DNA from: an uncultured virus (IMG/VR IMGVR_UViG_3300035661_004061) | Taxonomy: Duplodnaviria; Heunggongvirae; Uroviricota; Caudoviricetes | Virus record (IMG/VR): IMGVR_UViG_3300035661_004061 | Strand: one strand, 5' to 3' | DNA length: 64,000 nucleotides | Shown: one piece after another, positions 1 to 64,000 of the stretch | Layout of the letters: each line of letters opens with the position of its first letter | Numbering within the stretch: position 1 is the first letter of the stretch | Notes under the pieces: model-generated | Databases searched by the model: none | The model's input: the letters and a program-made list of their open reading frames with translations, nothing else | What the model was told of the DNA's origin: nothing | Program-made: the position numbers and the translations under genes

Positions 1-1898
1 TTATAAGTTAATTTACTTAAATCTTCTGGTAAAAAATAGAAATAATTTGGTTCAGATATATGGCTAAATTGAAAACCTGTTTTAAAATAAAAATTTCCAG
101 TCGACCATCTTCTATTTGCATAACTTATTAAGGATTTTGGTTTATAATGTTTTTCAAAATAAGCTAATAATTTACTTCCACCACCAATAATAGTCGTATT
201 TAATTTACTTGCATAGCGTAATAATTCATATTCATAAGACTTAGACATTCTAGGTTTACCAAAAGTCATAATACTAACTAATTCTTCTAGTTCTTTTATT
301 TTTATTATTTCTTTATTAATATAAGTATTCGTTTCTTTATCAAATTCATTTATAATATCTTTAATTTCAATTTTATTAATAATAAATAAACCAATATTAA
401 TACTACTAGCAACATAACCTTGTAAATGATTTTTATTAAGAAATTCTTTAACAAGATTATTATCATTCTTATTTGTTTCATTACCGTATTTATCTTTTAA
501 TTTAATTTCTTTAATGATTGTTTTTCTAGCAAATATTTTAGTGTGATTATGTAATTTACTATTTATCATACTAATCCAAATATTTTTTTGTCTATAATTT
601 AACCATTCATTTTCAAAAATATGAAATAATTGAAACTGTTTTTCTTCACATAAATTAGTTTTAATTAAATGTTTCTTTTTATCAATACTTTCTTTATCAT
701 CATTATTAAACATAGAATGATTACTTATCCCAAACGAATGAAACATTAAACCATTATATTCAATCCCAAATTTATTATCATAATCTAATATATCAATTTC
801 TAAATTCTGTTCTTTTTCTTCATTATTTTGATATTTAATAAATTGTCTATCATTTATCTTAACATTTAAAGAAAATTGATAATCACTTTTCTTAACATTA
901 TTTAATAAACTTTTATTTTCGTCATTATTATAAAATAAATTATATATTTCATTTTGTGTTTTTTGTTTCTCTTTTTTAAAAGGTAATAAATCATTAAATT
1001 TTAATTTTATTTTTTTATATTTATTAAAATATAATTTATTTACATTGAAATAATTCATTATATTATTTCTATTTAAAAAACCATTATTATTAAAATTATT
1101 ATTAATAAACTCGCTATTCAAATTATCGAAATTTGTAATATTATTTTGTGCTGGATTTTCGGTTCCATATTTATCTAAATTAGTTTGTTTTATTTTATTT
1201 TTAATTTCTTGATTTTGTGCTGGATTTTCCGTTTCATATTTGACTAAATTTGTTTGTTTTATTTTGTTTTTAATTTCTTGATTTTGGAAAACATTTTCAG
1301 TTCCATATTTGTTTAAATTTGTTTGTTTTATTTTGTTTTTAATTTCTTGATTTTGTAAAGGGGAATTGGTTCCATATTTGTTAAAATTAGTTTGTTTTAT
1401 TTTATTTTTAATTTCTTGATTTTGTAAAGGGGAATTGGTTCCATATTTATCTAAATTAGTTTGTTTTATTTTATCTTTTGTTTCTTTTGTTTTTAAATTT
1501 GTTGTTTCACCATACCTTTGAATATTTGTTTGTTTTCTTTTTTCAACAAAATCTTTATTTTGTGAAACATTTTCAACACCATATTTTTCTAAATTTGTTT
1601 GTTTTATTTTCTCTATAACAATTGGAGAAAAACATTTACAATGATTTGAACAAAAAGTCCTATAACCTATTCCAAATTTTACAAACTTTAAATTATTCCC
1701 ACAATAACATTTCGGTTGAATTATAATATTATAATATGAACAATAATATAATTCAGATATTGTAGAAGCCCAATGTTTTGATAAAAAATCATTTGTTTTT
1801 TCAGAATATTTTAATAAAAATTTTGAATTAATACTTTTCTTTTTATCTAATAAATTATTTTCTACAAATATTTTAACTTCATTATAAAATTCTTTCAA
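1..1898 (-). CDS. Hef-like putative homing endonuclease (Cys motif, 23-aa repeats, PD-(D/E)XK nuclease, GNAT-like C-terminal domain); 3' end runs off the window
   Basis: Missing from the ORF track. Manual translation from TTG at 1898 (upstream AAGGA) appears open to the window edge: PKCYCGN..YRTFCSNHC, seven KIKQTNLxKYGxEN repeats, LEIDILD..GIEYNGLMFHS..LFHIFENEW, NHLQGY, MTFGKPR, YELLRYA, GGGSKLL, ISYANRRWS. Confidence 0.7.
   Translation of the reverse strand, partial: MKEFYNEVKIFVENNLLDKKKSINSKFLLKYSEKTNDFLSKHWASTISELYYCSYYNIIIQPKCYCGNNLKFVKFGIGYRTFCSNHCKCFSPIVIEKIKQTNLEKYGVENVSQNKDFVEKRKQTNIQRYGETTNLKTKETKDKIKQTNLDKYGTNSPLQNQEIKNKIKQTNFNKYGTNSPLQNQEIKNKIKQTNLNKYGTENVFQNQEIKNKIKQTNLVKYETENPAQNQEIKNKIKQTNLDKYGTENPAQNNITNFDNLNSEFINNNFNNNGFLNRNNIMNYFNVNKLYFNKYKKIKLKFNDLLPFKKEKQKTQNEIYNLFYNNDENKSLLNNVKKSDYQFSLNVKINDRQFIKYQNNEEKEQNLEIDILDYDNKFGIEYNGLMFHSFGISNHSMFNNDDKESIDKKKHLIKTNLCEEKQFQLFHIFENEWLNYRQKNIWISMINSKLHNHTKIFARKTIIKEIKLKDKYGNETNKNDNNLVKEFLNKNHLQGYVASSINIGLFIINKIEIKDIINEFDKETNTYINKEIIKIKELEELVSIMTFGKPRMSKSYEYELLRYASKLNTTIIGGGSKLLAYFEKHYKPKSLISYANRRWSTGNFYFKTGFQFSHISEPNYFYFLPEDLSKLTY
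1143..1611 (-). repeat. Seven tandem 69-bp (23-aa) coding repeats
   Basis: The KQTN-coding motif recurs every 69 bp (about 1181, 1250, 1319, 1388, 1457, 1526, 1595); unit approximately KIKQTNLDKYGTENPAQNQEIKN. Confidence 0.95.
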
Positions 1899-2086
1899 CC
1901 CGTTATTTCCTTTACTATAAAATAAATACATTATTATATTATAACATAAAAAACTATAAATTTCAATATCATAAAATAAAAGTAAATTATAGCTTTTATA
2001 ATTTAAAAAGAAATAAAAATTTATAGACTTTTATGATTTGTTAATGTATAATATTAATAATATTATATCAAAATAAAAGGATTAAA

Positions 2087-4504
2087 ATGCAATTTAAAGA
2101 AATTTCGATTTTTTTTTCAAACAATGATGATATTACAAAATTAAAAAAAATTTTTGATATTAAAATCCCAAAATCTACTGAAAATTTAAAAAAATCTGTT
2201 TATAAAATTCTTAAAAGAAATACTAAAAATGGAAACTTTCAATATCTATATTACAAAATAAATATTAAATACTATGAAGAAAATAAATTAAATAATATTA
2301 TAACAAATAACCAAGAAGATTTTTTTAATTCAGATAATCATAGTAATTTAAACTTTTTTATAGAGAACACACAAACAAAATCTAAAACTTTTAATACGAT
2401 ATTATTAACTGATAATTTAGATGATATTCTATTAGAAATTTATTTAAAAGAACAAAATCTTATAACTTCAATAGATTCTATTATTATTCCTGTAAGATTT
2501 AAAGAAGACGAAGAAATTAGAGAACATTTAACAAAATCACAAATGATTTTAAAAGATATGAGAAAAAATCATTTGTCAGCAGGAAATTATTGGGACGGTT
2601 CTCATAAAGAAAAAATAAAAGAATTAATAGAAAAGAAACATAAAGTCAAATATGAAGATTTTAAATACGCTTTAAATAATAAAGAATATGAAATTGAAAA
2701 ATTAGAAAAAGCTAAAGAACGTGATAGAATAAATTTAGACACTCCTATTTTTGATTCAATGCAATCATTATTTGAACAAGTTGAAGTGAAAAAAAATGAA
2801 ATTAAATCATTAAAAAAAGGATTAAATCCAATATTATTTAAAAGAATGACCGTTCTTCATTGTCCTAAATGTAATAATCATATATCGTTTATTTCAGAAC
2901 ATCAAGAAATTGTATGTAATAAATGCAAATTACATAATAATATACAATATGTATGGTATAAAAATCTTCCTAACTTATATATTAAAGAAGGTGAAAATTT
3001 TATTTATTGTTCTACCTTTCAAGGAAATAAAAAATTTATTTATTCTAAAAATAAAATTTTTATAAAAGATAATAAATCAAACAATAAGTCTTCATTATTG
3101 CATAATAAAAAATTTAAAAGAATAAATACTATGTATAAAACATTAAATGAAAATACTTTTTCATTTGTATATGATCATTCTATGTTAGAAGACGACGAAA
3201 AATTACAAATATTTTTAACTCATTTATTATATGATAAAATTAATATAAATTCAGAAGAAATATCTAAAAAATTAGTAAATATATTTTATTCTAATAATTC
3301 ATATATTTTATTTATTTATACTTTATATTGGATGTTAAAAAATAATAATAAAGAACTTGATTTAAATTATATATTTGATTATGTAGAAATATATAATCGT
3401 GAATGGACTAAAAAAATATCTAAAATAAAAAGCGATAGAATAGATATATATAATTTTTTTGAAGTTTTTGTTCATAAAAATATGGGAAAATTCTTTAAAA
3501 AAACTTTATATAATAAAATTTTTATAGAAAAATCATTAAATAGTAGATTCACAAAAGAATCACAAACATTAAAAAATGAAAAATATTTAAAAAATACATT
3601 TTTATTAAATTTTTATTTTATTTTGTTTGAAAAATTCAAAGATACAAATTATATTAATACTATAATTTCATTAAACAATGATTTCATTTCTAAAAAAATA
3701 AATATTTATAATTTGAAAAAATCTGGACGTATATTAAAAAATTATTTTGATTTAGTTTTTAAAGTATATAAACAAGAAAATATTTATAATCATATTATTA
3801 AAGAAGATTTTGAATTAGATATAATGTTAATCAAAGATACTTTTCAAATGTATTTTAAAATAAAAAAATATATAAAATTTAAAGATTATAAAAATGAAAT
3901 TAATCCTAAATTTTCAATTAAAAGTTTTCATGATGAAATTACTGAAATTTTTAATAAAATTGAAATGGATGAAATTAAATTAGATTATACACCAGATAAT
4001 TTAATGCATTTTGAAAAAGTTATAAATAATTATAATTATGTTTTGCCTAAATCTAATTTGGAATTAACTAAATGGGGCAAACAACTTCATCATTGTGTTG
4101 GAGGATACTTTGATAGTATTCTCAACGGACATTGTTATATAGTAGGAGTATATGATAAAAATGAAGAATTAAAATATACTATGGAAATTAATAAAAATAA
4201 TAATGTTATAAATCAATGTAAAACTAAATTTAATGATAGACCTTGTTCTGATGTCGATTTTTTAGAATCATTAAAAATATATATTGAAATGAACAAATTA
4301 GGTTATAGTGAATATTCAAATAACAAAGATTTAATAAAAGAATTAAATAATTTTGAACATAATGAACAATTACTTTTATCTTTTAATAAACCAAAAATAA
4401 TAAAAATAGAAAATCTTTATAAATTAATAAATAAAAATAATAATGTAATAGAAAATACATTACCACAACCTCAAAATCTAATTAGAAATTTCCCAGACTT
4501 TTAA
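2087..4504 (+). CDS. PcfJ-domain protein with internal Zn ribbon
   Basis: C-terminal FHDEI..LPKSNLELTKWGKQLHHCVGGY..YTMEI..INQCK..FN typical of PcfJ-like domains; CPKC-x14-CNKC. Confidence 0.75.
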   Translation: MQFKEISIFFSNNDDITKLKKIFDIKIPKSTENLKKSVYKILKRNTKNGNFQYLYYKINIKYYEENKLNNIITNNQEDFFNSDNHSNLNFFIENTQTKSKTFNTILLTDNLDDILLEIYLKEQNLITSIDSIIIPVRFKEDEEIREHLTKSQMILKDMRKNHLSAGNYWDGSHKEKIKELIEKKHKVKYEDFKYALNNKEYEIEKLEKAKERDRINLDTPIFDSMQSLFEQVEVKKNEIKSLKKGLNPILFKRMTVLHCPKCNNHISFISEHQEIVCNKCKLHNNIQYVWYKNLPNLYIKEGENFIYCSTFQGNKKFIYSKNKIFIKDNKSNNKSSLLHNKKFKRINTMYKTLNENTFSFVYDHSMLEDDEKLQIFLTHLLYDKININSEEISKKLVNIFYSNNSYILFIYTLYWMLKNNNKELDLNYIFDYVEIYNREWTKKISKIKSDRIDIYNFFEVFVHKNMGKFFKKTLYNKIFIEKSLNSRFTKESQTLKNEKYLKNTFLLNFYFILFEKFKDTNYINTIISLNNDFISKKINIYNLKKSGRILKNYFDLVFKVYKQENIYNHIIKEDFELDIMLIKDTFQMYFKIKKYIKFKDYKNEINPKFSIKSFHDEITEIFNKIEMDEIKLDYTPDNLMHFEKVINNYNYVLPKSNLELTKWGKQLHHCVGGYFDSILNGHCYIVGVYDKNEELKYTMEINKNNNVINQCKTKFNDRPCSDVDFLESLKIYIEMNKLGYSEYSNNKDLIKELNNFEHNEQLLLSFNKPKIIKIENLYKLINKNNNVIENTLPQPQNLIRNFPDF

Positions 4505-4538
4505 ATATTATTCTTGTTAGTTACAAGAATAATATTTA
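4502..4538. terminator. Hairpin between convergent genes, likely terminator
   Basis: 16-bp perfect stem taaatattattcttgt / acaagaataatattta with a 5-nt loop at the PcfJ stop. Confidence 0.6.
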
Positions 4539-4641
4539 TTAATAGAAATTTAAGATATGTGTTATTTTTATTAGATATAGAAATGAAGATAAAAAGAAGA
4601 TAAAATTTTATTTAAGTTTGATTTTTTAAGATAACAAGAAA

Positions 4642-5244
4642 TTATTTTTTTCTTGTTATTATTTCATCAATTAATCCTAATGACAAAGCTTCTTGTGGTG
4701 AAAGAAAATTATCCCTGTCTGTCAATTCAACCATTCGTTCATAAGAAGTTATTCCATTAGTGCTTTCAGCCATAATAGTAGTTAATTCTTGTTTCATTCG
4801 TAAAATTTCATTAGCATGTAATAAAATATCAGAAGCCTGTCCTCTTGCACCACCTAACGGTTGATGAATCATAATTCGTGAATGTGGTAATGAATATCGT
4901 TTTCCAGGAGCACCAGCGCTTAAAAGAAATGCACCCATAGATGCAGCTTGTCCTAAACAAATTGTTTGAACATCAGGTTTAATTAAATTCATAGTATCAA
5001 ATATAGCCATTCCACTTGTTATAACACCACCAGGAGAATTAATATACATAAAAATATCTTTATCAGGATCTTGTGCTTCCAAAAAAAGCAATTGCGATAC
5101 AATTGAACTAGCCATATTATCTTCAACTTCTGTTGTCAACATAATTATTCTATCTTTTAATAAACGTGAATATATATCGTAAGTTCTTTCAATTTTCCCT
5201 TCTTTTTCAGTAACGTATGGAATTATTAAATTAGTAGCTTGCAT
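4642..5244 (-). CDS. clpP: ATP-dependent Clp protease proteolytic subunit
   Basis: [29 protein letters not shown] (Ser), MIHQPLGG (His), DRDNF (Asp). Confidence 0.97.
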
Positions 5245-5353
5245 TTTTAACCTTTAAAATTAAATTATATTATTATGATTATTAATTTTTATTTCAATTA
5301 ATAATTGTATGAATAATAATATAATTTTATTTTTTTGTCAATTATAAAACGTG

Positions 5354-5854
5354 TTATTTACGGTTTTCTATGTTCAAATTATCATTTGATTCTATAATTT
5401 CTTTTTCTAAAGAATTTTTATAATCAATTTCATCTTCATTTAATATTTGTATAAAATCAATATCAATAAATTGTAATAGTTCTTCTTCAAAATAATTTTT
5501 ATAATCAATTTCATCTTCATTAAATGTTTGTATAAAACTATTATTAATATTGAAATCATTTTTATTTGTTTTATTTCCTATAAAATAAAAAATAACCAAA
5601 ACGATTAATAAAGGTAAAAATATATTTTTAATATTTATTTTTTTAATATTAAAATCAATATTTTTTAATTTTATAAATGTTTTTTCAGATTCTATTTGAA
5701 GATAAATTTCTTTTGAAACAGGAAATTCTTTAAATGTTTTATTTATTTCTTCAAAAATATTGTCTTCTATATCTTTAGAAAATTTTGAATAATTAATTTC
5801 TAATTTGTCTTTTTTTTCCGTTAAATATTTATTAAAAATATCATTATCATTCAT
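5354..5854 (-). CDS. Single-pass membrane protein, probable anti-sigma factor
   Basis: One hydrophobic segment (IFLPLLIVLVIFYFIG); directly downstream of the ECF sigma gene; internal duplication FIQxxNEDEIDYKN spaced 27 aa. Confidence 0.5.
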   Translation of the reverse strand: MNDNDIFNKYLTEKKDKLEINYSKFSKDIEDNIFEEINKTFKEFPVSKEIYLQIESEKTFIKLKNIDFNIKKINIKNIFLPLLIVLVIFYFIGNKTNKNDFNINNSFIQTFNEDEIDYKNYFEEELLQFIDIDFIQILNEDEIDYKNSLEKEIIESNDNLNIENRK

Positions 5855-5861
5855 TCTTCCT

Positions 5862-6359
5862 TTACTCCTTATAATAAAGCTTTAATTTATCTAAAGCATT
5901 CTTTTTTAAAACTCTTATAGTGCTTTCTTTAATATTTAATAATTCAGAAATTTCAAATATTTCTTTTTCTTCTTTAAAAATCAAATTTAATATACATTCT
6001 TCTCTTTCGGTTAAAATATTTTTAATTTCTAAAAAAATATTTGAATTTCCTTCTTCATAGTATTCTTCTTTTATATATTTAAAATCAAAATCGTTTTTTT
6101 TATTTCTAAGATAATCTATTACTACACTTTGTATAATAATAGAAATCCATGTATTAAAGGAAGATTTTTGTTCATCATAATTTTTCATAATTCTATAATT
6201 ATTTTTTATTAATTTTATTAAAACATTTTGATAACAATCTTCTATTTCTTCTTTTTGCGGATAGTGAAAATAAGAATTGAATGTTTTTCTAATCATTGAA
6301 AATATAATTTTATTATATTTTTGTTTAAAATCAATCCAATAATAATTATTATTATACAT
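5862..6359 (-). CDS. ECF-type sigma-70 family RNA polymerase sigma factor
   Basis: Region 2 (EDCYQNVLIKL..SFNTWI..VIDYLR) and region 4 (LTEREECIL..EISELLNIKESTIRV..NALDKLK); 165 aa. Confidence 0.88.
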   Translation of the reverse strand: MYNNNYYWIDFKQKYNKIIFSMIRKTFNSYFHYPQKEEIEDCYQNVLIKLIKNNYRIMKNYDEQKSSFNTWISIIIQSVVIDYLRNKKNDFDFKYIKEEYYEEGNSNIFLEIKNILTEREECILNLIFKEEKEIFEISELLNIKESTIRVLKKNALDKLKLYYKE

Positions 6360-6381
6360 ATTTATGTCCTATATAATTATA

Positions 6382-6687
6382 TTATTTTTTATCTTCCATT
6401 CTTTCTTCACCTTCATGTCTTTTAGGTTTACACATTTTTAAAGCATCAAAAGTTGTTGCTGAATTAACACAATTTTTATTTTCATTCATTTTATTAATTC
6501 TTTCATCAATTTTTGCTAAAATTCTTTGCTTAACTTCATTTATATCTTTTTTTTGAAAATGATTTCCTTCTTGCATTTTTTGTTCTCCTGAAAATTTTTG
6601 ATTTCTCATTCCTCCTTCTTCATTAGCCATAAGGGAATTAGTTAATAAAACACCTAAAATTGTTGTAATCATTGTTATTTTTTTCAT
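6382..6687 (-). CDS. Exported helical protein with two Cys
   Basis: Sec signal MKKITMITTILGVLLTNSLMA; CVNSATTFDALKMC; AAGGA RBS. Confidence 0.6.
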   Translation of the reverse strand: MKKITMITTILGVLLTNSLMANEEGGMRNQKFSGEQKMQEGNHFQKKDINEVKQRILAKIDERINKMNENKNCVNSATTFDALKMCKPKRHEGEERMEDKK

Positions 6688-6842
6688 TTGTTATCCTTTA
6701 AATTTTTTTCTAACATTTTATTAATACGTTGGATATATCAAAAACGTTTATCTCTAAATAAAAAATTTTAATTATTATTTAATAAATATTATTATATAAT
6801 ATATTTATTATAATAGAATAAATAAAAAATATAGGATAACAA

Positions 6843-7979
6843 ATGAAAAATATAGATTTTAAAAATATAGATACAATATTCCACATATCAGATAAAGATT
6901 TAGATGGGTATGGTTCTCAAATGTTATTGAAGGAATATTTAAAAAATAATAATATTAAATCAAAAATAAAATTTTTTAATCCTCAAAGAGAAAATATATT
7001 AAGTGATATAAATTATGTTTTTTCTGAAATAGTTAAAGACAAAAAACAAAAATATTTATTATTGTTAACTGATTTATCTTTAGAAGAAGAACATATTAAA
7101 AAAATGAATAATTTTAAGAGAGGAAACAAAAATATATCAGTAGAATATCAATTATTAGATCATCATATTTCAGGTGAAAAAAATATTATAAATGAATGGT
7201 ATCATTTAGATTTGAATAATTGTAGTGCTAAAATAACATATTTATTTTTAGAAAAAAATTTAGGTAAAAATGAAAATTTAGAAAAAATTTCAGATCTAAT
7301 ACAAGTAAAAGATTTATGGATTAAAGGTAGTAAAAATTTCAATAAATCTACATTTTTATCAGATAATTTAATGAATATTAGATATCCTGAAATTTTTAAA
7401 GATAATGAAAGAAATGAAAAATTATATTTGATTAAAAATTTAGGTAAATTATTATTAAGTGATTTGTCTTTAAAAGATATAGAAAAAGAATTTATTGATT
7501 TAAAAAATAATTATTATAACAAATATATTGGAGCAGAGTTATCTAAAAATGATGATTTAAGTAGTGAATTAAGAAAACAATACTATTTTTATACTCTTTT
7601 TTTAAAAATAACTAATAATTTTAAAATAATAAAAATTGATGATTATAAAATGAAAGTATTATATGGTATTGAACCTCATATATTTCAAATTTTATCTTCT
7701 TTGTATTTGGAGAATAATACAGATATAGATATTATGATGAATTTATCTTCTAATGGAAAATTGTCATTACGTTGTAATCAAGATCTTGAAAAAATAAATT
7801 TATCTGATATATCAACGAAATATTTTAATGGTGGAGGACATGCAAAAGCTGCTGGAGGGAAAATAGAATTAAAAGATAATATTTATTCACAAAATACTAT
7901 TGAAAAGTTAATAAAAGATATAATTTTATCTAAAAAAGATATTGAAGTTCAATTTGATGATGTTGAAGTTCAATTTTAA
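6843..7979 (+). CDS. DHH/DHHA1 family phosphoesterase (NrnB/oligoribonuclease-like)
   Basis: DxDLDG, TDLS, LLDHH and GGGHAKAAGG motifs. Confidence 0.9.
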   Translation: MKNIDFKNIDTIFHISDKDLDGYGSQMLLKEYLKNNNIKSKIKFFNPQRENILSDINYVFSEIVKDKKQKYLLLLTDLSLEEEHIKKMNNFKRGNKNISVEYQLLDHHISGEKNIINEWYHLDLNNCSAKITYLFLEKNLGKNENLEKISDLIQVKDLWIKGSKNFNKSTFLSDNLMNIRYPEIFKDNERNEKLYLIKNLGKLLLSDLSLKDIEKEFIDLKNNYYNKYIGAELSKNDDLSSELRKQYYFYTLFLKITNNFKIIKIDDYKMKVLYGIEPHIFQILSSLYLENNTDIDIMMNLSSNGKLSLRCNQDLEKINLSDISTKYFNGGGHAKAAGGKIELKDNIYSQNTIEKLIKDIILSKKDIEVQFDDVEVQF

Positions 7980-8497
7980 TTGAATGATTTTTCATAAACA
8001 AATCTTTCTGTTGTAACACTATTTGTTGTAGCAAAATATTTATAATAAATTTTAAATTCATTGTTTAACAATAATACTATTTCATCATTTACATCTTTTC
8101 TTGTTCTTGTATAAATTTTTTTAAATCCTAAATTTTCACAATTATTTAAAAATTCAGTATAAAGTTCTTTCATTAATTTTATTCCTCTATATTCAGGTAA
8201 TACAACATAATCTTTTATATAAATAGCATCAGTGTCAAAACTTAATTTATCAAAATCTATAAAATTTTTAATATCAATTCCTAATATATAACCTATAATT
8301 CGTTTTTCATTATTTCTAATAAGAATAAAAATACCTTCTTCATAATCTTCTTTAAATTCATTTAAAATTTTATCAAAATTAATAATTTCATATCTTGGTG
8401 GTAAAGAATAAAAATATTTATATATAGAAGCTATTTCATATAATATATCATTACGGTCTTTTTCTTCTAAATTATTATATACAAGTTCAAATGTCAT
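7976..8497 (-). CDS. GNAT family N-acetyltransferase
   Basis: IIGYILG..YIKDYVVLPEYRGIKLMKELY acetyl-CoA-binding motif A. Confidence 0.8.
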   Translation of the reverse strand: MTFELVYNNLEEKDRNDILYEIASIYKYFYSLPPRYEIINFDKILNEFKEDYEEGIFILIRNNEKRIIGYILGIDIKNFIDFDKLSFDTDAIYIKDYVVLPEYRGIKLMKELYTEFLNNCENLGFKKIYTRTRKDVNDEIVLLLNNEFKIYYKYFATTNSVTTERFVYEKSFN

Positions 8498-8645
8498 TTT
8501 TATTAACCTTATTTTATTTTATTAATAAATTATAATAAATTAATTAAAGTTATAATAAAAATATATTATTAAGATAAAATTTAAGATATTTTTAAAATTC
8601 ACCATTTTTCTTATAATTTAAAAAAATAATAAAATAGGAAAATTA

Positions 8646-9527
8646 ATGTTAAATTTAAAAAAAAATTATATCAAAAATGACATGAATTATAATGAAGATG
8701 GAAGTAAAATATCACATTATGAAGAAGAAGAATTAAAAGAATTTAATGATATAATTTTAAATAAATTTAATGAACGTTCAATAGAATTTGAATTATTATT
8801 AAAAAATTATATGAAACATATGAAAATGTTTATAGAATATAAACTTGATTTTATAGGTATTATAGAAAATATAAAACCAACAGATTTACAATTTACATAT
8901 TTCATAACAGATTATTATATTCATTTACAAAACAAAAATATAGAAACAATTAAATTAAATATTAAATGGAATATTGAAGAAGAAAATAAAAATTATTTTA
9001 TAAATTCTTTAACCTTTATTGTTAATAATAATTGTTATTATAAATTTAAATATGTTCCAGAAGAAGATAAAATGGCTTTAACTTATATGGGATCTGAAAA
9101 AAATATTTATGAACCAGGAAATTTCATAAATGATATAATAAAATTACAAAAAATGTTAAAATTAAATTATGGAAAATTAACACTTTGTTATTTAAAAGAA
9201 AATGAAATAATACCTTATGAAGAAACTGTAATATATAAAAATCAAAATATTGTAATAACTGATATCGGTGTTATAGATTTGAATTTAATAAAAAATCAAA
9301 AAACATTTAATTTAAATTCTAGAACTGAAATAAAAAACTATAACAATTTAAATTATAAATTATTTAATTATTTAAATAAAAAAGTATTAAATATTGAATT
9401 TAATGAATCTACACAAAAATTAAATACTGAATTAGAAAAAATAAAGCAAAATCAAGAAATATATTATGAATTAGAAAAATTTTATATAATCGCTGAAACA
9501 GAAGTCAAATCTATTTTTAATTTTTAA
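8646..9527 (+). CDS. Hypothetical protein
   Basis: 293-aa ORF with AGGA RBS; no motif recognised. Confidence 0.6.
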   Translation: MLNLKKNYIKNDMNYNEDGSKISHYEEEELKEFNDIILNKFNERSIEFELLLKNYMKHMKMFIEYKLDFIGIIENIKPTDLQFTYFITDYYIHLQNKNIETIKLNIKWNIEEENKNYFINSLTFIVNNNCYYKFKYVPEEDKMALTYMGSEKNIYEPGNFINDIIKLQKMLKLNYGKLTLCYLKENEIIPYEETVIYKNQNIVITDIGVIDLNLIKNQKTFNLNSRTEIKNYNNLNYKLFNYLNKKVLNIEFNESTQKLNTELEKIKQNQEIYYELEKFYIIAETEVKSIFNF

Positions 9528-9621
9528 TTTTTTTATTTTAAACATATTTTAATCATAATTTAATTATAATATAATATATAAATTAAATATGAAAAAAAAA
9601 TATTTAAAAAGGAATATAAAA

Positions 9622-10194
9622 ATGAAAATAAGAGATATACAATTACTTCATAATAACGAAGGAACAAGTAACAAAATATATGTAGGGATTCTTTTAGACG
9701 ATGGTAATTATATTACAGTTTATGGTCCTAGATTAGGAAATACTAAAATTGGATTTCAGAATAGAAATAAGAAAACTTATGGAAATTATTTAGATAAAAT
9801 AGCAACAAATAAATTTAAACCATTCGATCAAATAATTTCTTCTAAAAAATCTAACGGATATAATAATAAAGCATTTAATATTACATATAAAGAGATAAGA
9901 GAATCACCTGATACAGGAAAAGGAAAAGAATTTTTTAGTTATGTAAATAAATCAAATATTGAACAATTATTTTCTGAATTAGATAAAATAATTTATGGAG
10001 TACAATCAACTTCTAGTCAAAATATTGATTTTGATGAATTATTAGAAAAAGAAAAAGCTGCGAAAGCAAATATACTTTTAAAAGAAGAATTAGATAAAAA
10101 ATTCGCAAATGAAAAACAATTAAAATTAGAAAAATTAAATGAAAAAGAATCTAAAAAATTACAAGATTCAGATATGGAAATAATGTTTTTTTAA
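9622..10194 (+). CDS. WGR-like domain protein with coiled-coil tail
   Basis: EGTSNKIY..VYGPRLG..FDQIISSKKSNGY resembles the WGR pattern; ATG at 9622 follows AAGGA and is a likelier start than 9589. Confidence 0.55.
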   Translation: MKIRDIQLLHNNEGTSNKIYVGILLDDGNYITVYGPRLGNTKIGFQNRNKKTYGNYLDKIATNKFKPFDQIISSKKSNGYNNKAFNITYKEIRESPDTGKGKEFFSYVNKSNIEQLFSELDKIIYGVQSTSSQNIDFDELLEKEKAAKANILLKEELDKKFANEKQLKLEKLNEKESKKLQDSDMEIMFF

Positions 10195-10281
10195 ATTTGA
10201 TAAAGTTTCAAAACACTTTAAGATTATTTGATTATTATAAATATAAACATATAATATATAATATATTTTTAAGGAGATAAT

Positions 10282-10485
10282 ATGAAATATTTAATATATT
10301 TAATATTGGTAATATTTGCAACAGGTTGTGAAACAACTATGACTAAAATAGGGTATGAAAGTTCGGAGGAACGATTTCAAAAAAATGTGAATTTACAAAA
10401 TGAAACTTTTGAAAAAAAACTTGCTGAATTAAAAGATCCAAATAATACGCAATATTACAAAAATTTAAATGAATATAAAAAATAA
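10282..10485 (+). CDS. Small lipoprotein
   Basis: MKYLIYLILVIFATGC lipobox-like signal; AAGGAG RBS. Confidence 0.65.
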   Translation: MKYLIYLILVIFATGCETTMTKIGYESSEERFQKNVNLQNETFEKKLAELKDPNNTQYYKNLNEYKK

Positions 10486-10487
10486 AT

Positions 10488-10514
10488 TTTAGTTTTAATA
10501 AATTTTACCGATAT
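10488..10514 (+). promoter_or_regulatory. Sigma-28 (FliA) promoter of flgM
   Basis: TTTAGTTT-N11-ACCGATAT versus consensus TAAAGTTT-N11-GCCGATAA, 32 nt upstream of the flgM start. Confidence 0.75.
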
Positions 10515-10546
10515 AGATCAAATTAAGAAAATTAAGGAATAAAAAA

Positions 10547-10771
10547 ATGATAAATTTAAACTATAATAATATTAATCTTCAAAATACTTATAGTTCATCA
10601 AATACAAAAGATACTAAAATAGATACAATGAAAATTAATGAAACTATCAAAAACGAAGAAATAAAACCAGAAACAAAAGTTGAACGTATTAAAAGAGAAA
10701 TCGAATCTGAAACTTATAAATTAGATATAAATAAAACAGCAAATAAAATGTTAGAGTCGTTAATTAAATAA
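10547..10771 (+). CDS. flgM: Anti-sigma-28 factor FlgM
   Basis: 74 aa; C-terminal KVERIKREIESETYKLDINKTANKML matches the FlgM sigma-binding region; sigma-28 promoter upstream. Confidence 0.85.
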   Translation: MINLNYNNINLQNTYSSSNTKDTKIDTMKINETIKNEEIKPETKVERIKREIESETYKLDINKTANKMLESLIK

Positions 10772-10773
10772 TA

Positions 10774-11268
10774 TTAAATATATTGATTTAAATCAACTTC
10801 TTTATATTTAATTTCTGTATACTTCTTTTCATAAAATATAGCACCCAACATATATTCTTTTTTATCATTAAATGAAATATTTAATTTTTCAATAATTTCT
10901 ATTAAATATTTTAATAATTCAAAATTTAAATCATCAGGCATTATGAAAGAATAATTATTTTCAGTATATTCTAATGTTTTAAATTTGATATTTGTATCAA
11001 ATAATTTATTATATATATAATTCAAAATAATAATATTAGAAGTTTTGTTGTAATATTTCATTTCTTCAAATGTAAATGTAAAAGTATAATCAATTTCTTT
11101 GTGAGTTCTAATAAAAGAATTTATTATAACACCATATAATTCATTATTTATTTTTATATATTCTGAATTATTGTTTTGTTTTAATAAATTTTGAGTTATT
11201 TTCATATCGGAAAATATTTTATTACCATTTTTATTTTTATATGTAACATTAAATATTTTTGTATTCAT
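10774..11268 (-). CDS. Hypothetical protein
   Basis: 164-aa ORF with AAGGA RBS. Confidence 0.55.
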   Translation of the reverse strand: MNTKIFNVTYKNKNGNKIFSDMKITQNLLKQNNNSEYIKINNELYGVIINSFIRTHKEIDYTFTFTFEEMKYYNKTSNIIILNYIYNKLFDTNIKFKTLEYTENNYSFIMPDDLNFELLKYLIEIIEKLNISFNDKKEYMLGAIFYEKKYTEIKYKEVDLNQYI

Positions 11269-11313
11269 TTATCGTATCCTTTTGTTGTTTTATTAAACTA
11301 TTTTATGAATTAA

Positions 11314-12087
11314 TTAATTAAAAACAATATTATTATCAATTTCTTCAAATTCTGGAATATTTTTATGAATAAATTCTATTTTCTTTATTTTTAATAAATG
11401 TTTTTTCTTTTTTTGAAGTTCTATCAATTCTACTTTGTCAGTTTTTAAACTTTCAATTCTACTTTTATAAATATTATTAAAATGTTCTTGAGACATTAAA
11501 TCTGAATTTTCTTCAATAAACTTAATAGATTTTTCAACTTCTTCAATCCATTCATCGGCTTCCAATTTCGTCATGTCTTCTATATGATTTTCTATTGTTT
11601 CTTTATAATATTCATAAAAATATTCCCTTGCTGATATTACAAAAAATGGAGGAACTTCTTGTATTCGTATTTCATCATTTATTACCAAATTAACATCCAT
11701 TTTGTGTGGAAATGCAAAAGCATATAAAGGTTTCTTTTTATTAGAATAAAAATCAATAAATGTTTGTCCATCGTTATTATCAGTTTCGTCTGGTTTTTCG
11801 TCTATTTCATGTGCATTATTATATGTCCCAAATTCTAAATTTACATTGTATATACTTAGTAATATATCTTTTGTTTTTTTTAAATCATATCTTATTTTTC
11901 CACTATGAAAAGAATAGTATTTTCCTCTTTCTTCATTTTTATAATTTTCTGTATTTATTTCATATTTTAATAATTTAGCTAAATTTCGAATTGGAAATTG
12001 AGCATATGACCATTGATCATGTAATGCTAATGTTTGTTTTTTATCTTCATGTTTAAAATCAATAAATACTTGGTGTCTTTGTCCCAT
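11314..12087 (-). CDS. Conserved-looking hypothetical protein (MGQRHQ..HDQW..DNNDG motifs)
   Basis: 257-aa ORF with RBS and distinctive polar motifs. Confidence 0.6.
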   Translation of the reverse strand: MGQRHQVFIDFKHEDKKQTLALHDQWSYAQFPIRNLAKLLKYEINTENYKNEERGKYYSFHSGKIRYDLKKTKDILLSIYNVNLEFGTYNNAHEIDEKPDETDNNDGQTFIDFYSNKKKPLYAFAFPHKMDVNLVINDEIRIQEVPPFFVISAREYFYEYYKETIENHIEDMTKLEADEWIEEVEKSIKFIEENSDLMSQEHFNNIYKSRIESLKTDKVELIELQKKKKHLLKIKKIEFIHKNIPEFEEIDNNIVFN

Positions 12088-12151
12088 TGATATTTCCTTT
12101 TAATATTTTTAACATTATAATAAAAATGTTGAAATAAAAACATTAAAAGAA

Positions 12152-12179
12152 AATATTAAAACCCGAAAGTTTTAATATT
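12152..12179 (-). terminator. Rho-independent terminator after the ter pair
   Basis: 11-bp stem aatattaaaac / gttttaatatt, loop TTTCGG on the minus strand, followed by a T-rich tract. Confidence 0.65.
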
Positions 12180-12185
12180 AATAAA

Positions 12186-12791
12186 TTATAGGAAGTTTAT
12201 AGCTGTTTTTTGAGTTTCTTCCAAACGTCTATCAGTTAAAGGTTCTCCAATAACTTTAAATTTCCAACCGTCAATTTCTTTTACCGCTACACCAAGAATC
12301 ATTGAAACTTTATTTTGAAATAAAGGTTCATTAGCTACTTTAAATGTTGCTAAAATTTCAGTTGGTACATTTTTTGCACCTGTATAAACCCGAAGATTTG
12401 CATAAGGTAATTCACCAAAATTTTGACCACTGAAACTATGAAGAACAACAGCAATATATTTGATTTCACTTGAAATTTTTTCAAGGTCAGCCACAATAAC
12501 CTCATTATCACTATCATCTGCTTGTGTATCACCTGAACGGTCATCACCTGTATGATAAATAGATCCATCTCTTGATTTTGTGTGTCCAAAATATACTTTG
12601 TCCACAAAATTTTTATTACTGTCATATAAAATAACGCTAGCGTCTAGATCTACTGATTCTTTAGAACCACCAAAACCGAACATACCTTTTTTTTGAATTT
12701 GTCCCCAGTTTACACCAAAACAAAGATTTTTCAATCCTTTAGAAGCACTTTTACTTAAATTGATTGTTCCGCCTTTAGATAATTGAATCAT
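12186..12791 (-). CDS. terZ: TerD-family stress protein, TerZ-like
   Basis: LSKGGTINLSK, GVNWG..KKGMFGFGG..VDLDAS, HTGDDRSGD..DNEVI. Confidence 0.8.
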   Translation of the reverse strand: MIQLSKGGTINLSKSASKGLKNLCFGVNWGQIQKKGMFGFGGSKESVDLDASVILYDSNKNFVDKVYFGHTKSRDGSIYHTGDDRSGDTQADDSDNEVIVADLEKISSEIKYIAVVLHSFSGQNFGELPYANLRVYTGAKNVPTEILATFKVANEPLFQNKVSMILGVAVKEIDGWKFKVIGEPLTDRRLEETQKTAINFL

Positions 12792-12846
12792 TTTTTTAAT
12801 CCTTTAATTTTTATTATTTTGATTGATTGTTTGTTTAGAATAAATA

Positions 12847-13443
12847 TTACGCCAAAAGGTGAGCAGCGTTATATTCACGAACAAATTCAGCAAGACCAGA
12901 TTTAAAACCAGCACCTATCGCTTTAAATTTCCATTCTCCATTATTTCTATACAATGAACCAAATTGAAGTGCTGTTTCAGTAGAAAAATCTTCACTAAGG
13001 TCATATTTAGCAATTTCAACACCAGTTTCTTCATTATAAATTTTAATATAAGCATTTGAAACCATACCAAAATTTTGATTTCTTGCTTCTGCACTATCAA
13101 TTGTTACAATAATCGAAATATTTTCAATTCGACTTTCAACATTTGTAAGATCTACTTTAATTGATTCATCATCTCCTTCACCTGAACCTGAACGGTTATC
13201 ACCAAAATGTATAATTGATTCATTACCATTTTTTAAATTACCATAAAAAACGAAATCTTTTTCTGTTTTCAAACTGAAAGATTCTCCATCTTTTTCAAGA
13301 CAAAATAAACTTACGTCTAGGTCAAAAGTACCATTTGAATCAAAACGATTTACATCCCATCCAAGTCCTAGTCTAATTTTAGACATTCCTGGTGCTTCTT
13401 TATTTAAATTGATGTTTCCACCTTTAGATAAGATAATAGCCAT
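12847..13443 (-). CDS. terD: TerD/TerE-family stress protein
   Basis: LSKGGNINLNK, GLGWD, FDLDVS, GDNRSGSGEGDDE, YDLSEDFSTETA, GEWKFKAIG. Confidence 0.9.
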   Translation of the reverse strand: MAIILSKGGNINLNKEAPGMSKIRLGLGWDVNRFDSNGTFDLDVSLFCLEKDGESFSLKTEKDFVFYGNLKNGNESIIHFGDNRSGSGEGDDESIKVDLTNVESRIENISIIVTIDSAEARNQNFGMVSNAYIKIYNEETGVEIAKYDLSEDFSTETALQFGSLYRNNGEWKFKAIGAGFKSGLAEFVREYNAAHLLA

Positions 13444-13746
13444 TTTTAAAATCCTTTAAATTTTATTTTAGAACAGTTATTTTAGTAAAAAAAACTTTAT
13501 ATGTCAAATATATTTTATATTAGCAAAAAAAATTAAGAAAATATTAATGTTATGCTTTATTACAAATTTTTAACTTTATTTACAAATTTATTAAAAATTT
13601 TTGACAAAAAAGTTTTTTTTATATAATGTTACACTATGACTATTTATTTTCTAACTTAAAATATTCATAATAATCTTATAAAACTTTTATAAATAGGAGA
13701 AAAAATATGACTTTACAAAAAAACTTCCTGAAAAATAGGAGGAAAA

Positions 13747-14406
13747 ATGAATAAATTTTTATTGTTTTTATTATTGAATTTTTCACTTTTCGGTTCAAAC
13801 AACCTTCAACAATCACTACCAACTAACGAAACTTCAAAACAACAAACCTACCCTAATACCACTCAAAATTTTACTAAAATAAAATCTTCAAATTATTCTA
13901 TTGCTGATAATTATAATTTATTGAAAGAATATAATCAATATATTTCTGAAAATGAAGATAATGAATTTAACGGATTAGAATCTTTAAAGTATAATCCTTA
14001 TAAAAATCAAATAGTTAGTGATTTTGAAGAATTAAAAGGAACAAAATATTCTTCTTATAGATTATTTGGTAAAACTGATACTCCACATGTTCCGCATGTT
14101 GGACAAATTTATAAAGGCGTAGCGAGTTGGTATGGCGACAAATTTCAAGGAAAAGAAACTGCAAACGGTGAAAAATATAATAAATATATGTATACAGCCG
14201 CTCATAAAACTTTACCACTTAATACTATTGTTGAGGTATTAAATACAAAAACTAATACTTCTGTTGTTGTTAGAATTAATGATAGAGGTCCTTATGTAGG
14301 AAATAGGCTCATTGATTTGTCATATATCGCAGCTAAAAAATTAGGTATTGTTGGTTATGGAACTCATTCAATAAAAATAAAAATTTTAGGAATGTATAAA
14401 AAATAA
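13747..14406 (+). CDS. rlpA: RlpA-family septal lytic transglycosylase (DPBB domain)
   Basis: GVASWYG..GKETANGE..TAAHKTLP..VRINDRGPY..IDLSYIAA; N-terminal signal without a lipobox Cys; no SPOR domain. Confidence 0.92.
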   Translation: MNKFLLFLLLNFSLFGSNNLQQSLPTNETSKQQTYPNTTQNFTKIKSSNYSIADNYNLLKEYNQYISENEDNEFNGLESLKYNPYKNQIVSDFEELKGTKYSSYRLFGKTDTPHVPHVGQIYKGVASWYGDKFQGKETANGEKYNKYMYTAAHKTLPLNTIVEVLNTKTNTSVVVRINDRGPYVGNRLIDLSYIAAKKLGIVGYGTHSIKIKILGMYKK

Positions 14407-14736
14407 GCATTTCTTTTCTTTCTTTTCTTTTTTATATCTTTTATATAGAAATAATTTGACTTTCTTTGTAAAGTAATAATTATTTCTACAATAAACGGAT
14501 ATTAATTTAATAAAAAGGATATAAATGAAACAAAAAGATATAATTATGCTAATGTTCAAATAAATTTTATATACGATTTCTATCGTAAATTTACTTCACA
14601 AACTCTTTTTCTTTATCATATAAAAATATAAATTTTAATTAACACACATTTTTATGAATTTCAATTGACTTTAATATAATATTTTGTGTAAAATAAACTT
14701 CTAAATAAAAATAAATTATTTAATTAAAGGATATAA

Positions 14737-16071
14737 ATGAAGAATAGTATAACTTGTGATTTTTGTGGTGCTGAAGAAACTGATACATTATATATTATGA
14801 GAGGATTAAAAGATGGACACATCTGTAAAAATTGTATTGTTGGTGCTTTCACTTTATTAAATCATTCTAATGAATTGTCTTTACCTGAAAAACCAACAAA
14901 ATTAATTACGGATAAAGAAGAAAATGTTTTAGAACATTTAAAATCTAAATTGATATATCCTACACAATTAAAAAGTAAATTAGATGAATATGTTATTGGT
15001 AATGAAAGTGCAAAAAAAATACTTTCCGTTGTTGTACACAATCATTATAAAAGAATTATTAAAACAATTGAAAATCAAATAAATAATGATACTGAAACAG
15101 AATTAGAAAAATCAAATATTTTATTAATAGGACCTACTGGAACAGGTAAAACATTATTAGCTGAAACGTTATCTAAAATATTAGATGTTCCATTTGCTAT
15201 TGCTGATGCAACAGGAATGACTGAATCTGGATATAGTGGTGATGACGTTTATAATGTTTTAACTAGACTTTATAAAAATGCTGGAAATAATATTGAAAAA
15301 GCACAATATGGAATTGTATTCATAGATGAAATAGATAAAATAGCAAGTAAAAAAGCTAATAATAATTCTGGACGTGACGTAACAGGTGAAGGTGTTCAAC
15401 AAGCTTTGTTAAAAATGATTGAAGGAACGATTATAGATGTTCCAAAAGACGGTGGAAATAAAACTGCAATGTCTACAAATATAGAATTTAACACAAAAAA
15501 TGTTTTATTTATTTGTGGCGGTTCTTTCGCTGGTATCGAAGAATTAATTAAACAACGTTCAAATACTAAACCTACATTAGGATTTAATAATGTTATTGAA
15601 TCTAAAAAAGAACCATTATTTAATATTTTGAAAAAAGTTGAAATTGAAGATATTAAATCTTTTGGACTTATTCCAGAATTCGTAGGAAGATTACATACTG
15701 TTGCTGTATTAGAAGAATTAACTGTTGAAATTTTAGTTCAGATATTAACAGAACCTAAAAATGCACTTATAAAACAATATAAAGAAATTTTTAAAATTGA
15801 AGATTCTACTTTAATATTTGAAGAAGAAGCTATCATTAAAATTGCTGAATTTGCACAAAAAAGAGGTGTTGGTGCAAGAGGATTACGTTCAATTATCGAA
15901 GAATTACTTCTTGATATAATGTTTGATATTGAAAAATATACAGGAAAAGAAGTAATTGTAAATTCAGAAATAATAGAAAACTATACTTCAACTAAACAAA
16001 ATATTATAACTGATACTACAATAAAACCAAAAGCAAACAATATTAATTTAGTATTAACTAAAACTGAATAA
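14737..16071 (+). CDS. clpX: ATP-dependent Clp protease ATP-binding subunit
   Basis: CDFC..ICKNC zinc-binding domain, KSNILLIGPTGTGKT, FIDEIDK, GEGVQQALLK, LGF loop, GARGLR. Confidence 0.95.
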   Translation: MKNSITCDFCGAEETDTLYIMRGLKDGHICKNCIVGAFTLLNHSNELSLPEKPTKLITDKEENVLEHLKSKLIYPTQLKSKLDEYVIGNESAKKILSVVVHNHYKRIIKTIENQINNDTETELEKSNILLIGPTGTGKTLLAETLSKILDVPFAIADATGMTESGYSGDDVYNVLTRLYKNAGNNIEKAQYGIVFIDEIDKIASKKANNNSGRDVTGEGVQQALLKMIEGTIIDVPKDGGNKTAMSTNIEFNTKNVLFICGGSFAGIEELIKQRSNTKPTLGFNNVIESKKEPLFNILKKVEIEDIKSFGLIPEFVGRLHTVAVLEELTVEILVQILTEPKNALIKQYKEIFKIEDSTLIFEEEAIIKIAEFAQKRGVGARGLRSIIEELLLDIMFDIEKYTGKEVIVNSEIIENYTSTKQNIITDTTIKPKANNINLVLTKTE

Positions 16072-16080
16072 GGAAAATAA

Positions 16081-17220
16081 ATGATAAGTAAAAATGTATA
16101 TTTAGATTTTGAAGACGTATTGATTAAACCTCGAATTTCTAATTTAAATTCAAGAAAAGATATTGATTTATGGCGTGATTTTAGTTATAACAGTCCTTTA
16201 ATGAAAAATTGGAAACCTTTTCCAGTAATGTCAGCTAATATGGACACTGTATCTACAATTGAAATGGCTTTTGAATTATTAAAAAGAAATTGGATTTGTG
16301 TTTTACATAAATATGTTTCAATAGAGGAAATAAAAAATCTTTTTGATAGAATAGATGAATGGAATAGTATAGATAATGATGAAAAAATTATAGATTATAG
16401 AAATTTATTTATTTCAAGAGGAACAACTGAATCTGATAGAATTAAATTAAAAGAAAGATTGGAATCAGAAAATAGAATTAAATCTGTTTGTATAGATGTT
16501 GCAAATGGTTATCGTAAAGAAGTTTTTGAATATGTACAAGAACTTAAATCAGGGATTTGTAAAGATAAAATTTTAATGGTTGGAAACATCGCTACATTTG
16601 ATGCTTTTGAAAAATATGCCGAAATAGGAGTAGAAATAATTAAAGCTGGAATAGGTCAAGGTTCAGCATGTACGACTAGAATTCAAACTGGAATAGGTGT
16701 TCCACAAATAGGAATGATTGATGAAATTAAAGAATTACAAGAAAAAGAAATAAAAAATTATGATAAATATATTAATAAAGGAATATCTACTAATACAGAA
16801 GAAAAAGATTCATATGATAAAATATCAAAAGTATTATTATGTTCCGATGGAGGATGTAAAAAAATTGGCGATATTTCAAAAGCTTTTGTAGCTGGTTCAG
16901 ATTTTGTAATGATTGGTGGAATGTTAGCTGGTCATAAAGAATGTGGAGGAGAAATAGAAGAAATTAATGAAATTAAAAAAGTTAGATTTTCTGGAATGGC
17001 AGCAAAAGAATCACAATGGAAAGGTGTTTCTAAACACGGTGTTGAAGAAGGTAAGACTGTTTGGATTCCATATAAAGGTAAAGTATATAGAACATTGGAA
17101 AAAATTGAAGGAGGTGTTCGTTCTACTTGTACATATACGAATTCTTTAAATATTTTTGAATTAACTAAAAATCAAATGTTGATTCAAGTTACTATTCAAG
17201 AAAATAAAATTTTTAATTAA
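16081..17220 (+). CDS. guaC: GMP reductase
   Basis: LDFEDVLIKP, ANMDTV, IDVANGY, GIGQGSACTTR, DGGC, EEGK; no CBS domains. Confidence 0.88.
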   Translation: MISKNVYLDFEDVLIKPRISNLNSRKDIDLWRDFSYNSPLMKNWKPFPVMSANMDTVSTIEMAFELLKRNWICVLHKYVSIEEIKNLFDRIDEWNSIDNDEKIIDYRNLFISRGTTESDRIKLKERLESENRIKSVCIDVANGYRKEVFEYVQELKSGICKDKILMVGNIATFDAFEKYAEIGVEIIKAGIGQGSACTTRIQTGIGVPQIGMIDEIKELQEKEIKNYDKYINKGISTNTEEKDSYDKISKVLLCSDGGCKKIGDISKAFVAGSDFVMIGGMLAGHKECGGEIEEINEIKKVRFSGMAAKESQWKGVSKHGVEEGKTVWIPYKGKVYRTLEKIEGGVRSTCTYTNSLNIFELTKNQMLIQVTIQENKIFN

Positions 17221-17359
17221 GAAAAATAAAGTTATAAAATATTTAAATAACTATACAAAAAAATGGATAGAACCAAATGAAGAATCATATTCATATTATA
17301 AATATTTACAGATTTAAATTAAATATATTTTAAATAAAAAAATATTTGTATAAATTAAA

Positions 17360-17501
17360 AAAAAATGTTATAATATAATAATTCTAAATTTAAAGTATTA
17401 TTTTAAATTTAAGGATTTAAGAAATTAAATAAAAAATGTTATAATATAATAATTCTAAATTTAAAGTATTATTTTAAATTTAAGGATTTAAGAAATTAAA
17501 T
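17360..17501 (+). repeat. Exact 71-bp tandem duplication containing a TGnTATAAT extended -10 promoter
   Basis: aaaaaatgttataatataataattctaaatttaaagtattattttaaatttaaggatttaagaaattaaat occurs at 17360 and 17431. Confidence 0.92.
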
Positions 17502-17521
17502 TAAAAATGTAAGGAACTAAA

Positions 17522-18271
17522 ATGTTAAAAAAAATTAAAGGTTTGATAGTACAAGATAATGAGAAGAAAATAAAAGTATTAACTTCTGTTTTTGCTGGTT
17601 CAACTGTTGATGAAAATATTAAAGCTAATATTATTAAAGGTCTTTCTAATTTCGGTTTTGCTAAACAAGAACCAGGAAAAAAATCAAGTCCAGATTATGA
17701 AAATTATGCAGTTGAAATCACAGGTAATAGTTCAGAAGAAACAGCAATGTTGAAAAATGTTATTGAAAGTAAAAAACGTCATGAAATTACTATTACAATG
17801 ATTGATGGAAAACCAGCAATTGTTAAAACTTCTTCTATTCCTACTGAAGGTGAAAAAGTAAAAGAAACAGAAGTGATTGAAGGGGAATCAGAAGTAGTAA
17901 AATACTTAGGAACAGCTACCTTTAATGCTGAAAACAAAAATGGTCTTTCAATTGGGATAATTTTATCAGTTAAAAAAGATGATGAACCAAAAATCGCTGA
18001 TTATAATGCTTTAGGATTATCTCCTATGGATACTAAAGAAGAAGACGAATGGTGTTCTTATTCATTATGGATGAATAAACCGTCAGAAGAAGAAATTGAT
18101 ATAATGAAAAATTTTCCGTCTGAAAATGCTGGAAAATATAAAAAACGTGGAATTATTACATTAGAAATTACTAATTATGGTCAATTTAAAATCATCAATA
18201 ATATTCTTTCTATCGATGATATTGCTGAAAAAGTTGATACAACAGAAGCTGAAGCAAACGCTATAATGTAA
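17522..18271 (+). CDS. Hypothetical protein with two homologous halves
   Basis: AAGGA RBS; YAVEITGNSSEETAMLKN..KKRHEITIT aligns with YSLWMNKPSEEEIDIMKN..KKRGIITLE. Confidence 0.7.
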   Translation: MLKKIKGLIVQDNEKKIKVLTSVFAGSTVDENIKANIIKGLSNFGFAKQEPGKKSSPDYENYAVEITGNSSEETAMLKNVIESKKRHEITITMIDGKPAIVKTSSIPTEGEKVKETEVIEGESEVVKYLGTATFNAENKNGLSIGIILSVKKDDEPKIADYNALGLSPMDTKEEDEWCSYSLWMNKPSEEEIDIMKNFPSENAGKYKKRGIITLEITNYGQFKIINNILSIDDIAEKVDTTEAEANAIM

Positions 18272-18279
18272 AAACAAAT

Positions 18280-18310
18280 AAATATAAAAAGAAAATTTCT
18301 TTTTATATTT
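18280..18310 (+). terminator. Palindromic terminator-like hairpin
   Basis: aaatataaaaagaaa-a-tttctttttatattt just after the stop codon. Confidence 0.5.
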
Positions 18311-18436
18311 GACCTCAAAATTCTTCAATTAAAACTTTCAAAACTTTTTAAAATATCAAAATTTTTATCAAATCCAAAAATTTATTTATAATAATAACTT
18401 AATATTAAAATAAAAATAGAAAACAAGGAATCAAAA

Positions 18437-18697
18437 ATGAAAAAAATAATAGCTATATTATTAATTGTTTTTATAAATTTAATGGCTGAACAGCAAGAAC
18501 CTCCTTCACAAGAAGCTATAAATGATTTAATTGAATCTTATCAAAATGCTGAAGATTATCAAAAAGCAAATGTTTTAAAACAAAATCGGGATGTATGGGA
18601 CGCTTTTTCAGATATTGAAAAAATGCAATTTATACAAAAAATGACAGTTGAAAGTGAAAAAAGAAAAGAAGAAGAAAAAAAATCGAAAGAAAATTAA
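18437..18697 (+). CDS. Small exported protein
   Basis: Signal peptide MKKIIAILLIVFINLMA; RBS. Confidence 0.6.
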   Translation: MKKIIAILLIVFINLMAEQQEPPSQEAINDLIESYQNAEDYQKANVLKQNRDVWDAFSDIEKMQFIQKMTVESEKRKEEEKKSKEN

Positions 18698-18778
18698 TTT
18701 AATTATAAATCATTATATGCTTTGTTTTATTTTTGAAATATATTATAATATTAAAAAATTATAAAGGTATTACAATAA

Positions 18779-20362
18779 ATGAAAATAGAACATATAACTT
18801 ATGAAACTCCAAGAGAAATTACTGTTTCGTCTGCTCGTGGTTGTTATTCCAAAAGACCTATAAAACCAGAAGAATGTGTTACATGGATAACTCCTTATAT
18901 TAATAGTGATATATTAATGAAAGATTTATTTATTGCTGAACACAATACAACTCAAGAACACTTTTATATGTCTTTTGAAATTTCTGGTGTATCACGCCAT
19001 TTAATATGGAGATATATTCATGGATTACATTCTTTTTATTCTTCCGATCAACAAAGTCAAAGATATGTTAAAATGAATAAAGATAATTTTTATTATCCTG
19101 AATTTTTATCAAATGAAGATAAAATTAAATGGACTGAATTTTATCAAAATACATTTAATAAATATGACTTTTTATGTAAAGAAATAGAAGAAGTTATGGA
19201 AACACAAAATTTATTAAATGAACATTTAGTCAAAAGAAAAGATAAAAAAGCAATGGAATTTGCTCGTTATGTCCTACCATTAGGACAAACTTCATTTTTA
19301 ACTCACACTTTAAATTTTGTTACAATTTTAAGACTTGTAGGTTATTTAAATTCATTAGATGAAACTGATGAAATTAGTGAAGAAGCACACAAATTATCAT
19401 TATTACTTAAAAATGAATTATTAAATTTAGGAAATAAATCACCTAAAAATAATAAAATTACAATAACTTATAAATTAAATAAAATAAAAGAATTAAAAGA
19501 ACGAATATTATTAGAAGATAATAGTATTGAAAAAACTAAATTAGAAAAAGAAGTATTAAAATTAGAAAAAATGGAATATTCTGAAATTTATAAAGAAACC
19601 TTAAATAATTTATTTGATAAAAGTGATAAATTTTTTAAAAATATAAAAGATAAAACAACAAATTATATTGTAGATTATAAATCTATATTTAAATTATTTA
19701 AAGAACACAAAACAAATGTTTATGTATATTCAGTAGATTTTGATAGTATGAATAATACTGGAATTGAAAGAACAAATTCTTTTAAATTCAATCCTATGAT
19801 TCCAAATATTGATCATTTAAATACTTTTAAATCAAAAATATTAGTTTCACATAGTGCTGATAGTCAAAATCAACGTCATCGAATGACAGATGGAATAAGA
19901 TTTCCATTAAAAGAATATTATGATTTATTAGAAGAAAAATATTATATTCCTGAATTTTTTAAACAAAATAAAAAATTATTAAATAATTATAATGATTTTA
20001 TGAAATATATGTATAATTTTTATGAAGAACAATCAAAAATATATGGAAAAGAACAATGCTTATATTTACTTCCTAATTCACAAAAAGTATTTTTTATGGA
20101 ACTAGATAAATTGTCATATTTTTCTCATAAAGCACAAAAAAGATTATGTTATAATTCTCAAGAAGAAATTTTTCATATGACACAATCTCAAGTTTTACAA
20201 TTAGAATCACACGGATTAGATATTTATGAATATGATTTAGTGGCACCTTGTGCTGTAAATTATAAATATAAAATTAAACCTACTTGTCCAGAGGGTGATC
20301 GATTTTGTGGAACACAAGTATGGAAAATAAAAGAAGTTGAAAATTATAATAGAATTATTTAA
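18779..20362 (+). CDS. thyX: FAD-dependent thymidylate synthase, tandem two-domain form
   Basis: H..EH..FEISGVSR, QQSQRYV, EFARYVLP in domain 1; QNQRHRM, YLLPN, KRLCYNSQEEI in domain 2. Confidence 0.88.
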   Translation: MKIEHITYETPREITVSSARGCYSKRPIKPEECVTWITPYINSDILMKDLFIAEHNTTQEHFYMSFEISGVSRHLIWRYIHGLHSFYSSDQQSQRYVKMNKDNFYYPEFLSNEDKIKWTEFYQNTFNKYDFLCKEIEEVMETQNLLNEHLVKRKDKKAMEFARYVLPLGQTSFLTHTLNFVTILRLVGYLNSLDETDEISEEAHKLSLLLKNELLNLGNKSPKNNKITITYKLNKIKELKERILLEDNSIEKTKLEKEVLKLEKMEYSEIYKETLNNLFDKSDKFFKNIKDKTTNYIVDYKSIFKLFKEHKTNVYVYSVDFDSMNNTGIERTNSFKFNPMIPNIDHLNTFKSKILVSHSADSQNQRHRMTDGIRFPLKEYYDLLEEKYYIPEFFKQNKKLLNNYNDFMKYMYNFYEEQSKIYGKEQCLYLLPNSQKVFFMELDKLSYFSHKAQKRLCYNSQEEIFHMTQSQVLQLESHGLDIYEYDLVAPCAVNYKYKIKPTCPEGDRFCGTQVWKIKEVENYNRII

Positions 20363-20457
20363 TTATAATTTTCAAATAAGTATTTTGTTTTTTAATTGTT
20401 AAAATTAAAAAAAAATAATATAATAATGTTCTAAAATTAAAAATATAAGGATTAGAA

Positions 20458-21042
20458 ATGGATTTAAAAAGTATATATAAAGATGTATATAACACCATGA
20501 GAGCTGAAATGATGGAAAAAATGGATATGAAAGACATTGAAGTGGATATGAAAGAAGAATATGCTTCTATTAAACAATATAAGAAAAAAGATGATAGTTT
20601 AGATATTTCAAAAGTTAAATTTGGTGAAATTAAATCAGCTATGGAAGTATTTTATCAATTAAAAGATAAAGACGCATTAGGTGAAAAATATGAAACAAGA
20701 GAAATGTATTTATCTGATATGAAAAATGGTGAAGATTCATTTCCTTTACAAAAATGTGAATCATATATTAAAAAAATGGATAGAATCCAAGAACATAAAG
20801 ACACTTTGAAAGATATTGAAGTAAATGTTACAACACAAGAAAGTGGTTTGGATTCTAAAGAATTTAAAGCTTTAATGGCAATAGCAAAAGAAGTAATAAA
20901 AAAAGAAGAAGCTGTTGAAAAAGATAAAAGAGCCGAAGAAAGAGGTGAAACTGTAAATACTGCTGAAAAAGAAGCTAAAAAAGCAGAACTAGAAGAATTA
21001 ATGCAAAAAATTGCAAAACAATTAGGGATAACATTAGATTAA
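20458..21042 (+). CDS. Highly charged helical protein, possible T4 DsbA/GapR-like DNA-binding protein
   Basis: RIQEHKDTLKDIEV..ESGLDSKEFKALMAIAK resembles the phage dsDNA-binding DsbA/GapR pattern; KDIEV occurs twice. Confidence 0.35.
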   Translation: MDLKSIYKDVYNTMRAEMMEKMDMKDIEVDMKEEYASIKQYKKKDDSLDISKVKFGEIKSAMEVFYQLKDKDALGEKYETREMYLSDMKNGEDSFPLQKCESYIKKMDRIQEHKDTLKDIEVNVTTQESGLDSKEFKALMAIAKEVIKKEEAVEKDKRAEERGETVNTAEKEAKKAELEELMQKIAKQLGITLD

Positions 21043-21210
21043 TTTCTAATGTTATAAATATAATAAAAAACAAAAGCTCATCTAAATTATTTTAATCTAA
21101 TAAATAATTTATACGATTTTTTATATAATATAATATAAATATTTATTTTGTTTTAATAAAAAAACAAGTATAATATTGAAAATATTCAATGAATAAGTAG
21201 GTTAACAAAG

Positions 21211-21693
21211 ATGGAAAAGAAAGAAAAATCTTTTGGTGTATGTTTATATAGAAAAAACATTAAAACCAATAAAATAGAAATATTATTAGGAGAACATTTG
21301 TTTACAATGAATAAATGGGGATTAATAAAAGGTAGAGTCGAAAATACAGAAAATAACAAAGAAACGGCGATAAGAGAATTTTTCGAAGAAACTGGAATAA
21401 AATTAAAATTTAAATATTTAGAAAAATTCTTTTTTCAAAAAAATTTTTATAAAAACATAGGAGTCTTCCTTTATAATGCTGAAAATATAAAATATTATAC
21501 TTCGTATTTTAAAAATGATGAATTAAAATACAAAACCAATGAAAATGAAACAATAAAATGGTTTCCACTTGATGAACTTCCATTAATTCATAATAATCAA
21601 AAAGAATTAGTTAAAAATATTAAAGAATATATTGATTCAAATCCTACATTGTTTTTAAAAAATAATACAGAAATAGATTTATATATAAGTTAA
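21211..21693 (+). CDS. Nudix hydrolase
   Basis: Nudix box GRVENTENNKETAIREFFEETGI. Confidence 0.92.
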   Translation: MEKKEKSFGVCLYRKNIKTNKIEILLGEHLFTMNKWGLIKGRVENTENNKETAIREFFEETGIKLKFKYLEKFFFQKNFYKNIGVFLYNAENIKYYTSYFKNDELKYKTNENETIKWFPLDELPLIHNNQKELVKNIKEYIDSNPTLFLKNNTEIDLYIS

Positions 21694-21696
21694 TAA

Positions 21697-22782
21697 ATGA
21701 AATTTATCCATAATAATTATTTAATAAATAAAAATTATATAAAAAATCATAATAAATTTAATTTAAATAATGATTATTTGATTTTAGAAGATATTATTAG
21801 TAGTGAAATTTTGAATTTAAACTATAATATTTTAAAATCTATTAATTTATTTATTAAATTATATTCCGATAAATTTTTTAATTATAATTTTACTAATTTT
21901 TCTAATACTGCAAAATATTTAGATGATAATTCTTATTCAGAAAATATTATAAATGAAAAATTATTCGAAATTAATATAAAAAAAGATATTATGAATATAT
22001 TGAATGATTTAAAAGAAGAACATAATATAAAAATTAATTTAAAAAATTTTAATATTATAAATGAAAAATATAAAAAAAATTGTTTATTCAAAGAATATAT
22101 TTATGTTATATTATTAATCAAACATTATGTTAATGTTTCTGAAAACAAACAAAATTTATTAACAAATAACAAATATATTAAAAAAATAATAAATCAAAAA
22201 TACAATAATTATTGTTACATATATAATTATTATTTTGAAGATACATTAAATATTTTAGAATATAAACAATTATCTATAGATAAAGAAAGAAAGAATATTT
22301 CAAAAAATATTTTTTTAATATTTGAAGAAAATATTTTGGAAAATTTAAATGAAAATGATAAAAAATTATTTAAAAAAATTGTTCTAATTAATGATTATTC
22401 AGAAATACATCACAGAAATATAAATAAAACAAATAAAATTTCATTTAAAAATGAAAATATGTATATATATAAAACAACAAAATTTTTAGAAAAAGAAGAT
22501 AAATTTTCAATATATGATTCTACAATATTGAATTTACAAAAAAAATATAATATAAAATATTCATTTATTGAAAAAGACGAATTATCTTTTAATTTTTTAA
22601 AATTTGATAATTCCCAATTAAATAAAAATATTTTGATTAATAAAGATTATTTATATCTACCTTTATGGTATTCTGATAAATACGAAGAAATTTATACAAT
22701 TTTAAATAATTATACTTTATATGAAAAAATTAATGGTTTGACTAAATTAGAATTTATAAAATATTTAAATTCTAATTTATAG
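21697..22782 (+). CDS. Hypothetical protein (Asn/Lys/Ile-rich)
   Basis: 361-aa ORF 3 nt after the Nudix stop. Confidence 0.5.
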   Translation: MKFIHNNYLINKNYIKNHNKFNLNNDYLILEDIISSEILNLNYNILKSINLFIKLYSDKFFNYNFTNFSNTAKYLDDNSYSENIINEKLFEINIKKDIMNILNDLKEEHNIKINLKNFNIINEKYKKNCLFKEYIYVILLIKHYVNVSENKQNLLTNNKYIKKIINQKYNNYCYIYNYYFEDTLNILEYKQLSIDKERKNISKNIFLIFEENILENLNENDKKLFKKIVLINDYSEIHHRNINKTNKISFKNENMYIYKTTKFLEKEDKFSIYDSTILNLQKKYNIKYSFIEKDELSFNFLKFDNSQLNKNILINKDYLYLPLWYSDKYEEIYTILNNYTLYEKINGLTKLEFIKYLNSNL

Positions 22783-23815
22783 AAGGTTCCACTTCATTAT
22801 TAATTTGTGTGTTAATATTTAAATATTTTAATAATTTAGTTTCTAATTCATTTAAATTTTGTGCCGCAATTATATTTTTATATTCCGTATAAGGTTTATT
22901 TAACGATAATTCTTGTTCAGAAATATGAAAAACTTTATTAACATCGTCCATACCCGTTCTTATATAACCTATAATATTCATTGCTTTTTTTAATTCATTT
23001 TCTTTATTAACATCTAAATTATATAATTCTTTGATTTTATCAGCAAATTTTAAATACATTTCTTTTTGTATTTCAAATGAATTTTCGTCAATAACTCTAA
23101 ATATTTGAACTATTATTGTTTTAGAATTTCCTTCTTTATGTTCTGTATTTAAATTTAAATCTTTAAATTTTAAAGAATGACCTGTATTTAATTTTAATAT
23201 TTTTTTTATATGTTTATCTAAATTATTTTCTATTTTTTTTGATATTTTTGAATTTCCTAAAATTATATCATAAAAATCTTTTTTTAATTCAGCAAATGAT
23301 TTCGTTATTTTTATTGAATTAGAAAATTTATTTAATTCTTCTTTATTTTCTTCTATTCCAGCTATATACATTGAATCTTTTTCATTATCAAATCTTATAT
23401 CAGTAAAAATAAAATCAGAATTACTATTTAATATTTTTTTTAATACCATTTTGACATGAAAATCTTGATCTATAAGATTTCTAAAATATTCTGTTCCTAA
23501 TTTTTGCATAATAGTCCGAAAATCTTTATCTAATTCTATTTCTCTTTCTTTATCTATATAAAAATTTTTTTCTTCTTTTAAAATATCTAACAATTCATTA
23601 GCAATAAAATTATTATTATTATCATACCATTTATTATTACTTTTATGATAATTTTTATATGTATTTTTTTGATCCAATTCAAAAACTTCTATTAAAAAAA
23701 ATTTTAAATAATCAGCCATTCTTATTTGTTCAACATTTTTATGTTTTTCTATGATTTCTTTTGCGGTATCTTTTCCATGACCACCTCTACCTATTAAAAT
23801 ATAATTCATTTTCAA
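22772..23815 (-). CDS. Deoxynucleoside monophosphate kinase (phage type)
   Basis: IGRGGHGKDT P-loop, MADYLK, RTIMQKLGTEYFR, TDIRFDNE, HISE. Confidence 0.85.
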   Translation of the reverse strand: MKMNYILIGRGGHGKDTAKEIIEKHKNVEQIRMADYLKFFLIEVFELDQKNTYKNYHKSNNKWYDNNNNFIANELLDILKEEKNFYIDKEREIELDKDFRTIMQKLGTEYFRNLIDQDFHVKMVLKKILNSNSDFIFTDIRFDNEKDSMYIAGIEENKEELNKFSNSIKITKSFAELKKDFYDIILGNSKISKKIENNLDKHIKKILKLNTGHSLKFKDLNLNTEHKEGNSKTIIVQIFRVIDENSFEIQKEMYLKFADKIKELYNLDVNKENELKKAMNIIGYIRTGMDDVNKVFHISEQELSLNKPYTEYKNIIAAQNLNELETKLLKYLNINTQINNEVEPSIN

Positions 23816-23951
23816 TTACCACCATTTTTAATTTTTATTTCTTTTATTATAAAAAAAAAAAAATAAAAAAATCTATAATTAACTAAATAATAAAATAAAA
23901 TTTATTAAAATAGATATTATAAATATTAAAAGAAAGAAATAAAGGAATAAA

Positions 23952-25670
23952 ATGATTATAGGAATAACTGGTCATGTAAATATAGAAAAAATTTTTAATT
24001 TAAGTTTTAAAGATTATGGGGAAATTTATAATAATGAATGTTTTGAAAATTTAATAATAGAAATTACTAATACATTAAAAAAAATTTCAAATCATTATAA
24101 TATAGAATTTTCAAAATTAATATTAGTATCTGGAATGGCGAGAGGAATTGATGAAATTTTTGCTGAAATAGCTGTTAGAAATGATTTAAAGTTGATTTTA
24201 TCTATACCTCATTCAATAGAAGCTCATAAAAATAAAAGAATTATAAGAGGAATCAGAGATCAAGCTGTAAATTATGACAAATATTTAAATTATAAAAATA
24301 CAATAAAAATAAATGAAATTAAAAAAAATTATGGTGGTGAAACTTATTTATATGCTAATTTTGCAAGAAATAAAAATATAATAGATGAAAGTGAGATAGT
24401 TATAAGTTTCAAAGCTTATGAAAGTGCTGGAACAAATGATGCTATTGTTGCAGCTAAAAAAACAAACAAATATTTAGGAAATGTTAGTGAAATAAACAAA
24501 GAAGATTTTTCTTTTAATAATTTTAATTATATTTCAAGAGAAATAATAAATCAAAAAAAAATACAGATTGAAGAAGAAAACAAATCAAAAAGAAATTTTG
24601 AATATAATATTAAAAGTATAGATGACAATGTAGACGAATATTCAAAATATTCAAAAATAATGATTATTCAAGGTTGTAATTCTTTAGGAAAAATGGGTGC
24701 TGGAATCGCTGATTATTTAAAAAATAAATTTCCAAAACAAGCTAATGAATATTTTAATTATTACAAAGAAAATGGATTACTTGTGGGTGATGTTGTTTTT
24801 ACAGCTGAAAAATCGAATTTATATTTTGGAAATATAATTTCTCAAGAAAAAATAGGGAAAGATAAACAATATATAGAATATCGAGGTTTTTATGATGGAT
24901 TGATAAAAGTTAAAGAGTTTTGTGAAAATAATAATATAAATATTATAAAAACACCATTAATAGGAACTGGATTAGCAGGTGGCGATTGGGGTGTTATTGA
25001 ATATTTATATAAAGAAGTATTTAAAAATTCTAATATTTTAATTGAATTTTATGAAATAAACGAAAAACATTTAAACTCTTGTTTGCTGAAAATTGAAGAA
25101 AGAAATTTATTAAGAAAATCATTTTCAAAAAAAGACTTTCCAGAAAATTATAATTTTGATAATTTAAAATTTTTAAATAATTCAAATATTAAAATTAAAA
25201 TTGATAATTTTAAAAAAGAAAAACAAAAAGAAAATTTAAATATAATTTCAAATTCAGTTATAGATACAAAATTAAATAAATATAAAATAAAAATAACTAA
25301 TTTAGGGAAAAATGATAAATATATTTATATTGGAAGACCTTCTTTATGGCAAAATCCATTTCCTACAAAATCAAGTAAATTTTCCCCAAATGTATATCCA
25401 CTTGAGGAAAGCTTGAAAAAATACCAAGAAGAAACATTATCTAAGTTAAAAGTTAAAAATTTTGTAAAATTATTATTAGAAAATAATGAAATAACATTAT
25501 CTTGTTTTTGTATAGAAAAAACGATAACAATAAATAATTATAAAATAAATGAAACACCAAAATGTCATGGTGAATTATTAGCTGAAAAAATATTTGAAGC
25601 ATTAAAGTTAGAATTAACGCAAATCAACGAAAATCAATTAAATAATAATGAAAACAATATTAATATTTAA
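23952..25670 (+). CDS. Three-domain fusion: YspA-like SLOG + Macro + DUF4326
   Basis: IGITGH..SGMARGID..ARNKNIID..SAGT (SLOG); QGCNSLGKMGAGIA..PLIGTGLAGGDW (Macro); YIGRPSLWQNPF..LSCFC..CHGELL (DUF4326). Confidence 0.82.
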   Translation: MIIGITGHVNIEKIFNLSFKDYGEIYNNECFENLIIEITNTLKKISNHYNIEFSKLILVSGMARGIDEIFAEIAVRNDLKLILSIPHSIEAHKNKRIIRGIRDQAVNYDKYLNYKNTIKINEIKKNYGGETYLYANFARNKNIIDESEIVISFKAYESAGTNDAIVAAKKTNKYLGNVSEINKEDFSFNNFNYISREIINQKKIQIEEENKSKRNFEYNIKSIDDNVDEYSKYSKIMIIQGCNSLGKMGAGIADYLKNKFPKQANEYFNYYKENGLLVGDVVFTAEKSNLYFGNIISQEKIGKDKQYIEYRGFYDGLIKVKEFCENNNINIIKTPLIGTGLAGGDWGVIEYLYKEVFKNSNILIEFYEINEKHLNSCLLKIEERNLLRKSFSKKDFPENYNFDNLKFLNNSNIKIKIDNFKKEKQKENLNIISNSVIDTKLNKYKIKITNLGKNDKYIYIGRPSLWQNPFPTKSSKFSPNVYPLEESLKKYQEETLSKLKVKNFVKLLLENNEITLSCFCIEKTITINNYKINETPKCHGELLAEKIFEALKLELTQINENQLNNNENNINI

Positions 25671-25715
25671 ATAGTTCTTTTAATTTTTTAAAATAAAAAA
25701 TAAAAATGGAGAATT

Positions 25716-26675
25716 ATGCAAATTTTAAAAATTTTTAAAACATTAATATTGTTTTCGATCATTTATTTTACTATCGATATTGGACGATATATATTTTATC
25801 CAAATCTTTCAAAATTAGAATCAAGTCATCTTAAATATACTTCTTTTATGAAATATAGAATAAATGAATCAAAAGAAAAAGGTGAAAACTTAAATATTCA
25901 ACAAGAATGGGTACAATTAGAAAAAGTATCCCCTTATATTGTTAAAGGTTTATTAATAGCAGAAGATGATAAATTTTGGGATCATAATGGATTTGATGTA
26001 GACGGAATTGAAAATGCCTTAAAGAAAAATCTTAAAAATGGAAAATTATCAGCTGGTGGAAGTACAATTTCTCAACAATTAATTAAAAATTTATTGTTAG
26101 AACCTTCTAAAAATCCTTCAAGAAAAATCAAAGAGGCTATTTTAACTTGGAGAATGGAAAAAACATTACCCAAAAATAGAATATTAGAATTGTATTTAAA
26201 TTCAGCTGAATGGGGAAATGGTGTTTTTGGTATTCAAGCCGCTTCACATTATTATTTTAATAAGGATGCAGAATATTTAACAGCAAAAGAATCTTCTAAA
26301 TTATTGGCAGTATTACCTAATCCATTAATATATAATGTTAATGGAACACAAAAATATGTATTAAAAAGATCTAAACATATTTATAAAATATTAAAATATA
26401 GAGGAATTATAGATGAATATAACAATATGATGATTGAAAGAAATAAAGGTTTGAAATTTAAAGAAAATGAAATAGAATCAAATAATGAAAATTATTTAAA
26501 AGATTTTAAAGAAAATAATTATTTAAATAATGAAGAAATAAATGGTGATAAAGATAAAGAAGTTAATTCAAATGAAATCATAAATAGTGAAGAAGTGAAA
26601 GATATATCTGTTGAAAATAGTGATAATAAAAATATTTCAGATAATATATCTTTTCATACAAATGACCAATTTTAA
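25716..26675 (+). CDS. mtgA: Monofunctional peptidoglycan transglycosylase (GT51)
   Basis: AEDDKFWDHNGFD, GGSTISQQLIKNL, RKIKE, RILELYLNSAEWG; N-terminal TM helix. Confidence 0.92.
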   Translation: MQILKIFKTLILFSIIYFTIDIGRYIFYPNLSKLESSHLKYTSFMKYRINESKEKGENLNIQQEWVQLEKVSPYIVKGLLIAEDDKFWDHNGFDVDGIENALKKNLKNGKLSAGGSTISQQLIKNLLLEPSKNPSRKIKEAILTWRMEKTLPKNRILELYLNSAEWGNGVFGIQAASHYYFNKDAEYLTAKESSKLLAVLPNPLIYNVNGTQKYVLKRSKHIYKILKYRGIIDEYNNMMIERNKGLKFKENEIESNNENYLKDFKENNYLNNEEINGDKDKEVNSNEIINSEEVKDISVENSDNKNISDNISFHTNDQF

Positions 26676-26678
26676 ATA

Positions 26679-27047
26679 TTAAACTTTTAAATTAAATAAC
26701 AAAGATACATGTTCCTTAAAATATTTTGCATTTTTAACAAAATCTTGACTAGGGTATTGTACAATTAAATTATCTGTTTTTTTATCGGTAACTTTAACCA
26801 TATAAATATCAGTTTCAGTATCTAATTTAAATTGTAAATTATTATTTATAACTGAATCTGTATTATTAATTTTATCTAATAAAGTATTCAATTCGTCCTT
26901 ATTTAAAGTTTTGGGTTGTGAATTATTATCAGAAATATTTTTAGCATAACTACTTATTGATTTTGAAGATTCTCCTATATTATATTCAACAGGAAATTGA
27001 ATATTATTATTTATATTGTTATTAATGATTTTATTTATAGTTTCCAT
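26679..27047 (-). CDS. flaG: Flagellar protein FlaG
   Basis: NLQFKLD..YMVKVTDKKTDNLIVQYPSQDF..LLFNLKV matches the FlaG C-terminus; same operon as fliD. Confidence 0.82.
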   Translation of the reverse strand: METINKIINNNINNNIQFPVEYNIGESSKSISSYAKNISDNNSQPKTLNKDELNTLLDKINNTDSVINNNLQFKLDTETDIYMVKVTDKKTDNLIVQYPSQDFVKNAKYFKEHVSLLFNLKV

Positions 27048-27050
27048 TTT

Positions 27051-27452
27051 TTACTCCTTAATTTTTATCAATAATTCTTTTAGATTATTTAATAAACTTA
27101 ATTCATTTTCTAAAATAAATTTTAATAAAATTTTATTTAAAAAAGTATAAAAATCAATAATATCTTTATGATTAATATCTTCAATATTAACTGAATTTAT
27201 CATAATACTATTAATTTCTAACAATTTACTTATATTTCTATGTTTTAATTCTATTTCATTATTTTGGTGATTTAATATAATTTGATCAATTTTTCTTATA
27301 TATAAAACAAATAAAGTATTCAAAAATTCTTCATTAGATAAAGTATTAACAATACTATTATATGAATTTTTATTTTCTATTACATTATTATAATTATTTA
27401 TAAAATTATGTTCATAATTATTAGTTAATATTTGAAAAATATTTGCTGTCAT
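27051..27452 (-). CDS. fliS: Divergent FliS-like flagellin export chaperone
   Basis: Follows fliD by 2 nt; 133 aa helical; EIELKHRNISKLLEINSIMINSV..IIDFYTFLNKIL pattern. Confidence 0.6.
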   Translation of the reverse strand: MTANIFQILTNNYEHNFINNYNNVIENKNSYNSIVNTLSNEEFLNTLFVLYIRKIDQIILNHQNNEIELKHRNISKLLEINSIMINSVNIEDINHKDIIDFYTFLNKILLKFILENELSLLNNLKELLIKIKE

Positions 27453-27454
27453 TT

Positions 27455-28789
27455 TTATGCCTTTGTACTATAAGATGATTGAATTAAACTATTTAATGCT
27501 GAAAAATTATTATTCATATTTGAAATAATACTATCATAAGCATTGAATTGATTTGTCATAATGTCAAATTTAGTATTTATATAATCTTGGGTACTAATTT
27601 TATTCAATTCCATTCTATTATATTCTGAATTCAAATTATCTGTTTGTAATTTCAAAAATCCACTATTTGAATTTGTAATATTATCCATTGTGGTTTTTAA
27701 TTTTGTAAAAACTCCATTATCTCCTTGAAATAAAATCTTAATATCAGAAAAATTAGAATTATTAAATTTTTTTTCATCTAATGATAAAACTCCACTTTTA
27801 TCTAAACTTAATCCATTTTGAAATAAATTATTATTACTTATAACATTTGTTAAAGAATTATTGATATTTCTTAAAATAGAATTAAAAGTGGAAGAATCGT
27901 TTTGAAAAACACCTGACGAAGTATTTGTTCCACCATTTTGTGTTATATCTTTTGTATAATTTGATAAATTATTATATTGATCAATAAATAATTTATATTG
28001 AGTTTTAATATTATCAGTATTTTGTTCTATTTTCACATCAGTTGTCGAATTTAAATCTTTTAATGTAACTTCTACACCTGTTTTAATATCAGAAAAAGTA
28101 TTACTACTTCTTTCCATATTAATATTATTAAATTTAAATTTAGCATTTTGAGCATGTTGAACATTATTTAAATTTAATTCATTTAAAATATTTGTATCCC
28201 CATTTACTGTTATTGTATTGTCTATTCCTGTATTAGAACTATTTAAAACTAATGAAAATGAACTACCAGACGTATTTAATATATTAGAAGTCATACCTTT
28301 TGAAATTAAAGTATTATTAATTTGATCGTTTAAATCAGATAATTTCATATTATTAGTTATTATAAAATCATAATTATTTCCTTTAAATTGCAAAGTTAAA
28401 TTTTCATTTGAACCAGTTGAATTTATAATTGCATCTTTCGAAGTATATTGTTTGCTTTGATATGTATCATTAGCTGCTAATTGAGAAGTCGATATTGTAA
28501 AATTTTGAATATCCACTCCGTCAGCTGCTTTTACATCTATACTTGAATTAGAAAGAGATACATTTCTTTGAAGATACAACGTTTCATTACTTAAACTATT
28601 TATTGTTGTCGAAAGATCGTTAATCATTCCTGTATATGTAGAAAAAGCTGTTGTTTTTGCTTGATTTTTCGCTATCGACTTATCAATGGGATCTATTTGA
28701 ATAGTTTGTGCATTTGTTTTTAATTGTGTAATAGTATCGCTATTCAATACATTACTTCCCATTCCCATAACACTTAAACTTGAAGACAT
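27455..28789 (-). CDS. fliD: Flagellar filament cap protein FliD
   Basis: SSLSVMGMGSNVLNSDTITQL N-terminus, QLAANDTYQS, AQNAKFKFNN..RSSNTFSDIKTGVEVTL, QFNAYDSIISNMN C-terminal coil. Confidence 0.92.
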   Translation of the reverse strand: MSSSLSVMGMGSNVLNSDTITQLKTNAQTIQIDPIDKSIAKNQAKTTAFSTYTGMINDLSTTINSLSNETLYLQRNVSLSNSSIDVKAADGVDIQNFTISTSQLAANDTYQSKQYTSKDAIINSTGSNENLTLQFKGNNYDFIITNNMKLSDLNDQINNTLISKGMTSNILNTSGSSFSLVLNSSNTGIDNTITVNGDTNILNELNLNNVQHAQNAKFKFNNINMERSSNTFSDIKTGVEVTLKDLNSTTDVKIEQNTDNIKTQYKLFIDQYNNLSNYTKDITQNGGTNTSSGVFQNDSSTFNSILRNINNSLTNVISNNNLFQNGLSLDKSGVLSLDEKKFNNSNFSDIKILFQGDNGVFTKLKTTMDNITNSNSGFLKLQTDNLNSEYNRMELNKISTQDYINTKFDIMTNQFNAYDSIISNMNNNFSALNSLIQSSYSTKA

Positions 28790-28821
28790 ATTATTTCCTT
28801 AAATAAATTTCAATTTAATCT

Positions 28822-28848
28822 ATATCGGATGTTTTTAATTTAAGTTTA
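28822..28848 (-). promoter_or_regulatory. Sigma-28 (FliA) promoter of fliD-fliS-flaG
   Basis: Minus strand TAAACTTA-N11-TCCGATAT, 32 nt upstream of the fliD ATG. Confidence 0.8.
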
Positions 28849-28929
28849 GTTTAAATTTGAATTTTAATAAAATTTTAAGTTAAATGATGATATACTTCTA
28901 TTTAATATATTATATAAAAGGAAACACAA

Positions 28930-29370
28930 ATGAGTATTTATGAAAAAATAAAAGAAACACAAATGAAATCTAGAAAAAGTAAAGATACTTTTGTTTCAAA
29001 TGCTTTAGGTGGGATTTTAAACGAAGTTAAACCAATTGGAAATGAAATTAAAGAAATTACAGACGATTTAATTGTTAAAACATTAAATAAATATATAAAA
29101 GGTGTTAATACAAATATTGAATTAGCAGAAAAGTCTGGAAGAACAGAATTAATTGATGGTTTTAAAAATGAAAAAAAGATATATGAAATGTTTTTACCTA
29201 AACAAATGAAAGATTCAGAAATTAAAGTAGTTATCGAAACTATTATTGGAAATAGAGAAAAAAATGGGAAAATGATGGGTGAAATTATGGGAAAATTTAA
29301 TAAAGAATATACAGGTCAATTCAATCCTTCTACTTTATCTACAATTGTTAAAGAAATATTGGGTTCTTAA
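28930..29370 (+). CDS. GatB/YqeY domain protein
   Basis: MKSRK..ITDDLIVKTL..GRTEL..EKKIYEMFLPKQM..MGEIMG. Confidence 0.88.
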   Translation: MSIYEKIKETQMKSRKSKDTFVSNALGGILNEVKPIGNEIKEITDDLIVKTLNKYIKGVNTNIELAEKSGRTELIDGFKNEKKIYEMFLPKQMKDSEIKVVIETIIGNREKNGKMMGEIMGKFNKEYTGQFNPSTLSTIVKEILGS

Positions 29371-29382
29371 TCTACAAAATTT

Positions 29383-29423
29383 TTTAAAATAACTTGAATT
29401 TTATTAATTCAAGTTATTTTAAA
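29383..29423. terminator. Bidirectional terminator-like hairpin
   Basis: 18-bp perfect stem tttaaaataacttgaatt / aattcaagttattttaaa between convergent genes. Confidence 0.6.
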
Positions 29424-29489
29424 TTTTAATTTATTTTCAATTAAAATTAAATCATCTATTAATTTTTAATATTGAATTATATCAATATA

Positions 29490-30302
29490 TTAATTTTCCA
29501 TATTTAATTCGATTTTTGTATCATTACTTAATTTTTTAATTTCTTCTAGTTCTTTTGTTTTTTTGAACTTTCCTTCAAATGCTTCTTTTCTTAAATATTG
29601 TTTTTCAGGATTAAATTGTCTATCATAATTTTTTAATACTATTAACGGTAAATAATTAAAAATTTCATTTAAACTTTTAATTCGTATAATCCTTTTACCA
29701 GTATATAAATGTTGATTATGTTTATAATCCAAAACAAAAGCATGAGCATATGGATTTTTTATAACAGTATTTTCAACATTATGTGCACCGTCATCTATTA
29801 ATATAGCATTTGTATAATCCAATTCCCATTTATATGAAGTTGTATGTTTTCTACTTATATAATCTTTAAAATATTTTTGTATATGTTTACTTTTAGATTC
29901 AACATTTTTATCATAAGTAGCTGTTACAATTGATAAATTATCTAATAATTTATTTTTTTCTAATGTTTTTAAAAATGGAATTGCATCCTTTTTTGGTAAT
30001 ATTTCATCATATACGTTAGGATTATCTAAAAATACTTTTCCGTTAGGTTGCTTATCGAACCAATAAAAATCAACAACATCTTTCTTCTTCCAATTTGTTC
30101 CATTATTTTTATTAATATTTTCAACCCAAGGACTCATCAAATCTGCTAATACTTCATCATAATCACAATATATAGTTACTGTTTTAATCAATGATTTTAA
30201 ATATTCTAAATCTATATGATGTGTTTTCATCAATTCCTTAATTTCATTTTTAAATTCGGAATTATTTATATGTTCTTTTAAATTGTTTATATCAAATTTC
30301 AT
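29490..30302 (-). CDS. 5'(3')-deoxyribonucleotidase (NT5C, HAD family)
   Basis: IYCDYDEVLADL, IVTA, ILIDDGAHN, HNQ. Confidence 0.82.
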   Translation of the reverse strand: MKFDINNLKEHINNSEFKNEIKELMKTHHIDLEYLKSLIKTVTIYCDYDEVLADLMSPWVENINKNNGTNWKKKDVVDFYWFDKQPNGKVFLDNPNVYDEILPKKDAIPFLKTLEKNKLLDNLSIVTATYDKNVESKSKHIQKYFKDYISRKHTTSYKWELDYTNAILIDDGAHNVENTVIKNPYAHAFVLDYKHNQHLYTGKRIIRIKSLNEIFNYLPLIVLKNYDRQFNPEKQYLRKEAFEGKFKKTKELEEIKKLSNDTKIELNMEN

Positions 30303-30563
30303 TTTTAACCTTAATAATAAATATTTTAAAGTTATTATAAAAAAATAATTAAAAATATATTCTAAAAATAATAATTTTAAATATATTTTTAATTATTTTA
30401 TAAATTGTGATAAATTATAAAAATCAATTATGAAAATTTCAAATCTTCATTAATAGATTTTTTAATTACTAAAAATTCACATTCATATTTAAAAATATCT
30501 ATTTTTGTTTATAAGATATTTTTAAAGTTTCAAATAAAATTAACTTTCATTATATGTATTGTT

Positions 30564-31211
30564 TTAATCCATAAATCCTATTAAAAATAATGTTTTCTTT
30601 TCAGATTTATTATAAAATTTTACTTTTTCTTCTTCCAATTTATTTTTTAATTCTTCAATTTTTTCTGAAAATTTATTAAATTTTTCATTATCGGTTTCAT
30701 TTAAAATAAAATTTGAACTATCACAAATAGGACAATTTAAAAGTTCAAATCTTTGTTTTAATAATCTATTTATATTATTTTCATTATTTAAATCTTTTAA
30801 AATTTCTTCACTGTTTTCATTTAAATCTAATTCATTATATTTTTGAATCATTTTTCCACTATATACTTCTTTATCTATAGAACTTTTACAATTTGAACAT
30901 CCCTTTGTTGAACTTTTTTGTTCATTAAATCTATTAATTATATTTAATGGAAATTCCAACATTTCTATTTTCATTTTTTGAATTTTACTATTAATTTCTT
31001 CGTATTTTTCACTACCTTCAAAAACATCCGTAGACCCTAAAAATTTAACAATGAAAGCTTTTGTATCAGAAACCATATCATTTAAATATTCTTTTGCATC
31101 TTCTTCTGAGGGGAAAGTCATACTTTTTAAATTTAATTGACTACTTTTACCTGTTTCATTTTCGAAACCATTTTGATCGATTTCTTCATTTTTTATAATA
31201 TATTTTAACAC
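30564..31211 (-). CDS. Hypothetical protein with two CxxC pairs
   Basis: GCSNCKS and CPICDS flanked by coiled coils; GTG start. Confidence 0.6.
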   Translation of the reverse strand: MLKYIIKNEEIDQNGFENETGKSSQLNLKSMTFPSEEDAKEYLNDMVSDTKAFIVKFLGSTDVFEGSEKYEEINSKIQKMKIEMLEFPLNIINRFNEQKSSTKGCSNCKSSIDKEVYSGKMIQKYNELDLNENSEEILKDLNNENNINRLLKQRFELLNCPICDSSNFILNETDNEKFNKFSEKIEELKNKLEEEKVKFYNKSEKKTLFLIGFMD

Positions 31212-31290
31212 TTTAACCCCTTATTTATATTTATGAAATTATTTTAAAAAAATATAAAAATTTTTATTAAAATAATATTGAAATACTTAT

Positions 31291-31719
31291 TTATAACATT
31301 AAAAAATCATCAAAATAAATTTCTTTAACTTGCCCCTTTGATAATTTTAAATTTATTTTATTAATTAATTCTATTTTGAAATTTTTCAAATTATTAGTAT
31401 TTGATAATTCAGAAGATTTTTTAGAAGTTATAATTTTTAAAACAATATCTCTTATTAAAGTTTTTTTTTCTTCTAATTCTTCTTTCATATCTTGATTATC
31501 ATATAAAAATGAAAATTCTATTTTTAAATATTTATGTTTTGTATCATTATTTATCAAATTAACAGTAAATGATTCTATATGAAAAATATTATTATTTTCA
31601 GAATTTTCATTAAAAAACTTTTTTCTTTGTATTTTGAAGAATCTAAATCAAAAATTGTTTTATTTTTATAATTTTTTAAAGAATAAATAGAAATATTTTT
31701 TGTTTTTTTTCTTATTCAT
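31291..31719 (-). pseudogene. fliL: FliL-like flagellar protein, frameshifted and lacking a TM anchor
   Basis: IESFTVNL..KYLKIEF..IRDIVLKIITSKKSSEL..LINKINLKL..VKEIYFDDF; that frame is open only from about 31647; the ATG with AAGGA at 31719 is out of frame, with shifts near A8 and T6 runs. Confidence 0.7.
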
Positions 31720-31795
31720 TATTTTTATTTCCTTGAAATATTTAAAAAATTATAAAAATAAAAACAAGATATATGAAATATCTTATTTTAAAAAT

Positions 31796-34270
31796 TTATT
31801 GACAACCTACACATTCTTGTTTTCTATCCATTACATCGTTTTCTTTTGTATGTTTTTGTTCAGGAGATTTACTTCTTAAATAGTAAGTAGATTTCAATCC
31901 TAATTTCCAGGCTAACACATAAAGATCATTTAAATATTTTCCACTAGCTTTTTCTAATGTAATAAAAATATTTAAAGATTGCCCTTGGTCAATCCATTTT
32001 TGACGAATTACAGCAGCTTTGATTATATCAAATTGTTCTATTTCATAAGCATTTGGATAAAAATTCCAAGTATCAGGACTTAATTTAGGTGCTACAACAG
32101 GAATTAGTCCTGATAAATTATCTTCTAAATATTTTGTTTTATATATAGGTTCAATTGTTTGTGTAGTTCCAGCCAAAATACTTATTGTTCCAGTAGGTGC
32201 AATTGCCATTAAATAACCATTTCTAATACCAAATTCTATTAAATCAGGTCTTAATTCTTCCCAAGGCATTTCAGGATTTCGATTAAGTATTGTCATTATT
32301 TCTGGTGCAATTTCCTCAACACCTTCTTTTAATACTTCATTAAAATTTTCCCAATGAAATAATCCCTTTGACCATTTAGACCCTTCAAATTTAGCAAACT
32401 TTCCTCTAATTTTAGCTAAATTAATAGAACTTTTAACAGCATTAAAACTGATTCTTTCCATAATTTTATTAATAGTATTAAAATGTTCTTCCGAACCGAA
32501 CATTATTTGATTAACTGCTAAATATTCAGCTTCCCCCATTAATCCTAATCCTGTTCCTCTATAATCTTTTTGAAAATTAAGAGTTTGTTCAACTGGATAA
32601 TAATTAATATCAATAACATTATCAAGACATCTTATAGCAACAGGAATCCATTCGTCTTGAAGTTCAGGAGTATTTAATCTTCCTAAATTAACACTTGCTA
32701 AATTACATACTGTATATTTTCCTTTTTGAATGATTGTTTTTTCAGCAAATACAACAGTTTCAATTCCATCATTTAATTTTAATTTATATCCATTTAAAAC
32801 TTCTTTTGCTTTTAATTTCATACCATTAAAATGTTCTAATTCTTTACTTTCTTCAAAAATATATTCATTTTTTTCCGTAACAATTTTCATTCCATATTTA
32901 TCTGGTTCAGAAATTCCAAAAATTTCAGTACAAAGATTACTACTTCTTATAATTCCATCATGATTTAACATATGTCTTTTATTTGCATTATCTTTAAAAG
33001 TTAAAAATGGAGAACCAGATTCAAAATAACTCGTCAATATTTTTTTCCATAAATCTTTTGCTTTTATAGTTTCTTTAGTAATTGTTTCATCATTTTCTAA
33101 TCTTTCATATTCTTTTTCAAATTCTTCACCAAACAAAGTTTTTAATTGAGGAGTTTCATAAGGATCAAATAATGTCCATTTATCGTCTTTGGTAACTCTT
33201 TTCATAAAACAATCTGAAATCCATAATGAAGGAAATACGTCGTGTGCTCTTCGTCTTTCTTCTCCAGAATTTTTCTTTAAATCCAAAAAGTCATGAATAT
33301 CTAAATGCCAAGGTTCTAAATAAATTGCAATTGCACCTTTTCTAGTTCCAAGTTGATCAACAGCAATAGCCACATCATTATTTATTTTTAACCAAGGAAC
33401 AACACCACCAGCAACACCTTTATGTTCTTGTATTTTAGATTTCATTGAACGAACAAGTGTCCAATCCCAACCAATTCCACCACCAAATTTACTTAATATA
33501 GCCATATCTTTATAAGAATTAAAAATTCCTTCTATATTGTCAGGAGAAGCACCAATATAACAACTATTTAATTGTGAAAATCTTTTTCTAGCATTTGCTA
33601 ATGTTGGAGTTCCATTAAGAATATATAAATTAGATAACATATCATAAAATCGAATACTCCAATAAATTTTTTCTCTTATCATTTTACCATTGTATTCTAT
33701 TAAATCGTCACTTTCATTTTGAGATAAAAACATACCAATAGCCATAAACATATGTTGAGGTAATTCAAAAACATCACCGTTTATATCACGTAATAAATAT
33801 CTATCATACGTTGTTAAAATACCTAAATAATTAAATAATTCATCACGTTCTGGTTTAATTATTTCGTCCATATAATTAAATTCTTCTTCTGTATAAATAG
33901 AAAACATAGAACTTAAAATATTTTCTTTCATACCTTTATTTATATATGTTATAAATTTTGGATAAGATCTTCCCTTTTCACCATTTAATAAATGTCCTAC
34001 TTCATGATACAAATCATTTAAAAATAATTCTGCAGCAACAAACGACCAATTTTGAACATCAATATCAATTTTACTTACAGCTGTTTTTATAAGAGTTGTT
34101 TGTATATTTTTTGAACTCATTCCATTATAAAATTGAAATTGTGAATCTAATTCTAATTCACTTTGCGACAGTCCCCATTTATCACACGCTGGTTTTGTTT
34201 GTTTTTGAATATATTTTATATCTAGTGGTGCCATGTGTCCTGCACGTTTTTTAATCATAATATTACTCAT
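31796..34270 (-). CDS. nrdA: Ribonucleoside-diphosphate reductase class Ia alpha subunit
   Basis: ATP cone, TPTLANA, SCY, GGGIG, SSNLCTEI, VCNLAS, IAPTGTIS, STYYLR, C-terminal CVGCQ. Confidence 0.97.
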   Translation of the reverse strand: MSNIMIKKRAGHMAPLDIKYIQKQTKPACDKWGLSQSELELDSQFQFYNGMSSKNIQTTLIKTAVSKIDIDVQNWSFVAAELFLNDLYHEVGHLLNGEKGRSYPKFITYINKGMKENILSSMFSIYTEEEFNYMDEIIKPERDELFNYLGILTTYDRYLLRDINGDVFELPQHMFMAIGMFLSQNESDDLIEYNGKMIREKIYWSIRFYDMLSNLYILNGTPTLANARKRFSQLNSCYIGASPDNIEGIFNSYKDMAILSKFGGGIGWDWTLVRSMKSKIQEHKGVAGGVVPWLKINNDVAIAVDQLGTRKGAIAIYLEPWHLDIHDFLDLKKNSGEERRRAHDVFPSLWISDCFMKRVTKDDKWTLFDPYETPQLKTLFGEEFEKEYERLENDETITKETIKAKDLWKKILTSYFESGSPFLTFKDNANKRHMLNHDGIIRSSNLCTEIFGISEPDKYGMKIVTEKNEYIFEESKELEHFNGMKLKAKEVLNGYKLKLNDGIETVVFAEKTIIQKGKYTVCNLASVNLGRLNTPELQDEWIPVAIRCLDNVIDINYYPVEQTLNFQKDYRGTGLGLMGEAEYLAVNQIMFGSEEHFNTINKIMERISFNAVKSSINLAKIRGKFAKFEGSKWSKGLFHWENFNEVLKEGVEEIAPEIMTILNRNPEMPWEELRPDLIEFGIRNGYLMAIAPTGTISILAGTTQTIEPIYKTKYLEDNLSGLIPVVAPKLSPDTWNFYPNAYEIEQFDIIKAAVIRQKWIDQGQSLNIFITLEKASGKYLNDLYVLAWKLGLKSTYYLRSKSPEQKHTKENDVMDRKQECVGCQ

Positions 34271-34419
34271 TAAGTATATCCTTTATATAATTTTATATTT
34301 TTATTATTCTTCAATATTTAAATTAATTTAAATATTTCTAAAAACATATTATATTAAAATTACAAAAAAAATAAAAGCTTAAAAAGTATTTAACATTAAA
34401 TTATCTTCTTCAGTTATTT

Positions 34420-35044
34420 CTAAATATAAAGGTATGGATAATCATGAATTCCCATAAAAGAAATCGTATTTTCATGAGAAAATATCTCTTTTGTTTCTGT
34501 ACATTCATCAATATGTACATCCTTTATAACCTTCTCCTATATATAATAATTCATCATTAATAGATATATTATTTAATATATCAAATGCAAAATCAGTTTC
34601 CTAATTAGGTCATGAAGTAATATATAATGTTTTATTAGAAGTATTTTTATTATGATTTTTAATATATTCTATTCTATCAGTTTTTAATATAGGGAAAAAT
34701 TCTTTTTTAAAATATTTACCATAACTTTCGTCCCTTTTATCAATAGATGTTATTTTTTTTCTAATATTATTTGTTAAATATTTATTTAACCAATATGATA
34801 ATAATCCACTACCGCAACCTATTTCTACAATATTAACAATATTATTCTCTTTTATATAATTAACTGTTTTATTCATAAAATCATCGGTTAATACATAATA
34901 ACTATGTTTTGTATATTCACTTCTAAACATCATACTATCAAAACTTCTTATAAATGTTTTTATTTTTTCTATCTTCGGAAGTCTCTTACTTTTGTTATTA
35001 ATAGTCATATCTAATACTTCTTCAGGTTTTAATTGTTTAATCAT
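34420..35044 (-). pseudogene. Disrupted class I SAM-dependent methyltransferase (phage type)
   Basis: VEIGCGSGLL; continues in frame past stops as ITS*PN*E..LLYIGEGYKGCT, then SFMGIHD in another frame. Confidence 0.7.
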
Positions 35045-35140
35045 TTTATTTTCTATTATTTATTTTAATAAATTTTTTTTATTATTTTTCTTTATTTAGA
35101 TATAATATATTTAAAATTAAAATAAATAATAGGAAATAAA

Positions 35141-36091
35141 ATGAATGAAAATATTAACGTTGTTCAAAATGTAGATTGTTTAAAGGGGTTGAAAACTTTA
35201 AGTGATAACTCAGTTGATATGATTTTAACCAGTCCTCCTTATGATGATATTCGATATTATGGTTCAAATAAAAAAGAAATTAATGATTTTTGGAATTATG
35301 AAGTATTTAAAAATATAGCTGAAGAATTAACAAGAGTATTAAAGGAAGGTGGAATCATAGTATGGGTTGTAGGTGATTCTACCATTCAAAATTCTGAAAG
35401 TGGAACTTCTTTTAAACAAGCTCTTTATTTTAAAGAAGATTGCAAATTAAATATTCATGATACTATGATTTATGAAAAAAATTCTTTTTCTTTCCCAGCG
35501 AAGGGAAAATATAATCAAATTTTTGAATATATGTTTATATTTTCAAAAGGGAAACCTAAAACCTTTAATCCAATAAAAGATAGAGCTAATAAATGGTTTA
35601 ATACTCCTAAATGGGGGAAAGCTACAAAAAGAGGAAAAGAAGATAAATTGGTAGATAATAATATAGATAATATTATTACAAAAACTCCTTATGGAACAAG
35701 AAATAATATATGGAAATATTCTACTGGAGGAAACGCTTCTTCAAAAGACAAAATAGCATTTCAACATCCAGCTATATTTCCTGAAAGATTAGCAATAGAA
35801 CATATTTTGTCATGGAGCAATGAAAATGATATTATTTTAGACCCTTTTTCTGGTTCTGGAACGACTTTAAAATGTGCTAAAATTTTAAATAGAAATTATA
35901 TTGGATTTGAATTAAATTCAGAATATTTTAATATTATTAATGAAAGAATTAAAAACATTGATATTGATAAAGAAAATGAAATAATTAAGAAAGAATATAA
36001 TAAATCTAGCAAAGATTTGTTAAAAACATTAGAAAAAGAACAAAAAGATTTACAAATTAGAATAGATAAAATAAAAAAAAGTTTATTATAA
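35141..36091 (+). CDS. DNA amino-methyltransferase (N4-C/N6-A, beta class)
   Basis: LTSPPY, HPAIFP, ILDPFSGSGTT. Confidence 0.93.
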   Translation: MNENINVVQNVDCLKGLKTLSDNSVDMILTSPPYDDIRYYGSNKKEINDFWNYEVFKNIAEELTRVLKEGGIIVWVVGDSTIQNSESGTSFKQALYFKEDCKLNIHDTMIYEKNSFSFPAKGKYNQIFEYMFIFSKGKPKTFNPIKDRANKWFNTPKWGKATKRGKEDKLVDNNIDNIITKTPYGTRNNIWKYSTGGNASSKDKIAFQHPAIFPERLAIEHILSWSNENDIILDPFSGSGTTLKCAKILNRNYIGFELNSEYFNIINERIKNIDIDKENEIIKKEYNKSSKDLLKTLEKEQKDLQIRIDKIKKSLL

Positions 36092-36100
36092 ACAGAATAA

Positions 36101-36609
36101 TTACCCAAAAGAATGATACATCAAACCGTTATATTCTATTGATAACTTATTCTTAATATCCAATATATCTAATTCTAATGGTTTTAAAAATTGTCTATCA
36201 TTTAATTTGATATTAAATAAAGATTCATTGTTGTTTTAATTATAAAAATAATTATATATTTCATTTTGTGTCTTATTTTTAATAATTTTAAATGGAAAAA
36301 TTCCATTATTGTTTACAGAACGATTAAAATATAATTTATTAATATAAAAAAAATTTAATACTTTACTTCTATTTAATAATCCTTGTTCATTACTAAAATT
36401 TTTATTAATATATTCTGAATTTAAATTTTCTATATTTGTTATGTGTTTTTGAGCAGGATTTTCAACCCCGTAGAGTTTAATATTTGTTTGATTAGTTTTT
36501 TTTATTTTATCAGGATTATTTTCAATACATTTTTTAGAACAACCTGTTTTATATCCTTTTGAAAATCTATAAAATTCAAAATATTTTTATTATTTTCAAT
36601 AGTATTCAT
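36101..36609 (-). pseudogene. Decayed paralogue of the Hef-like endonuclease at 1-1898
   Basis: FSKGYKTGCSKKC, QTNIKLYGVENPAQ, TQNEIYNYFYN*, NDRQFLKPLELDILD..IEYNGLMYHSFG*; frameshift after the ATG, internal TAA at 36236-36238, C-terminal half absent. Confidence 0.85.
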
Positions 36610-36687
36610 TGATATTACTCCATTAATAAAATTTTATTAATTTTTTATTATAATATTAAATATAAATATTAATAAGGAAATAAAAAA

Positions 36688-39354
36688 ATGAATACAAAAA
36701 CCAACAATATTTTAAAAACTTGTATAGAGTCAGATAAAATAATATTCAATCATTTGAGTAAAGAAGAAATTGATTTATTGATTAATGATAAAGACGAAAT
36801 AAAAATAAATAATTTTTCAATAGAGCTTGAAAAAGAAATAGTTTCTAGAAAAAAAGAGATTAAACAATTAGAAGATTCTTTAAAAGCATCAAAAGAATTT
36901 TATTATACAAAAGAAGAAGATTCAGGATTTTTTGCAGATTTAAATAATGATGAAACGTATGATCAATTAGAAGAAAGATTGTTTTTGTTAGATCCAGATA
37001 ATGAAATTTTTAAAATCATAGGAACAACTAATGAAATTGAAAAAACTATTTCAAAAGAAAAAACTTCTTGTTTCCCAGAAAGAGAACATACATTAAAAAT
37101 GGGTTCGCAAAGTAAAGTTCAGGATATGCCAAGTTATAATAAATGGCTTCAATTAAATAATTTAGAAAATGAAGTGTTTTCAATTACAAATAAAGCAGAC
37201 GGAAGTTCAATAGCATTAACATATTCAATTGAAGAAAATTTAGTAAATGAAAATTATGAATTTCTATATAAATATATGAAACAATATTTTACAGAAGCAG
37301 AAAAAATTAAAGTTTTAGAAGAAAATTATATCGATTTAAAACAGAATATAGAAAATGGAAAATTTAATTTACTAGCTGGTGCTTCAAGAAAAGATGGAAT
37401 AGTAGGGGAAGATATAACTTTTAATGCTAAAAATTTTAAAAATGTTTTAAGAAATGTAGATATAAATAAAATGTTTAAAAATAATATAAATGAAACTATA
37501 AATTTAGATAATAATATATTTAAATTAAATGATATTAAACGAATAGAAGTAAGAGGAGAAGTTGTTGTTAAAAAATCTGATTTTAAAATTTTAAATAAAA
37601 CAGGAAAATATAAAAATGAAAGAAATGCAGCAGCAGGAATAATGAGAAGACAAAATTCAGAAAATTCAGATTCATTATCTGTTGTTGTTTATGACCTTAT
37701 TTTAATAGATAAAGATGAAAATGAAATAGAATTTGATGATTCTACAAAATTAAAATTATTAGAAAATGCTGGATTTGAAGTAGTTGATAATTTTATCGTA
37801 AAAGGATTTAAAGAAATCGATAAATTATATTCTGATTACAAATCAAAAATGAGAAACCAAGTAGATTACTTAATAGACGGATTAGTAACAAAAATTAATA
37901 ATTCTGAAAAAAGAAAAGAATTAGGAATAACCAATCAAAGACCTAACGGAGAAAAAGCAATAAAATTTGAACATAAAATAAAAATGAGCACATTTTTACA
38001 TATTCATGAAAGTTTTGGTGTTTCTGGAACAGTAACTCCAGTAGCTGTTATTGAACCAACAGATATAGACGGTGTTTCTGTTGAAAACGCTTCGTTATCA
38101 AATAAAGAAAGAATGGAATTGATGTTATTATCACCAGGTGATAAAGTAATGGTTTCAAGAAGAAACGATGTAATTCCTAAAATTGAAGAAAATTTAAAAT
38201 TACAAAATTATTATAAAGATATTTATACAATAATAAGTAAATATATTTCTAAAATGCCAGAAGAAGCACAAGAAAAATTAAATAATACCATAGAACATGA
38301 TAATCATGAATTTAAATTAGAGTTAAATAGAATAATTTTAGAAATGAAAAAAAATAATAAAGATAAAAAATATATTATTCAAGAATTGGATAAAAGAATT
38401 TTAAATGGTGTAATTAAAGAAGAAGATTCATTATATAAAGAAACATTGAATTTATTGACTTTACCTGAAAGTGAAATTTTATCATATACAGATAATAATG
38501 TTGAATTTCCTGAATTTTGTCCTAAATGTGGTTCTCCATTAATAAAAGAAGATTCTTCTTATAAATGTTTAAATTCTGATTGTCCAGGCGTTAAAGTAGG
38601 AAAACTAATCAGTTTTACAGAACAAGTTGATGGAATGGGTGAAGGGAAAATAACACAATTATTTGAATATGGAATTATATCTGATATAAAAGGTTTAATG
38701 AATTTAAAAGATGAAAATTTTTTAGATGTAAACAACAGTTCTAAAAATAATTATTTATTTGGTTGGAACAAAAAAAGTGTTGAAAAATTTTTAAGTGGTA
38801 TTGATACATTAAGAACATTACCTGATAGTCAATTTTTCGGAAATTTAAAATTCAATAAAATGGGTGAAAGTAGATTTGTTAAATTATTTCAAAATATGGA
38901 TTATCAAGAGTTGTTATCAACTGATAAAGAAGTATTAAAAAATAAAATTATAACATTGGAAGGTTTTGCTGACGGGATAGCAAATAGTCTTGTTGATGAA
39001 TTAGAAACTAGAAAACCTGAAATAACAGAATTATTAAATTATATTAAATTAAATCCTACTCCTAAGTTAGATAAAAACAAACAATTATATACGATTGTTG
39101 TTACTGGTTCATTTAAAGGATATAAAGATGTTTGGAATGATAGAAAATCATTAGAAAAATATTTAAAAGGTGAAGGTCATACTGTTTCTGGTTCTGTAAG
39201 TTCTAAAACAACTTACTTAATTAATAATGATATTAATAGTACAAGTGGAAAAAATGCAGAAGCAAAAAAATTAAATGTAAAAATTATTACTGAAGAAGAA
39301 TTTTCTAAAATATTATTTCCAGAATTAAATCAAGAAATAGGTATTGGAATGTAA
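36688..39354 (+). CDS. ligA: NAD-dependent DNA ligase
   Basis: KADG adenylation motif, GEDIT, EVRGE, RNAAAG, DGLVTK, TPVA, DVIPKI, C4 zinc finger, BRCT (VVTGS..GSVSSKTTYL). Confidence 0.93.
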   Translation: MNTKTNNILKTCIESDKIIFNHLSKEEIDLLINDKDEIKINNFSIELEKEIVSRKKEIKQLEDSLKASKEFYYTKEEDSGFFADLNNDETYDQLEERLFLLDPDNEIFKIIGTTNEIEKTISKEKTSCFPEREHTLKMGSQSKVQDMPSYNKWLQLNNLENEVFSITNKADGSSIALTYSIEENLVNENYEFLYKYMKQYFTEAEKIKVLEENYIDLKQNIENGKFNLLAGASRKDGIVGEDITFNAKNFKNVLRNVDINKMFKNNINETINLDNNIFKLNDIKRIEVRGEVVVKKSDFKILNKTGKYKNERNAAAGIMRRQNSENSDSLSVVVYDLILIDKDENEIEFDDSTKLKLLENAGFEVVDNFIVKGFKEIDKLYSDYKSKMRNQVDYLIDGLVTKINNSEKRKELGITNQRPNGEKAIKFEHKIKMSTFLHIHESFGVSGTVTPVAVIEPTDIDGVSVENASLSNKERMELMLLSPGDKVMVSRRNDVIPKIEENLKLQNYYKDIYTIISKYISKMPEEAQEKLNNTIEHDNHEFKLELNRIILEMKKNNKDKKYIIQELDKRILNGVIKEEDSLYKETLNLLTLPESEILSYTDNNVEFPEFCPKCGSPLIKEDSSYKCLNSDCPGVKVGKLISFTEQVDGMGEGKITQLFEYGIISDIKGLMNLKDENFLDVNNSSKNNYLFGWNKKSVEKFLSGIDTLRTLPDSQFFGNLKFNKMGESRFVKLFQNMDYQELLSTDKEVLKNKIITLEGFADGIANSLVDELETRKPEITELLNYIKLNPTPKLDKNKQLYTIVVTGSFKGYKDVWNDRKSLEKYLKGEGHTVSGSVSSKTTYLINNDINSTSGKNAEAKKLNVKIITEEEFSKILFPELNQEIGIGM

Positions 39355-39429
39355 AATATTAAAAATATATTTTAATATCTCCATATTTTTTTTTATAATG
39401 ACATATTAAAAAAATTTAAGTAGGTTATT

Positions 39430-39768
39430 ATGAGAATGGACGAAGTTGCTATTGAAAAAAATATTTCAAATGAACAAATAAAAAATTTTTTATTAAGAAA
39501 AGGGTATATTTTTTTAGAAAAATCAAATGACAATATAACAGAATTAGGAAAAAAAGTTGGTTTAAAAAATATAGAATTTTTAGGAGAAAATCATATAATT
39601 TTTAATAGAAAAATTATAAAAGAACTTCATAATGATATTATTATGAATAAAAAATATTACGAAAAAAAAACAAATAAATCATATAAAAAAGAAGAATCTA
39701 AATTTTTAATATATTTTTCAGGAATTGTTATAATTTTGATTTTATATTTTATGTTATATAAAAAATAA
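39430..39768 (+). CDS. Hypothetical protein with C-terminal TM helix
   Basis: FLIYFSGIVIILILYFML near the C-terminus. Confidence 0.55.
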   Translation: MRMDEVAIEKNISNEQIKNFLLRKGYIFLEKSNDNITELGKKVGLKNIEFLGENHIIFNRKIIKELHNDIIMNKKYYEKKTNKSYKKEESKFLIYFSGIVIILILYFMLYKK

Positions 39769-39784
39769 AAATAATTGGATAAAA

Positions 39785-40801
39785 ATGGATTTTAATAATA
39801 AAGTAGTAGCAATTTTTTGGTTTTTTATCATTTCTTTTATGGTTTATTTTAATTTATCTACTTTTGTATTAAGTATATTATTTACACTTCTTATTTTGAC
39901 ATTAACACAAAATCTATTTGCAAAAATAAATATTAATATTAAAATCAAAAAATATATATCTTTATTATTCTCAATATTTATTTTTACAATATTAGGTAAT
40001 ACATTATACTTTTCTTTTAAATTAATGGCTACTGATTTAGTAGAATTAATTTCGATTTCACAACCTTTAATAATTAAATTTTTTCATAATTTAAATATAG
40101 GATACCATATTAAAAATTTAGAAGATATCTTTAATATAGGATTGTCTTATTTTAAATCTAATTTAAATATTATTACTTCTTCATTAACTGTATTTTTACA
40201 AATATTATTGGGAATTATTTTTGCTATATTATTACATTTTGAAGAATTTAAAACTATTGAACCTACAAATTCTTGGGAATATATTGTTGATAAAATATTA
40301 TTTCAAACTAAGTTGATATTTGAAAATTTTAAAAAAATAATGACAATACAAATTATAGTAGCTATTTTAAATACCCTTATGGTATCTTTATTATCGTTAA
40401 TTATAACTCCATTAATATATCATATGAATTTACCTTATTGGTATATTCTTATACCTTTAACATTTGTTTTATCTTTTTTCCCTGTTGTAGGAAATTTATT
40501 AATAAATGTTATTTTAGTAATGGCTACGGTTCAAGTTTCAACAATTTATGTTATTTTTGGAATTTCTTTATTTTTTTTAGCACACAAAATGGAACTATTA
40601 ATAATTGGAAGTAAATTAAAAGGTAAAGTAGATGTAAATTTTGTTTTTATTTTATTTTCTATGTTTATAGGAGAATTAATATTTAATAGTTTTAGTGGAA
40701 TTTTATTAGGAATGATCATTTTAACTAGTATATCTACAATTTTAAAAAATATTAAATTAAATAAATTAAAAAATTATAATGATATAACAAAATCTGATTA
40801 A
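39785..40801 (+). CDS. AI-2E family transporter
   Basis: Multi-TM 338 aa; QIIVAILNT, FVLSFFPVVGNL, HKMEL..GSKL, ILFSMFIGE..GILLG. Confidence 0.8.
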   Translation: MDFNNKVVAIFWFFIISFMVYFNLSTFVLSILFTLLILTLTQNLFAKININIKIKKYISLLFSIFIFTILGNTLYFSFKLMATDLVELISISQPLIIKFFHNLNIGYHIKNLEDIFNIGLSYFKSNLNIITSSLTVFLQILLGIIFAILLHFEEFKTIEPTNSWEYIVDKILFQTKLIFENFKKIMTIQIIVAILNTLMVSLLSLIITPLIYHMNLPYWYILIPLTFVLSFFPVVGNLLINVILVMATVQVSTIYVIFGISLFFLAHKMELLIIGSKLKGKVDVNFVFILFSMFIGELIFNSFSGILLGMIILTSISTILKNIKLNKLKNYNDITKSD

Positions 40802-40856
40802 TACTTTTATTTTGATATTAAATATGTTATAATTAAATACATAAAATAATTAAAAG

Positions 40857-41303
40857 GTGTGTATAATGAAAGAAATATCCAAAGTAATTCAAGAAAAGTT
40901 AGATAAAATAAGTTATAATGATATAGAAAAACAAAAAGAAATATTTGAATTAGCAAAACAAAACAATATTTTAATCATTTATGGAAGTTCAGATGATCTT
41001 ATTGAATTAAGAGGAATAGTTTATGATGAATCTGGAATTGTGTATAATGGATATGATTTTAATCTTTTAGAAGATAATGAAGATTTTAATTCAGATAAAA
41101 ATGCTAATGAAATTTTAAAAGAAATTGGTTGTGTTGCTTATTCTTATGGTTTTGCCAAAAATGATTTTATACAAAAAGATAGATGTGATAATTATGATAT
41201 TCCTTGGTGTTATGATATTAATGAAAAATTTAAAAATTTAGATTTTAATCTTTTAGAAGATAATGAAATATTTTGTATAGGCAAAATAATACAATATAAA
41301 TAA
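40857..41303 (+). CDS. Hypothetical phage-type protein
   Basis: IIYGSSDDLIELRG..PWCY..EDNEIFCIG; exact 27-bp internal repeat (DFNLLEDNE) at 41055 and 41241. Confidence 0.6.
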   Translation: MCIMKEISKVIQEKLDKISYNDIEKQKEIFELAKQNNILIIYGSSDDLIELRGIVYDESGIVYNGYDFNLLEDNEDFNSDKNANEILKEIGCVAYSYGFAKNDFIQKDRCDNYDIPWCYDINEKFKNLDFNLLEDNEIFCIGKIIQYK

Positions 41304-41326
41304 AATTTACAATATTAGGAAGAAAA

Positions 41327-41449
41327 ATGAACGAAAATCAAATATTAAATATTACTATAACCATTTTATTAAGTATTTTTATTACTATTTTTAGAGATAA
41401 ATTTTCACTTTATTTTAAAAACAAAAAGGAAGTAAATGAAAACTATTAA
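41327..41449 (+). CDS. Possible 40-aa membrane microprotein
   Basis: AGGA RBS; MNENQILNITITILLSIFITIFRDK..; fills the gap within an operon. Confidence 0.35.
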   Translation: MNENQILNITITILLSIFITIFRDKFSLYFKNKKEVNENY

Positions 41450-41705
41450 ATGTTTAGGAACTTATTTTGATATAATAGAAACAAAATTTTTAACAGTTTA
41501 CCAATCAAATAAATCAATAAGTATTTTTACAAATAAAGATACTTTTGAATCTATTTTTAAATTTGCTAAATTTATAAAAATAGATATTCAAATTATAGAA
41601 TCTGATGTTTTTGTTGATAAACTTGAATTTATCGAACATTTAAAAAAATTTTTAACCAAAAATGAATATAAAAAACTAATATTAGAATTGGATACATTAA
41701 TATGA
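41436..41705 (+). CDS. Hypothetical protein
   Basis: AAGGA RBS; ATGA overlap with the downstream methyltransferase. Confidence 0.55.
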   Translation: MKTIKCLGTYFDIIETKFLTVYQSNKSISIFTNKDTFESIFKFAKFIKIDIQIIESDVFVDKLEFIEHLKKFLTKNEYKKLILELDTLI

Positions 41706-42532
41706 AATTAAATAATAATAACATTTATAATGTGGATTGTTTAGACGGTATGAAATTATTGCCAGAACAAAGTATAAATATGATTATAACTTCACCCCCT
41801 TATGCTGAACAACGAAAAAAAACATATGGAGGAATTCCAGAAGATAAATATATTGAATGGTTTATTCCATTAGTTAAAGAAATGGAAAGAATATTAAAAA
41901 AAGATGGAAGTTTTTTCTTAAATATTAAAGAACATACAAAAGATGGTTTTAGAAGCACTTATGTTATGGAATTGGTTTTGGAAATAATTAAACAAACAAA
42001 TTTTAAATTAGTTGATACTATTGCTTGGACAAAAATTGGATATCCAGGAAAATTTAATAATAGATTTAAAAATGCTTGGGAACCTATATATCATTTTTCA
42101 TTAGATAAAAATATTAAATTTTTTCCATTAGAGGTAGGGGAACCTTTGAAAAATCCACAATGGTATAAACGCAAAAGAGAAAAAGATATTACTCAAAATG
42201 GTAGTGGTTTTTCAAGACCAGATTATAGGGATATGGAAAATATTCAAATAGCAAGACCTTCAAATCATATTCATATTAAAAATGTAGTAAATCAATTTAC
42301 TGAAAACCGTTGGCATAGTGCTACTTATCCTGTTGAATTAACTGATTTTTTTATTAAAGCTTTTTCAGAAGAAAATGATATTATTTTAGATCCTTTTATG
42401 GGAAGTGGAACAACTGCAATTTCCGCATTAAAAAATAATAGAAATTATATAGGTTATGAATTAAGTTCTGAATATTTTTTATTATTAGAGGATAGAATAT
42501 TAAATTTTAAAGCTAAAAATTCAATATTGTGA
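41702..42532 (+). CDS. DNA amino-methyltransferase (N4-C/N6-A, beta class)
   Basis: ITSPPY, HSATYP, ILDPFMGSGTT. Confidence 0.93.
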   Translation: MKLNNNNIYNVDCLDGMKLLPEQSINMIITSPPYAEQRKKTYGGIPEDKYIEWFIPLVKEMERILKKDGSFFLNIKEHTKDGFRSTYVMELVLEIIKQTNFKLVDTIAWTKIGYPGKFNNRFKNAWEPIYHFSLDKNIKFFPLEVGEPLKNPQWYKRKREKDITQNGSGFSRPDYRDMENIQIARPSNHIHIKNVVNQFTENRWHSATYPVELTDFFIKAFSEENDIILDPFMGSGTTAISALKNNRNYIGYELSSEYFLLLEDRILNFKAKNSIL

Positions 42533-43651
42533 TTTTAAAATATCCTTTTTAATCATTACATCGTTTACTAATGAAAATCCTTCAATAAATTTTTCATTTA
42601 ACGGTTCCATTTTGTACGCTTCTTCTAATAAAATTTTAGCTTTTAACATTTCATTTTTACTTAAAAGATAAATTCCATAATCAAATTTTAAAACTCCATT
42701 TTTATTATATTTTGAAATTAAATATTCAAAATCCTGATTTAAATCAATATTTTCATTTTTATCAATTCTTTTTATTATAGATTCAAATAATTTAGAATCT
42801 TCAGAAGAAAATTTTTCATTAACGTCTTCTATTAATTCAATATTTTTAATTATTAAATTTGGTAAAATTTCAAATTTAAATTGATTAAAATTATTTTCCA
42901 CAAGTATATTGTGATATAATTCAAAATAATCATTATTTATACTATTTTGATAAATATGATTATATAAATCATATTGTATTTCGGAATTTTCATAATGATT
43001 GTTTTGATACATTCTTTGATAATCATTTTTATTATAATTTTTATTTTTTAAATTTATTATTAAATTATTTCTTTGTTGTTCGATATAATTTATATTATTA
43101 TTATTAATAATAATATATTGATTGTCTTTATTATAACGTTTTTCCATATTATTGAAATAATATTTTTGATTTAAATATTTATCATCAATACATTTATTAG
43201 TTGAAAAATGTGATTCTATTCTTTTAGAGTCCAAAATTGTGTTATTGATTTTATCTTTTATATTATAAAGTGTATAAAGGGAAAATTGTTTTGTTTCACA
43301 ATATTCATTGAAACTTGGATATTGAATACATTTATTATCTTTTAATAATAAACAAAAATCATAATCTGTTTTCTTTAATACAGAAATTTCAGAATTTTCA
43401 TTTTTATTTAAAAGAATATTTTCAATTAAAATATTGGAATTGTCTACTGAATTAAATATTTTCATATTTTCAAAATAAGTATTATTATTTTTTAAATAAT
43501 TATTCAAAATAGGATCTTCTGATTTTAATTCTACATTATAAAGTTTATTCAAAGGTATTGTTTTAGGATTATAATACGATACTTTAATTTTTGTAGAACA
43601 ACCTACAAATAAAAATGGAAATAAAAAAAGACTTAATTTTATAAATTTCAT
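42521..43651 (-). CDS. Lipoprotein with C-terminal TPR-like helices
   Basis: LFVGC lipobox; KFDYGIYLLSKNEMLKAKILLEEAYKMEP. Confidence 0.65.
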   Translation of the reverse strand: MKFIKLSLFLFPFLFVGCSTKIKVSYYNPKTIPLNKLYNVELKSEDPILNNYLKNNNTYFENMKIFNSVDNSNILIENILLNKNENSEISVLKKTDYDFCLLLKDNKCIQYPSFNEYCETKQFSLYTLYNIKDKINNTILDSKRIESHFSTNKCIDDKYLNQKYYFNNMEKRYNKDNQYIIINNNNINYIEQQRNNLIINLKNKNYNKNDYQRMYQNNHYENSEIQYDLYNHIYQNSINNDYFELYHNILVENNFNQFKFEILPNLIIKNIELIEDVNEKFSSEDSKLFESIIKRIDKNENIDLNQDFEYLISKYNKNGVLKFDYGIYLLSKNEMLKAKILLEEAYKMEPLNEKFIEGFSLVNDVMIKKDILKSQY

Positions 43652-43797
43652 AAATTTACCTTTAAAATTAGATATGTTATTATGATTATATCAAAATTTA
43701 TATATATTGTTATTATTTTCTATAATTTAAAAAAAAAAAAAATAATTAAAACAAATATTTTATATAATAGAAATTATAAATGTAAATAGGGAAAAAG

Positions 43798-44271
43798 ATG
43801 GATAATAAAAATTATTTTGTTTCAAAAAATCCAATTCATAATGCTTTAAGATTAAAAGAAATAGAAGGGGTAATTGATGAACTTCTTTTAAAAGAATTTT
43901 ATAGATTCAATAGACATAATATTGTTTCAACAATGGCTTTTGTAGAATCTAATGAACCATTAGACTTTCTTAAAATCAAACAAAATATAAGAATATTAGA
44001 TGAAATTTCTGAAATAAATAAAAATTTTTATTTTATCATTTTTTCATACACAACTATTGACAAAGCATATAAAGCATCACAAAATTTAATTTCAAAATTC
44101 CATAATGTAATTATTCATATAGTGTTAGAAGAATTCAAAAAAAGTGATAAAAAACATACAGACATTATAAGAAGAATTAATTCTATAATGAATGAAACTA
44201 AAAAATCAAATGAATCATTAATATGTGATGAAAGTATTCATGAAATGCATCAATGTTCATTTCATAAATAA
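43798..44271 (+). CDS. Possible degenerate GGDEF-like domain protein
   Basis: IRILDEISEINKNFYFIIFSYTTIDKAYKASQNL follows GGDEF-fold spacing but lacks GG(D/E)EF. Confidence 0.4.
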   Translation: MDNKNYFVSKNPIHNALRLKEIEGVIDELLLKEFYRFNRHNIVSTMAFVESNEPLDFLKIKQNIRILDEISEINKNFYFIIFSYTTIDKAYKASQNLISKFHNVIIHIVLEEFKKSDKKHTDIIRRINSIMNETKKSNESLICDESIHEMHQCSFHK

Positions 44272-44272
44272 A

Positions 44273-44353
44273 TTAGATATCTTTTTTACAAATTGAACAT
44301 TTTCCACCTTTAACTAAAACCATCGAACAACATTTTTTACAAAATTTAAACAT
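44273..44353 (-). CDS. 26-aa Zn-ribbon microprotein
   Basis: AAGGA RBS; MFKFCKKCCSMVLVKGGKCSICKKDI*; below the ORF-track cutoff. Confidence 0.55.
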   Translation of the reverse strand: MFKFCKKCCSMVLVKGGKCSICKKDI

Positions 44354-44508
44354 AATATTTCCTTTATATTTTTTAATATAAATAATTATATCATAATTAA
44401 CTTTAATTATTGTTTAAATAAATTTTTAAATATAATATTAATTGATTATTTTTTAATAATATTATATAATCTTAAAAAGATTTTATTTCATAAGAGGAAT
44501 TTTAATAA

Positions 44509-45237
44509 ATGAAAAAATGTTCAATTTGTAAAAAAAGTGTTCCAACAACCGCTAATTATTTCCCAGAGTATTACAATACTTTACTAAATATTGATAAATT
44601 CAGGGAAGATAAAAACAAAACTAGATTTTTTAATTTAATAATCAAAAATTTAGAAACTAATAATAAAGTTGAATTATGTGAATGTTTTGAAAATTTAGAA
44701 GAAATTACAAAATTATTTAATATTTATTTAGATAAAAATAAAAATATTAAGGAACAAAAAGATCTTAACGAATTAATTGATAATTATAAATTCAATATTG
44801 TAAAAAATAAATTAGAAGAAACTGATTTCATATTGTTTTTAAAATCTGAAAAAAAATATTTTACATGTAATTTAAAAAATAGTAAATTTATTGATTATAA
44901 TGAATTAAAATCTGTTTTAAAATCACAAAATGAAACTAAAAATGTATTAAAAAAACAAGACGTATTTTTGATATATAATTTCAAACCAGAAAATACCAAA
45001 CAAGAATTTTATTATTATGATGAAGTGATTATAGAAATATTAAAATATAGATTAATAAATAATTTAACAACTTACATATTTTATAACGAAATCAAAAGAA
45101 CAGACACTTTTGATAAACTTATCACCAATATAAATGATGAAGATATTAGAAAATTTTATACAAATAATTTCATTATTGATGATGAAACTTCATTAAACAA
45201 ATCGAAAAAAACCAATAAACCATTTGAAATAAAATAA
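44509..45237 (+). CDS. Degenerate DnaC/DnaI/IstB-like helicase loader
   Basis: N-terminal CSIC..CEC; KQDVFLIYNF..EILKYRLINNLTTYIF resembles the loader C-terminal part; no GKT; directly upstream of dnaB. Confidence 0.55.
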   Translation: MKKCSICKKSVPTTANYFPEYYNTLLNIDKFREDKNKTRFFNLIIKNLETNNKVELCECFENLEEITKLFNIYLDKNKNIKEQKDLNELIDNYKFNIVKNKLEETDFILFLKSEKKYFTCNLKNSKFIDYNELKSVLKSQNETKNVLKKQDVFLIYNFKPENTKQEFYYYDEVIIEILKYRLINNLTTYIFYNEIKRTDTFDKLITNINDEDIRKFYTNNFIIDDETSLNKSKKTNKPFEIK

Positions 45238-45246
45238 GGAATTTTA

Positions 45247-46542
45247 ATGAAAAAAGAAGATATAAAAGAAACTACTAATATTAATAGAACCGTATTAGAA
45301 GATAAATTAATTTCATTTGTTGTAAAATTTTATAATAATCCTTCTCATTATACAAAAATTTCTTCAATATTGAATAAAAATAACTTTCATATAAGATTTC
45401 ATCATATTTTAGATGTTCTAGTTGAAAATAATTTTATAGAACCCGAATTATATGAAGATTTTAATTATGATAAAAATATTGAAGTAGAACAATTTTCATA
45501 TTATTTAAAATTATTTAAAGAAGAATTAGAAAAAGAAAAAACAAAAAAAGTAAAAGAACAGATTTCAAAAGCGGAAGATTTCAACCAACTTCAAACAATT
45601 ATGATGGCAGAAAAAGAAGAATTAATTGAAGGAAATTCAAATATTGAAGATTTAAAAATTTCTAGTATTTTATCAAATAATGTTGATTTTATAAATTCGT
45701 ATAAAGGAAAAGAAACATTAGGAAGTCCGACAGGGTTAAAACAATTAGATGAAATTATAGATGGTATTTTTGGTCTTGTTGCATTAACTGGTGTTCCAGG
45801 AGGAGGAAAAACAACATTAGCTATTCAAACAGCTTATTATAATGGTTTTATAATGAAAAAACCAGTATTATATATATCATTAGAAGTTAATAAAAAATTA
45901 TTTTTAGCTAAATTAATCTCTTTTATTACACAAATACCTATAAAACATATATTAAAAAATTATTTAAATAATGAAGAAAGTATAAGATATTTTGAAGCTT
46001 TAAATGAAATTATGGATAATAATAGTTTTTATGTAATGGATAAAGATGATGGTGCTAATTTTTTAAGTATTTATGAAAAAATACAAAAATTAAAACAAAA
46101 ATATTTTGAAGAAACAGGAGAAAAAACAGAAGTTTTAGTTGTTTTAGACTATTTAAATTTATTTCATGATTATGGAACAACAGAAAGAGGATTAGATATT
46201 AATCAAAAAGTTGCTAAACAAATGGCAAAATTTATTGAAATTAAAAATAATACAGGTGATAACTTTTTACTTATTGCTGCTAAAAATAAACAAGGTTATA
46301 AAACAGCTGAACTTTCTAGTTTAAAAGGTTCTAATGACCAAGAATATGCTTTTGAAACTATAATTTCATTAGAAAAACCTCAAAATATTGATGAAGAATT
46401 ATTAGAAGGTGCAAATGTTTGGGCTACTATTTTGAAATCTCGTTGGGGAGAAGCATTTGTTAATATACCTTTACATTTTGAAGGAAAAGTATCTAGGTTT
46501 TTTACATTAGAAGAATTGCCAGAAGAATATAAAAACAAATAG
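45247..46542 (+). CDS. dnaB: DnaB-like replicative helicase (divergent)
   Basis: PTGLKQLDEIIDG, TGVPGGGKT, YISLE, VLDYL, LKGSNDQE, ILKSRWG. Confidence 0.85.
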   Translation: MKKEDIKETTNINRTVLEDKLISFVVKFYNNPSHYTKISSILNKNNFHIRFHHILDVLVENNFIEPELYEDFNYDKNIEVEQFSYYLKLFKEELEKEKTKKVKEQISKAEDFNQLQTIMMAEKEELIEGNSNIEDLKISSILSNNVDFINSYKGKETLGSPTGLKQLDEIIDGIFGLVALTGVPGGGKTTLAIQTAYYNGFIMKKPVLYISLEVNKKLFLAKLISFITQIPIKHILKNYLNNEESIRYFEALNEIMDNNSFYVMDKDDGANFLSIYEKIQKLKQKYFEETGEKTEVLVVLDYLNLFHDYGTTERGLDINQKVAKQMAKFIEIKNNTGDNFLLIAAKNKQGYKTAELSSLKGSNDQEYAFETIISLEKPQNIDEELLEGANVWATILKSRWGEAFVNIPLHFEGKVSRFFTLEELPEEYKNK

Positions 46543-46602
46543 AATCTTAATTTATTTATTTATAAGAAAAAAAAGATATAAAATTTAAAAATAGGAATAG
46601 AA

Positions 46603-47001
46603 ATGAAAACATTAAAAGAACTTTTTGATGAAATGAAACAAACAAATGTATTAAACAAATATTTTAATAATGAAAATTTTTTTGAACTTAATGAAAAAGA
46701 AATTATTTCAACAATTAAAATTAAAAATTTAATAAATAATCCATTAAAATTATATAATAAAAATGGATTTGAATTATTAGATACAATTATAGACTTTGAA
46801 AAAAGTTTAATAATAACACCATTTTTTATTTCTTATCTATTTAATTATGATTATTCTTCTAAAAATGGAGAATTTATATGGGAAAATATAGAAAATATAA
46901 GATATGAATTTATGAAAAAGAATGAAAATATACAAAATTATTCATTTCAACTTGAATTTAATGACCACAAATTAAATTTATATTATAAACAAATCAATTA
47001 A
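46603..47001 (+). CDS. Hypothetical protein
   Basis: 132-aa ORF with AGGA RBS. Confidence 0.55.
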   Translation: MKTLKELFDEMKQTNVLNKYFNNENFFELNEKEIISTIKIKNLINNPLKLYNKNGFELLDTIIDFEKSLIITPFFISYLFNYDYSSKNGEFIWENIENIRYEFMKKNENIQNYSFQLEFNDHKLNLYYKQIN

Positions 47002-47563
47002 TATTTTCATTCTTTTTTAATTTATCGAAATAATAATTAAAATCTTCCATAAATTTATTTATTTCTGAAATTTCTATATCTTCATGATTTTTCCTTACAT
47101 ATGTATAAAAATCAGAAATACAATTACCCAAACCTTGAATTCTTAAACTAGAAGAAGAACCCTTAATTCTATGAGTTAAATTTTTTAAATTTTCAATATT
47201 CAATACTTTAATATTATCTTCAATTTCAATTTTTTGATTTTCTATTTGCTCAATAAATTCACCTAAAAACTCTTTAACATCTTCAATAGACATATCTAAT
47301 TCTTTTAGACAGTAATCAAAATCAAAATCAGGATAAATTTTATGAGGTATTTGATTAACTTCATCTTTTTGTCTTTCTATTTTTTCTTGAAGTTTTTCTT
47401 TATCAATTTTTTCTTTTTTTTCTTTTTCTGTTTTTTTTAGTTTTTCAGCTTCTTTGATTTTTTTATCAAATTCATCATTTTTAGTGTTTTTAAAAACAAT
47501 AAAAGCAACTAAAAAAAACACTAATAATACAGTTATACCTAAAAATATTAAATTATTATCCAT
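46994..47563 (-). CDS. Membrane-anchored Hpt (histidine phosphotransfer) protein
   Basis: N-terminal TM helix; LTHRIKGSSSSL HxxKGSS motif. Confidence 0.8.
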   Translation of the reverse strand: MDNNLIFLGITVLLVFFLVAFIVFKNTKNDEFDKKIKEAEKLKKTEKEKKEKIDKEKLQEKIERQKDEVNQIPHKIYPDFDFDYCLKELDMSIEDVKEFLGEFIEQIENQKIEIEDNIKVLNIENLKNLTHRIKGSSSSLRIQGLGNCISDFYTYVRKNHEDIEISEINKFMEDFNYYFDKLKKNENIN

Positions 47564-47751
47564 TATTACACCTTATTTTAAAGATTAAATTTTATTTTAT
47601 TATTCTGCATTTTAAAAATAAATCTTAAAAAAAAAATATATAAAAACAAATAAATTAAATTTAACATCTTTGACTATCTTTTTTATATAAAATTAGATAT
47701 AATAAATTCAAGAAATTTAACAATATAGAAAACAAAGATATATATATTATT

Positions 47752-47934
47752 ATGGATAAAATTAATTATAACAGAGAATTTGTTTTAAAACATACTGATA
47801 ACGATTATATAAAAATAAATGGTTTAATTCTTCCTGAAGACAAAAATATTGAATCATTTCATATTTTTGAAAAATCAAATATAACATTAATCGAAGCAGA
47901 AGATTTATATAAAAAACTAATTAAACTTAACTAA
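47752..47934 (+). CDS. Hypothetical small protein
   Basis: 60-aa ORF with TATAAT upstream but no clear RBS. Confidence 0.35.
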   Translation: MDKINYNREFVLKHTDNDYIKINGLILPEDKNIESFHIFEKSNITLIEAEDLYKKLIKLN

Positions 47935-47941
47935 TTAAACT

Positions 47942-48658
47942 TTAATTTAGTGTTATTTCATTATTTATATATTTGTTTTTATTTAAAAATTTAAATTCAC
48001 ACCATTCCTTATTTAACATAGAAAATGTTTCATTGTCATATTTTCCATATATTTTTTTTTCATCAAAATTAAAATCGATATTTAAATTATTGTTATGACA
48101 ATAATAATATAATTTAAACAATTCTTCCTGAAAACATTCAATCATTGCACCTCCCATAATTTCTATGTCTTCATTTTTAATATTATCAAGTAATAATTTA
48201 TATTTTTTTTTCATTATTTCATTATTATAAGATAATTCTTTGATTTTTTTTCCATTTTTCTGTTTTTCTAAATTATTATACAATGATTTAACATTTTCGT
48301 CCATATATTTTCTGATAGTTCCAAATTCTTTATAAATAATATGGTATTTTATTTTGTTTTCATATATATAACGAATTAAATCATTAGATATATCATTTTT
48401 AAATAACAATTTATCGCCTTTCTCAAAAATTTCAGGAGTTTCCTTGAAATAATTTTTTCTTTCTTCATTTTTTTTCATATTTAATATAGCATTGTATTTT
48501 TGTTGTTTTAAATATCCTTGTTCAACAATTAAAAAAATAGTATCAGAAGGATTTAAGCTCTTTATAATATTTTGTTCAATATTATATGAATTTTTAATAT
48601 CTTTTTTATTTCCTTTTTTTAAAAATTCATTTTGTAAATCTATAATAATTTTTTTCAA
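47942..48658 (-). CDS. Isochorismatase/nicotinamidase-like cysteine hydrolase (divergent)
   Basis: IIIDLQNEF at the N-terminus, K in IYKEFG, EIMGGAMIEC nucleophile-like Cys. Confidence 0.5.
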   Translation of the reverse strand: MKKIIIDLQNEFLKKGNKKDIKNSYNIEQNIIKSLNPSDTIFLIVEQGYLKQQKYNAILNMKKNEERKNYFKETPEIFEKGDKLLFKNDISNDLIRYIYENKIKYHIIYKEFGTIRKYMDENVKSLYNNLEKQKNGKKIKELSYNNEIMKKKYKLLLDNIKNEDIEIMGGAMIECFQEELFKLYYYCHNNNLNIDFNFDEKKIYGKYDNETFSMLNKEWCEFKFLNKNKYINNEITLN

Positions 48659-48672
48659 CGATATATCCTTTT

Positions 48673-49320
48673 TTAAAATCCAAATTCATTTTCATAAATT
48701 TCATTTTCTTGATTTTCTATTTTTATATTTTCTTCATATTCTTTTTTAATTTTTACATCAATTTTTTCAATTCCTAATTTTTCTAATTCTAAAATATCAT
48801 TTATAATATTTATAGAAATAGGTTTGAATTTAGATTCAAAATCATAATATTTTTTTAAATTTTCTTGTGCAAGTATAAAATTTTCTTCCAATATTTTTTT
48901 TTCTTTTTCAGTTAATTCTTCTGTTCTAATTTTGTGTCTTAATTCATTTGTGTTATTTGACAAAAAACTGATTTTATTAATAATTTTTATTCTTTTATTA
49001 TTGTCTATTATTTTTCCAGTTACTTTATTAAAATAATAATTAGGCATTTTTGTTTCTCCTAATTCATCTAAATCAGATATTCTTATAAAAATTGTAAGAT
49101 TATTTTTATTTTCCAAAATAAAATCAATAATTTTTGATTGCACATTTCTATAAATATTATCTATTTCAATTTCCATATCCGAAACTTTATACATAATTAT
49201 ATCATTTTTTGTATAAGTATGATAATTTTTAGCGAATAGTTTTTGAAATTTAAATCCTATTTTTTTTAAATTTTCTACTGTATTTGTATATTTGTAAACT
49301 TTCATTGTTTCTCGATTCAA
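48673..49320 (-). CDS. Hypothetical protein
   Basis: 215-aa ORF; LKKIGFKFQKLFAKNY; the true start may be the internal Met. Confidence 0.55.
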   Translation of the reverse strand: MNRETMKVYKYTNTVENLKKIGFKFQKLFAKNYHTYTKNDIIMYKVSDMEIEIDNIYRNVQSKIIDFILENKNNLTIFIRISDLDELGETKMPNYYFNKVTGKIIDNNKRIKIINKISFLSNNTNELRHKIRTEELTEKEKKILEENFILAQENLKKYYDFESKFKPISINIINDILELEKLGIEKIDVKIKKEYEENIKIENQENEIYENEFGF

Positions 49321-49446
49321 ATTTTAATTTAAGATATTATAATAAATAATTATTTATATAAATAATTATAAAATAATTTATTCAAATTTTAACTCTATTG
49401 TAAAAATTTTTTTTATAATATGTTTAAATAAAAAATAGGGTTAATA

Positions 49447-51015
49447 ATGATTAATGATAAAGAAACAGAAATATATAAAAATCAATGTAAAACTTTAGGA
49501 TTTAAAGAACCAACAATAATTTCATTAAAAGATTTTTATAAAAATGAAATCTTAAAAGAAGATATATTTGATATACCATTTCTTATTGATTTTAATGAAG
49601 ATAAAGTGTATATGAATGTTTCACATACAGGATTAGGATATTGGTTTGACGAAATAAATAAATATAAATCAAAAAACGAAGATGAATTATTAGAAAAATA
49701 TGATTTAATTACCAATAGTATGATTAATAATGAACAATATTTAAAATTATTTAGAAAATATAAAAATCAAAGTAAAAAATATAATGAATTTATATCGTTT
49801 TTAAAATCAAATAATATAGATTATATTGAAAAAGATAATAAACAAGAATTGTTTAAAGTTGAAGAAACAATTAAAAAAGAATATGAAGAATTAAATGATA
49901 ATGACAATAAAGGAAATCATTTAGTTCAAACAGAAATAGAAAAATTAGAATTAAAACGAACTATGAATGCTTATTTTGAATTTTTAAAAGTTTGTATTGA
50001 AGAAGGATTTCATCCTTATCAATATCCATATTATCGTGACAAATATGATGTTGTACATCAAAGTCCTGTAAATTATGGTGATTTAATAGGTGTTGATACT
50101 AAAAATTTCATTTTAACATTTTTAAATAAGGGGATCCCATTTATTTTTCCAGCAAATAGATATATGGATTATGTTGCTAATGGTCCATTATTATTAAGTG
50201 AATATAAATTAGAAATTAAACCTGAATGGTTTAAATCATCTAAACATTTTTCAGAAGATATAAAAAGAATAATAACGTTTTTGTTTGAAAATGAAAAAAA
50301 AGATGATTCTAAAATTAAATTTTTAAGAAAGAAATTTGATTATATTTATTTTCAAAATCAATATAAAAATGAAAAATCTAACAATATAGAACTTAAAAGA
50401 AATTTTGACGATTCAAAAATAAAAAAATTATTAAATCGAATACCGAATTTAGAAAATCCAAATATTAATTTATTAGGAAAAATTAAAGGCAATAATTTCA
50501 TTATAAATCTAAATTTTTTACATCATTTAATAGGTTATAAATCTAATGTAAGTAAAACTTTAATGATTTCAGATTTAACTTCTAATGTAATAGAAAAAAT
50601 AAAAGAAAATAAAGAAAAATTAAATAAAGAAACAACGATGACTGGAGAAAAGTATTTTAAAGATAAAAAATTTCATTATGAAATAGAAACATATCTTTAT
50701 ACACGATTGTTACGGAATATATTAGACGAAATTTCTTTAAAAAAGAAAACTTCATTTGGACATATACAAGTAGGAAATTTTGAAAGATATATTAAGAATA
50801 TATTTGAATTATTATCACCAAATTCAAATTTATTATTGTTATTACAAGAATACAATAATAATTATGATTTAAGAATTAAATTAGAACTTAAAAAAGATAA
50901 TATGATTGTTTTGAATGATTATTTAAATGAACATAATTTAAATAAAACAGTAATTAATTTAAAAATAGAAAATAATAAACAATCTTATATAAGTAATGAA
51001 TTAAATTTTAATTAA
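49447..51015 (+). CDS. Hypothetical protein
   Basis: 522-aa ORF; no family recognised. Confidence 0.65.
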   Translation: MINDKETEIYKNQCKTLGFKEPTIISLKDFYKNEILKEDIFDIPFLIDFNEDKVYMNVSHTGLGYWFDEINKYKSKNEDELLEKYDLITNSMINNEQYLKLFRKYKNQSKKYNEFISFLKSNNIDYIEKDNKQELFKVEETIKKEYEELNDNDNKGNHLVQTEIEKLELKRTMNAYFEFLKVCIEEGFHPYQYPYYRDKYDVVHQSPVNYGDLIGVDTKNFILTFLNKGIPFIFPANRYMDYVANGPLLLSEYKLEIKPEWFKSSKHFSEDIKRIITFLFENEKKDDSKIKFLRKKFDYIYFQNQYKNEKSNNIELKRNFDDSKIKKLLNRIPNLENPNINLLGKIKGNNFIINLNFLHHLIGYKSNVSKTLMISDLTSNVIEKIKENKEKLNKETTMTGEKYFKDKKFHYEIETYLYTRLLRNILDEISLKKKTSFGHIQVGNFERYIKNIFELLSPNSNLLLLLQEYNNNYDLRIKLELKKDNMIVLNDYLNEHNLNKTVINLKIENNKQSYISNELNFN

Positions 51016-51273
51016 AAATAATAAGTAGAAGAAAAAGAAACTCTTATTAGTTTCTACCCTTGGAATTAAATATTAAAATTATTTATTTTTTAATTTAGTT
51101 AAACGCTCAAATTTAGAATGTTTTTTTTGAAGTATTTTCCATTTTTTATTAAGATTATTATAAAGAAATATTTTTATATTGTAATTATAAAAAAATTATA
51201 GAATTTAAAAACATTTTTAAATAGTAATTAATATTTAAATAATAAATTTTTGAAAAAGAAAAAATATTTATTA

Positions 51274-52263
51274 TTAAGAGATAGTAGAAAATATTTCTTG
51301 ATATTTTTTTAACATTTTTTTAAAATCAATAAAATTTTCTTTTTTATCTAAATAAGTAATTAAATTTTGTTGATACAATTCATAATTATTTAAAAATAAT
51401 TGAAAATCTTTTTCTAATATTTTTTGTTTTAATTCTGGGATTTTTTCTTCAAACATAATGTTCAAATTATCATTTGTATATGAACCAAAATTTTCTTTTA
51501 CTATTTCAGAAACCCCACCACTATTTGCATAAAATACAGGTAATCCACAATTGATTGCATTACAAACAGTTTTAGGACAAGCATCCTTATAAGATAAATT
51601 TATTAAAAAATCACATTTATTATAAATTTCATTTATTATTTCTTTTTCTTTTATATATCCATAAGAAATATATTTTATATCATTTATTTTTTCATCTAAC
51701 GTTCCAATAATATGTAAAGTTATATTATTTTCAATTAAAATATTTTTTAATTTTAAAATATCATTTAATCGTTTTTCTTCTCTTTTCCAATCTGTAGCAA
51801 TAATTAAAGCATTTAATGGTTTATTATTAAAAAATTCTTTCTTTTTAAAAAAATTAGGATTAGTAAAATTATTAATGACTATACTATTTTTAATTTTTAA
51901 TTCAGGATACAATCCTTTTAAAGAATTTTTAGAAAATTCTGAAATAAAAGAAACTATATTAGCATCACAAGCTGATTGATTTAATAATTCATTTCTATAT
52001 TTTAAATCATTTTGAAAAAATATTCCGTCCATTCTTTTTATATAAATTTTATTAGGATATAAATTGGGTAAATATTCTTCTTCATAATAAAATATATCAT
52101 TTGTAAATATTATATCAGCATTTTCTGGTGAAGATAATATGATAAAATTATTAAGTTTCAAATATTCTTTAATGTCAAAAACATTTTCATTTTCAACAAC
52201 ACCACCAAAACCTCTATTTAATGGTCTTTTTTTTGAATTTGAAGAATCATAAATTTTTATCAT
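51274..52263 (-). CDS. Glycosyltransferase family 4 (GT-B)
   Basis: KRMDG, FISEFSK, EKRL, DACPKTVCNAINCGLPVFYANSGGVSEIV. Confidence 0.85.
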   Translation of the reverse strand: MIKIYDSSNSKKRPLNRGFGGVVENENVFDIKEYLKLNNFIILSSPENADIIFTNDIFYYEEEYLPNLYPNKIYIKRMDGIFFQNDLKYRNELLNQSACDANIVSFISEFSKNSLKGLYPELKIKNSIVINNFTNPNFFKKKEFFNNKPLNALIIATDWKREEKRLNDILKLKNILIENNITLHIIGTLDEKINDIKYISYGYIKEKEIINEIYNKCDFLINLSYKDACPKTVCNAINCGLPVFYANSGGVSEIVKENFGSYTNDNLNIMFEEKIPELKQKILEKDFQLFLNNYELYQQNLITYLDKKENFIDFKKMLKKYQEIFSTIS

Positions 52264-52276
52264 TTTTTTCCCTAAA

Positions 52277-52738
52277 TTAATTTTTTATATTGATTAAAAC
52301 TTCCATTTTATTAACTTTTATTTTTTTAATTTTGTATAATTTATAATAGTTTAATAATTTAGCAATCATTATTCTATGATTACCATCCATATTAAAAGCC
52401 TTGTTATCCATTCTAATTATTTTAACATCTTCATATTCATTATTTAAAACTTTATTAATTATTATTTTAAAATATTCTTCATCTCTTTTATTAAATAAAT
52501 GTTTAAATATTTCACCATATTCTAAATTATAAAATTTAGAATGAATTGAACATATGATGTTTTTTAATTTATAATCGTTATTTTTAAGCTTATTATTTTC
52601 TTTCTTTGATTTGTTTTTACATTTTTTTTTAGTCTTTTTTATTGCATATTTCAATGGATTATTCATTTTTTTATAAAAAATAGAAGGATTGTCTTTCAAT
52701 ATATTTAAGTATGTAAAATCTTCAATATTTGTTATCAT
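52277..52738 (-). CDS. ParB/Sulfiredoxin-like domain protein
   Basis: MDGNHRIMIAKLL motif. Confidence 0.5.
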   Translation of the reverse strand: MITNIEDFTYLNILKDNPSIFYKKMNNPLKYAIKKTKKKCKNKSKKENNKLKNNDYKLKNIICSIHSKFYNLEYGEIFKHLFNKRDEEYFKIIINKVLNNEYEDVKIIRMDNKAFNMDGNHRIMIAKLLNYYKLYKIKKIKVNKMEVLINIKN

Positions 52739-53025
52739 TAATCTTCTTTTTTGAATTTATATCCAAGATCTTTTAAATATTCTATTCCTTCAGAAGTCAC
52801 GAAATAATAATTCATACCAATAGATTCACCTTTTACAGCTAAATTTTTCAAAACTAAATCGTCCCATTCATTACATTGTGAAATTTGATAATAATTTCTA
52901 TAAGAATTTAATTTTGGTCTATAAACTTTATTAGGAATAGTATTTTTACCACTTTTACTATAAGAAATACCTAACGCATGTTTCATTTTATAAATTTGAG
53001 AATCGGAAATTTCAATAGTATTCAT
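52738..53025 (-). CDS. Hypothetical phage-type protein
   Basis: MKHALG..YRNYY..WDDLV..YFVTSEGIEYL; TAATG overlap with the next gene. Confidence 0.65.
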   Translation of the reverse strand: MNTIEISDSQIYKMKHALGISYSKSGKNTIPNKVYRPKLNSYRNYYQISQCNEWDDLVLKNLAVKGESIGMNYYFVTSEGIEYLKDLGYKFKKED

Positions 53026-53214
53026 TTTTATAATTCCTTATTATTAATTTCATTTTCAATGATGTCTAAATTTTCTGTAATATCACGAATAGTTTGCTTA
53101 ATTTCTTTTACAATCCGATTATAAAAATCTTTGTTGAAGTTCTTCAATCATCCATTCTAAATTTTTTTAAAGATTTATTTATTGTTGCATTCATATTTTT
53201 TTCTTTTGATAAAA

Positions 53215-54231
53215 TTATTTTTGTAAATCTTTAACTTTATTGTTATAATCTATACAAACATCCAAACAATTTTTCTTACATATTTCATTACAATGTGTAT
53301 CATTGTTATTTACCCATTCTTCTCTTTCTTTTCTAATTTTTGTAATAGCTTCTTCTGGTGATAAACTATAATCAATTTGTCCAATTTCTTTTCCTTGTTC
53401 TCGCAAGAAAATAATACAAGGGAAATGTTTTCCATTTAATATAGCCATATCATCTAACATTAATGGACATTTATTATTATCTTTTTCTTCCAATCCACGA
53501 ACATGAATACCGTTTTTAAAATGGTTTATTCTATAACTTAAAATAGGGTGTCTATCTAAATATTTTTGTTCAATTTCAATATTTTTGAATTTTTCATTCC
53601 ATTGAGCACTAGATAAAATTCTAATATCTGAAACTTTTAATTCATCCGAAGCAAAAGCTATTAGATCTTTAAATTCCTGAACATTACTCTCTGTAAATAC
53701 TACTCCAACTGTAACATAAGTTAAAGCTGATAAAGTTTTAATGTTTTCTACAACTTTTTCCCAAGAACCTTTAATTCCACCAGCCATTTTATCACCAATT
53801 TCTGCGCAACACGCATCTAATGAAATTGAAAAATCATTAACACCAGCTTCGTATAGTTCTAAATATTTTTTAGTTGGAATTGAACCGTTTGTTGATAATG
53901 CTATTCTTTGAATACCTTTTTCTTTTGTATATTTGATTAAGTCTACTAATGTTTTCCCAGCTTTTCTATCAACCCATAAAGTAGGTTCTCCTCCAGAAAA
54001 ACGAACATTATGCAAATTATTTGCACTCCACATATCAACAACAAATTTTGCTTGTTCCCAAGATATAGAACCACAATTTTCCTTTTCAATACCTCTGCAA
54101 TAAGGACATTTAAAATTACACAAATCTGTTAATATTAATTCACAACGCCAAAGGTCTGTTGTAACAGAAACATTTTTAGCTCTTTCGTCTTCTAATGTAT
54201 AAAATCCTATATTTTCTAATTTATCTATCAT
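53215..54231 (-). CDS. Radical SAM protein
   Basis: CNFKCPYC, FSGGEPT, LSTNG, SISLD; Cys-rich C-terminus (CPL..PCIIFLRE..CNEICKKNCLDVC). Confidence 0.93.
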   Translation of the reverse strand: MIDKLENIGFYTLEDERAKNVSVTTDLWRCELILTDLCNFKCPYCRGIEKENCGSISWEQAKFVVDMWSANNLHNVRFSGGEPTLWVDRKAGKTLVDLIKYTKEKGIQRIALSTNGSIPTKKYLELYEAGVNDFSISLDACCAEIGDKMAGGIKGSWEKVVENIKTLSALTYVTVGVVFTESNVQEFKDLIAFASDELKVSDIRILSSAQWNEKFKNIEIEQKYLDRHPILSYRINHFKNGIHVRGLEEKDNNKCPLMLDDMAILNGKHFPCIIFLREQGKEIGQIDYSLSPEEAITKIRKEREEWVNNNDTHCNEICKKNCLDVCIDYNNKVKDLQK

Positions 54232-54330
54232 TTTTATCCTTTTAAATTATGTAATTTCAATAATAATATTTATTTTATTATAACATATTTTTCTAAAAAT
54301 ATATAATTATTTTTAAAAATTTGAACAATC

Positions 54331-54963
54331 TTAAAAAATTATAGATTGTTCTTTTTGATTTTCTTCCCATTCTTTTTGATAAGTATTTTTTAATTTATCT
54401 AAAAAAGATAAGGTTTTAATTTTACTCATCCATAAATTATGTCCTGAACTGCCTTTGCAAACAACACCTTCATTTAATTTACCATCAACATTTTGTCGAA
54501 CTTCTTCTATATATTGTTGATTAAATCTTACATTTCCTAAAAATTCAGCTGAAAAATCTAAATCACCAAATAATTTAAGAAAATCTTTTGGGCTAATTAT
54601 CCCCCTTTTAATAATATGAACATCAAATAAAACCAATCGTTTTATATCATCTTTATTGTGAAAACCAGCAAAACTTTTATCTCCAAGATATTCTGTAAAA
54701 ATTACAACTTTATCTTGTCTATAATTATCCACTAAAATTTTAGAAATTTTTTCTTCATAATTATTTTTAAATAATTCTACTGCATCACCAAATTGTTCAT
54801 CCGTATGATCAAACATTCTTTTTCTTGTTCCAAATTTATAAAAACCATTTTTTTTATTCCATTCCCAACGAAGATTAGATCCATCATATTTATAAAATGA
54901 ATATGCATCTTTTCCTAAATTTCTATTTCTATTAATACCGTCTATTGAATTATAAGTTATCAT
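54331..54963 (-). CDS. Rnl2-like RNA/DNA ligase nucleotidyltransferase domain
   Basis: KYDGSN motif I, FTEYLG, LFDV, EGVVCK, KIKT. Confidence 0.7.
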   Translation of the reverse strand: MITYNSIDGINRNRNLGKDAYSFYKYDGSNLRWEWNKKNGFYKFGTRKRMFDHTDEQFGDAVELFKNNYEEKISKILVDNYRQDKVVIFTEYLGDKSFAGFHNKDDIKRLVLFDVHIIKRGIISPKDFLKLFGDLDFSAEFLGNVRFNQQYIEEVRQNVDGKLNEGVVCKGSSGHNLWMSKIKTLSFLDKLKNTYQKEWEENQKEQSIIF

Positions 54964-55556
54964 TTTATTTCCTTGATTATTTTTAAAGCTTTTGCTTTAT
55001 TAATTCCGTGTTTTGCACACAACTGTCTTATATTTTTATTTTCAGATTTATTTAATATATTTTCTCTTTTATCAAGTTCTTTTTTAATTTCTTTGATATG
55101 AGTAATATTTTCTAATCCATAAGGTATTAATAAATCTTCTTCAAATCTATAAACTTTATACCATTTTAAAAGTTGTTTAGTATTGATTAATTTCAAATCA
55201 ATTTTTCTTTTATTTATTTCTTTTATCATTGTTTTTAATCTAAAAACAGAATCACCATATGAAATAAATATTTTCTTTTTTCTTTTGTTTGATTTATTTC
55301 TTACGTCATAAAAAGAATCTAAATTTATATAATGATAATTATTATATAAATTAATTAATTGTTGATTCTTCATTTCATCAAATTTAATTTCTCTAATTTT
55401 AAGTTCTTCCAATAATAAATTTCTTGTAGTATAAACATAACTTTTATTTTCAAAAGGATATATTTTTCCATTAAAATCATTTATATTTGTTTGTTCAAAC
55501 CATTTTAATAAATTGAAAAGTGTTGAGTTTTTTAATGTAATTGTTGTTTCTTCCAT
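54960..55556 (-). CDS. Hypothetical protein
   Basis: AAGGA RBS; ATGA overlap with the ligase-like gene; repeated TRNLL/TKQLL..ELKIRE/ELDKRE motif. Confidence 0.6.
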   Translation of the reverse strand: MEETTITLKNSTLFNLLKWFEQTNINDFNGKIYPFENKSYVYTTRNLLLEELKIREIKFDEMKNQQLINLYNNYHYINLDSFYDVRNKSNKRKKKIFISYGDSVFRLKTMIKEINKRKIDLKLINTKQLLKWYKVYRFEEDLLIPYGLENITHIKEIKKELDKRENILNKSENKNIRQLCAKHGINKAKALKIIKEIK

Positions 55557-55860
55557 AAAATATCCTTTAAAATTATATAAGTAAAATTAAGATATTATGA
55601 AAATATCTCACAGCATTATTAATAAATAATAATCAAATGAGATGGATTATGCAGAAATAAATAGAACAGTCTATGCAGTTGTCTTTATTTTAAAATCATA
55701 TCAATTGATTATTTTAAAAAACAGTAACTTCTTGCATGACAAATCCTTTATGTTAATATGTTGTTATTATACATTTTTTTTTCTTAAAAACAAATAAAAA
55801 TAATAAATTAAATATAAATATCTTTTTAAAAATTAAAAATTTGGTAATTTTCTAAAATTA

Positions 55861-55869
55861 TGTTATAAT
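55861..55869 (+). promoter_or_regulatory. Extended -10 promoter of the cold-shock gene (long 5' UTR)
   Basis: TGTTATAAT about 160 nt upstream of the ATG, consistent with csp-type long leaders. Confidence 0.5.
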
Positions 55870-56030
55870 ATCAATATTGAAAGATGGTTTATATTATGTT
55901 CATCTTTGTTTAAATTTTTATTTTTATTTAGTTTCTGCTAATTTCTATACAAACTTCTACAAACTATACATTAAAAAGATTTTTTTTTCAATCATTTCAA
56001 AAGAAATGCAATTCATATACAAGGTTTAAA

Positions 56031-56249
56031 ATGGCAGAAATTCTAAATGGTTCAGTAAAATGGTTTAATAGTGAAAAAGGTTTTGGTTTTATAACACAAG
56101 ACAATGGTGGAAAAGATATATTTGTTCATTATAAACAAGTTAAAACAAATGGTTATGGTCGTGTTGAATTACAAGAAGGACAAAAAGTTGCTTATTCAGT
56201 AGGAAAAGGAGATAAAGGTCCTGTTGCTGAAAACGTAACTCTAATTTAA
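56031..56249 (+). CDS. cspA: Cold-shock protein
   Basis: GSVKWFNSEKGFGFI, DIFVHY, LQEGQKV, GPVAENV. Confidence 0.96.
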   Translation: MAEILNGSVKWFNSEKGFGFITQDNGGKDIFVHYKQVKTNGYGRVELQEGQKVAYSVGKGDKGPVAENVTLI

Positions 56250-56441
56250 TTTTTTATTTATATATCACTTTTAATATTTAAAAGTTGATATATAAAATCT
56301 CTTATAACTTCCTAAACAACAAAATTTTTAATCAAATCTCCCTTTACTATTTTATAATTCTAAAAAAATGATATTTTTAGATATAATTACTTTATAAAAT
56401 AAAAATTTTATAAAATAAAATTTGAAATAAAAAGGAATATA

Positions 56442-57210
56442 ATGAAAATAAGAAATAATAGAATGTTCACATAAACCTTTTAACAATTTAAAAGAATTAA
56501 ATAATGAAATTTATTCTAAATTTAAAATTGAAAATACAAAAATAAAAATAAATAGTAATGAAAATTTCAAATTATTAAATAATTTCATATTAAATGAAGA
56601 AATAGATGTTTTAAATGATTTTATTAATAATAAAGAAATGATTCCATTAGGTATAGATGGATATAATGAAAATTATAAAGATGGAGATAAAATAGGAAGT
56701 TATAGAATGTCTTTTTATGAAGAACATTTATCTAATTTGTTATTTTTAAGGTTAAAACCATATTTAAATTCTATATATGAATTTAATAACTTAACAACTG
56801 ATAATGGAAATAGTAAATATTGGAAACCTGTAGGTATTAATCCATTATTTAGAGTAATAAGATATTCAAAAGATGGTTTTTTAATACCTCATTATGATTT
56901 TCCATATGCTTTTGATGATAATAAAAGAACATTGATAACAATGGTTATATATTTAAACGATACTGAAAAAAATAAAGGTGGAAAAACAAGATTTTTAAAA
57001 GATCCTCAAGAAAATATTTTAATTCAAAACAGAGATTTGAATGATAAACCAGAATTATTGAATAATACAGAGATATTAGATAGTATATCTCCTACAAAAG
57101 GACAAGTTTTATTATTTCCACATAGATTATTACATGATTCTGAAATATATATTGGTAACAAAAATAAAACAATAATAAGAACAGATATTGTATTTGAAAG
57201 GGTTTTTTAA
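56442..57210 (+). CDS. 2OG-Fe(II) oxygenase (prolyl-hydroxylase-like), apparent 1-nt frameshift just after the start
   Basis: FRVIRY..PHYD..VIYLND..GGKTRF..LFPH..HDS..IIRTD; frame open from 56452; AAGGA plus ATG at 56442 is one base out of frame. Confidence 0.85.
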
Positions 57211-57213
57211 TTA

Positions 57214-57744
57214 ATGAAAAATTTTTCAATAGAATTTGGACATTTTTATGCTGATACAAAACCTCATAAAAAACATAATAAAATATTAAAAGAAATTATT
57301 TCTAATATAGATAATTATGAAATTAATATATTTATAGATAATTATAATGTTGACAAAAACAATCAAATATTTCATTCGATTGAAGATATCAAAAATTTTT
57401 ATTTAATTGAAGGTATTATTGTAAATAATATTCATTTTGAAAATGATATGTCTAAAAATGCTAAAATTATTTTAGAAAATTTAGGTAGATTTAATAATAA
57501 AAAAGATAAAATATATTATAAGGATATTCTTTTATATGATTTTAAGAAAAATAAGTATAGTTGTTCTTTATTAAGTTCAGTTTATTATTTAATAAGACTA
57601 GGAATAATAGAAGATATAAATTATAAAAAATCAAAACAAATTATAAATATATTAGATGAAAAATATAAAAATGTGGAAGAAAAAACCTTATTAATATGTC
57701 AAAACTTTGTAGATTTGAAAAGGATTAAAAATATATATGTTTAA
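57214..57744 (+). CDS. HUP/class-I-synthetase-like protein (SCO2522-like motifs)
   Basis: SIEFGHFY, IFIDNY, YSCSLLSSVYYLIRLG, ILDEKYKNVEEK; family resemblance is from memory. Confidence 0.45.
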   Translation: MKNFSIEFGHFYADTKPHKKHNKILKEIISNIDNYEINIFIDNYNVDKNNQIFHSIEDIKNFYLIEGIIVNNIHFENDMSKNAKIILENLGRFNNKKDKIYYKDILLYDFKKNKYSCSLLSSVYYLIRLGIIEDINYKKSKQIINILDEKYKNVEEKTLLICQNFVDLKRIKNIYV

Positions 57745-59239
57745 ACATTTAAATACAGATATATATTATTCTAAATTATTAGAAACTACAAATGATGAAG
57801 ATATTCTTTTGAAAGCTGGATATATTGATGAAAATTTTATTTTAAATGAAAAAGAAATAAATAAATTATATACACCTATAAATAAATTAAAAAAAATTAA
57901 ATCTTCTTCGCCAATAGTTTTGGTTTCAACAGGTGCGTTTAACCCAATTCATGAAGGTCATATAAAAATGATGGAATTAGCAGAAGAAAAATTAATTCAA
58001 GAAGGGTATGAAGTTATAGGAGGATATTTTTCATTTGCACATGATAGTTATGTTAAAACAAAAGTCTATAAAGATTATGAAATTTTAAAAAGATTTGGTA
58101 AAAGTATAGAAATTATATCAAATTCAAAATATTCTTTTTCTTTATTTTGTGCTGTCTGTATCGATTTTGATATAAATTTTACAAAAGTAATTAATTATTT
58201 TGAAAAATATTTACAAAAATATGTAAATAAAAATATTAAAGTATGTTATGTATACGGAAGTGATAATAAAAATTTTAGACATCTTTTTAATTGTAATGAT
58301 ACTTTATTATTTTGTTGTGTTTCAAGACCAAATTATCAATTAGAAAAAACATTTAAAAATGTTTTAAATGTTTATAAATATAGTTTAGAAAAATCTTCTA
58401 CCGAAATAAGAGAAAATTCAAAATTAAATATAGAAGAATCCAAAAATAATAAAATTCAAAAAATTTATTTAAAAGACGACGGATTTTACAGTTTATTGGA
58501 TTTAAAATTAAAAGATAATAATATATATTATGAAAATTTTAAAAATGATATGTATTTATTATTTAAAAATTATTTTAATGAAGTAGAAATCATTCATCAT
58601 AAATTTCAAAATTTAGAAAGTAACACAATATCATTAGATGAAATCGAAAATCGAAAATATAATTTAGAAATAACAAGGGTATTTGAATTAGATTTACATA
58701 ATAAATCTCCTAAATATATTTCTAATAGAATAAATACTAAAAATCTTACTAAACAAATAAATGAAATTAAAAATAATTATTATAACAATGAATTTTATTT
58801 ATATGATGACGATTCGGCTAGTGGTTTTACAATTTCTTCTATAATTAAAATTTTACAAAAAAATCAAATCAAAATAATTGATTGTAAATTTAATCAAAGT
58901 ATATCATTAAATGAAGATATATGTGATATCAGAGATTTTTTAATAGGTTCAAAGGGTTCTGGATTAACAATTAAACATAAAAATAAAAAATATAAATTAC
59001 CTTATATATTTCCATTTGTAAATTTGAATTATAGAAGTTCTATCGAATATGATAAAATGTTAGAATTTTCTAAAAACATAGTATTATTAAATATAAATTT
59101 TTATCAGAATTTTGATTATAAACTTTATGAAATAAATAAAAATCTATATTACTTTTTTCATAATTTAGGAATTAAAAAAGATATTTCAATGATTGATTTT
59201 CTTTTATATTTAAATACATATTATGAAACAAAAAATTAA
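57737..59239 (+). CDS. NMNAT-like nucleotidyltransferase fused to a PRTase-like domain
   Basis: TGAFNPIHEGH, GGYFSFAHDSYV, YVYGSD, KSSTEIR; C-terminal LYDDDSASGFTI PRPP-binding-like loop. Confidence 0.78.
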   Translation: MFKHLNTDIYYSKLLETTNDEDILLKAGYIDENFILNEKEINKLYTPINKLKKIKSSSPIVLVSTGAFNPIHEGHIKMMELAEEKLIQEGYEVIGGYFSFAHDSYVKTKVYKDYEILKRFGKSIEIISNSKYSFSLFCAVCIDFDINFTKVINYFEKYLQKYVNKNIKVCYVYGSDNKNFRHLFNCNDTLLFCCVSRPNYQLEKTFKNVLNVYKYSLEKSSTEIRENSKLNIEESKNNKIQKIYLKDDGFYSLLDLKLKDNNIYYENFKNDMYLLFKNYFNEVEIIHHKFQNLESNTISLDEIENRKYNLEITRVFELDLHNKSPKYISNRINTKNLTKQINEIKNNYYNNEFYLYDDDSASGFTISSIIKILQKNQIKIIDCKFNQSISLNEDICDIRDFLIGSKGSGLTIKHKNKKYKLPYIFPFVNLNYRSSIEYDKMLEFSKNIVLLNINFYQNFDYKLYEINKNLYYFFHNLGIKKDISMIDFLLYLNTYYETKN

Positions 59240-59302
59240 AAGCTAATATATTGTCTTTTATCGATGTTTAATATTTATAAAAGACAATATATTAGCTTTT
59301 AA
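59236..59302. terminator. 26-bp perfect inverted repeat closing the operon
   Basis: ttaaaagctaatatattgtcttttat - 15-nt loop - ataaaagacaatatattagcttttaa. Confidence 0.7.
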
Positions 59303-59386
59303 AATCAAATATATTAAATTTCGATATTGTTATTTTTCTTTATTTTTATATAATTTATATAAATTTCAAAATAAGGAAACAAATAT

Positions 59387-60064
59387 ATGAAAAATAAAAA
59401 TGTAGTGTTTTTTGATTTTGATAAAACAATAGTAAATATTGATTCATTTTTTGATTTTCTTAAATTTTCTTCAAATAAAGAAATATATTTATTTATATTT
59501 TATAATTTTCCTATATTATTAACTAAATTAATAGGAAAAAATTGGAGATTAAATTTTAAAAATAAACTTTGGGAATATTTTTATGATTTAAATAAAGAAG
59601 AAGTACAAAAATATTGTAATTATTATTTTGAAGAAAATATTGACAAAATATTGCATAAAAATTCAATAGAAACTCTAAAATTATTTAGTGAAAAAGATTT
59701 TGATATTTATATTATTAGTGCAACAGCTAATATATTAATTGAATCTTTTCGAGATATATTAAAAAAGAAATATAACATTAATGTAATAGCTAATGGAAGT
59801 GAATATTATTTTGATAAAAATAATGAAACAAAAATAAATTCTTTAAAAAATTCTGAAAATAAAATAAATATTAAAATTAAAACAAATCATTATGGTAAGA
59901 AAAAAGAAGAAATTATAAATAAAATTATTTTAAACAATGATTATACTTTTAGTTTTGCTTATGGAGATTCCAAAGGTGATAAATATATGTTAAAATGGTG
60001 TGATAAAGGTTATATTGGAAAAGATGTTATGAATAAAGCTATAATTGATATAAAAATTTTTTAA
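59387..60064 (+). CDS. HAD-IB family phosphatase
   Basis: FFDFDKTI, IISA, YGKKK, AYGDSKGDKYML. Confidence 0.9.
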   Translation: MKNKNVVFFDFDKTIVNIDSFFDFLKFSSNKEIYLFIFYNFPILLTKLIGKNWRLNFKNKLWEYFYDLNKEEVQKYCNYYFEENIDKILHKNSIETLKLFSEKDFDIYIISATANILIESFRDILKKKYNINVIANGSEYYFDKNNETKINSLKNSENKINIKIKTNHYGKKKEEIINKIILNNDYTFSFAYGDSKGDKYMLKWCDKGYIGKDVMNKAIIDIKIF

Positions 60065-60137
60065 TTATTCAAAATTTTATTGATATTGATTCTGTAAATG
60101 TCCTTAAATCAATAGATAAAAAGGATTTAAAATAGAA

Positions 60138-60260
60138 TTGAATAATATAAACGTTAAACAGATAGTATTTATTGTATCTTCTTTTATGATAGTTTTTTTA
60201 ATAGGTGTGGTAACAGTAGCGTTTTCAAATTATATAGTTGATTTAACATTTTCCATATGA
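60138..60260 (+). CDS. Possible 40-aa single-TM microprotein
   Basis: TTG start 12 nt after AAGGA; IVFIVSSFMIVFLIGVVTVAF hydrophobic stretch. Confidence 0.35.
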   Translation: MNNINVKQIVFIVSSFMIVFLIGVVTVAFSNYIVDLTFSI

Positions 60261-60307
60261 AATTAAAATAATATTTAGAAAATTTAAAAATCTATATGAA
60301 AATATTT

Positions 60308-61669
60308 TTAATTTTCTTCATTATTTTTTTTAATATAATATTGATTTCTTCCTTTTCTTTTTGCATAATATAAAGCTTCATCAGATTCTTTTAATAATTC
60401 TTCCTTTGAAATTACTCGATTATCTAAAATACTTATTCCTATACTTATAGTTATGATTTCATTGGTATCTGAAAATTCATGTTTAATTTTTAAATTTTTA
60501 ATCGATTTCAATAATTCTTCCGCAATTATTTTAACACCTTCTTCGTGAATATCTTCTAAAATTATTGAAAATTCTTCTCCTCCATAACGTGCTACAAAAT
60601 CATTAGGACGTTTGATTGTATTTTTTAAAGCTTTTGCAACCCGTATAAGTGTTTTATCACCTTCTGCATGACCATAATTATCATTATATAATTTAAAATG
60701 ATCTACATCTATCATCATGACAGCTAAATTATAAGAATGTCTTAAACTATCTTTATATAATTTTTCTAATTGTAAGTCAAAACAACGTCTATTAGAAATT
60801 TGTGTCAACCCGTCCAATAAAGATATTTTTTCTAATTCTTCACTTTTATCTCTTAATTGGTGTTCAATTTCTTTTTGTTTAGAAATATTAGTAATAACCC
60901 CTATTAATCCAGTTATTTCATTATTTTTATTGATAATAGACGATTTATGAAAAATAACATGATGATTTATTCCTTGAAAATCAGTAATATTTGTTTCATA
61001 AATTTGTTCTATATTGTTTTCTAATAACTCTTTATCACGAAGATAATATTCATTAGCTATTTCTTTTGTATTTAGATCAAAAACATTTTTTCCTATAATT
61101 TTTTTTTCATCTTCTCCAAAAAAATCTTGATAAGCTTTATTAAATCCTGTATAAACACCATTTTTATCCATATAAAATATAGGAACTGGTATAGAATTAA
61201 TTAAATATTTAAAAAATGTATGTTGTTTGTCATATTCATTTTCTAATTTTTCTTTAAGTTCGTTTTTACTTGAAGAAACTAAATCATTTAATTTTAATAA
61301 CATCGACTTTTCAGTTAATACTTTATTTCCAAATAATTTATCATCACTTATGTCTTCAATAATTTCATTAGACAAAACAATAATTACATAATTATCAAAA
61401 TATATTTTTTTGAACTTTCTATTTTTATTATTAATAGTAATAGTAATTTCATTAATATTTTTATCATTAAAAAAATTTTCAAAAATACCATAATTATCAA
61501 TCATTAAAAATTCAATTGTTTTAAATTTAGAAATATCTTCAATATTTAAATCATTATTATTAAAAAATTTTTGATTCATATAAACTATTTCTAAATTATT
61601 ATTTAAAATAATAGCTTCATTTTCAAAAACATTTATTAAATTATATAATTCTTTATTATGATGTTCCAT
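60308..61669 (-). CDS. PAS-domain diguanylate cyclase
   Basis: PAS (PIFYMDKNGVYTGFNKAY), DGLTQISNRR, DVDHFKLYNDNYGH, RPND I-site, RYGGEEF. Confidence 0.95.
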   Translation of the reverse strand: MEHHNKELYNLINVFENEAIILNNNLEIVYMNQKFFNNNDLNIEDISKFKTIEFLMIDNYGIFENFFNDKNINEITITINNKNRKFKKIYFDNYVIIVLSNEIIEDISDDKLFGNKVLTEKSMLLKLNDLVSSSKNELKEKLENEYDKQHTFFKYLINSIPVPIFYMDKNGVYTGFNKAYQDFFGEDEKKIIGKNVFDLNTKEIANEYYLRDKELLENNIEQIYETNITDFQGINHHVIFHKSSIINKNNEITGLIGVITNISKQKEIEHQLRDKSEELEKISLLDGLTQISNRRCFDLQLEKLYKDSLRHSYNLAVMMIDVDHFKLYNDNYGHAEGDKTLIRVAKALKNTIKRPNDFVARYGGEEFSIILEDIHEEGVKIIAEELLKSIKNLKIKHEFSDTNEIITISIGISILDNRVISKEELLKESDEALYYAKRKGRNQYYIKKNNEEN

Positions 61670-61765
61670 AATTTCCTCTTATGATTTATTTATATAATAA
61701 TTATAAAAAAATTTTAAAATTTAAAAAGAATATCTTTAAATAATAATTAATATTTTTTGAAAAAA

Positions 61766-62671
61766 TTAGAATTTTAAAGAATAATTTTCTTCTATATTTA
61801 TATCTTTTAATAAAATTGTTTTTAAAAATAAATCATAATTAAAATCAACAGATATATATATCCCTGTATTAGTTTTAAATTCAGATCGCCATTTAGGAAT
61901 TTCTTCTTTATTATGACTTAATTCTACTTCTTTAAATTCTATAAGTTTATTTTTATTTTCAATAGCTAAAAAAGCTAATAAATCGTGCATAGGTTTGTTT
62001 CTATATTTTAAATCCATCAAAGAATAATAATTTAATAGTACATTTTCAAATAAACTATTGTTTTTTTTCAAAATTGTTTCTGTAACATTTGATTTATGAC
62101 AAATATTTTTTGAAATAAAATGTAAATTCGATTTGTGATTTTTTAATACATAATTTGTTGAAGATAAATCTAAATTTAAATTCCATGTTGGAACAGATTC
62201 TCTTTTTCTAAATTTTTTTAAGGCTATTTCATTTGGAATAATATTAGAACCAGCATAACCGCCTTGTATAAAAGCTTTTATGTATGGTTCTTTTTCAATC
62301 AATTTGGATAGTGTATATAAACTTCCTCCACAAAATACAATTAAATTTTTATCAATAATATTTTTATTTAAAAAATCATTTAATTTTATATATAAAGTTT
62401 TATCATTTATAATATCATTATATTCATATAATGATTTATGAATATTTTTATCGTTATCATAATTTGTTATATCACCAGATATAATTAATTTAACGTCATT
62501 ATAATTTAATTTTTTTAAAATATTCATTAATACATTAAGTTCTTCGTTAGAAGGATTGTGTATAGATATATATTTTATATTATAGTTATGTTCAATAGCA
62601 TAAATAAGTGTCAATATATCATCTATATCCTCCCTTATTTCAATGTCCATCCATATTTCTTTCTTTTTCAT
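61766..62671 (-). CDS. Nucleoside hydrolase-like protein (phage type)
   Basis: WMDIEIREDIDD, QGGYAG, TWNLNLD, SKNICH, MHDLLA. Confidence 0.7.
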   Translation of the reverse strand: MKKKEIWMDIEIREDIDDILTLIYAIEHNYNIKYISIHNPSNEELNVLMNILKKLNYNDVKLIISGDITNYDNDKNIHKSLYEYNDIINDKTLYIKLNDFLNKNIIDKNLIVFCGGSLYTLSKLIEKEPYIKAFIQGGYAGSNIIPNEIALKKFRKRESVPTWNLNLDLSSTNYVLKNHKSNLHFISKNICHKSNVTETILKKNNSLFENVLLNYYSLMDLKYRNKPMHDLLAFLAIENKNKLIEFKEVELSHNKEEIPKWRSEFKTNTGIYISVDFNYDLFLKTILLKDINIEENYSLKF

Positions 62672-62727
62672 TCTTTTTCCCTTAATTTACATTTTTATTT
62701 ATTTTGATTTATAATATCAAAATGACA

Positions 62728-63399
62728 TTAATTATACATATTCAAAAGAATATTGTAATCATAAAATCCATATAGACCACATGAAAAAAATTGATGAATT
62801 TCAATTAATTTTATTTCATTGTTCCTTAATATAGCAAAATCCATAGTATATGAATTATATTTATCAAAATTATTAATATATTTTTCAATTATATTAATAT
62901 TCGGAAATATTTTAAAATCACCTGAATAATTTTTAATACCAACTAATTTTTTTCTATATATGAAACAACGATATTCAGAAACAATTTCTAATGGTTCAGA
63001 AATTACATATATTCTTTCATCATCTGGTAAATGTATATATTTATCATAAATATCAGTAATACCTTTAAATATATCTTTTTCTTTAATAAAATCATCTCTT
63101 TTTATATCATTTTTAGTTCCAATTTTCAATTTTCTATCTATTAATTTAGGAAAATCTAAAAGATTAATAGGTTTTATATCAATATTAAAAAAATATTTAT
63201 AAAATTTCAAAACAAATTCTATACTTCCAATTGGTATATATTTTTTATATTTTTGATATTCTATTTTATCAATAGAAACTTTAATATATTTTATAGTGGT
63301 ATTGTTGTTGAGCCAATTATTTACTTTAATAGCTTCTAAAATTTGAAATGAAAAATCATATACTATTTCTTTGTTAATAATTTCTATTAGATATTTCAT
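62728..63399 (-). CDS. ATP-grasp domain protein (DUF4343/phage type)
   Basis: PIGSIEFV, FIK..FKG, SEYRCFI, YTMDFA, LIEIH..SCGLYG. Confidence 0.78.
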   Translation of the reverse strand: MKYLIEIINKEIVYDFSFQILEAIKVNNWLNNNTTIKYIKVSIDKIEYQKYKKYIPIGSIEFVLKFYKYFFNIDIKPINLLDFPKLIDRKLKIGTKNDIKRDDFIKEKDIFKGITDIYDKYIHLPDDERIYVISEPLEIVSEYRCFIYRKKLVGIKNYSGDFKIFPNINIIEKYINNFDKYNSYTMDFAILRNNEIKLIEIHQFFSCGLYGFYDYNILLNMYN

Positions 63400-63504
63400 T
63401 TAATTCCTTCTTATATATTTACATATTATATCAAAATAATAATACTATTTGATAATTATTAAAAATAATAATATAATTTCTTATCATTTGAAAATTAAAA
63501 ATTT

Positions 63505-64000
63505 TTAAAAAGCTTTATTTTTTAACTTCCAAATAATAATAGCATAAATGGCAGCTAAATAATTTCCAATTAACATTCCTATCATAATTCCTTGAAATCC
63601 CCCATATTTTTGTCCTATAATAGGAATTAAAAAAACTGAAATTATAGATCTAAACATTGATAAAGAAGTAGACCAATATCCCATTTTTTGTGCAGCAAAT
63701 CCAGATCTTATAATTGTATGTATTCCCCAAGGAATAAATCCAAAAGACAATAAAATCATTGTATAGATAGACCTGTTTATAGATTCTTGAGTTTCAAGAT
63801 ATAAATTTGATATATTATTAGAAAAAATAATAAATAAAAATGTTAAAAACAATGTATAATAAACAATAATTCTTAATGAAATATCAAAAGATTTTTTAAC
63901 TTTTAATTTGTTTTTTGAACCTATATATTTACTCATTAAAATCATTAATCCTGTACTTGTAGCACTAGCTACAACAACAAATAAAATTTCTAATTTGGTA
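63505..64000 (-). CDS. MATE family efflux transporter, C-terminal part (5' end outside the window)
   Basis: Frame open to the window edge (TKLEILFVVVASASATSTGLMILMSKYIGSKN..); TM helices; GFQGIMIGMLIGN. Confidence 0.8.
   Translation of the reverse strand, partial: TKLEILFVVVASATSTGLMILMSKYIGSKNKLKVKKSFDISLRIIVYYTLFLTFLFIIFSNNISNLYLETQESINRSIYTMILLSFGFIPWGIHTIIRSGFAAQKMGYWSTSLSMFRSIISVFLIPIIGQKYGGFQGIMIGMLIGNYLAAIYAIIIWKLKNKAF

Follow-up and report, generated by a model that had tools for sequence, protein, structure and literature searches.

By sequence, the promoters of flgM and of the fliD-fliS-flaG operon in this DNA are indistinguishable from host sigma-28 promoters, and both are predicted to depend on FliA. 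The reading that we tentatively favor, with somewhat less than even confidence, is that these late flagellar genes were captured long ago, are fired by the host's FliA, and limit and cap the host filament. The window (the whole stretch of DNA analyzed, 64,000 nt) is part of a 122.9-kb linear fragment of 20% GC with Campylobacterota-type genes, and the DNA came from microbial mats and hydrothermal vents. The fragment carries four flagellar loci, all of them late or accessory:

10488..10524, plus strand: flgM promoter; -35 TTTAGTTT (10488-10495), 11-nt spacer, -10 ACCGATAT (10507-10514), then AGATCAAATT.
10547..10771, plus strand: FlgM, anti-sigma-28, 74 aa (Pfam PF04316, E 1.5e-7, over the cut-off).
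26679..27047, minus strand: FlaG, 122 aa (PF03646, E 4e-16).
27051..27452, minus strand: FliS-fold protein, 133 aa (PF02561, 28.4 bits, E 2e-6, just above the cut-off).
27455..28789, minus strand: FliD filament cap, 444 aa, of the short Campylobacterota type (PF02465 and PF07195).
28812..28848, minus strand: fliD-fliS-flaG promoter; -35 TAAACTTA (28848-28841), 11-nt spacer, -10 TCCGATAT (28829-28822), then AGATTAAATT.
31291..31719, minus strand: truncated fliL; FliL Pfam match at 31291-31557, C-terminal domain open from about 31620.
Contig C1:117249-119060, minus strand, beyond the window: fapA, with a third candidate sigma-28 site upstream.

The matching flgM and fliD promoters described in the initial annotation were borne out: the spacers are as stated, both sites lie 32 nt from the ATG, and the 17-mer common to them has no third copy in the 122.9 kb. 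With two mismatches allowed, two matches to this 17-mer were obtained in 0 of 100 shuffles. It matched twice in viral_contigs, both times within unrelated coding sequences, and these matches were taken as chance. Sites were scored with a weight matrix from 58 host flaG/flgM promoters, which are predicted rather than mapped and in which the first T and the CGAT are invariant by construction; a matching site was present upstream of flaG/flgM in 59 of 60 host regions. Among 245,732 positions searched for sigma-28 sites, as the initial annotation had proposed, the flgM site ranked first (score 19.8; host median, 18.2), the fliD site third (17.3), and a candidate site before fapA fourth. The chance of such a score is 1e-5 to 7e-5 per 75-nt upstream window at 20% GC, and beyond the flgM and fliD sites the best upstream score among 119 genes was 7.6. 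The second-ranked site, at 52882 on the minus strand, falls within a coding sequence, with an unknown ORF starting 144 nt further downstream; since chance alone would give 0.2 such matches across the contig, this site was set aside. The intergenic DNA is 13% GC, with six CCG/CGG occurrences in 10.9 kb, two of which are the flgM and fliD -10 boxes. Both sites fit the Campylobacterota sigma-28 form (a CGAT-containing -10, a T(A/T)(A/T)A -35, fixed spacing, about 35 to 70 nt before the start); the available part of PMC3656092 gives the sigma-28 consensus as CGATTT. Since the promoters match host sigma-28 sites, host FliA likely switches on flgM, fliD-fliS-flaG, and fapA during filament building. 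The sigma-28 wiring initially proposed is supported by promoter sequence for flgM and fliD, but not for fliL (matrix score -0.4, no site) or for the cyclase, Hpt, and degenerate GGDEF genes considered below.

No flagellin or FliA was found in six frames of the whole 122.9-kb contig, nor any basal-body gene. The initial annotation had placed flagellar genes at three loci without core genes; flgM and fliD-fliS-flaG are upheld by Pfam, and the lack of flagellin and basal-body genes holds, but fliL proved truncated and FliS strongly eroded. The contig scan that it suggested, for fliA, flagellin, and other flagellar genes, found none beyond the element's own set, to which fapA was added, and tblastn with 602 ORFs of host flagellar loci matched nothing other than the element's known flagellar genes and one MATE transporter. 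A single sigma factor is encoded on the fragment:

5862..6359, minus strand: sigma factor of ECF size (165 aa), comprising only regions 2 and 4.

It was rejected as a FliA, scoring 25 bits against the TIGR02479 cut-off of 189.6; a FliA was defined as a protein of about 230 aa above this cut-off, and 5/5 host genomes pass. The initial annotation had stated that Arcobacter butzleri lacks FliA and FlgM, leaving either another Campylobacterota host or an element-supplied fliA. The latter finds no counterpart on the 122.9-kb contig; a fliA on this contig and an Arcobacter host were both rejected. The former agrees with the comparison of FliD and loci and with PMC9321776, as far as the accessible text goes, and the likely host is a FliA-bearing lineage other than Arcobacter. 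The Arcobacteraceae count omits L242, which is titled Arcobacter but whose NrdA and FliD fall elsewhere in the trees. In the NrdA tree, where row L017 is probably the wrong ORF, the branch leading to the element is very long (1.47; median, 0.04), and the tree names no host.

The carrier is likely an undescribed, plasmid-like large element. IMG/VR lists it as a virus record. Capsid, terminase, portal, and tail genes were found in 0/68 ORFs with PHROGs and 0/115 with Pfam on the 122.9-kb fragment. FliD, P0003, and P0079 as queries retrieved no relative from viral_contigs. Iteron-like repeats of 43 bp adjoin a 317-aa ORF that has no Pfam match and no significant blastp match to a sister Rep3; Rep3 is encoded in sisters L011 and L012, and sister contigs reach up to 275 kb. 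The initial annotation had allowed that the DNA might be a chromosome. Were it a chromosome piece from a Campylobacterota-like cell, reduced and scrambled, whose full flagellar set lies elsewhere, which we hold to be highly improbable, the cellular genes would be accounted for, both on the contig (ClpXP, AspRS, Amt, MtgA, RlpA) and at the sister loci (SecY, SecG, RodA, gyrase, six tRNAs). However, none of the 115 element ORFs or the 137 ORFs of the sisters encodes a ribosomal protein, the 122.9-kb contig yielded neither tRNA nor rRNA, a Pfam family is absent for 49/115 element ORFs, and the sister secY lies outside any ribosomal operon. The sisters' Rep3 and the repeats here also speak against it, as does the element's DnaB family, absent from 301 Campylobacteria genomes and from the GTDB scan. 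The evidence supports the view that this DNA does not belong to an ordinary host chromosome.

The likely source of the genes and their promoters is an ancient capture from a host within the Campylobacterales that had FliA. The GC3 of the flagellar genes is 6 to 12%, like that of the remaining contig, and the closest FliD relative has 37% identity. FliD keeps its N- and C-terminal domains within a single open frame, has PRK12765 as its best NCBIfam match, and retains 28/38 conserved columns; its matches in phage records were four unannotated Listeria fragments. FlgM, which stands alone on the element, is full length for its class (74 aa against a host median of 67 aa) and as close to host FlgMs (30% identity) as these are to each other (29%). 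It keeps 4/5 conserved columns, with a conserved G replaced by E in the C-terminal FliA-binding domain, falls below the TIGR03824 cut-off, and matches 9WSF chain B weakly (E 0.047). Neither word search nor annotated phages and plasmids yielded a FlgM homologue, owing to the low sensitivity of such searches at 74 aa.

Under neutral AT-biased decay, stop-free genes numbered 0/300 for FliS at 50% identity and 3/300 for FlgM at 35% identity. Conserved columns are kept at 74 to 83% in FliD, FlgM, and FapA and at 76% in NrdA. From their sequences, FlgM and FliD look to be under selection. The relaxed selection against which the initial annotation had cautioned does not seem to apply to these two. 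The broken fliL has three in-frame stops past an upstream ATG near 31719 and no N-terminal membrane anchor, whereas host proteins are about 178 aa with the anchor; it is a probable pseudogene or assembly error and, also lacking a sigma-28 site, is not supported as the working member initially assumed. There is a slim chance that all the genes and promoters are capture leftovers without a present role, as the broken fliL and the eroded FliS and FlaG would suggest. Sulfurimonadaceae have the same site directly upstream of fliD (15/17 loci score at least 13.6), so the promoters may just have been acquired together with the genes. Yet after full amelioration and deep divergence, the open frames and the GC-containing -10 boxes are intact.

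If the captured genes do limit and cap the host filament, host FliA would read the element promoters upon completion of the hook. Judging from known biology, FlgM of the element would then bind FliA and lower flagellin transcription, acting as a second feedback brake; element FlaG would compete with FliS-flagellin at FlhA; and element FliD would cap the shortened filament. The altered FliS would no longer be an ordinary chaperone of host flagellin. Tuning of FliA output and filament length by the FlgM level and antagonism by FlaG are both described, in the portions available, in PMC11187230 and PMC11536152, respectively. Being full length, however, FlgM may be exported like host FlgM and act as a weak brake only, which would tell against this reading. 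The promoter ranks, the apparently old capture, the open frames under decay, and the late or accessory nature of every locus count for this reading. Counting against it are FlaG, with 7/15 conserved columns kept, and the C. jejuni flgM deletion, which left mean filament length unchanged (PMC11187230, same portion), as well as the lack of flagellar genes among 137 ORFs near dnaB at 9 sister loci. It is, moreover, not obvious why a pure throttle should require a cap, FapA, or FliL. Upstream of 146 sister ORFs, no sigma-28 site scored >11.

The FliS frame is open and its predicted structure (pTM 0.76) has the FliS fold (TM 0.72 to FliS), yet 23/29 host-conserved columns are lost and 6/29 kept, where the lowest host keeps 90%; identity is 23% between element and hosts against 54% among hosts, and no PDB match was obtained at E 10. 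Such a loss is what co-evolution with another partner would give, perhaps a divergent flagellin on an unseen part of the element, served by FliD and the altered FliS while FlgM and FlaG tune output, and the host filament would then be exchanged or given a new cap, in the manner of pBSSB1 and FRphi. A conserved cap would suit such a filament, three further AT-biased FliDs cluster with the element FliD in the tree (support 96), and the contig is a linear fragment with sisters of far greater length, which leaves room for flagellin or fliA on another part of the element. We nonetheless consider a replacement filament unlikely: the 122.9 kb holds no flagellin, a viral_contigs search with host flagellin, which finds close relatives only, was empty, FlgM would silence a sigma-28-driven element flagellin as much as the host's, and compositional attraction may account for the clustering of the FliDs.

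Distinctly unlikely, in our judgment, is that the extra copies help a host burdened with a large element to assemble its filament, by supplying more cap and FapA, with FlgM and FlaG kept for stoichiometry only. The positive factors FliD and FapA are among the best conserved, and the promoters are host-like, so timing would match that of the host's own copies. However, the export and torque factors FliS and FliL are the eroded ones, and no flagellin was found to boost.

Compared with the chromosomal FliA-FlgM class III regulon of Campylobacterota (flaG-fliD-fliS, flgM), the element has the same genes, promoter form, and similar spacing, but differs in its 20% GC, lone flgM, altered FliS, and lack of fliA and core genes. 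The order fliD-fliS-flaG is absent from the 20 and 31 host loci examined, flaG being last here and first in many hosts, and no FliT-like gene follows the operon. Flagellar chromids carry whole flagellar clusters. The Marinovum algicola chromid likewise has flagellar genes off the main chromosome (according to a title in the reference list of PMC8628078), whereas the element has late and accessory genes only, scattered. The linear plasmid pBSSB1 of Salmonella Typhi (fljB z66, fljA) also bears late flagellar genes acting on the host filament, but brings a flagellin together with a repressor dedicated to host fliC; the accessible text of PMC6860452 contains no mention of fliD, fliS, flgM, or fliA. 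Here no flagellin was found, and the cargo is an anti-sigma factor, a cap, a chaperone fold, a length antagonist, and FapA. The FRphi prophage of Enterobacter, with TldR and a phage flagellin, similarly remodels the host flagellum, but is a temperate phage relying on RNA-guided repression and flagellin replacement (PMC13418256, in which the text at hand mentions FliD, FlgM, and FliS nowhere); our element has no TldR or flagellin match, and its carrier looks plasmid-like.

Known mobile elements change the flagellum by providing another flagellin while they repress the host's own. If the favored reading is true, this one listens to the host's flagellar sigma factor and acts through anti-sigma, cap, and export gate rather than a flagellin repressor. 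Campylobacterota dominate many vent and mat communities, and the element points to an undescribed giant-element family in this group, where motility decides access to sulfide and oxygen. It is possible, though somewhat unlikely, that a giant AT-rich plasmid family of vent and mat Campylobacterota keeps an ancient sigma-28-timed late regulon (FlgM, FliD, a re-purposed FliS, FlaG, FapA) that re-caps or rebuilds the host filament and alters the surface met by flagellotropic phages and mating partners.

Three further genes had been drawn into the flagellar circuit by the initial annotation:

43798..44271, plus strand: stand-alone protein with a GGDEF fold (features 0.97, TM 0.71 to GGDEF) that lacks the catalytic motif and belongs to an unnamed Campylobacterota family.
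46994..47563, minus strand: Hpt-like protein (PF01627, E 2e-4, below the cut-off) with a hydrophobic stretch at its N terminus and an HxxKGS motif.
60308..61669, minus strand: PAS-GGDEF diguanylate cyclase with GGEEF and RxxD site (Pfam).

All three are real, the first, most likely the degenerate GGDEF protein of that annotation, by fold (Pfam missed it and blastp gave no match to the element's cyclase), the others by Pfam. Their sigma-28 scores (cyclase 1.0, Hpt 2.8, degenerate GGDEF -1.5) indicate no site, so their wiring into the circuit is unsupported; for the cyclase and Hpt, with no linkage either, a sigma-28 link was rejected. The favored reading treats these two genes as cargo apart from the flagellar set.

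The contig (122,894 nt, 20% GC), of which the window covers the first 64 kb, is listed in IMG/VR as a linear virus record. It has no terminal repeats, and no virion genes were detected among 68 open reading frames (ORFs) searched against PHROGs or 115 searched against Pfam, 49 of the latter having no Pfam family. No tRNA, rRNA, or Rfam matches were found across the 122,894 nt and no ribosomal proteins among the 115 Pfam-searched ORFs. Its replication genes (two fused DnaE, a divergent DnaB, RecA, MutS, ligase, and NrdA) are intermixed with envelope and housekeeping genes, the envelope genes MtgA, RlpA, NlpC/P60, and SppA being dispersed along the contig. Other features, in contig coordinates, were as follows.

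1-1900, minus strand: open frame of 632 codons that extends past the contig start and contains about seven tandem copies of a 69-bp repeat
12186-13443: pair of adjoining TerD genes
101919-102073: iteron-like 43-bp repeats
122567-122881: run of tandemly repeated 45-bp units at the contig end

Eleven metagenome loci (on contigs of up to 275 kb, 19 to 27% GC) encode members of the family that the element's DnaB defines; a search of 301 Campylobacteria genomes found none. The 137 ORFs of nine of these sister loci include Rep3, type IV pilus genes, SecY-SecG, RodA, gyrase, and Cas; none is ribosomal or flagellar. We infer that the contig is one piece of a giant, plasmid-like element; that it belongs to a chromosome seems very improbable. 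Among the sisters, OmpA, RodA, SecY, and SecG lie together outside any ribosomal operon (L013:4652-9205), six tRNAs plus Csy3 and Cas1 genes lie near dnaB (L005:872-1551 and 13318-20677), and Rep3, PilB/PilC-like genes, and a prepilin peptidase occur across L011, L012, L007, L008, and L010. As judged by shared words rather than read alignment, 21 to 67% of the word content of window positions 24000 to 33000 was found in seven runs from five studies (mats, sediment, vents), a count that excludes the possible source run and one with a small share. The literature searched (mostly open access, supplements aside) held no description of this family.

Pfam placed FlgM, FliD, FliS, FlaG, and FliL where the initial annotation had located them, and that annotation's reading of the flgM and fliD promoter sites, each 32 nt upstream of the ATG, was reproduced. 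CCGATA occurs 14 times on the contig, and only the flgM and fliD copies are intergenic. T(A/T)(A/T)A-N17-CGAT was present in 59 of 60 host flaG and flgM upstream regions, and a weight matrix built from 58 distinct, predicted host sites ranked the flgM site first (19.8) and the fliD site third (17.3) among 245,732 positions scored (host median, 18.2). The available portion of PMC3656092 names CGATTT as the Campylobacter jejuni sigma-28 consensus. The original observation holds up and goes far beyond what chance would give, and sequence comparison strongly supports sigma-28 wiring of flgM and fliD-fliS-flaG. Both promoters are followed by AGATyAAATT, which was not seen in the host sites inspected, and one promoter may have been copied from the other. 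A second-ranked sigma-28-like site (17.8; window 52854-52882, minus strand) lies within coding sequence, 144 nt before ORF 52277-52738. The fourth-ranked site (15.9) precedes a gene beyond the window.

117249-119060, minus strand: fapA, 603 aa, PF20250 (from 13249 in L003; outside the window)

This site starts 124 nt upstream of fapA, within the end of the previous gene (to C1:119184, L003:15184), and the next best gene scored 7.6. The site is less sure because just 2 of 25 host fapA loci score >12; fapA is likely a further member of the flagellar module. The cyclase, Hpt, degenerate GGDEF, and fliL genes all scored ≤2.8. Sigma-28 wiring of the first three was thus not borne out, and the wider "motility reprogramming system" originally proposed is not supported. 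The cyclase looks intact from its sequence, with a GGEEF motif, and may affect motility independently, nothing linking it to the sigma-28 circuit.

The probable host is a Campylobacterales lineage that carries FliA. According to the available text of PMC9321776, FliA and FlgM were lost in all Arcobacter; Sulfurovum has no flagella, and Nitratiruptor is without FlgM. All six Arcobacteraceae fliD loci scored ≤5.5, which fits that loss, and 15 of 17 Sulfurimonadaceae loci had a site scoring ≥13.6 immediately before fliD, placed as in the element. A quick LG+C20 tree placed the element's FliD together with three further AT-biased FliDs (support 96, although composition may draw them together), outside both families; a fifth, P0135, fell within the Sulfurimonadaceae. 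P0003, P0079, P0189, and P0135 are FliD proteins that share the strong AT-type composition of the element's FliD; they may be additional caps carried by such elements, with P0135 having been captured independently. The element's NrdA is 50 to 58% identical to all Campylobacterota, favoring no group.

Conservation against 17 to 30 host orthologues per gene (element-host versus host-host identity; conserved columns kept)
FliD: 32% versus 34%; 28/38
FlgM: 30% versus 29%; 4/5 (host set chosen by likeness to the element's FlgM, biasing the comparison in its favor)
FapA: 26% versus 30%; 35/42
FlaG: 21% versus 34%; 7/15
FliL: 30% versus 45%; 15/34
FliS: 23% versus 54%; 6/29
NrdA (baseline): 59% versus 82%; 377/497

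The GC3 of all captured flagellar genes matches that of the contig, and the capture is therefore old. FliS looks altered under selection rather than dead, because its fold (predicted structure) and open frame are kept, whereas the frame was lost in 300 of 300 trials of simulated neutral decay to 50% identity (substitutions only). fliL has three in-frame stops past its likely start, and its membrane anchor is missing. Decay as a general explanation of these genes strikes us as quite improbable.

The best-kept set and the altered chaperone lead us to favor, tentatively and at somewhat under even confidence, a filament that is limited and re-capped. Host FliA would fire the element promoters in step with the host's own late genes, the added FlgM would reduce FliA output, and the element's FliD would cap the filament. 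In C. jejuni, the accessible part of PMC11187230 reports that a 30% FlgM cut by a small RNA was accompanied by more flagellin and longer filaments, and that length was unchanged after full flgM deletion. FlaG keeps FliS-flagellin from docking at FlhA and restricts length, as stated in the portion available of PMC11536152. That the genes act as a booster is improbable, slightly less so than decay. The main rival, itself unlikely, is a filament swap with flagellin encoded on an unseen part of the element; it accounts better for the altered FliS and conserved cap, but a scan of all 122,894 nt, as the initial annotation had suggested, revealed no flagellin, and no FliA either.

As described in the available parts of PMC6860452 and PMC13418256, respectively, pBSSB1 and FRphi remodel flagella with a flagellin plus a repressor, whereas our contig lacks flagellin. 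No plasmid or phage with flgM and fliD-fliS-flaG under host sigma-28 promoters was found in the same, mostly open-access literature.

A 152-aa ORF (C1:68702-69160, minus strand) weakly resembled the FliG C terminus (E 0.0085, short of the cutoff) and drew no match from host flagellar ORFs. The sigma factor at 5862-6359 was rejected as FliA, being ECF sized. It lies in a three-gene group (window 5354-6687, minus strand) with a 101-aa secreted-looking protein and a 166-aa protein containing a hydrophobic segment, the latter possibly its anti-sigma.

Follow-up and report, generated by a model that had tools for sequence, protein, structure and literature searches.

A three-gene operon with a 2OG-Fe(II) oxygenase and an NMNAT/phosphoribosyltransferase-like fusion: a possible variant of an NAD-type synthesis module on a large phage-like element

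The window, the whole stretch of DNA analysed here, comprises 64 kb of a 122,894-bp contig. It is AT-rich and derives from a phage-like element. Three genes are packed closely on its + strand, with the following features in and around them:

56432..56474, + strand: ribosome-binding-like site AAGGA (56432-56436) and a 10-codon frame beginning at ATG 56442
56452..57210, + strand: gene 1, P4H-like 2OG-Fe(II) oxygenase, 252 open codons, first canonical start at ATG 56638
56638..57210, + strand: canonical-start ORF of the oxygenase, whose frame is open from 56452
57214..57744, + strand: gene 2, the middle gene, ORF of 176 aa
57737..59239, + strand: gene 3, NMNAT/PRTase-like fusion, ORF of 500 aa
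57737..58444, + strand: helical lead-in and NMNAT domain of the fusion (residues ~40-236), carrying GxFxPxHxGH and SSTxxR
58454..59239, + strand: type I PRTase-like domain of the fusion (residues ~240-500), with PRPP-loop-like FYLYDDDSASGFT and the family motif D-x-x-D-x-R-D-F
59236..59302, + strand: 26-bp hairpin closing the operon, a perfect stem after the fusion stop
59387..60064, + strand: HAD-IB phosphatase, beyond the hairpin (Pfam HAD, 5.5e-15; also matched in NCBIfam)

The oxygenase and the middle gene are separated by 3 nt, and the middle gene overlaps the fusion by 8 nt, a spacing typical of co-translated partners. The hairpin has a dG of -32.7 kcal/mol (z -12), and none of 200 shuffled sequences folds as well. 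The consensus terminator scan lists no terminator, this hairpin included, because its stem is AT-rich. The promoter scan gave 58 sites against 55.8 expected and is uninformative in such AT-rich DNA. The tight packing described in the initial annotation was thus recovered in all three particulars (gap, overlap and hairpin), as was the HAD phosphatase that it placed next. The phosphatase was considered as a further gene of the module and rejected: it has no homologue in 82 related loci (E<=1e-3) and lies beyond the hairpin.

The window also encodes LigA (an NAD-dependent DNA ligase), a Macro+DUF4326 (Macro/NADAR) protein and Nudix proteins. NadE (NAD synthase, PF02540) is absent from all frames of the 64-kb window at E<=1e-5 and from the Pfam scans; as the window covers only part of the contig, a NadE gene may sit outside it. 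For the neighbouring genes at 61766-62671 and 54331-54963 the PDB search returned no meaningful match.

The N-terminal half of the gene 3 product is related to eukaryotic rather than bacterial mononucleotide adenylyltransferases, as had been proposed from its motifs. Its profile matches the NaMNAT of A. thaliana in the PDB with an E-value of 1.3e-24 over residues 49-236. The AF2 model (pLDDT 92.2, pTM 0.90) superimposes onto 9iw1 with a VIA Z of 17.7 (rmsd 3.0, 189 residues aligned) and onto 5z9r with a Z of 17.1, these being fungal and mouse NMNATs, whereas the best NadD reaches 13.8. The top Foldseek matches are likewise NMNAT and NadD proteins (9rpk, 1.4e-7). The three motifs originally picked out, GAFNPIHEGH, GGYFSFAHDSY and DDDSASGFT, all occur in the translation. 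GAFNPIHEGH occupies residues 66-75 and SSTEIR residues 220-225; the (H/T)xGH element is the ATP-binding motif of such enzymes, and SxxxxR (ISSTxxR) is their second motif. An alignment of 62 fusion sequences keeps H72, H75 and S221 throughout and R225 in at least 90%. All 17 invariant columns of this alignment, which include D359 and T365 as well as H72, H75 and S221, are kept in the window protein. A tblastn search of 50,697 phage records with the fusion found nothing.

The C-terminal domain was identified by more distant resemblances. In the model, the PRPP-loop pattern consists of a strand (352-357), a loop and a helix (364-375). D359 and T365 are invariant among the 62 sequences, and D358 and G363 are present in at least 90% of them. 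The window fusion has no match to PF00156 at E<=0.1; this Pfam family matches 16 of the 62 relatives, with a best value of 2.4e-4. The PDB profile aligns the PRPP loop with HPRT and APRT at weak E-values of 0.025-0.06, and the Atlas structure lead is a PF00156-rich cluster (TM 0.64/0.74). The fold-search lists for the full-length fusion are filled by matches to the NMNAT domain. The presence of a PRPP-loop domain in gene 3, part of the initial annotation, is thus borne out by the relatives' Pfam matches, the PDB profile and the Atlas lead, and neither the PDB profile nor PF00156 places the domain close to any characterised PRTase family. The PRPP-loop and DxxDxRDF residues are invariant at an overall identity of ~30%, which argues for a working site. 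Taken together, the alignments and the model show gene 3 to join two domains: a predicted NMN/NaMN adenylyltransferase of eukaryotic type that keeps its catalytic motifs, and a type I PRTase-like domain with a PRPP-loop motif.

Gene 1 encodes a 2OG-Fe(II) oxygenase, in agreement with its original assignment. It matches Pfam PF13640 (2OG-FeII_Oxy_3) with an E-value of 5.9e-10 and 40.4 bits, against a cut-off of 27, and it matches the HMM of the module-linked oxygenase clade at 1.2e-95. The nearest solved relatives found by the PDB profile are prolyl-4-hydroxylases (E 0.0025). His147, Asp149, His224, His228 and Arg243, numbered from position 56452, are invariant in an alignment of 14 oxygenases. 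They lie in the motifs PHYD (H147, D149), HRLLH (H224, H228) and IRTD (R243), so that the HxD...H iron triad and the basic 2OG residue look intact in the sequence.

The start of the oxygenase gene is unusual. The operon had been annotated as beginning at ATG 56442, which has AAGGA 5 nt upstream; this ATG is in another frame and reads MKIRNNRMFT before a stop, so that the proposed start does not hold. From the stop at 56449-56451 to ATG 56638, which falls within a conserved block of the protein, the oxygenase frame is free of ATG, GTG and TTG codons. The 62 codons between 56452 and 56637 are open in DNA of 19% GC and align with the conserved N-terminal sequence of the homologues. It follows that the oxygenase needs a +1 shift or a non-canonical start (ATA 56455/56458), or else carries an indel. 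A related variant from another run has the internal ATG changed to ATA with the frame unbroken, suggesting that the upstream part is translated. Contigs of four other runs yielded no long piece bridging 56389-56525. Eight other runs contain matching sequence, none of them recorded as RNA.

The oxygenase might instead be decaying behind a frameshifted start, leaving in the window a degenerate form of the module whose middle gene and fusion alone still work. The out-of-frame ATG with its ribosome-binding-like site, the next canonical start inside a conserved block and the missing NadE would all fit such decay. However, the frame runs for 252 codons without a stop where the composition predicts about one stop per 10 codons, all the catalytic residues are kept, and the ATG to ATA variant leaves the frame intact. 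The start could be explained equally well by a non-canonical initiation codon or by an indel from assembly, and decay is considered very unlikely.

The middle protein is a stand-alone HUP domain resembling the core of class I aminoacyl-tRNA synthetases (aaRS), and this core alone fills its 176 residues. Its AF2 model has a pLDDT of 90.5 and superimposes onto yeast ArgRS with a VIA Z of 17.2 (rmsd 2.6, 169 of the 176 residues aligned). It matches 47 chains at Z>=8, nearly all of them class I aaRS, and Foldseek matches it to 3fnr at 7.5e-7; the HUP fold first proposed for gene 2 is therefore upheld. Judging by the model and the length, it has no anticodon-binding, tRNA-binding or insertion domain. 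Sequence searches were silent: Pfam gave no match, a word-index search of 5.8 billion proteins returned only the query, the profile found chance-level matches in the PDB, and the Atlas feature search, in which the model of this protein is poor, gave no usable match.

Twelve residues (E7, H10, Y12, A13, D14, D42, E76, C117, R128, G130, E155 and K157) are invariant in an alignment of 14 middle proteins, across which no conserved HxxH (HIGH) or KMSKS was found; HKKH before helix 1 occurs only in the window copy. The motif EFGHFY, previously read as HIGH-like, belongs to the conserved strand-1 motif [IV]E[FVC][AG]H[IVF]YAD and is not at the HIGH position in the model. The resemblance to SCO2522-family proteins suggested earlier is faint. 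Five of nine family members match NF040566, the SCO2522-family profile; the best of them scores 19.7 bits where the cut-off is 200 bits (E 4.5e-4, 30 residues covered). The predicted complex of the middle protein with the fusion scored 0.00, which speaks neither for nor against binding.

The fusion belongs to a large family, which counts 1149 clusters at E<=1e-3 and still 196 when the threshold is tightened to E<=1e-30. The module is found in CPR bacteria, gut Clostridia, Legionella and giant phage contigs, and is thus spread far more widely than any one phage lineage. In a quick tree of fusion proteins the window lies on a long, unplaced branch, and for this reason no number of independent origins is claimed. 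A NadE gene or domain is present in 63 of 70 fusion loci: it is a separate gene directly upstream of the fusion in 45, and in 11 it is fused to the oxygenase in a protein of ~590 aa. NadE, the usual partner of the fusion in these loci, did not figure in the initial annotation. The oxygenase occurs in 23 of the 70 loci and a radical-SAM enzyme in 38; none has both and nine have neither. Six open frames match the oxygenase and the fusion together. Three of these, from Legionella and ~1,115 aa long, also carry NadE, bringing four activities into one protein. NrtR-type NAD regulators lie in 9 of the 70 loci.

Some lineages carry longer clusters. In Clostridia and Bacilli, a cluster seen in 19-32 loci comprises a PLP-decarboxylase-like protein, a radical-SAM enzyme, NadE, the fusion, a GNAT protein, a second radical-SAM enzyme and a 617-aa protein. 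In locus L088 and in Legionella it comprises an ATP-grasp protein, protein c4, the middle gene, NadE/oxygenase and the fusion; c4 gives weak hints of a SAM methyltransferase only (E 0.09). Each of these additions is lineage-specific, and the window has none of them. No annotation was obtained for proteins c12, c14 and c21 of the six viral contigs.

The middle gene adjoins or overlaps genes of the module in three gene orders: that of the window, that of L003 and L098, where it lies behind the fusion, and that of L088 and L066, where it lies ahead of NadE-oxygenase. Its family is present in six of seven loci lacking NadE versus 2 of 63 bearing it. The six viral loci without NadE fall into a single clade, which leaves few independent events behind this pattern. 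Homologues of the middle gene were located in 22 metagenome loci, 14 of which show no fusion; the flanks are complete or almost so in at least four of the 14, and the neighbouring genes look archaeal.

Conservation of the neighbourhood, the check asked of the three-gene grouping when it was first proposed, bears directly on whether the genes are mere neighbours. The fusion might be a plain NMNAT with a regulatory or nucleotide-binding PRTase-like domain, as in PyrR or ComF, the oxygenase might act on protein or nucleic acid, and the middle gene might be unrelated. The window fusion indeed lacks a significant PF00156 match, and homologues of the middle gene exist without the fusion. Prolyl hydroxylases, the nearest solved relatives of the oxygenase, are protein-modifying enzymes, and PHROGs lists similar oxygenases as common phage auxiliary genes. 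Nevertheless, oxygenase and fusion share a locus in 23 of 70 cases and a single polypeptide in six proteins, none of the 62 sequences departs from the PRPP-loop and DxxDxRDF residues, and in the window the genes overlap or stand 3 nt apart. An accidental grouping of this kind is regarded as decidedly improbable.

The NAD genes of five whole genomes were also inspected. One of them, a Curtissbacteria MAG, has no NadD-type match besides the fusion and no full NAD-synthase match besides the NadE of the module; the other two matches of cytidylyltransferase fold are PPAT and an RfaE-like enzyme, and NAPRTase was not found in this MAG. In at least one reduced genome, then, the module may be the sole route to NAD. 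Canonical NadD, NadE and NAPRTase also occur in three of the five genomes (Legionella, Obscuribacter and a Clostridia MAG), and there the module is accordingly accessory.

The reading we favour, with a probability of roughly 0.55, is that these three genes are a variant form of an NAD-type synthesis module that is widespread though unstudied, borne in this case by a large phage-like element. Nicotinamide or nicotinate, as the pyridine base, would be joined to PRPP by the PRTase-like domain, and the resulting mononucleotide would be adenylated by the NMNAT domain, yielding NAD+ or NaAD. Amide formation would follow in most relatives, through a NadE-type synthetase. One further oxidative step may be carried out by the oxygenase in aerobes or by the radical-SAM enzyme in anaerobes and some CPR bacteria. 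In the window, lacking NadE, the base may be nicotinamide, the NadE of the host may be used, or the aaRS-like middle protein, likewise of an adenylate-forming superfamily, may take over or assist carboxylate activation. The phage would gain a supply of NAD, and the element also encodes LigA, Macro/NADAR and Nudix proteins. Counting against NAD as the product is the near-strict pairing with an oxygenase or radical-SAM enzyme, which has no place in known NAD routes and makes a different product conceivable. The weak PRTase call for the window protein, the lack of conserved HIGH and KMSKS in the middle protein, the broken or unusual start of the oxygenase, the accessory status of the module in three of the five genomes and the middle-gene loci without a fusion also weigh against the favoured reading. 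The hydroxylation of a base and the counter-defence role proposed in the initial annotation are conjectural.

Such a product might be a dinucleotide that resembles NAD but is modified, or some other metabolite or signal derived from a nucleotide, built on an unusual base and tailored by accessory enzymes: the oxygenase or radical-SAM enzyme, the middle protein, the ATP-grasp protein, the methyltransferase-like c4, GNAT and the PLP enzyme. Nearly every locus has an oxidative partner and none has both kinds, extended clusters are conserved in Clostridia/Bacilli, L088 and Legionella, the module is accessory where canonical NAD genes coexist with it, and the C-terminal domain is not close to any characterised PRTase family. 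Against this, three of the four core activities are homologous to consecutive steps of the NAD pathway, NrtR regulators lie near some of the loci, one CPR genome has the module as its only candidate for both NMNAT and NadE, and the extra cluster genes are lineage-specific and missing from the window. A product other than NAD therefore appears rather unlikely.

The depletion of NAD is one of the chief points of conflict between bacteria and their phages, and since 2024 three routes by which phages rebuild NAD have been described. It is conceivable, if doubtful, that the middle protein is a new carboxylate-activating enzyme that replaces NadE and, with the oxygenase, builds NAD or an NADase-resistant analogue from a precursor outside the known pathways. 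If true, this would be a fourth and chemically distinct phage route of NAD rebuilding or counter-defence. The window adds to the module a form that lacks NadE and has a minimal tRNA-synthetase-like protein, a simple three-gene test construct. Two enzymes of the module are without assigned chemistry, namely the fused PRTase-like domain and the oxygen-dependent or radical-SAM oxidative partner. Literature searches found no paper on the fusion of NMNAT with a PRTase, on the pairing of a 2OG oxygenase with NMNAT, or on SCO2522, and, judged by titles and the openings of abstracts, none that describes the module.

The NMNAT domain resembles eukaryotic NMNAT1-3 and plant NaMNAT (1kqn, 1nup, 5z9r, 9iw1, 9rpk) in fold (Z 17-18), in its GxFxPxHxxH and SSTxxR-type motifs and in its best sequence matches. 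It differs from them in having 21-23% identity, and the window fusion adds an N-terminal helical segment and a PRTase-like domain of 260 aa. Between 155 and 175 of the 176 residues of the middle protein superpose (Z 11.6-17.2) on class I aaRS cores and their stand-alone relatives, among them ArgRS, GluRS, YadB/GluQRS (4a91), MshC (3c8z) and pantothenate synthetase. Unlike the class I synthetases, it lacks tRNA-binding and insertion domains as well as conserved HIGH and KMSKS motifs, it is less than one third the size of ArgRS, and its conserved residues (ExxHxYAD, D42, E76, R128, ExK) are its own.

Clusters of pncB, nadD and nadE, encoding the Preiss-Handler pathway, are reported in gut jumbo phages in the available text of PMC11662467, where the word "oxygenase" does not occur and the fusion is not mentioned. 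The order of steps in that pathway, phosphoribosylation of the base followed by adenylylation and amidation, is the one proposed for the module, and the NMNAT domain and the relatives' NadE are homologous to the NadD-class and NadE enzymes. The module differs in that the base is predicted to be attached by a type I PRTase-like domain fused to the adenylyltransferase, rather than by type II PncB, in that this adenylyltransferase is of the eukaryotic NMNAT type, and in having an oxygenase or radical-SAM enzyme as an integral partner. In the window NadE is lacking, and the aaRS-like protein occupies the place that the NadE gene usually takes.

The phage routes described in the accessible part of PMC13464706 are NARP1 (Adps and Namat), NARP2 (NAMPT and NMNAT) and NARP3 (PnuC and a NadR-like protein). 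The module proposed here would, like them, be a phage-borne route ending in NAD+, and it shares with NARP2 the coupling of a phosphoribosyltransferase to NMNAT. As far as that part of the paper describes the three sets, the module has no homologues of NAMPT, Adps, Namat, PnuC or NadR, and the early remark that it matches none of the described phage pathways agrees with this comparison. Relative to the same sets, its PRTase is type I-like and fused to the adenylyltransferase, and the module further contains an oxygenase and an aaRS-like protein.

The three-gene operon is real and tightly coupled and, on comparison of gene sets, is a NadE-less variant of a putative NAD-type module that is undescribed but widespread. 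The domain calls of the initial annotation were largely right, but its operon start was mis-framed. The three open reading frames lie on the + strand with the 3-nt gap and 8-nt overlap that had been claimed. They are closed, as was also proposed, by a hairpin with a perfect 26-bp stem (59236-59302, -32.7 kcal/mol, z -12), after which a HAD-IB phosphatase begins at 59387. The ATG at 56442, taken as the operon start, has AAGGA 5 nt upstream, reads MKIRNNRMFT and then meets a stop; the oxygenase is not in that frame. From 56452, where the oxygenase frame begins to be open, up to 56638 that frame contains no ATG, GTG or TTG. In the alignment the methionine at 56638 falls within a conserved block (window ...NNKEMIPLGIDGY, homologues ...NNHGWLPVGIDGI), and the 62 codons ahead of it match the region of the N-terminal helix in stand-alone homologues 248-287 residues long. 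In the contig of one other run, G>A at 56640 changes this ATG to ATA, showing that it is not a conserved start. Gene 1 thus needs a +1 shift, a non-canonical start or correction of an indel. None of the other runs' contigs spans the oxygenase start region.

Gene 1 encodes a 2OG-Fe(II) oxygenase (PF13640, 5.9e-10). The His-x-Asp, distal His and Arg are invariant across 14 oxygenase sequences, and the nearest solved relatives by profile are the distant prolyl-4-hydroxylases (E 0.0025).

Gene 3 encodes a 500-residue fusion of an NMNAT domain and a C-terminal PRTase-like domain. A single-sequence phmmer search of the PDB found eukaryotic NMNATs only (5e-8). A family profile of 62 sequences, run against the PDB, matched A. 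thaliana NaMNAT best (1.3e-24) and other eukaryotic NMNATs (human, mouse, fungal) at about 1e-17 to 1e-18, compared with 3e-5 for the best bacterial NadD. In the confident AF2 model (pLDDT 92.2, pTM 0.90), residues 40-236 superpose on fungal NMNAT with Z 17.7 and on mouse NMNAT with Z 17.1, while NadD reaches up to 13.8. The early impression of a eukaryotic NMNAT rather than NadD is thereby borne out, and the motifs GxFxPxHxGH and SSTxxR are retained. Of the proposed PRTase domain, the PRPP-loop arrangement is seen in the model (a strand, an acidic pair, an S-G-x-T turn and a helix), but over its 260 residues the C-terminal region resembles PRTases only loosely. PF00156 does not match the window's fusion protein; it matches 16 of 62 relatives (best 2.4e-4), and the family profile reaches HPRT and APRT, precisely at the PRPP loop, with E about 0.03. 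Structural look-alikes of this domain in the Atlas are PRTase-named clusters, which serve as leads only. Another motif, DxxDxRDF, equals the PRPP loop in conservation, and we can name no counterpart of it. One Atlas cluster, of 611-residue CPR proteins, joins a domain of similar shape to a HAD (Hydrolase_3) phosphatase, a hint that HAD and PRTase-like activities may be linked in other systems.

The fusion family comprises 1149 clusters at E<=1e-3 and 196 at E<=1e-30. Pattern scans for fusion loci yielded 23 viral and 59 genome loci. The analysed set consists of 70 loci with a fusion match at E<1e-10; neighbours within 5 kb were clustered, cluster examples were annotated with Pfam, and HMMs were then built and presence tabulated per locus. 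Because many are close relatives, the 70 loci are not independent. Of the 70 loci, 63 contain an NAD-synthase gene or domain (PF02540): in 45 a separate protein of ~320-340 residues is encoded directly upstream, and in 11 it is fused to the oxygenase in a protein of ~590 residues. The oxygenase and the fusion are conserved together: the oxygenase occurs in 23/70 loci, and six long open frames match both proteins, those of Legionella (L. shakespearei, L. santicrucis, L. longbeachae; ~1,115 residues) carrying NadE too. In 38/70 loci there is a radical-SAM enzyme, which belongs to one or another of three families and never accompanies the oxygenase (0/70); 9/70 have neither. The oxygen-free form is found in MAGs of gut Clostridia, Bacilli and Elusimicrobia and in some CPR bacteria. 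This alternation would be consistent with the well-known exchange of aerobic and anaerobic enzymes at a single chemical step. NrtR-type regulators accompany 9/70 loci. Clostridia/Bacilli MAG loci L024-L046 and L060-L062 show a longer cluster round the fusion: a PLP-decarboxylase-like protein, radical SAM, NadE, the fusion (at times with a C-terminal GNAT), GNAT, radical SAM, a 617-residue protein and the methyltransferase-like family c4, each component occurring in 18-32/70 loci.

HMMs of all partner families, run over the 64-kb window, found only the oxygenase and the 176-residue product of gene 2, here called mid; NadE, radical SAM, ATP-grasp and c4 were absent. Mid matches no Pfam family. 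Its model (pLDDT 90.5, from a 14-sequence alignment) superposes nearly end to end on the arginyl-tRNA synthetase catalytic core (Z 17.2, rmsd 2.6, 169/176 residues), followed by GluRS, MetRS, CysRS, GluQRS and MshC, and Foldseek agrees (7.5e-7). The HUP fold originally assigned to it was therefore right. The HIGH-like motif does not stand, as the mid family has no conserved HIGH or KMSKS; its invariants are ExxHxYAD on strand 1, D42, E76, R128/G130 and ExK. The supposed SCO2522-family motifs find faint support at most.

Mid occurs in 8/70 loci: 6/7 of those lacking NadE, the seventh having only a fragment-like fusion match, and only 2/63 of those bearing it. It adjoins module genes in three gene orders: between oxygenase and fusion with an 8-nt overlap with the latter (the window), directly behind and overlapping the fusion (L003, L098), or immediately before the NadE-oxygenase gene (L066, L088; L088 as a whole runs ATP-grasp, c4, mid, NadE/oxygenase, fusion). 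This enrichment and the varied orders suggest that mid, a member of an adenylate-forming superfamily, is a module accessory that may replace NadE. In a quick tree only, the six NadE-less viral loci form one clade, and the window sits on a long branch without a firm placement. The mid family extends beyond the module, since among 22 metagenome loci that encode a mid homologue 14 show no fusion gene, at least four of the 14 having full or nearly full flanks. Around mid in those loci lie RtcB/archease, HIT proteins, an amidase, a protein with an asparaginase N-domain and, immediately upstream in two, a saccharopine-dehydrogenase-like protein. In two archaeal-looking metagenome contigs (L109:16-1185, L111:4372-5574) mid lies directly behind the saccharopine-dehydrogenase-like gene, with the NMNAT fusion absent nearby.

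Five genomes with the module were searched for NAD genes. A Curtissbacteria MAG of 1.1 Mb has the fusion as its sole NadD-type match and the module's NadE as its sole full NAD-synthase match; NAPRTase was not found in this MAG. Two further genes of the cytidylyltransferase fold there encode an RfaE-like enzyme and a PPAT/dephospho-CoA kinase. A Collierbacteria genome likewise has the fusion as its sole clear NMNAT, accompanied by a weak NadM-like 182-residue protein, a second NAD synthase and NAPRTase. Legionella, Obscuribacter and a Clostridia MAG possess the canonical NadD, NadE and NAPRTase as well. These inventories argue that the module is plausibly the housekeeping NAD route in one reduced genome, within the limits of MAG incompleteness, and is accessory elsewhere. 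The predicted product of the module is NAD, with a probability of roughly 0.55. That it yields a tailored NAD-like product is a serious rival, if a less likely one. De Souza and Aravind (2012) reportedly predicted nicotinate-derived metabolite pathways.

The fusion gene belongs to a 122,894-bp contig, 64 kb of which form the window (GC 16-27%). Runs with near-identical contigs are labelled microbial mat, sediment and hydrothermal vent. The gene content is that of a large phage-like element, with homing endonucleases, dNMP kinase, ThyX, ribonucleotide reductase, DnaB, ClpP and ClpX. Three further genes make NAD and ADP-ribose handling a theme of the contig:

21211-21693, Nudix hydrolase
23952-25670, Macro + DUF4326 (NADAR-like) protein
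36688-39354, NAD-dependent DNA ligase, phage-type, 888 residues, with an N-terminal extension

Odd in this setting are the flagellar genes FlaG, FliS and FliD (26679-28789) and a PAS-GGDEF diguanylate cyclase (60308-61669). Two TerD-domain genes lie side by side at 12186-13443 (1.4e-28 and 5.6e-72); Anantharaman et al. (2012) are said to have predicted PRTase/ATP-grasp/HAD nucleoside-like metabolites adjoining Ter genes. An R2K-clade ATP-grasp protein (62728-63399; PF18299, 1.8e-18) adjoins a 301-residue protein (61766-62671) with no family and no PDB match, and family HMMs place neither with the module-associated ATP-grasp or c4 families. A radical-SAM protein (53215-54231), closest among NCBIfam models to MoaA and more weakly similar to viperin-family models, does not match the HMMs of the module's radical-SAM families. 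A 210-residue protein (54331-54963) has, by eye, a K-Y-D-G stretch resembling ligase/nucleotidyltransferase motif I and no Pfam, NCBIfam, PHROG or meaningful PDB match.

The window adds an aaRS-like partner and a NadE-less form to the NAD-type module. A literature search found no description of a 2OG oxygenase with NMNAT, of fused NMNAT and PRTase, or of SCO2522. Among described phage NAD reconstitution pathways, NARP1 recycles ADPR, NARP2 converts nicotinamide to NMN and then NAD, and NARP3 combines PnuC with a NadR-like enzyme; as outlined in the abstract of PMC13464706, none equals the gene set of the window, in agreement with the mismatch first suspected. Jumbo phages carry nadD, NAMPT and pncB-nadD-nadE clusters, and the passages of PMC11662467 on these name no PRTase fusion and no oxygenase.
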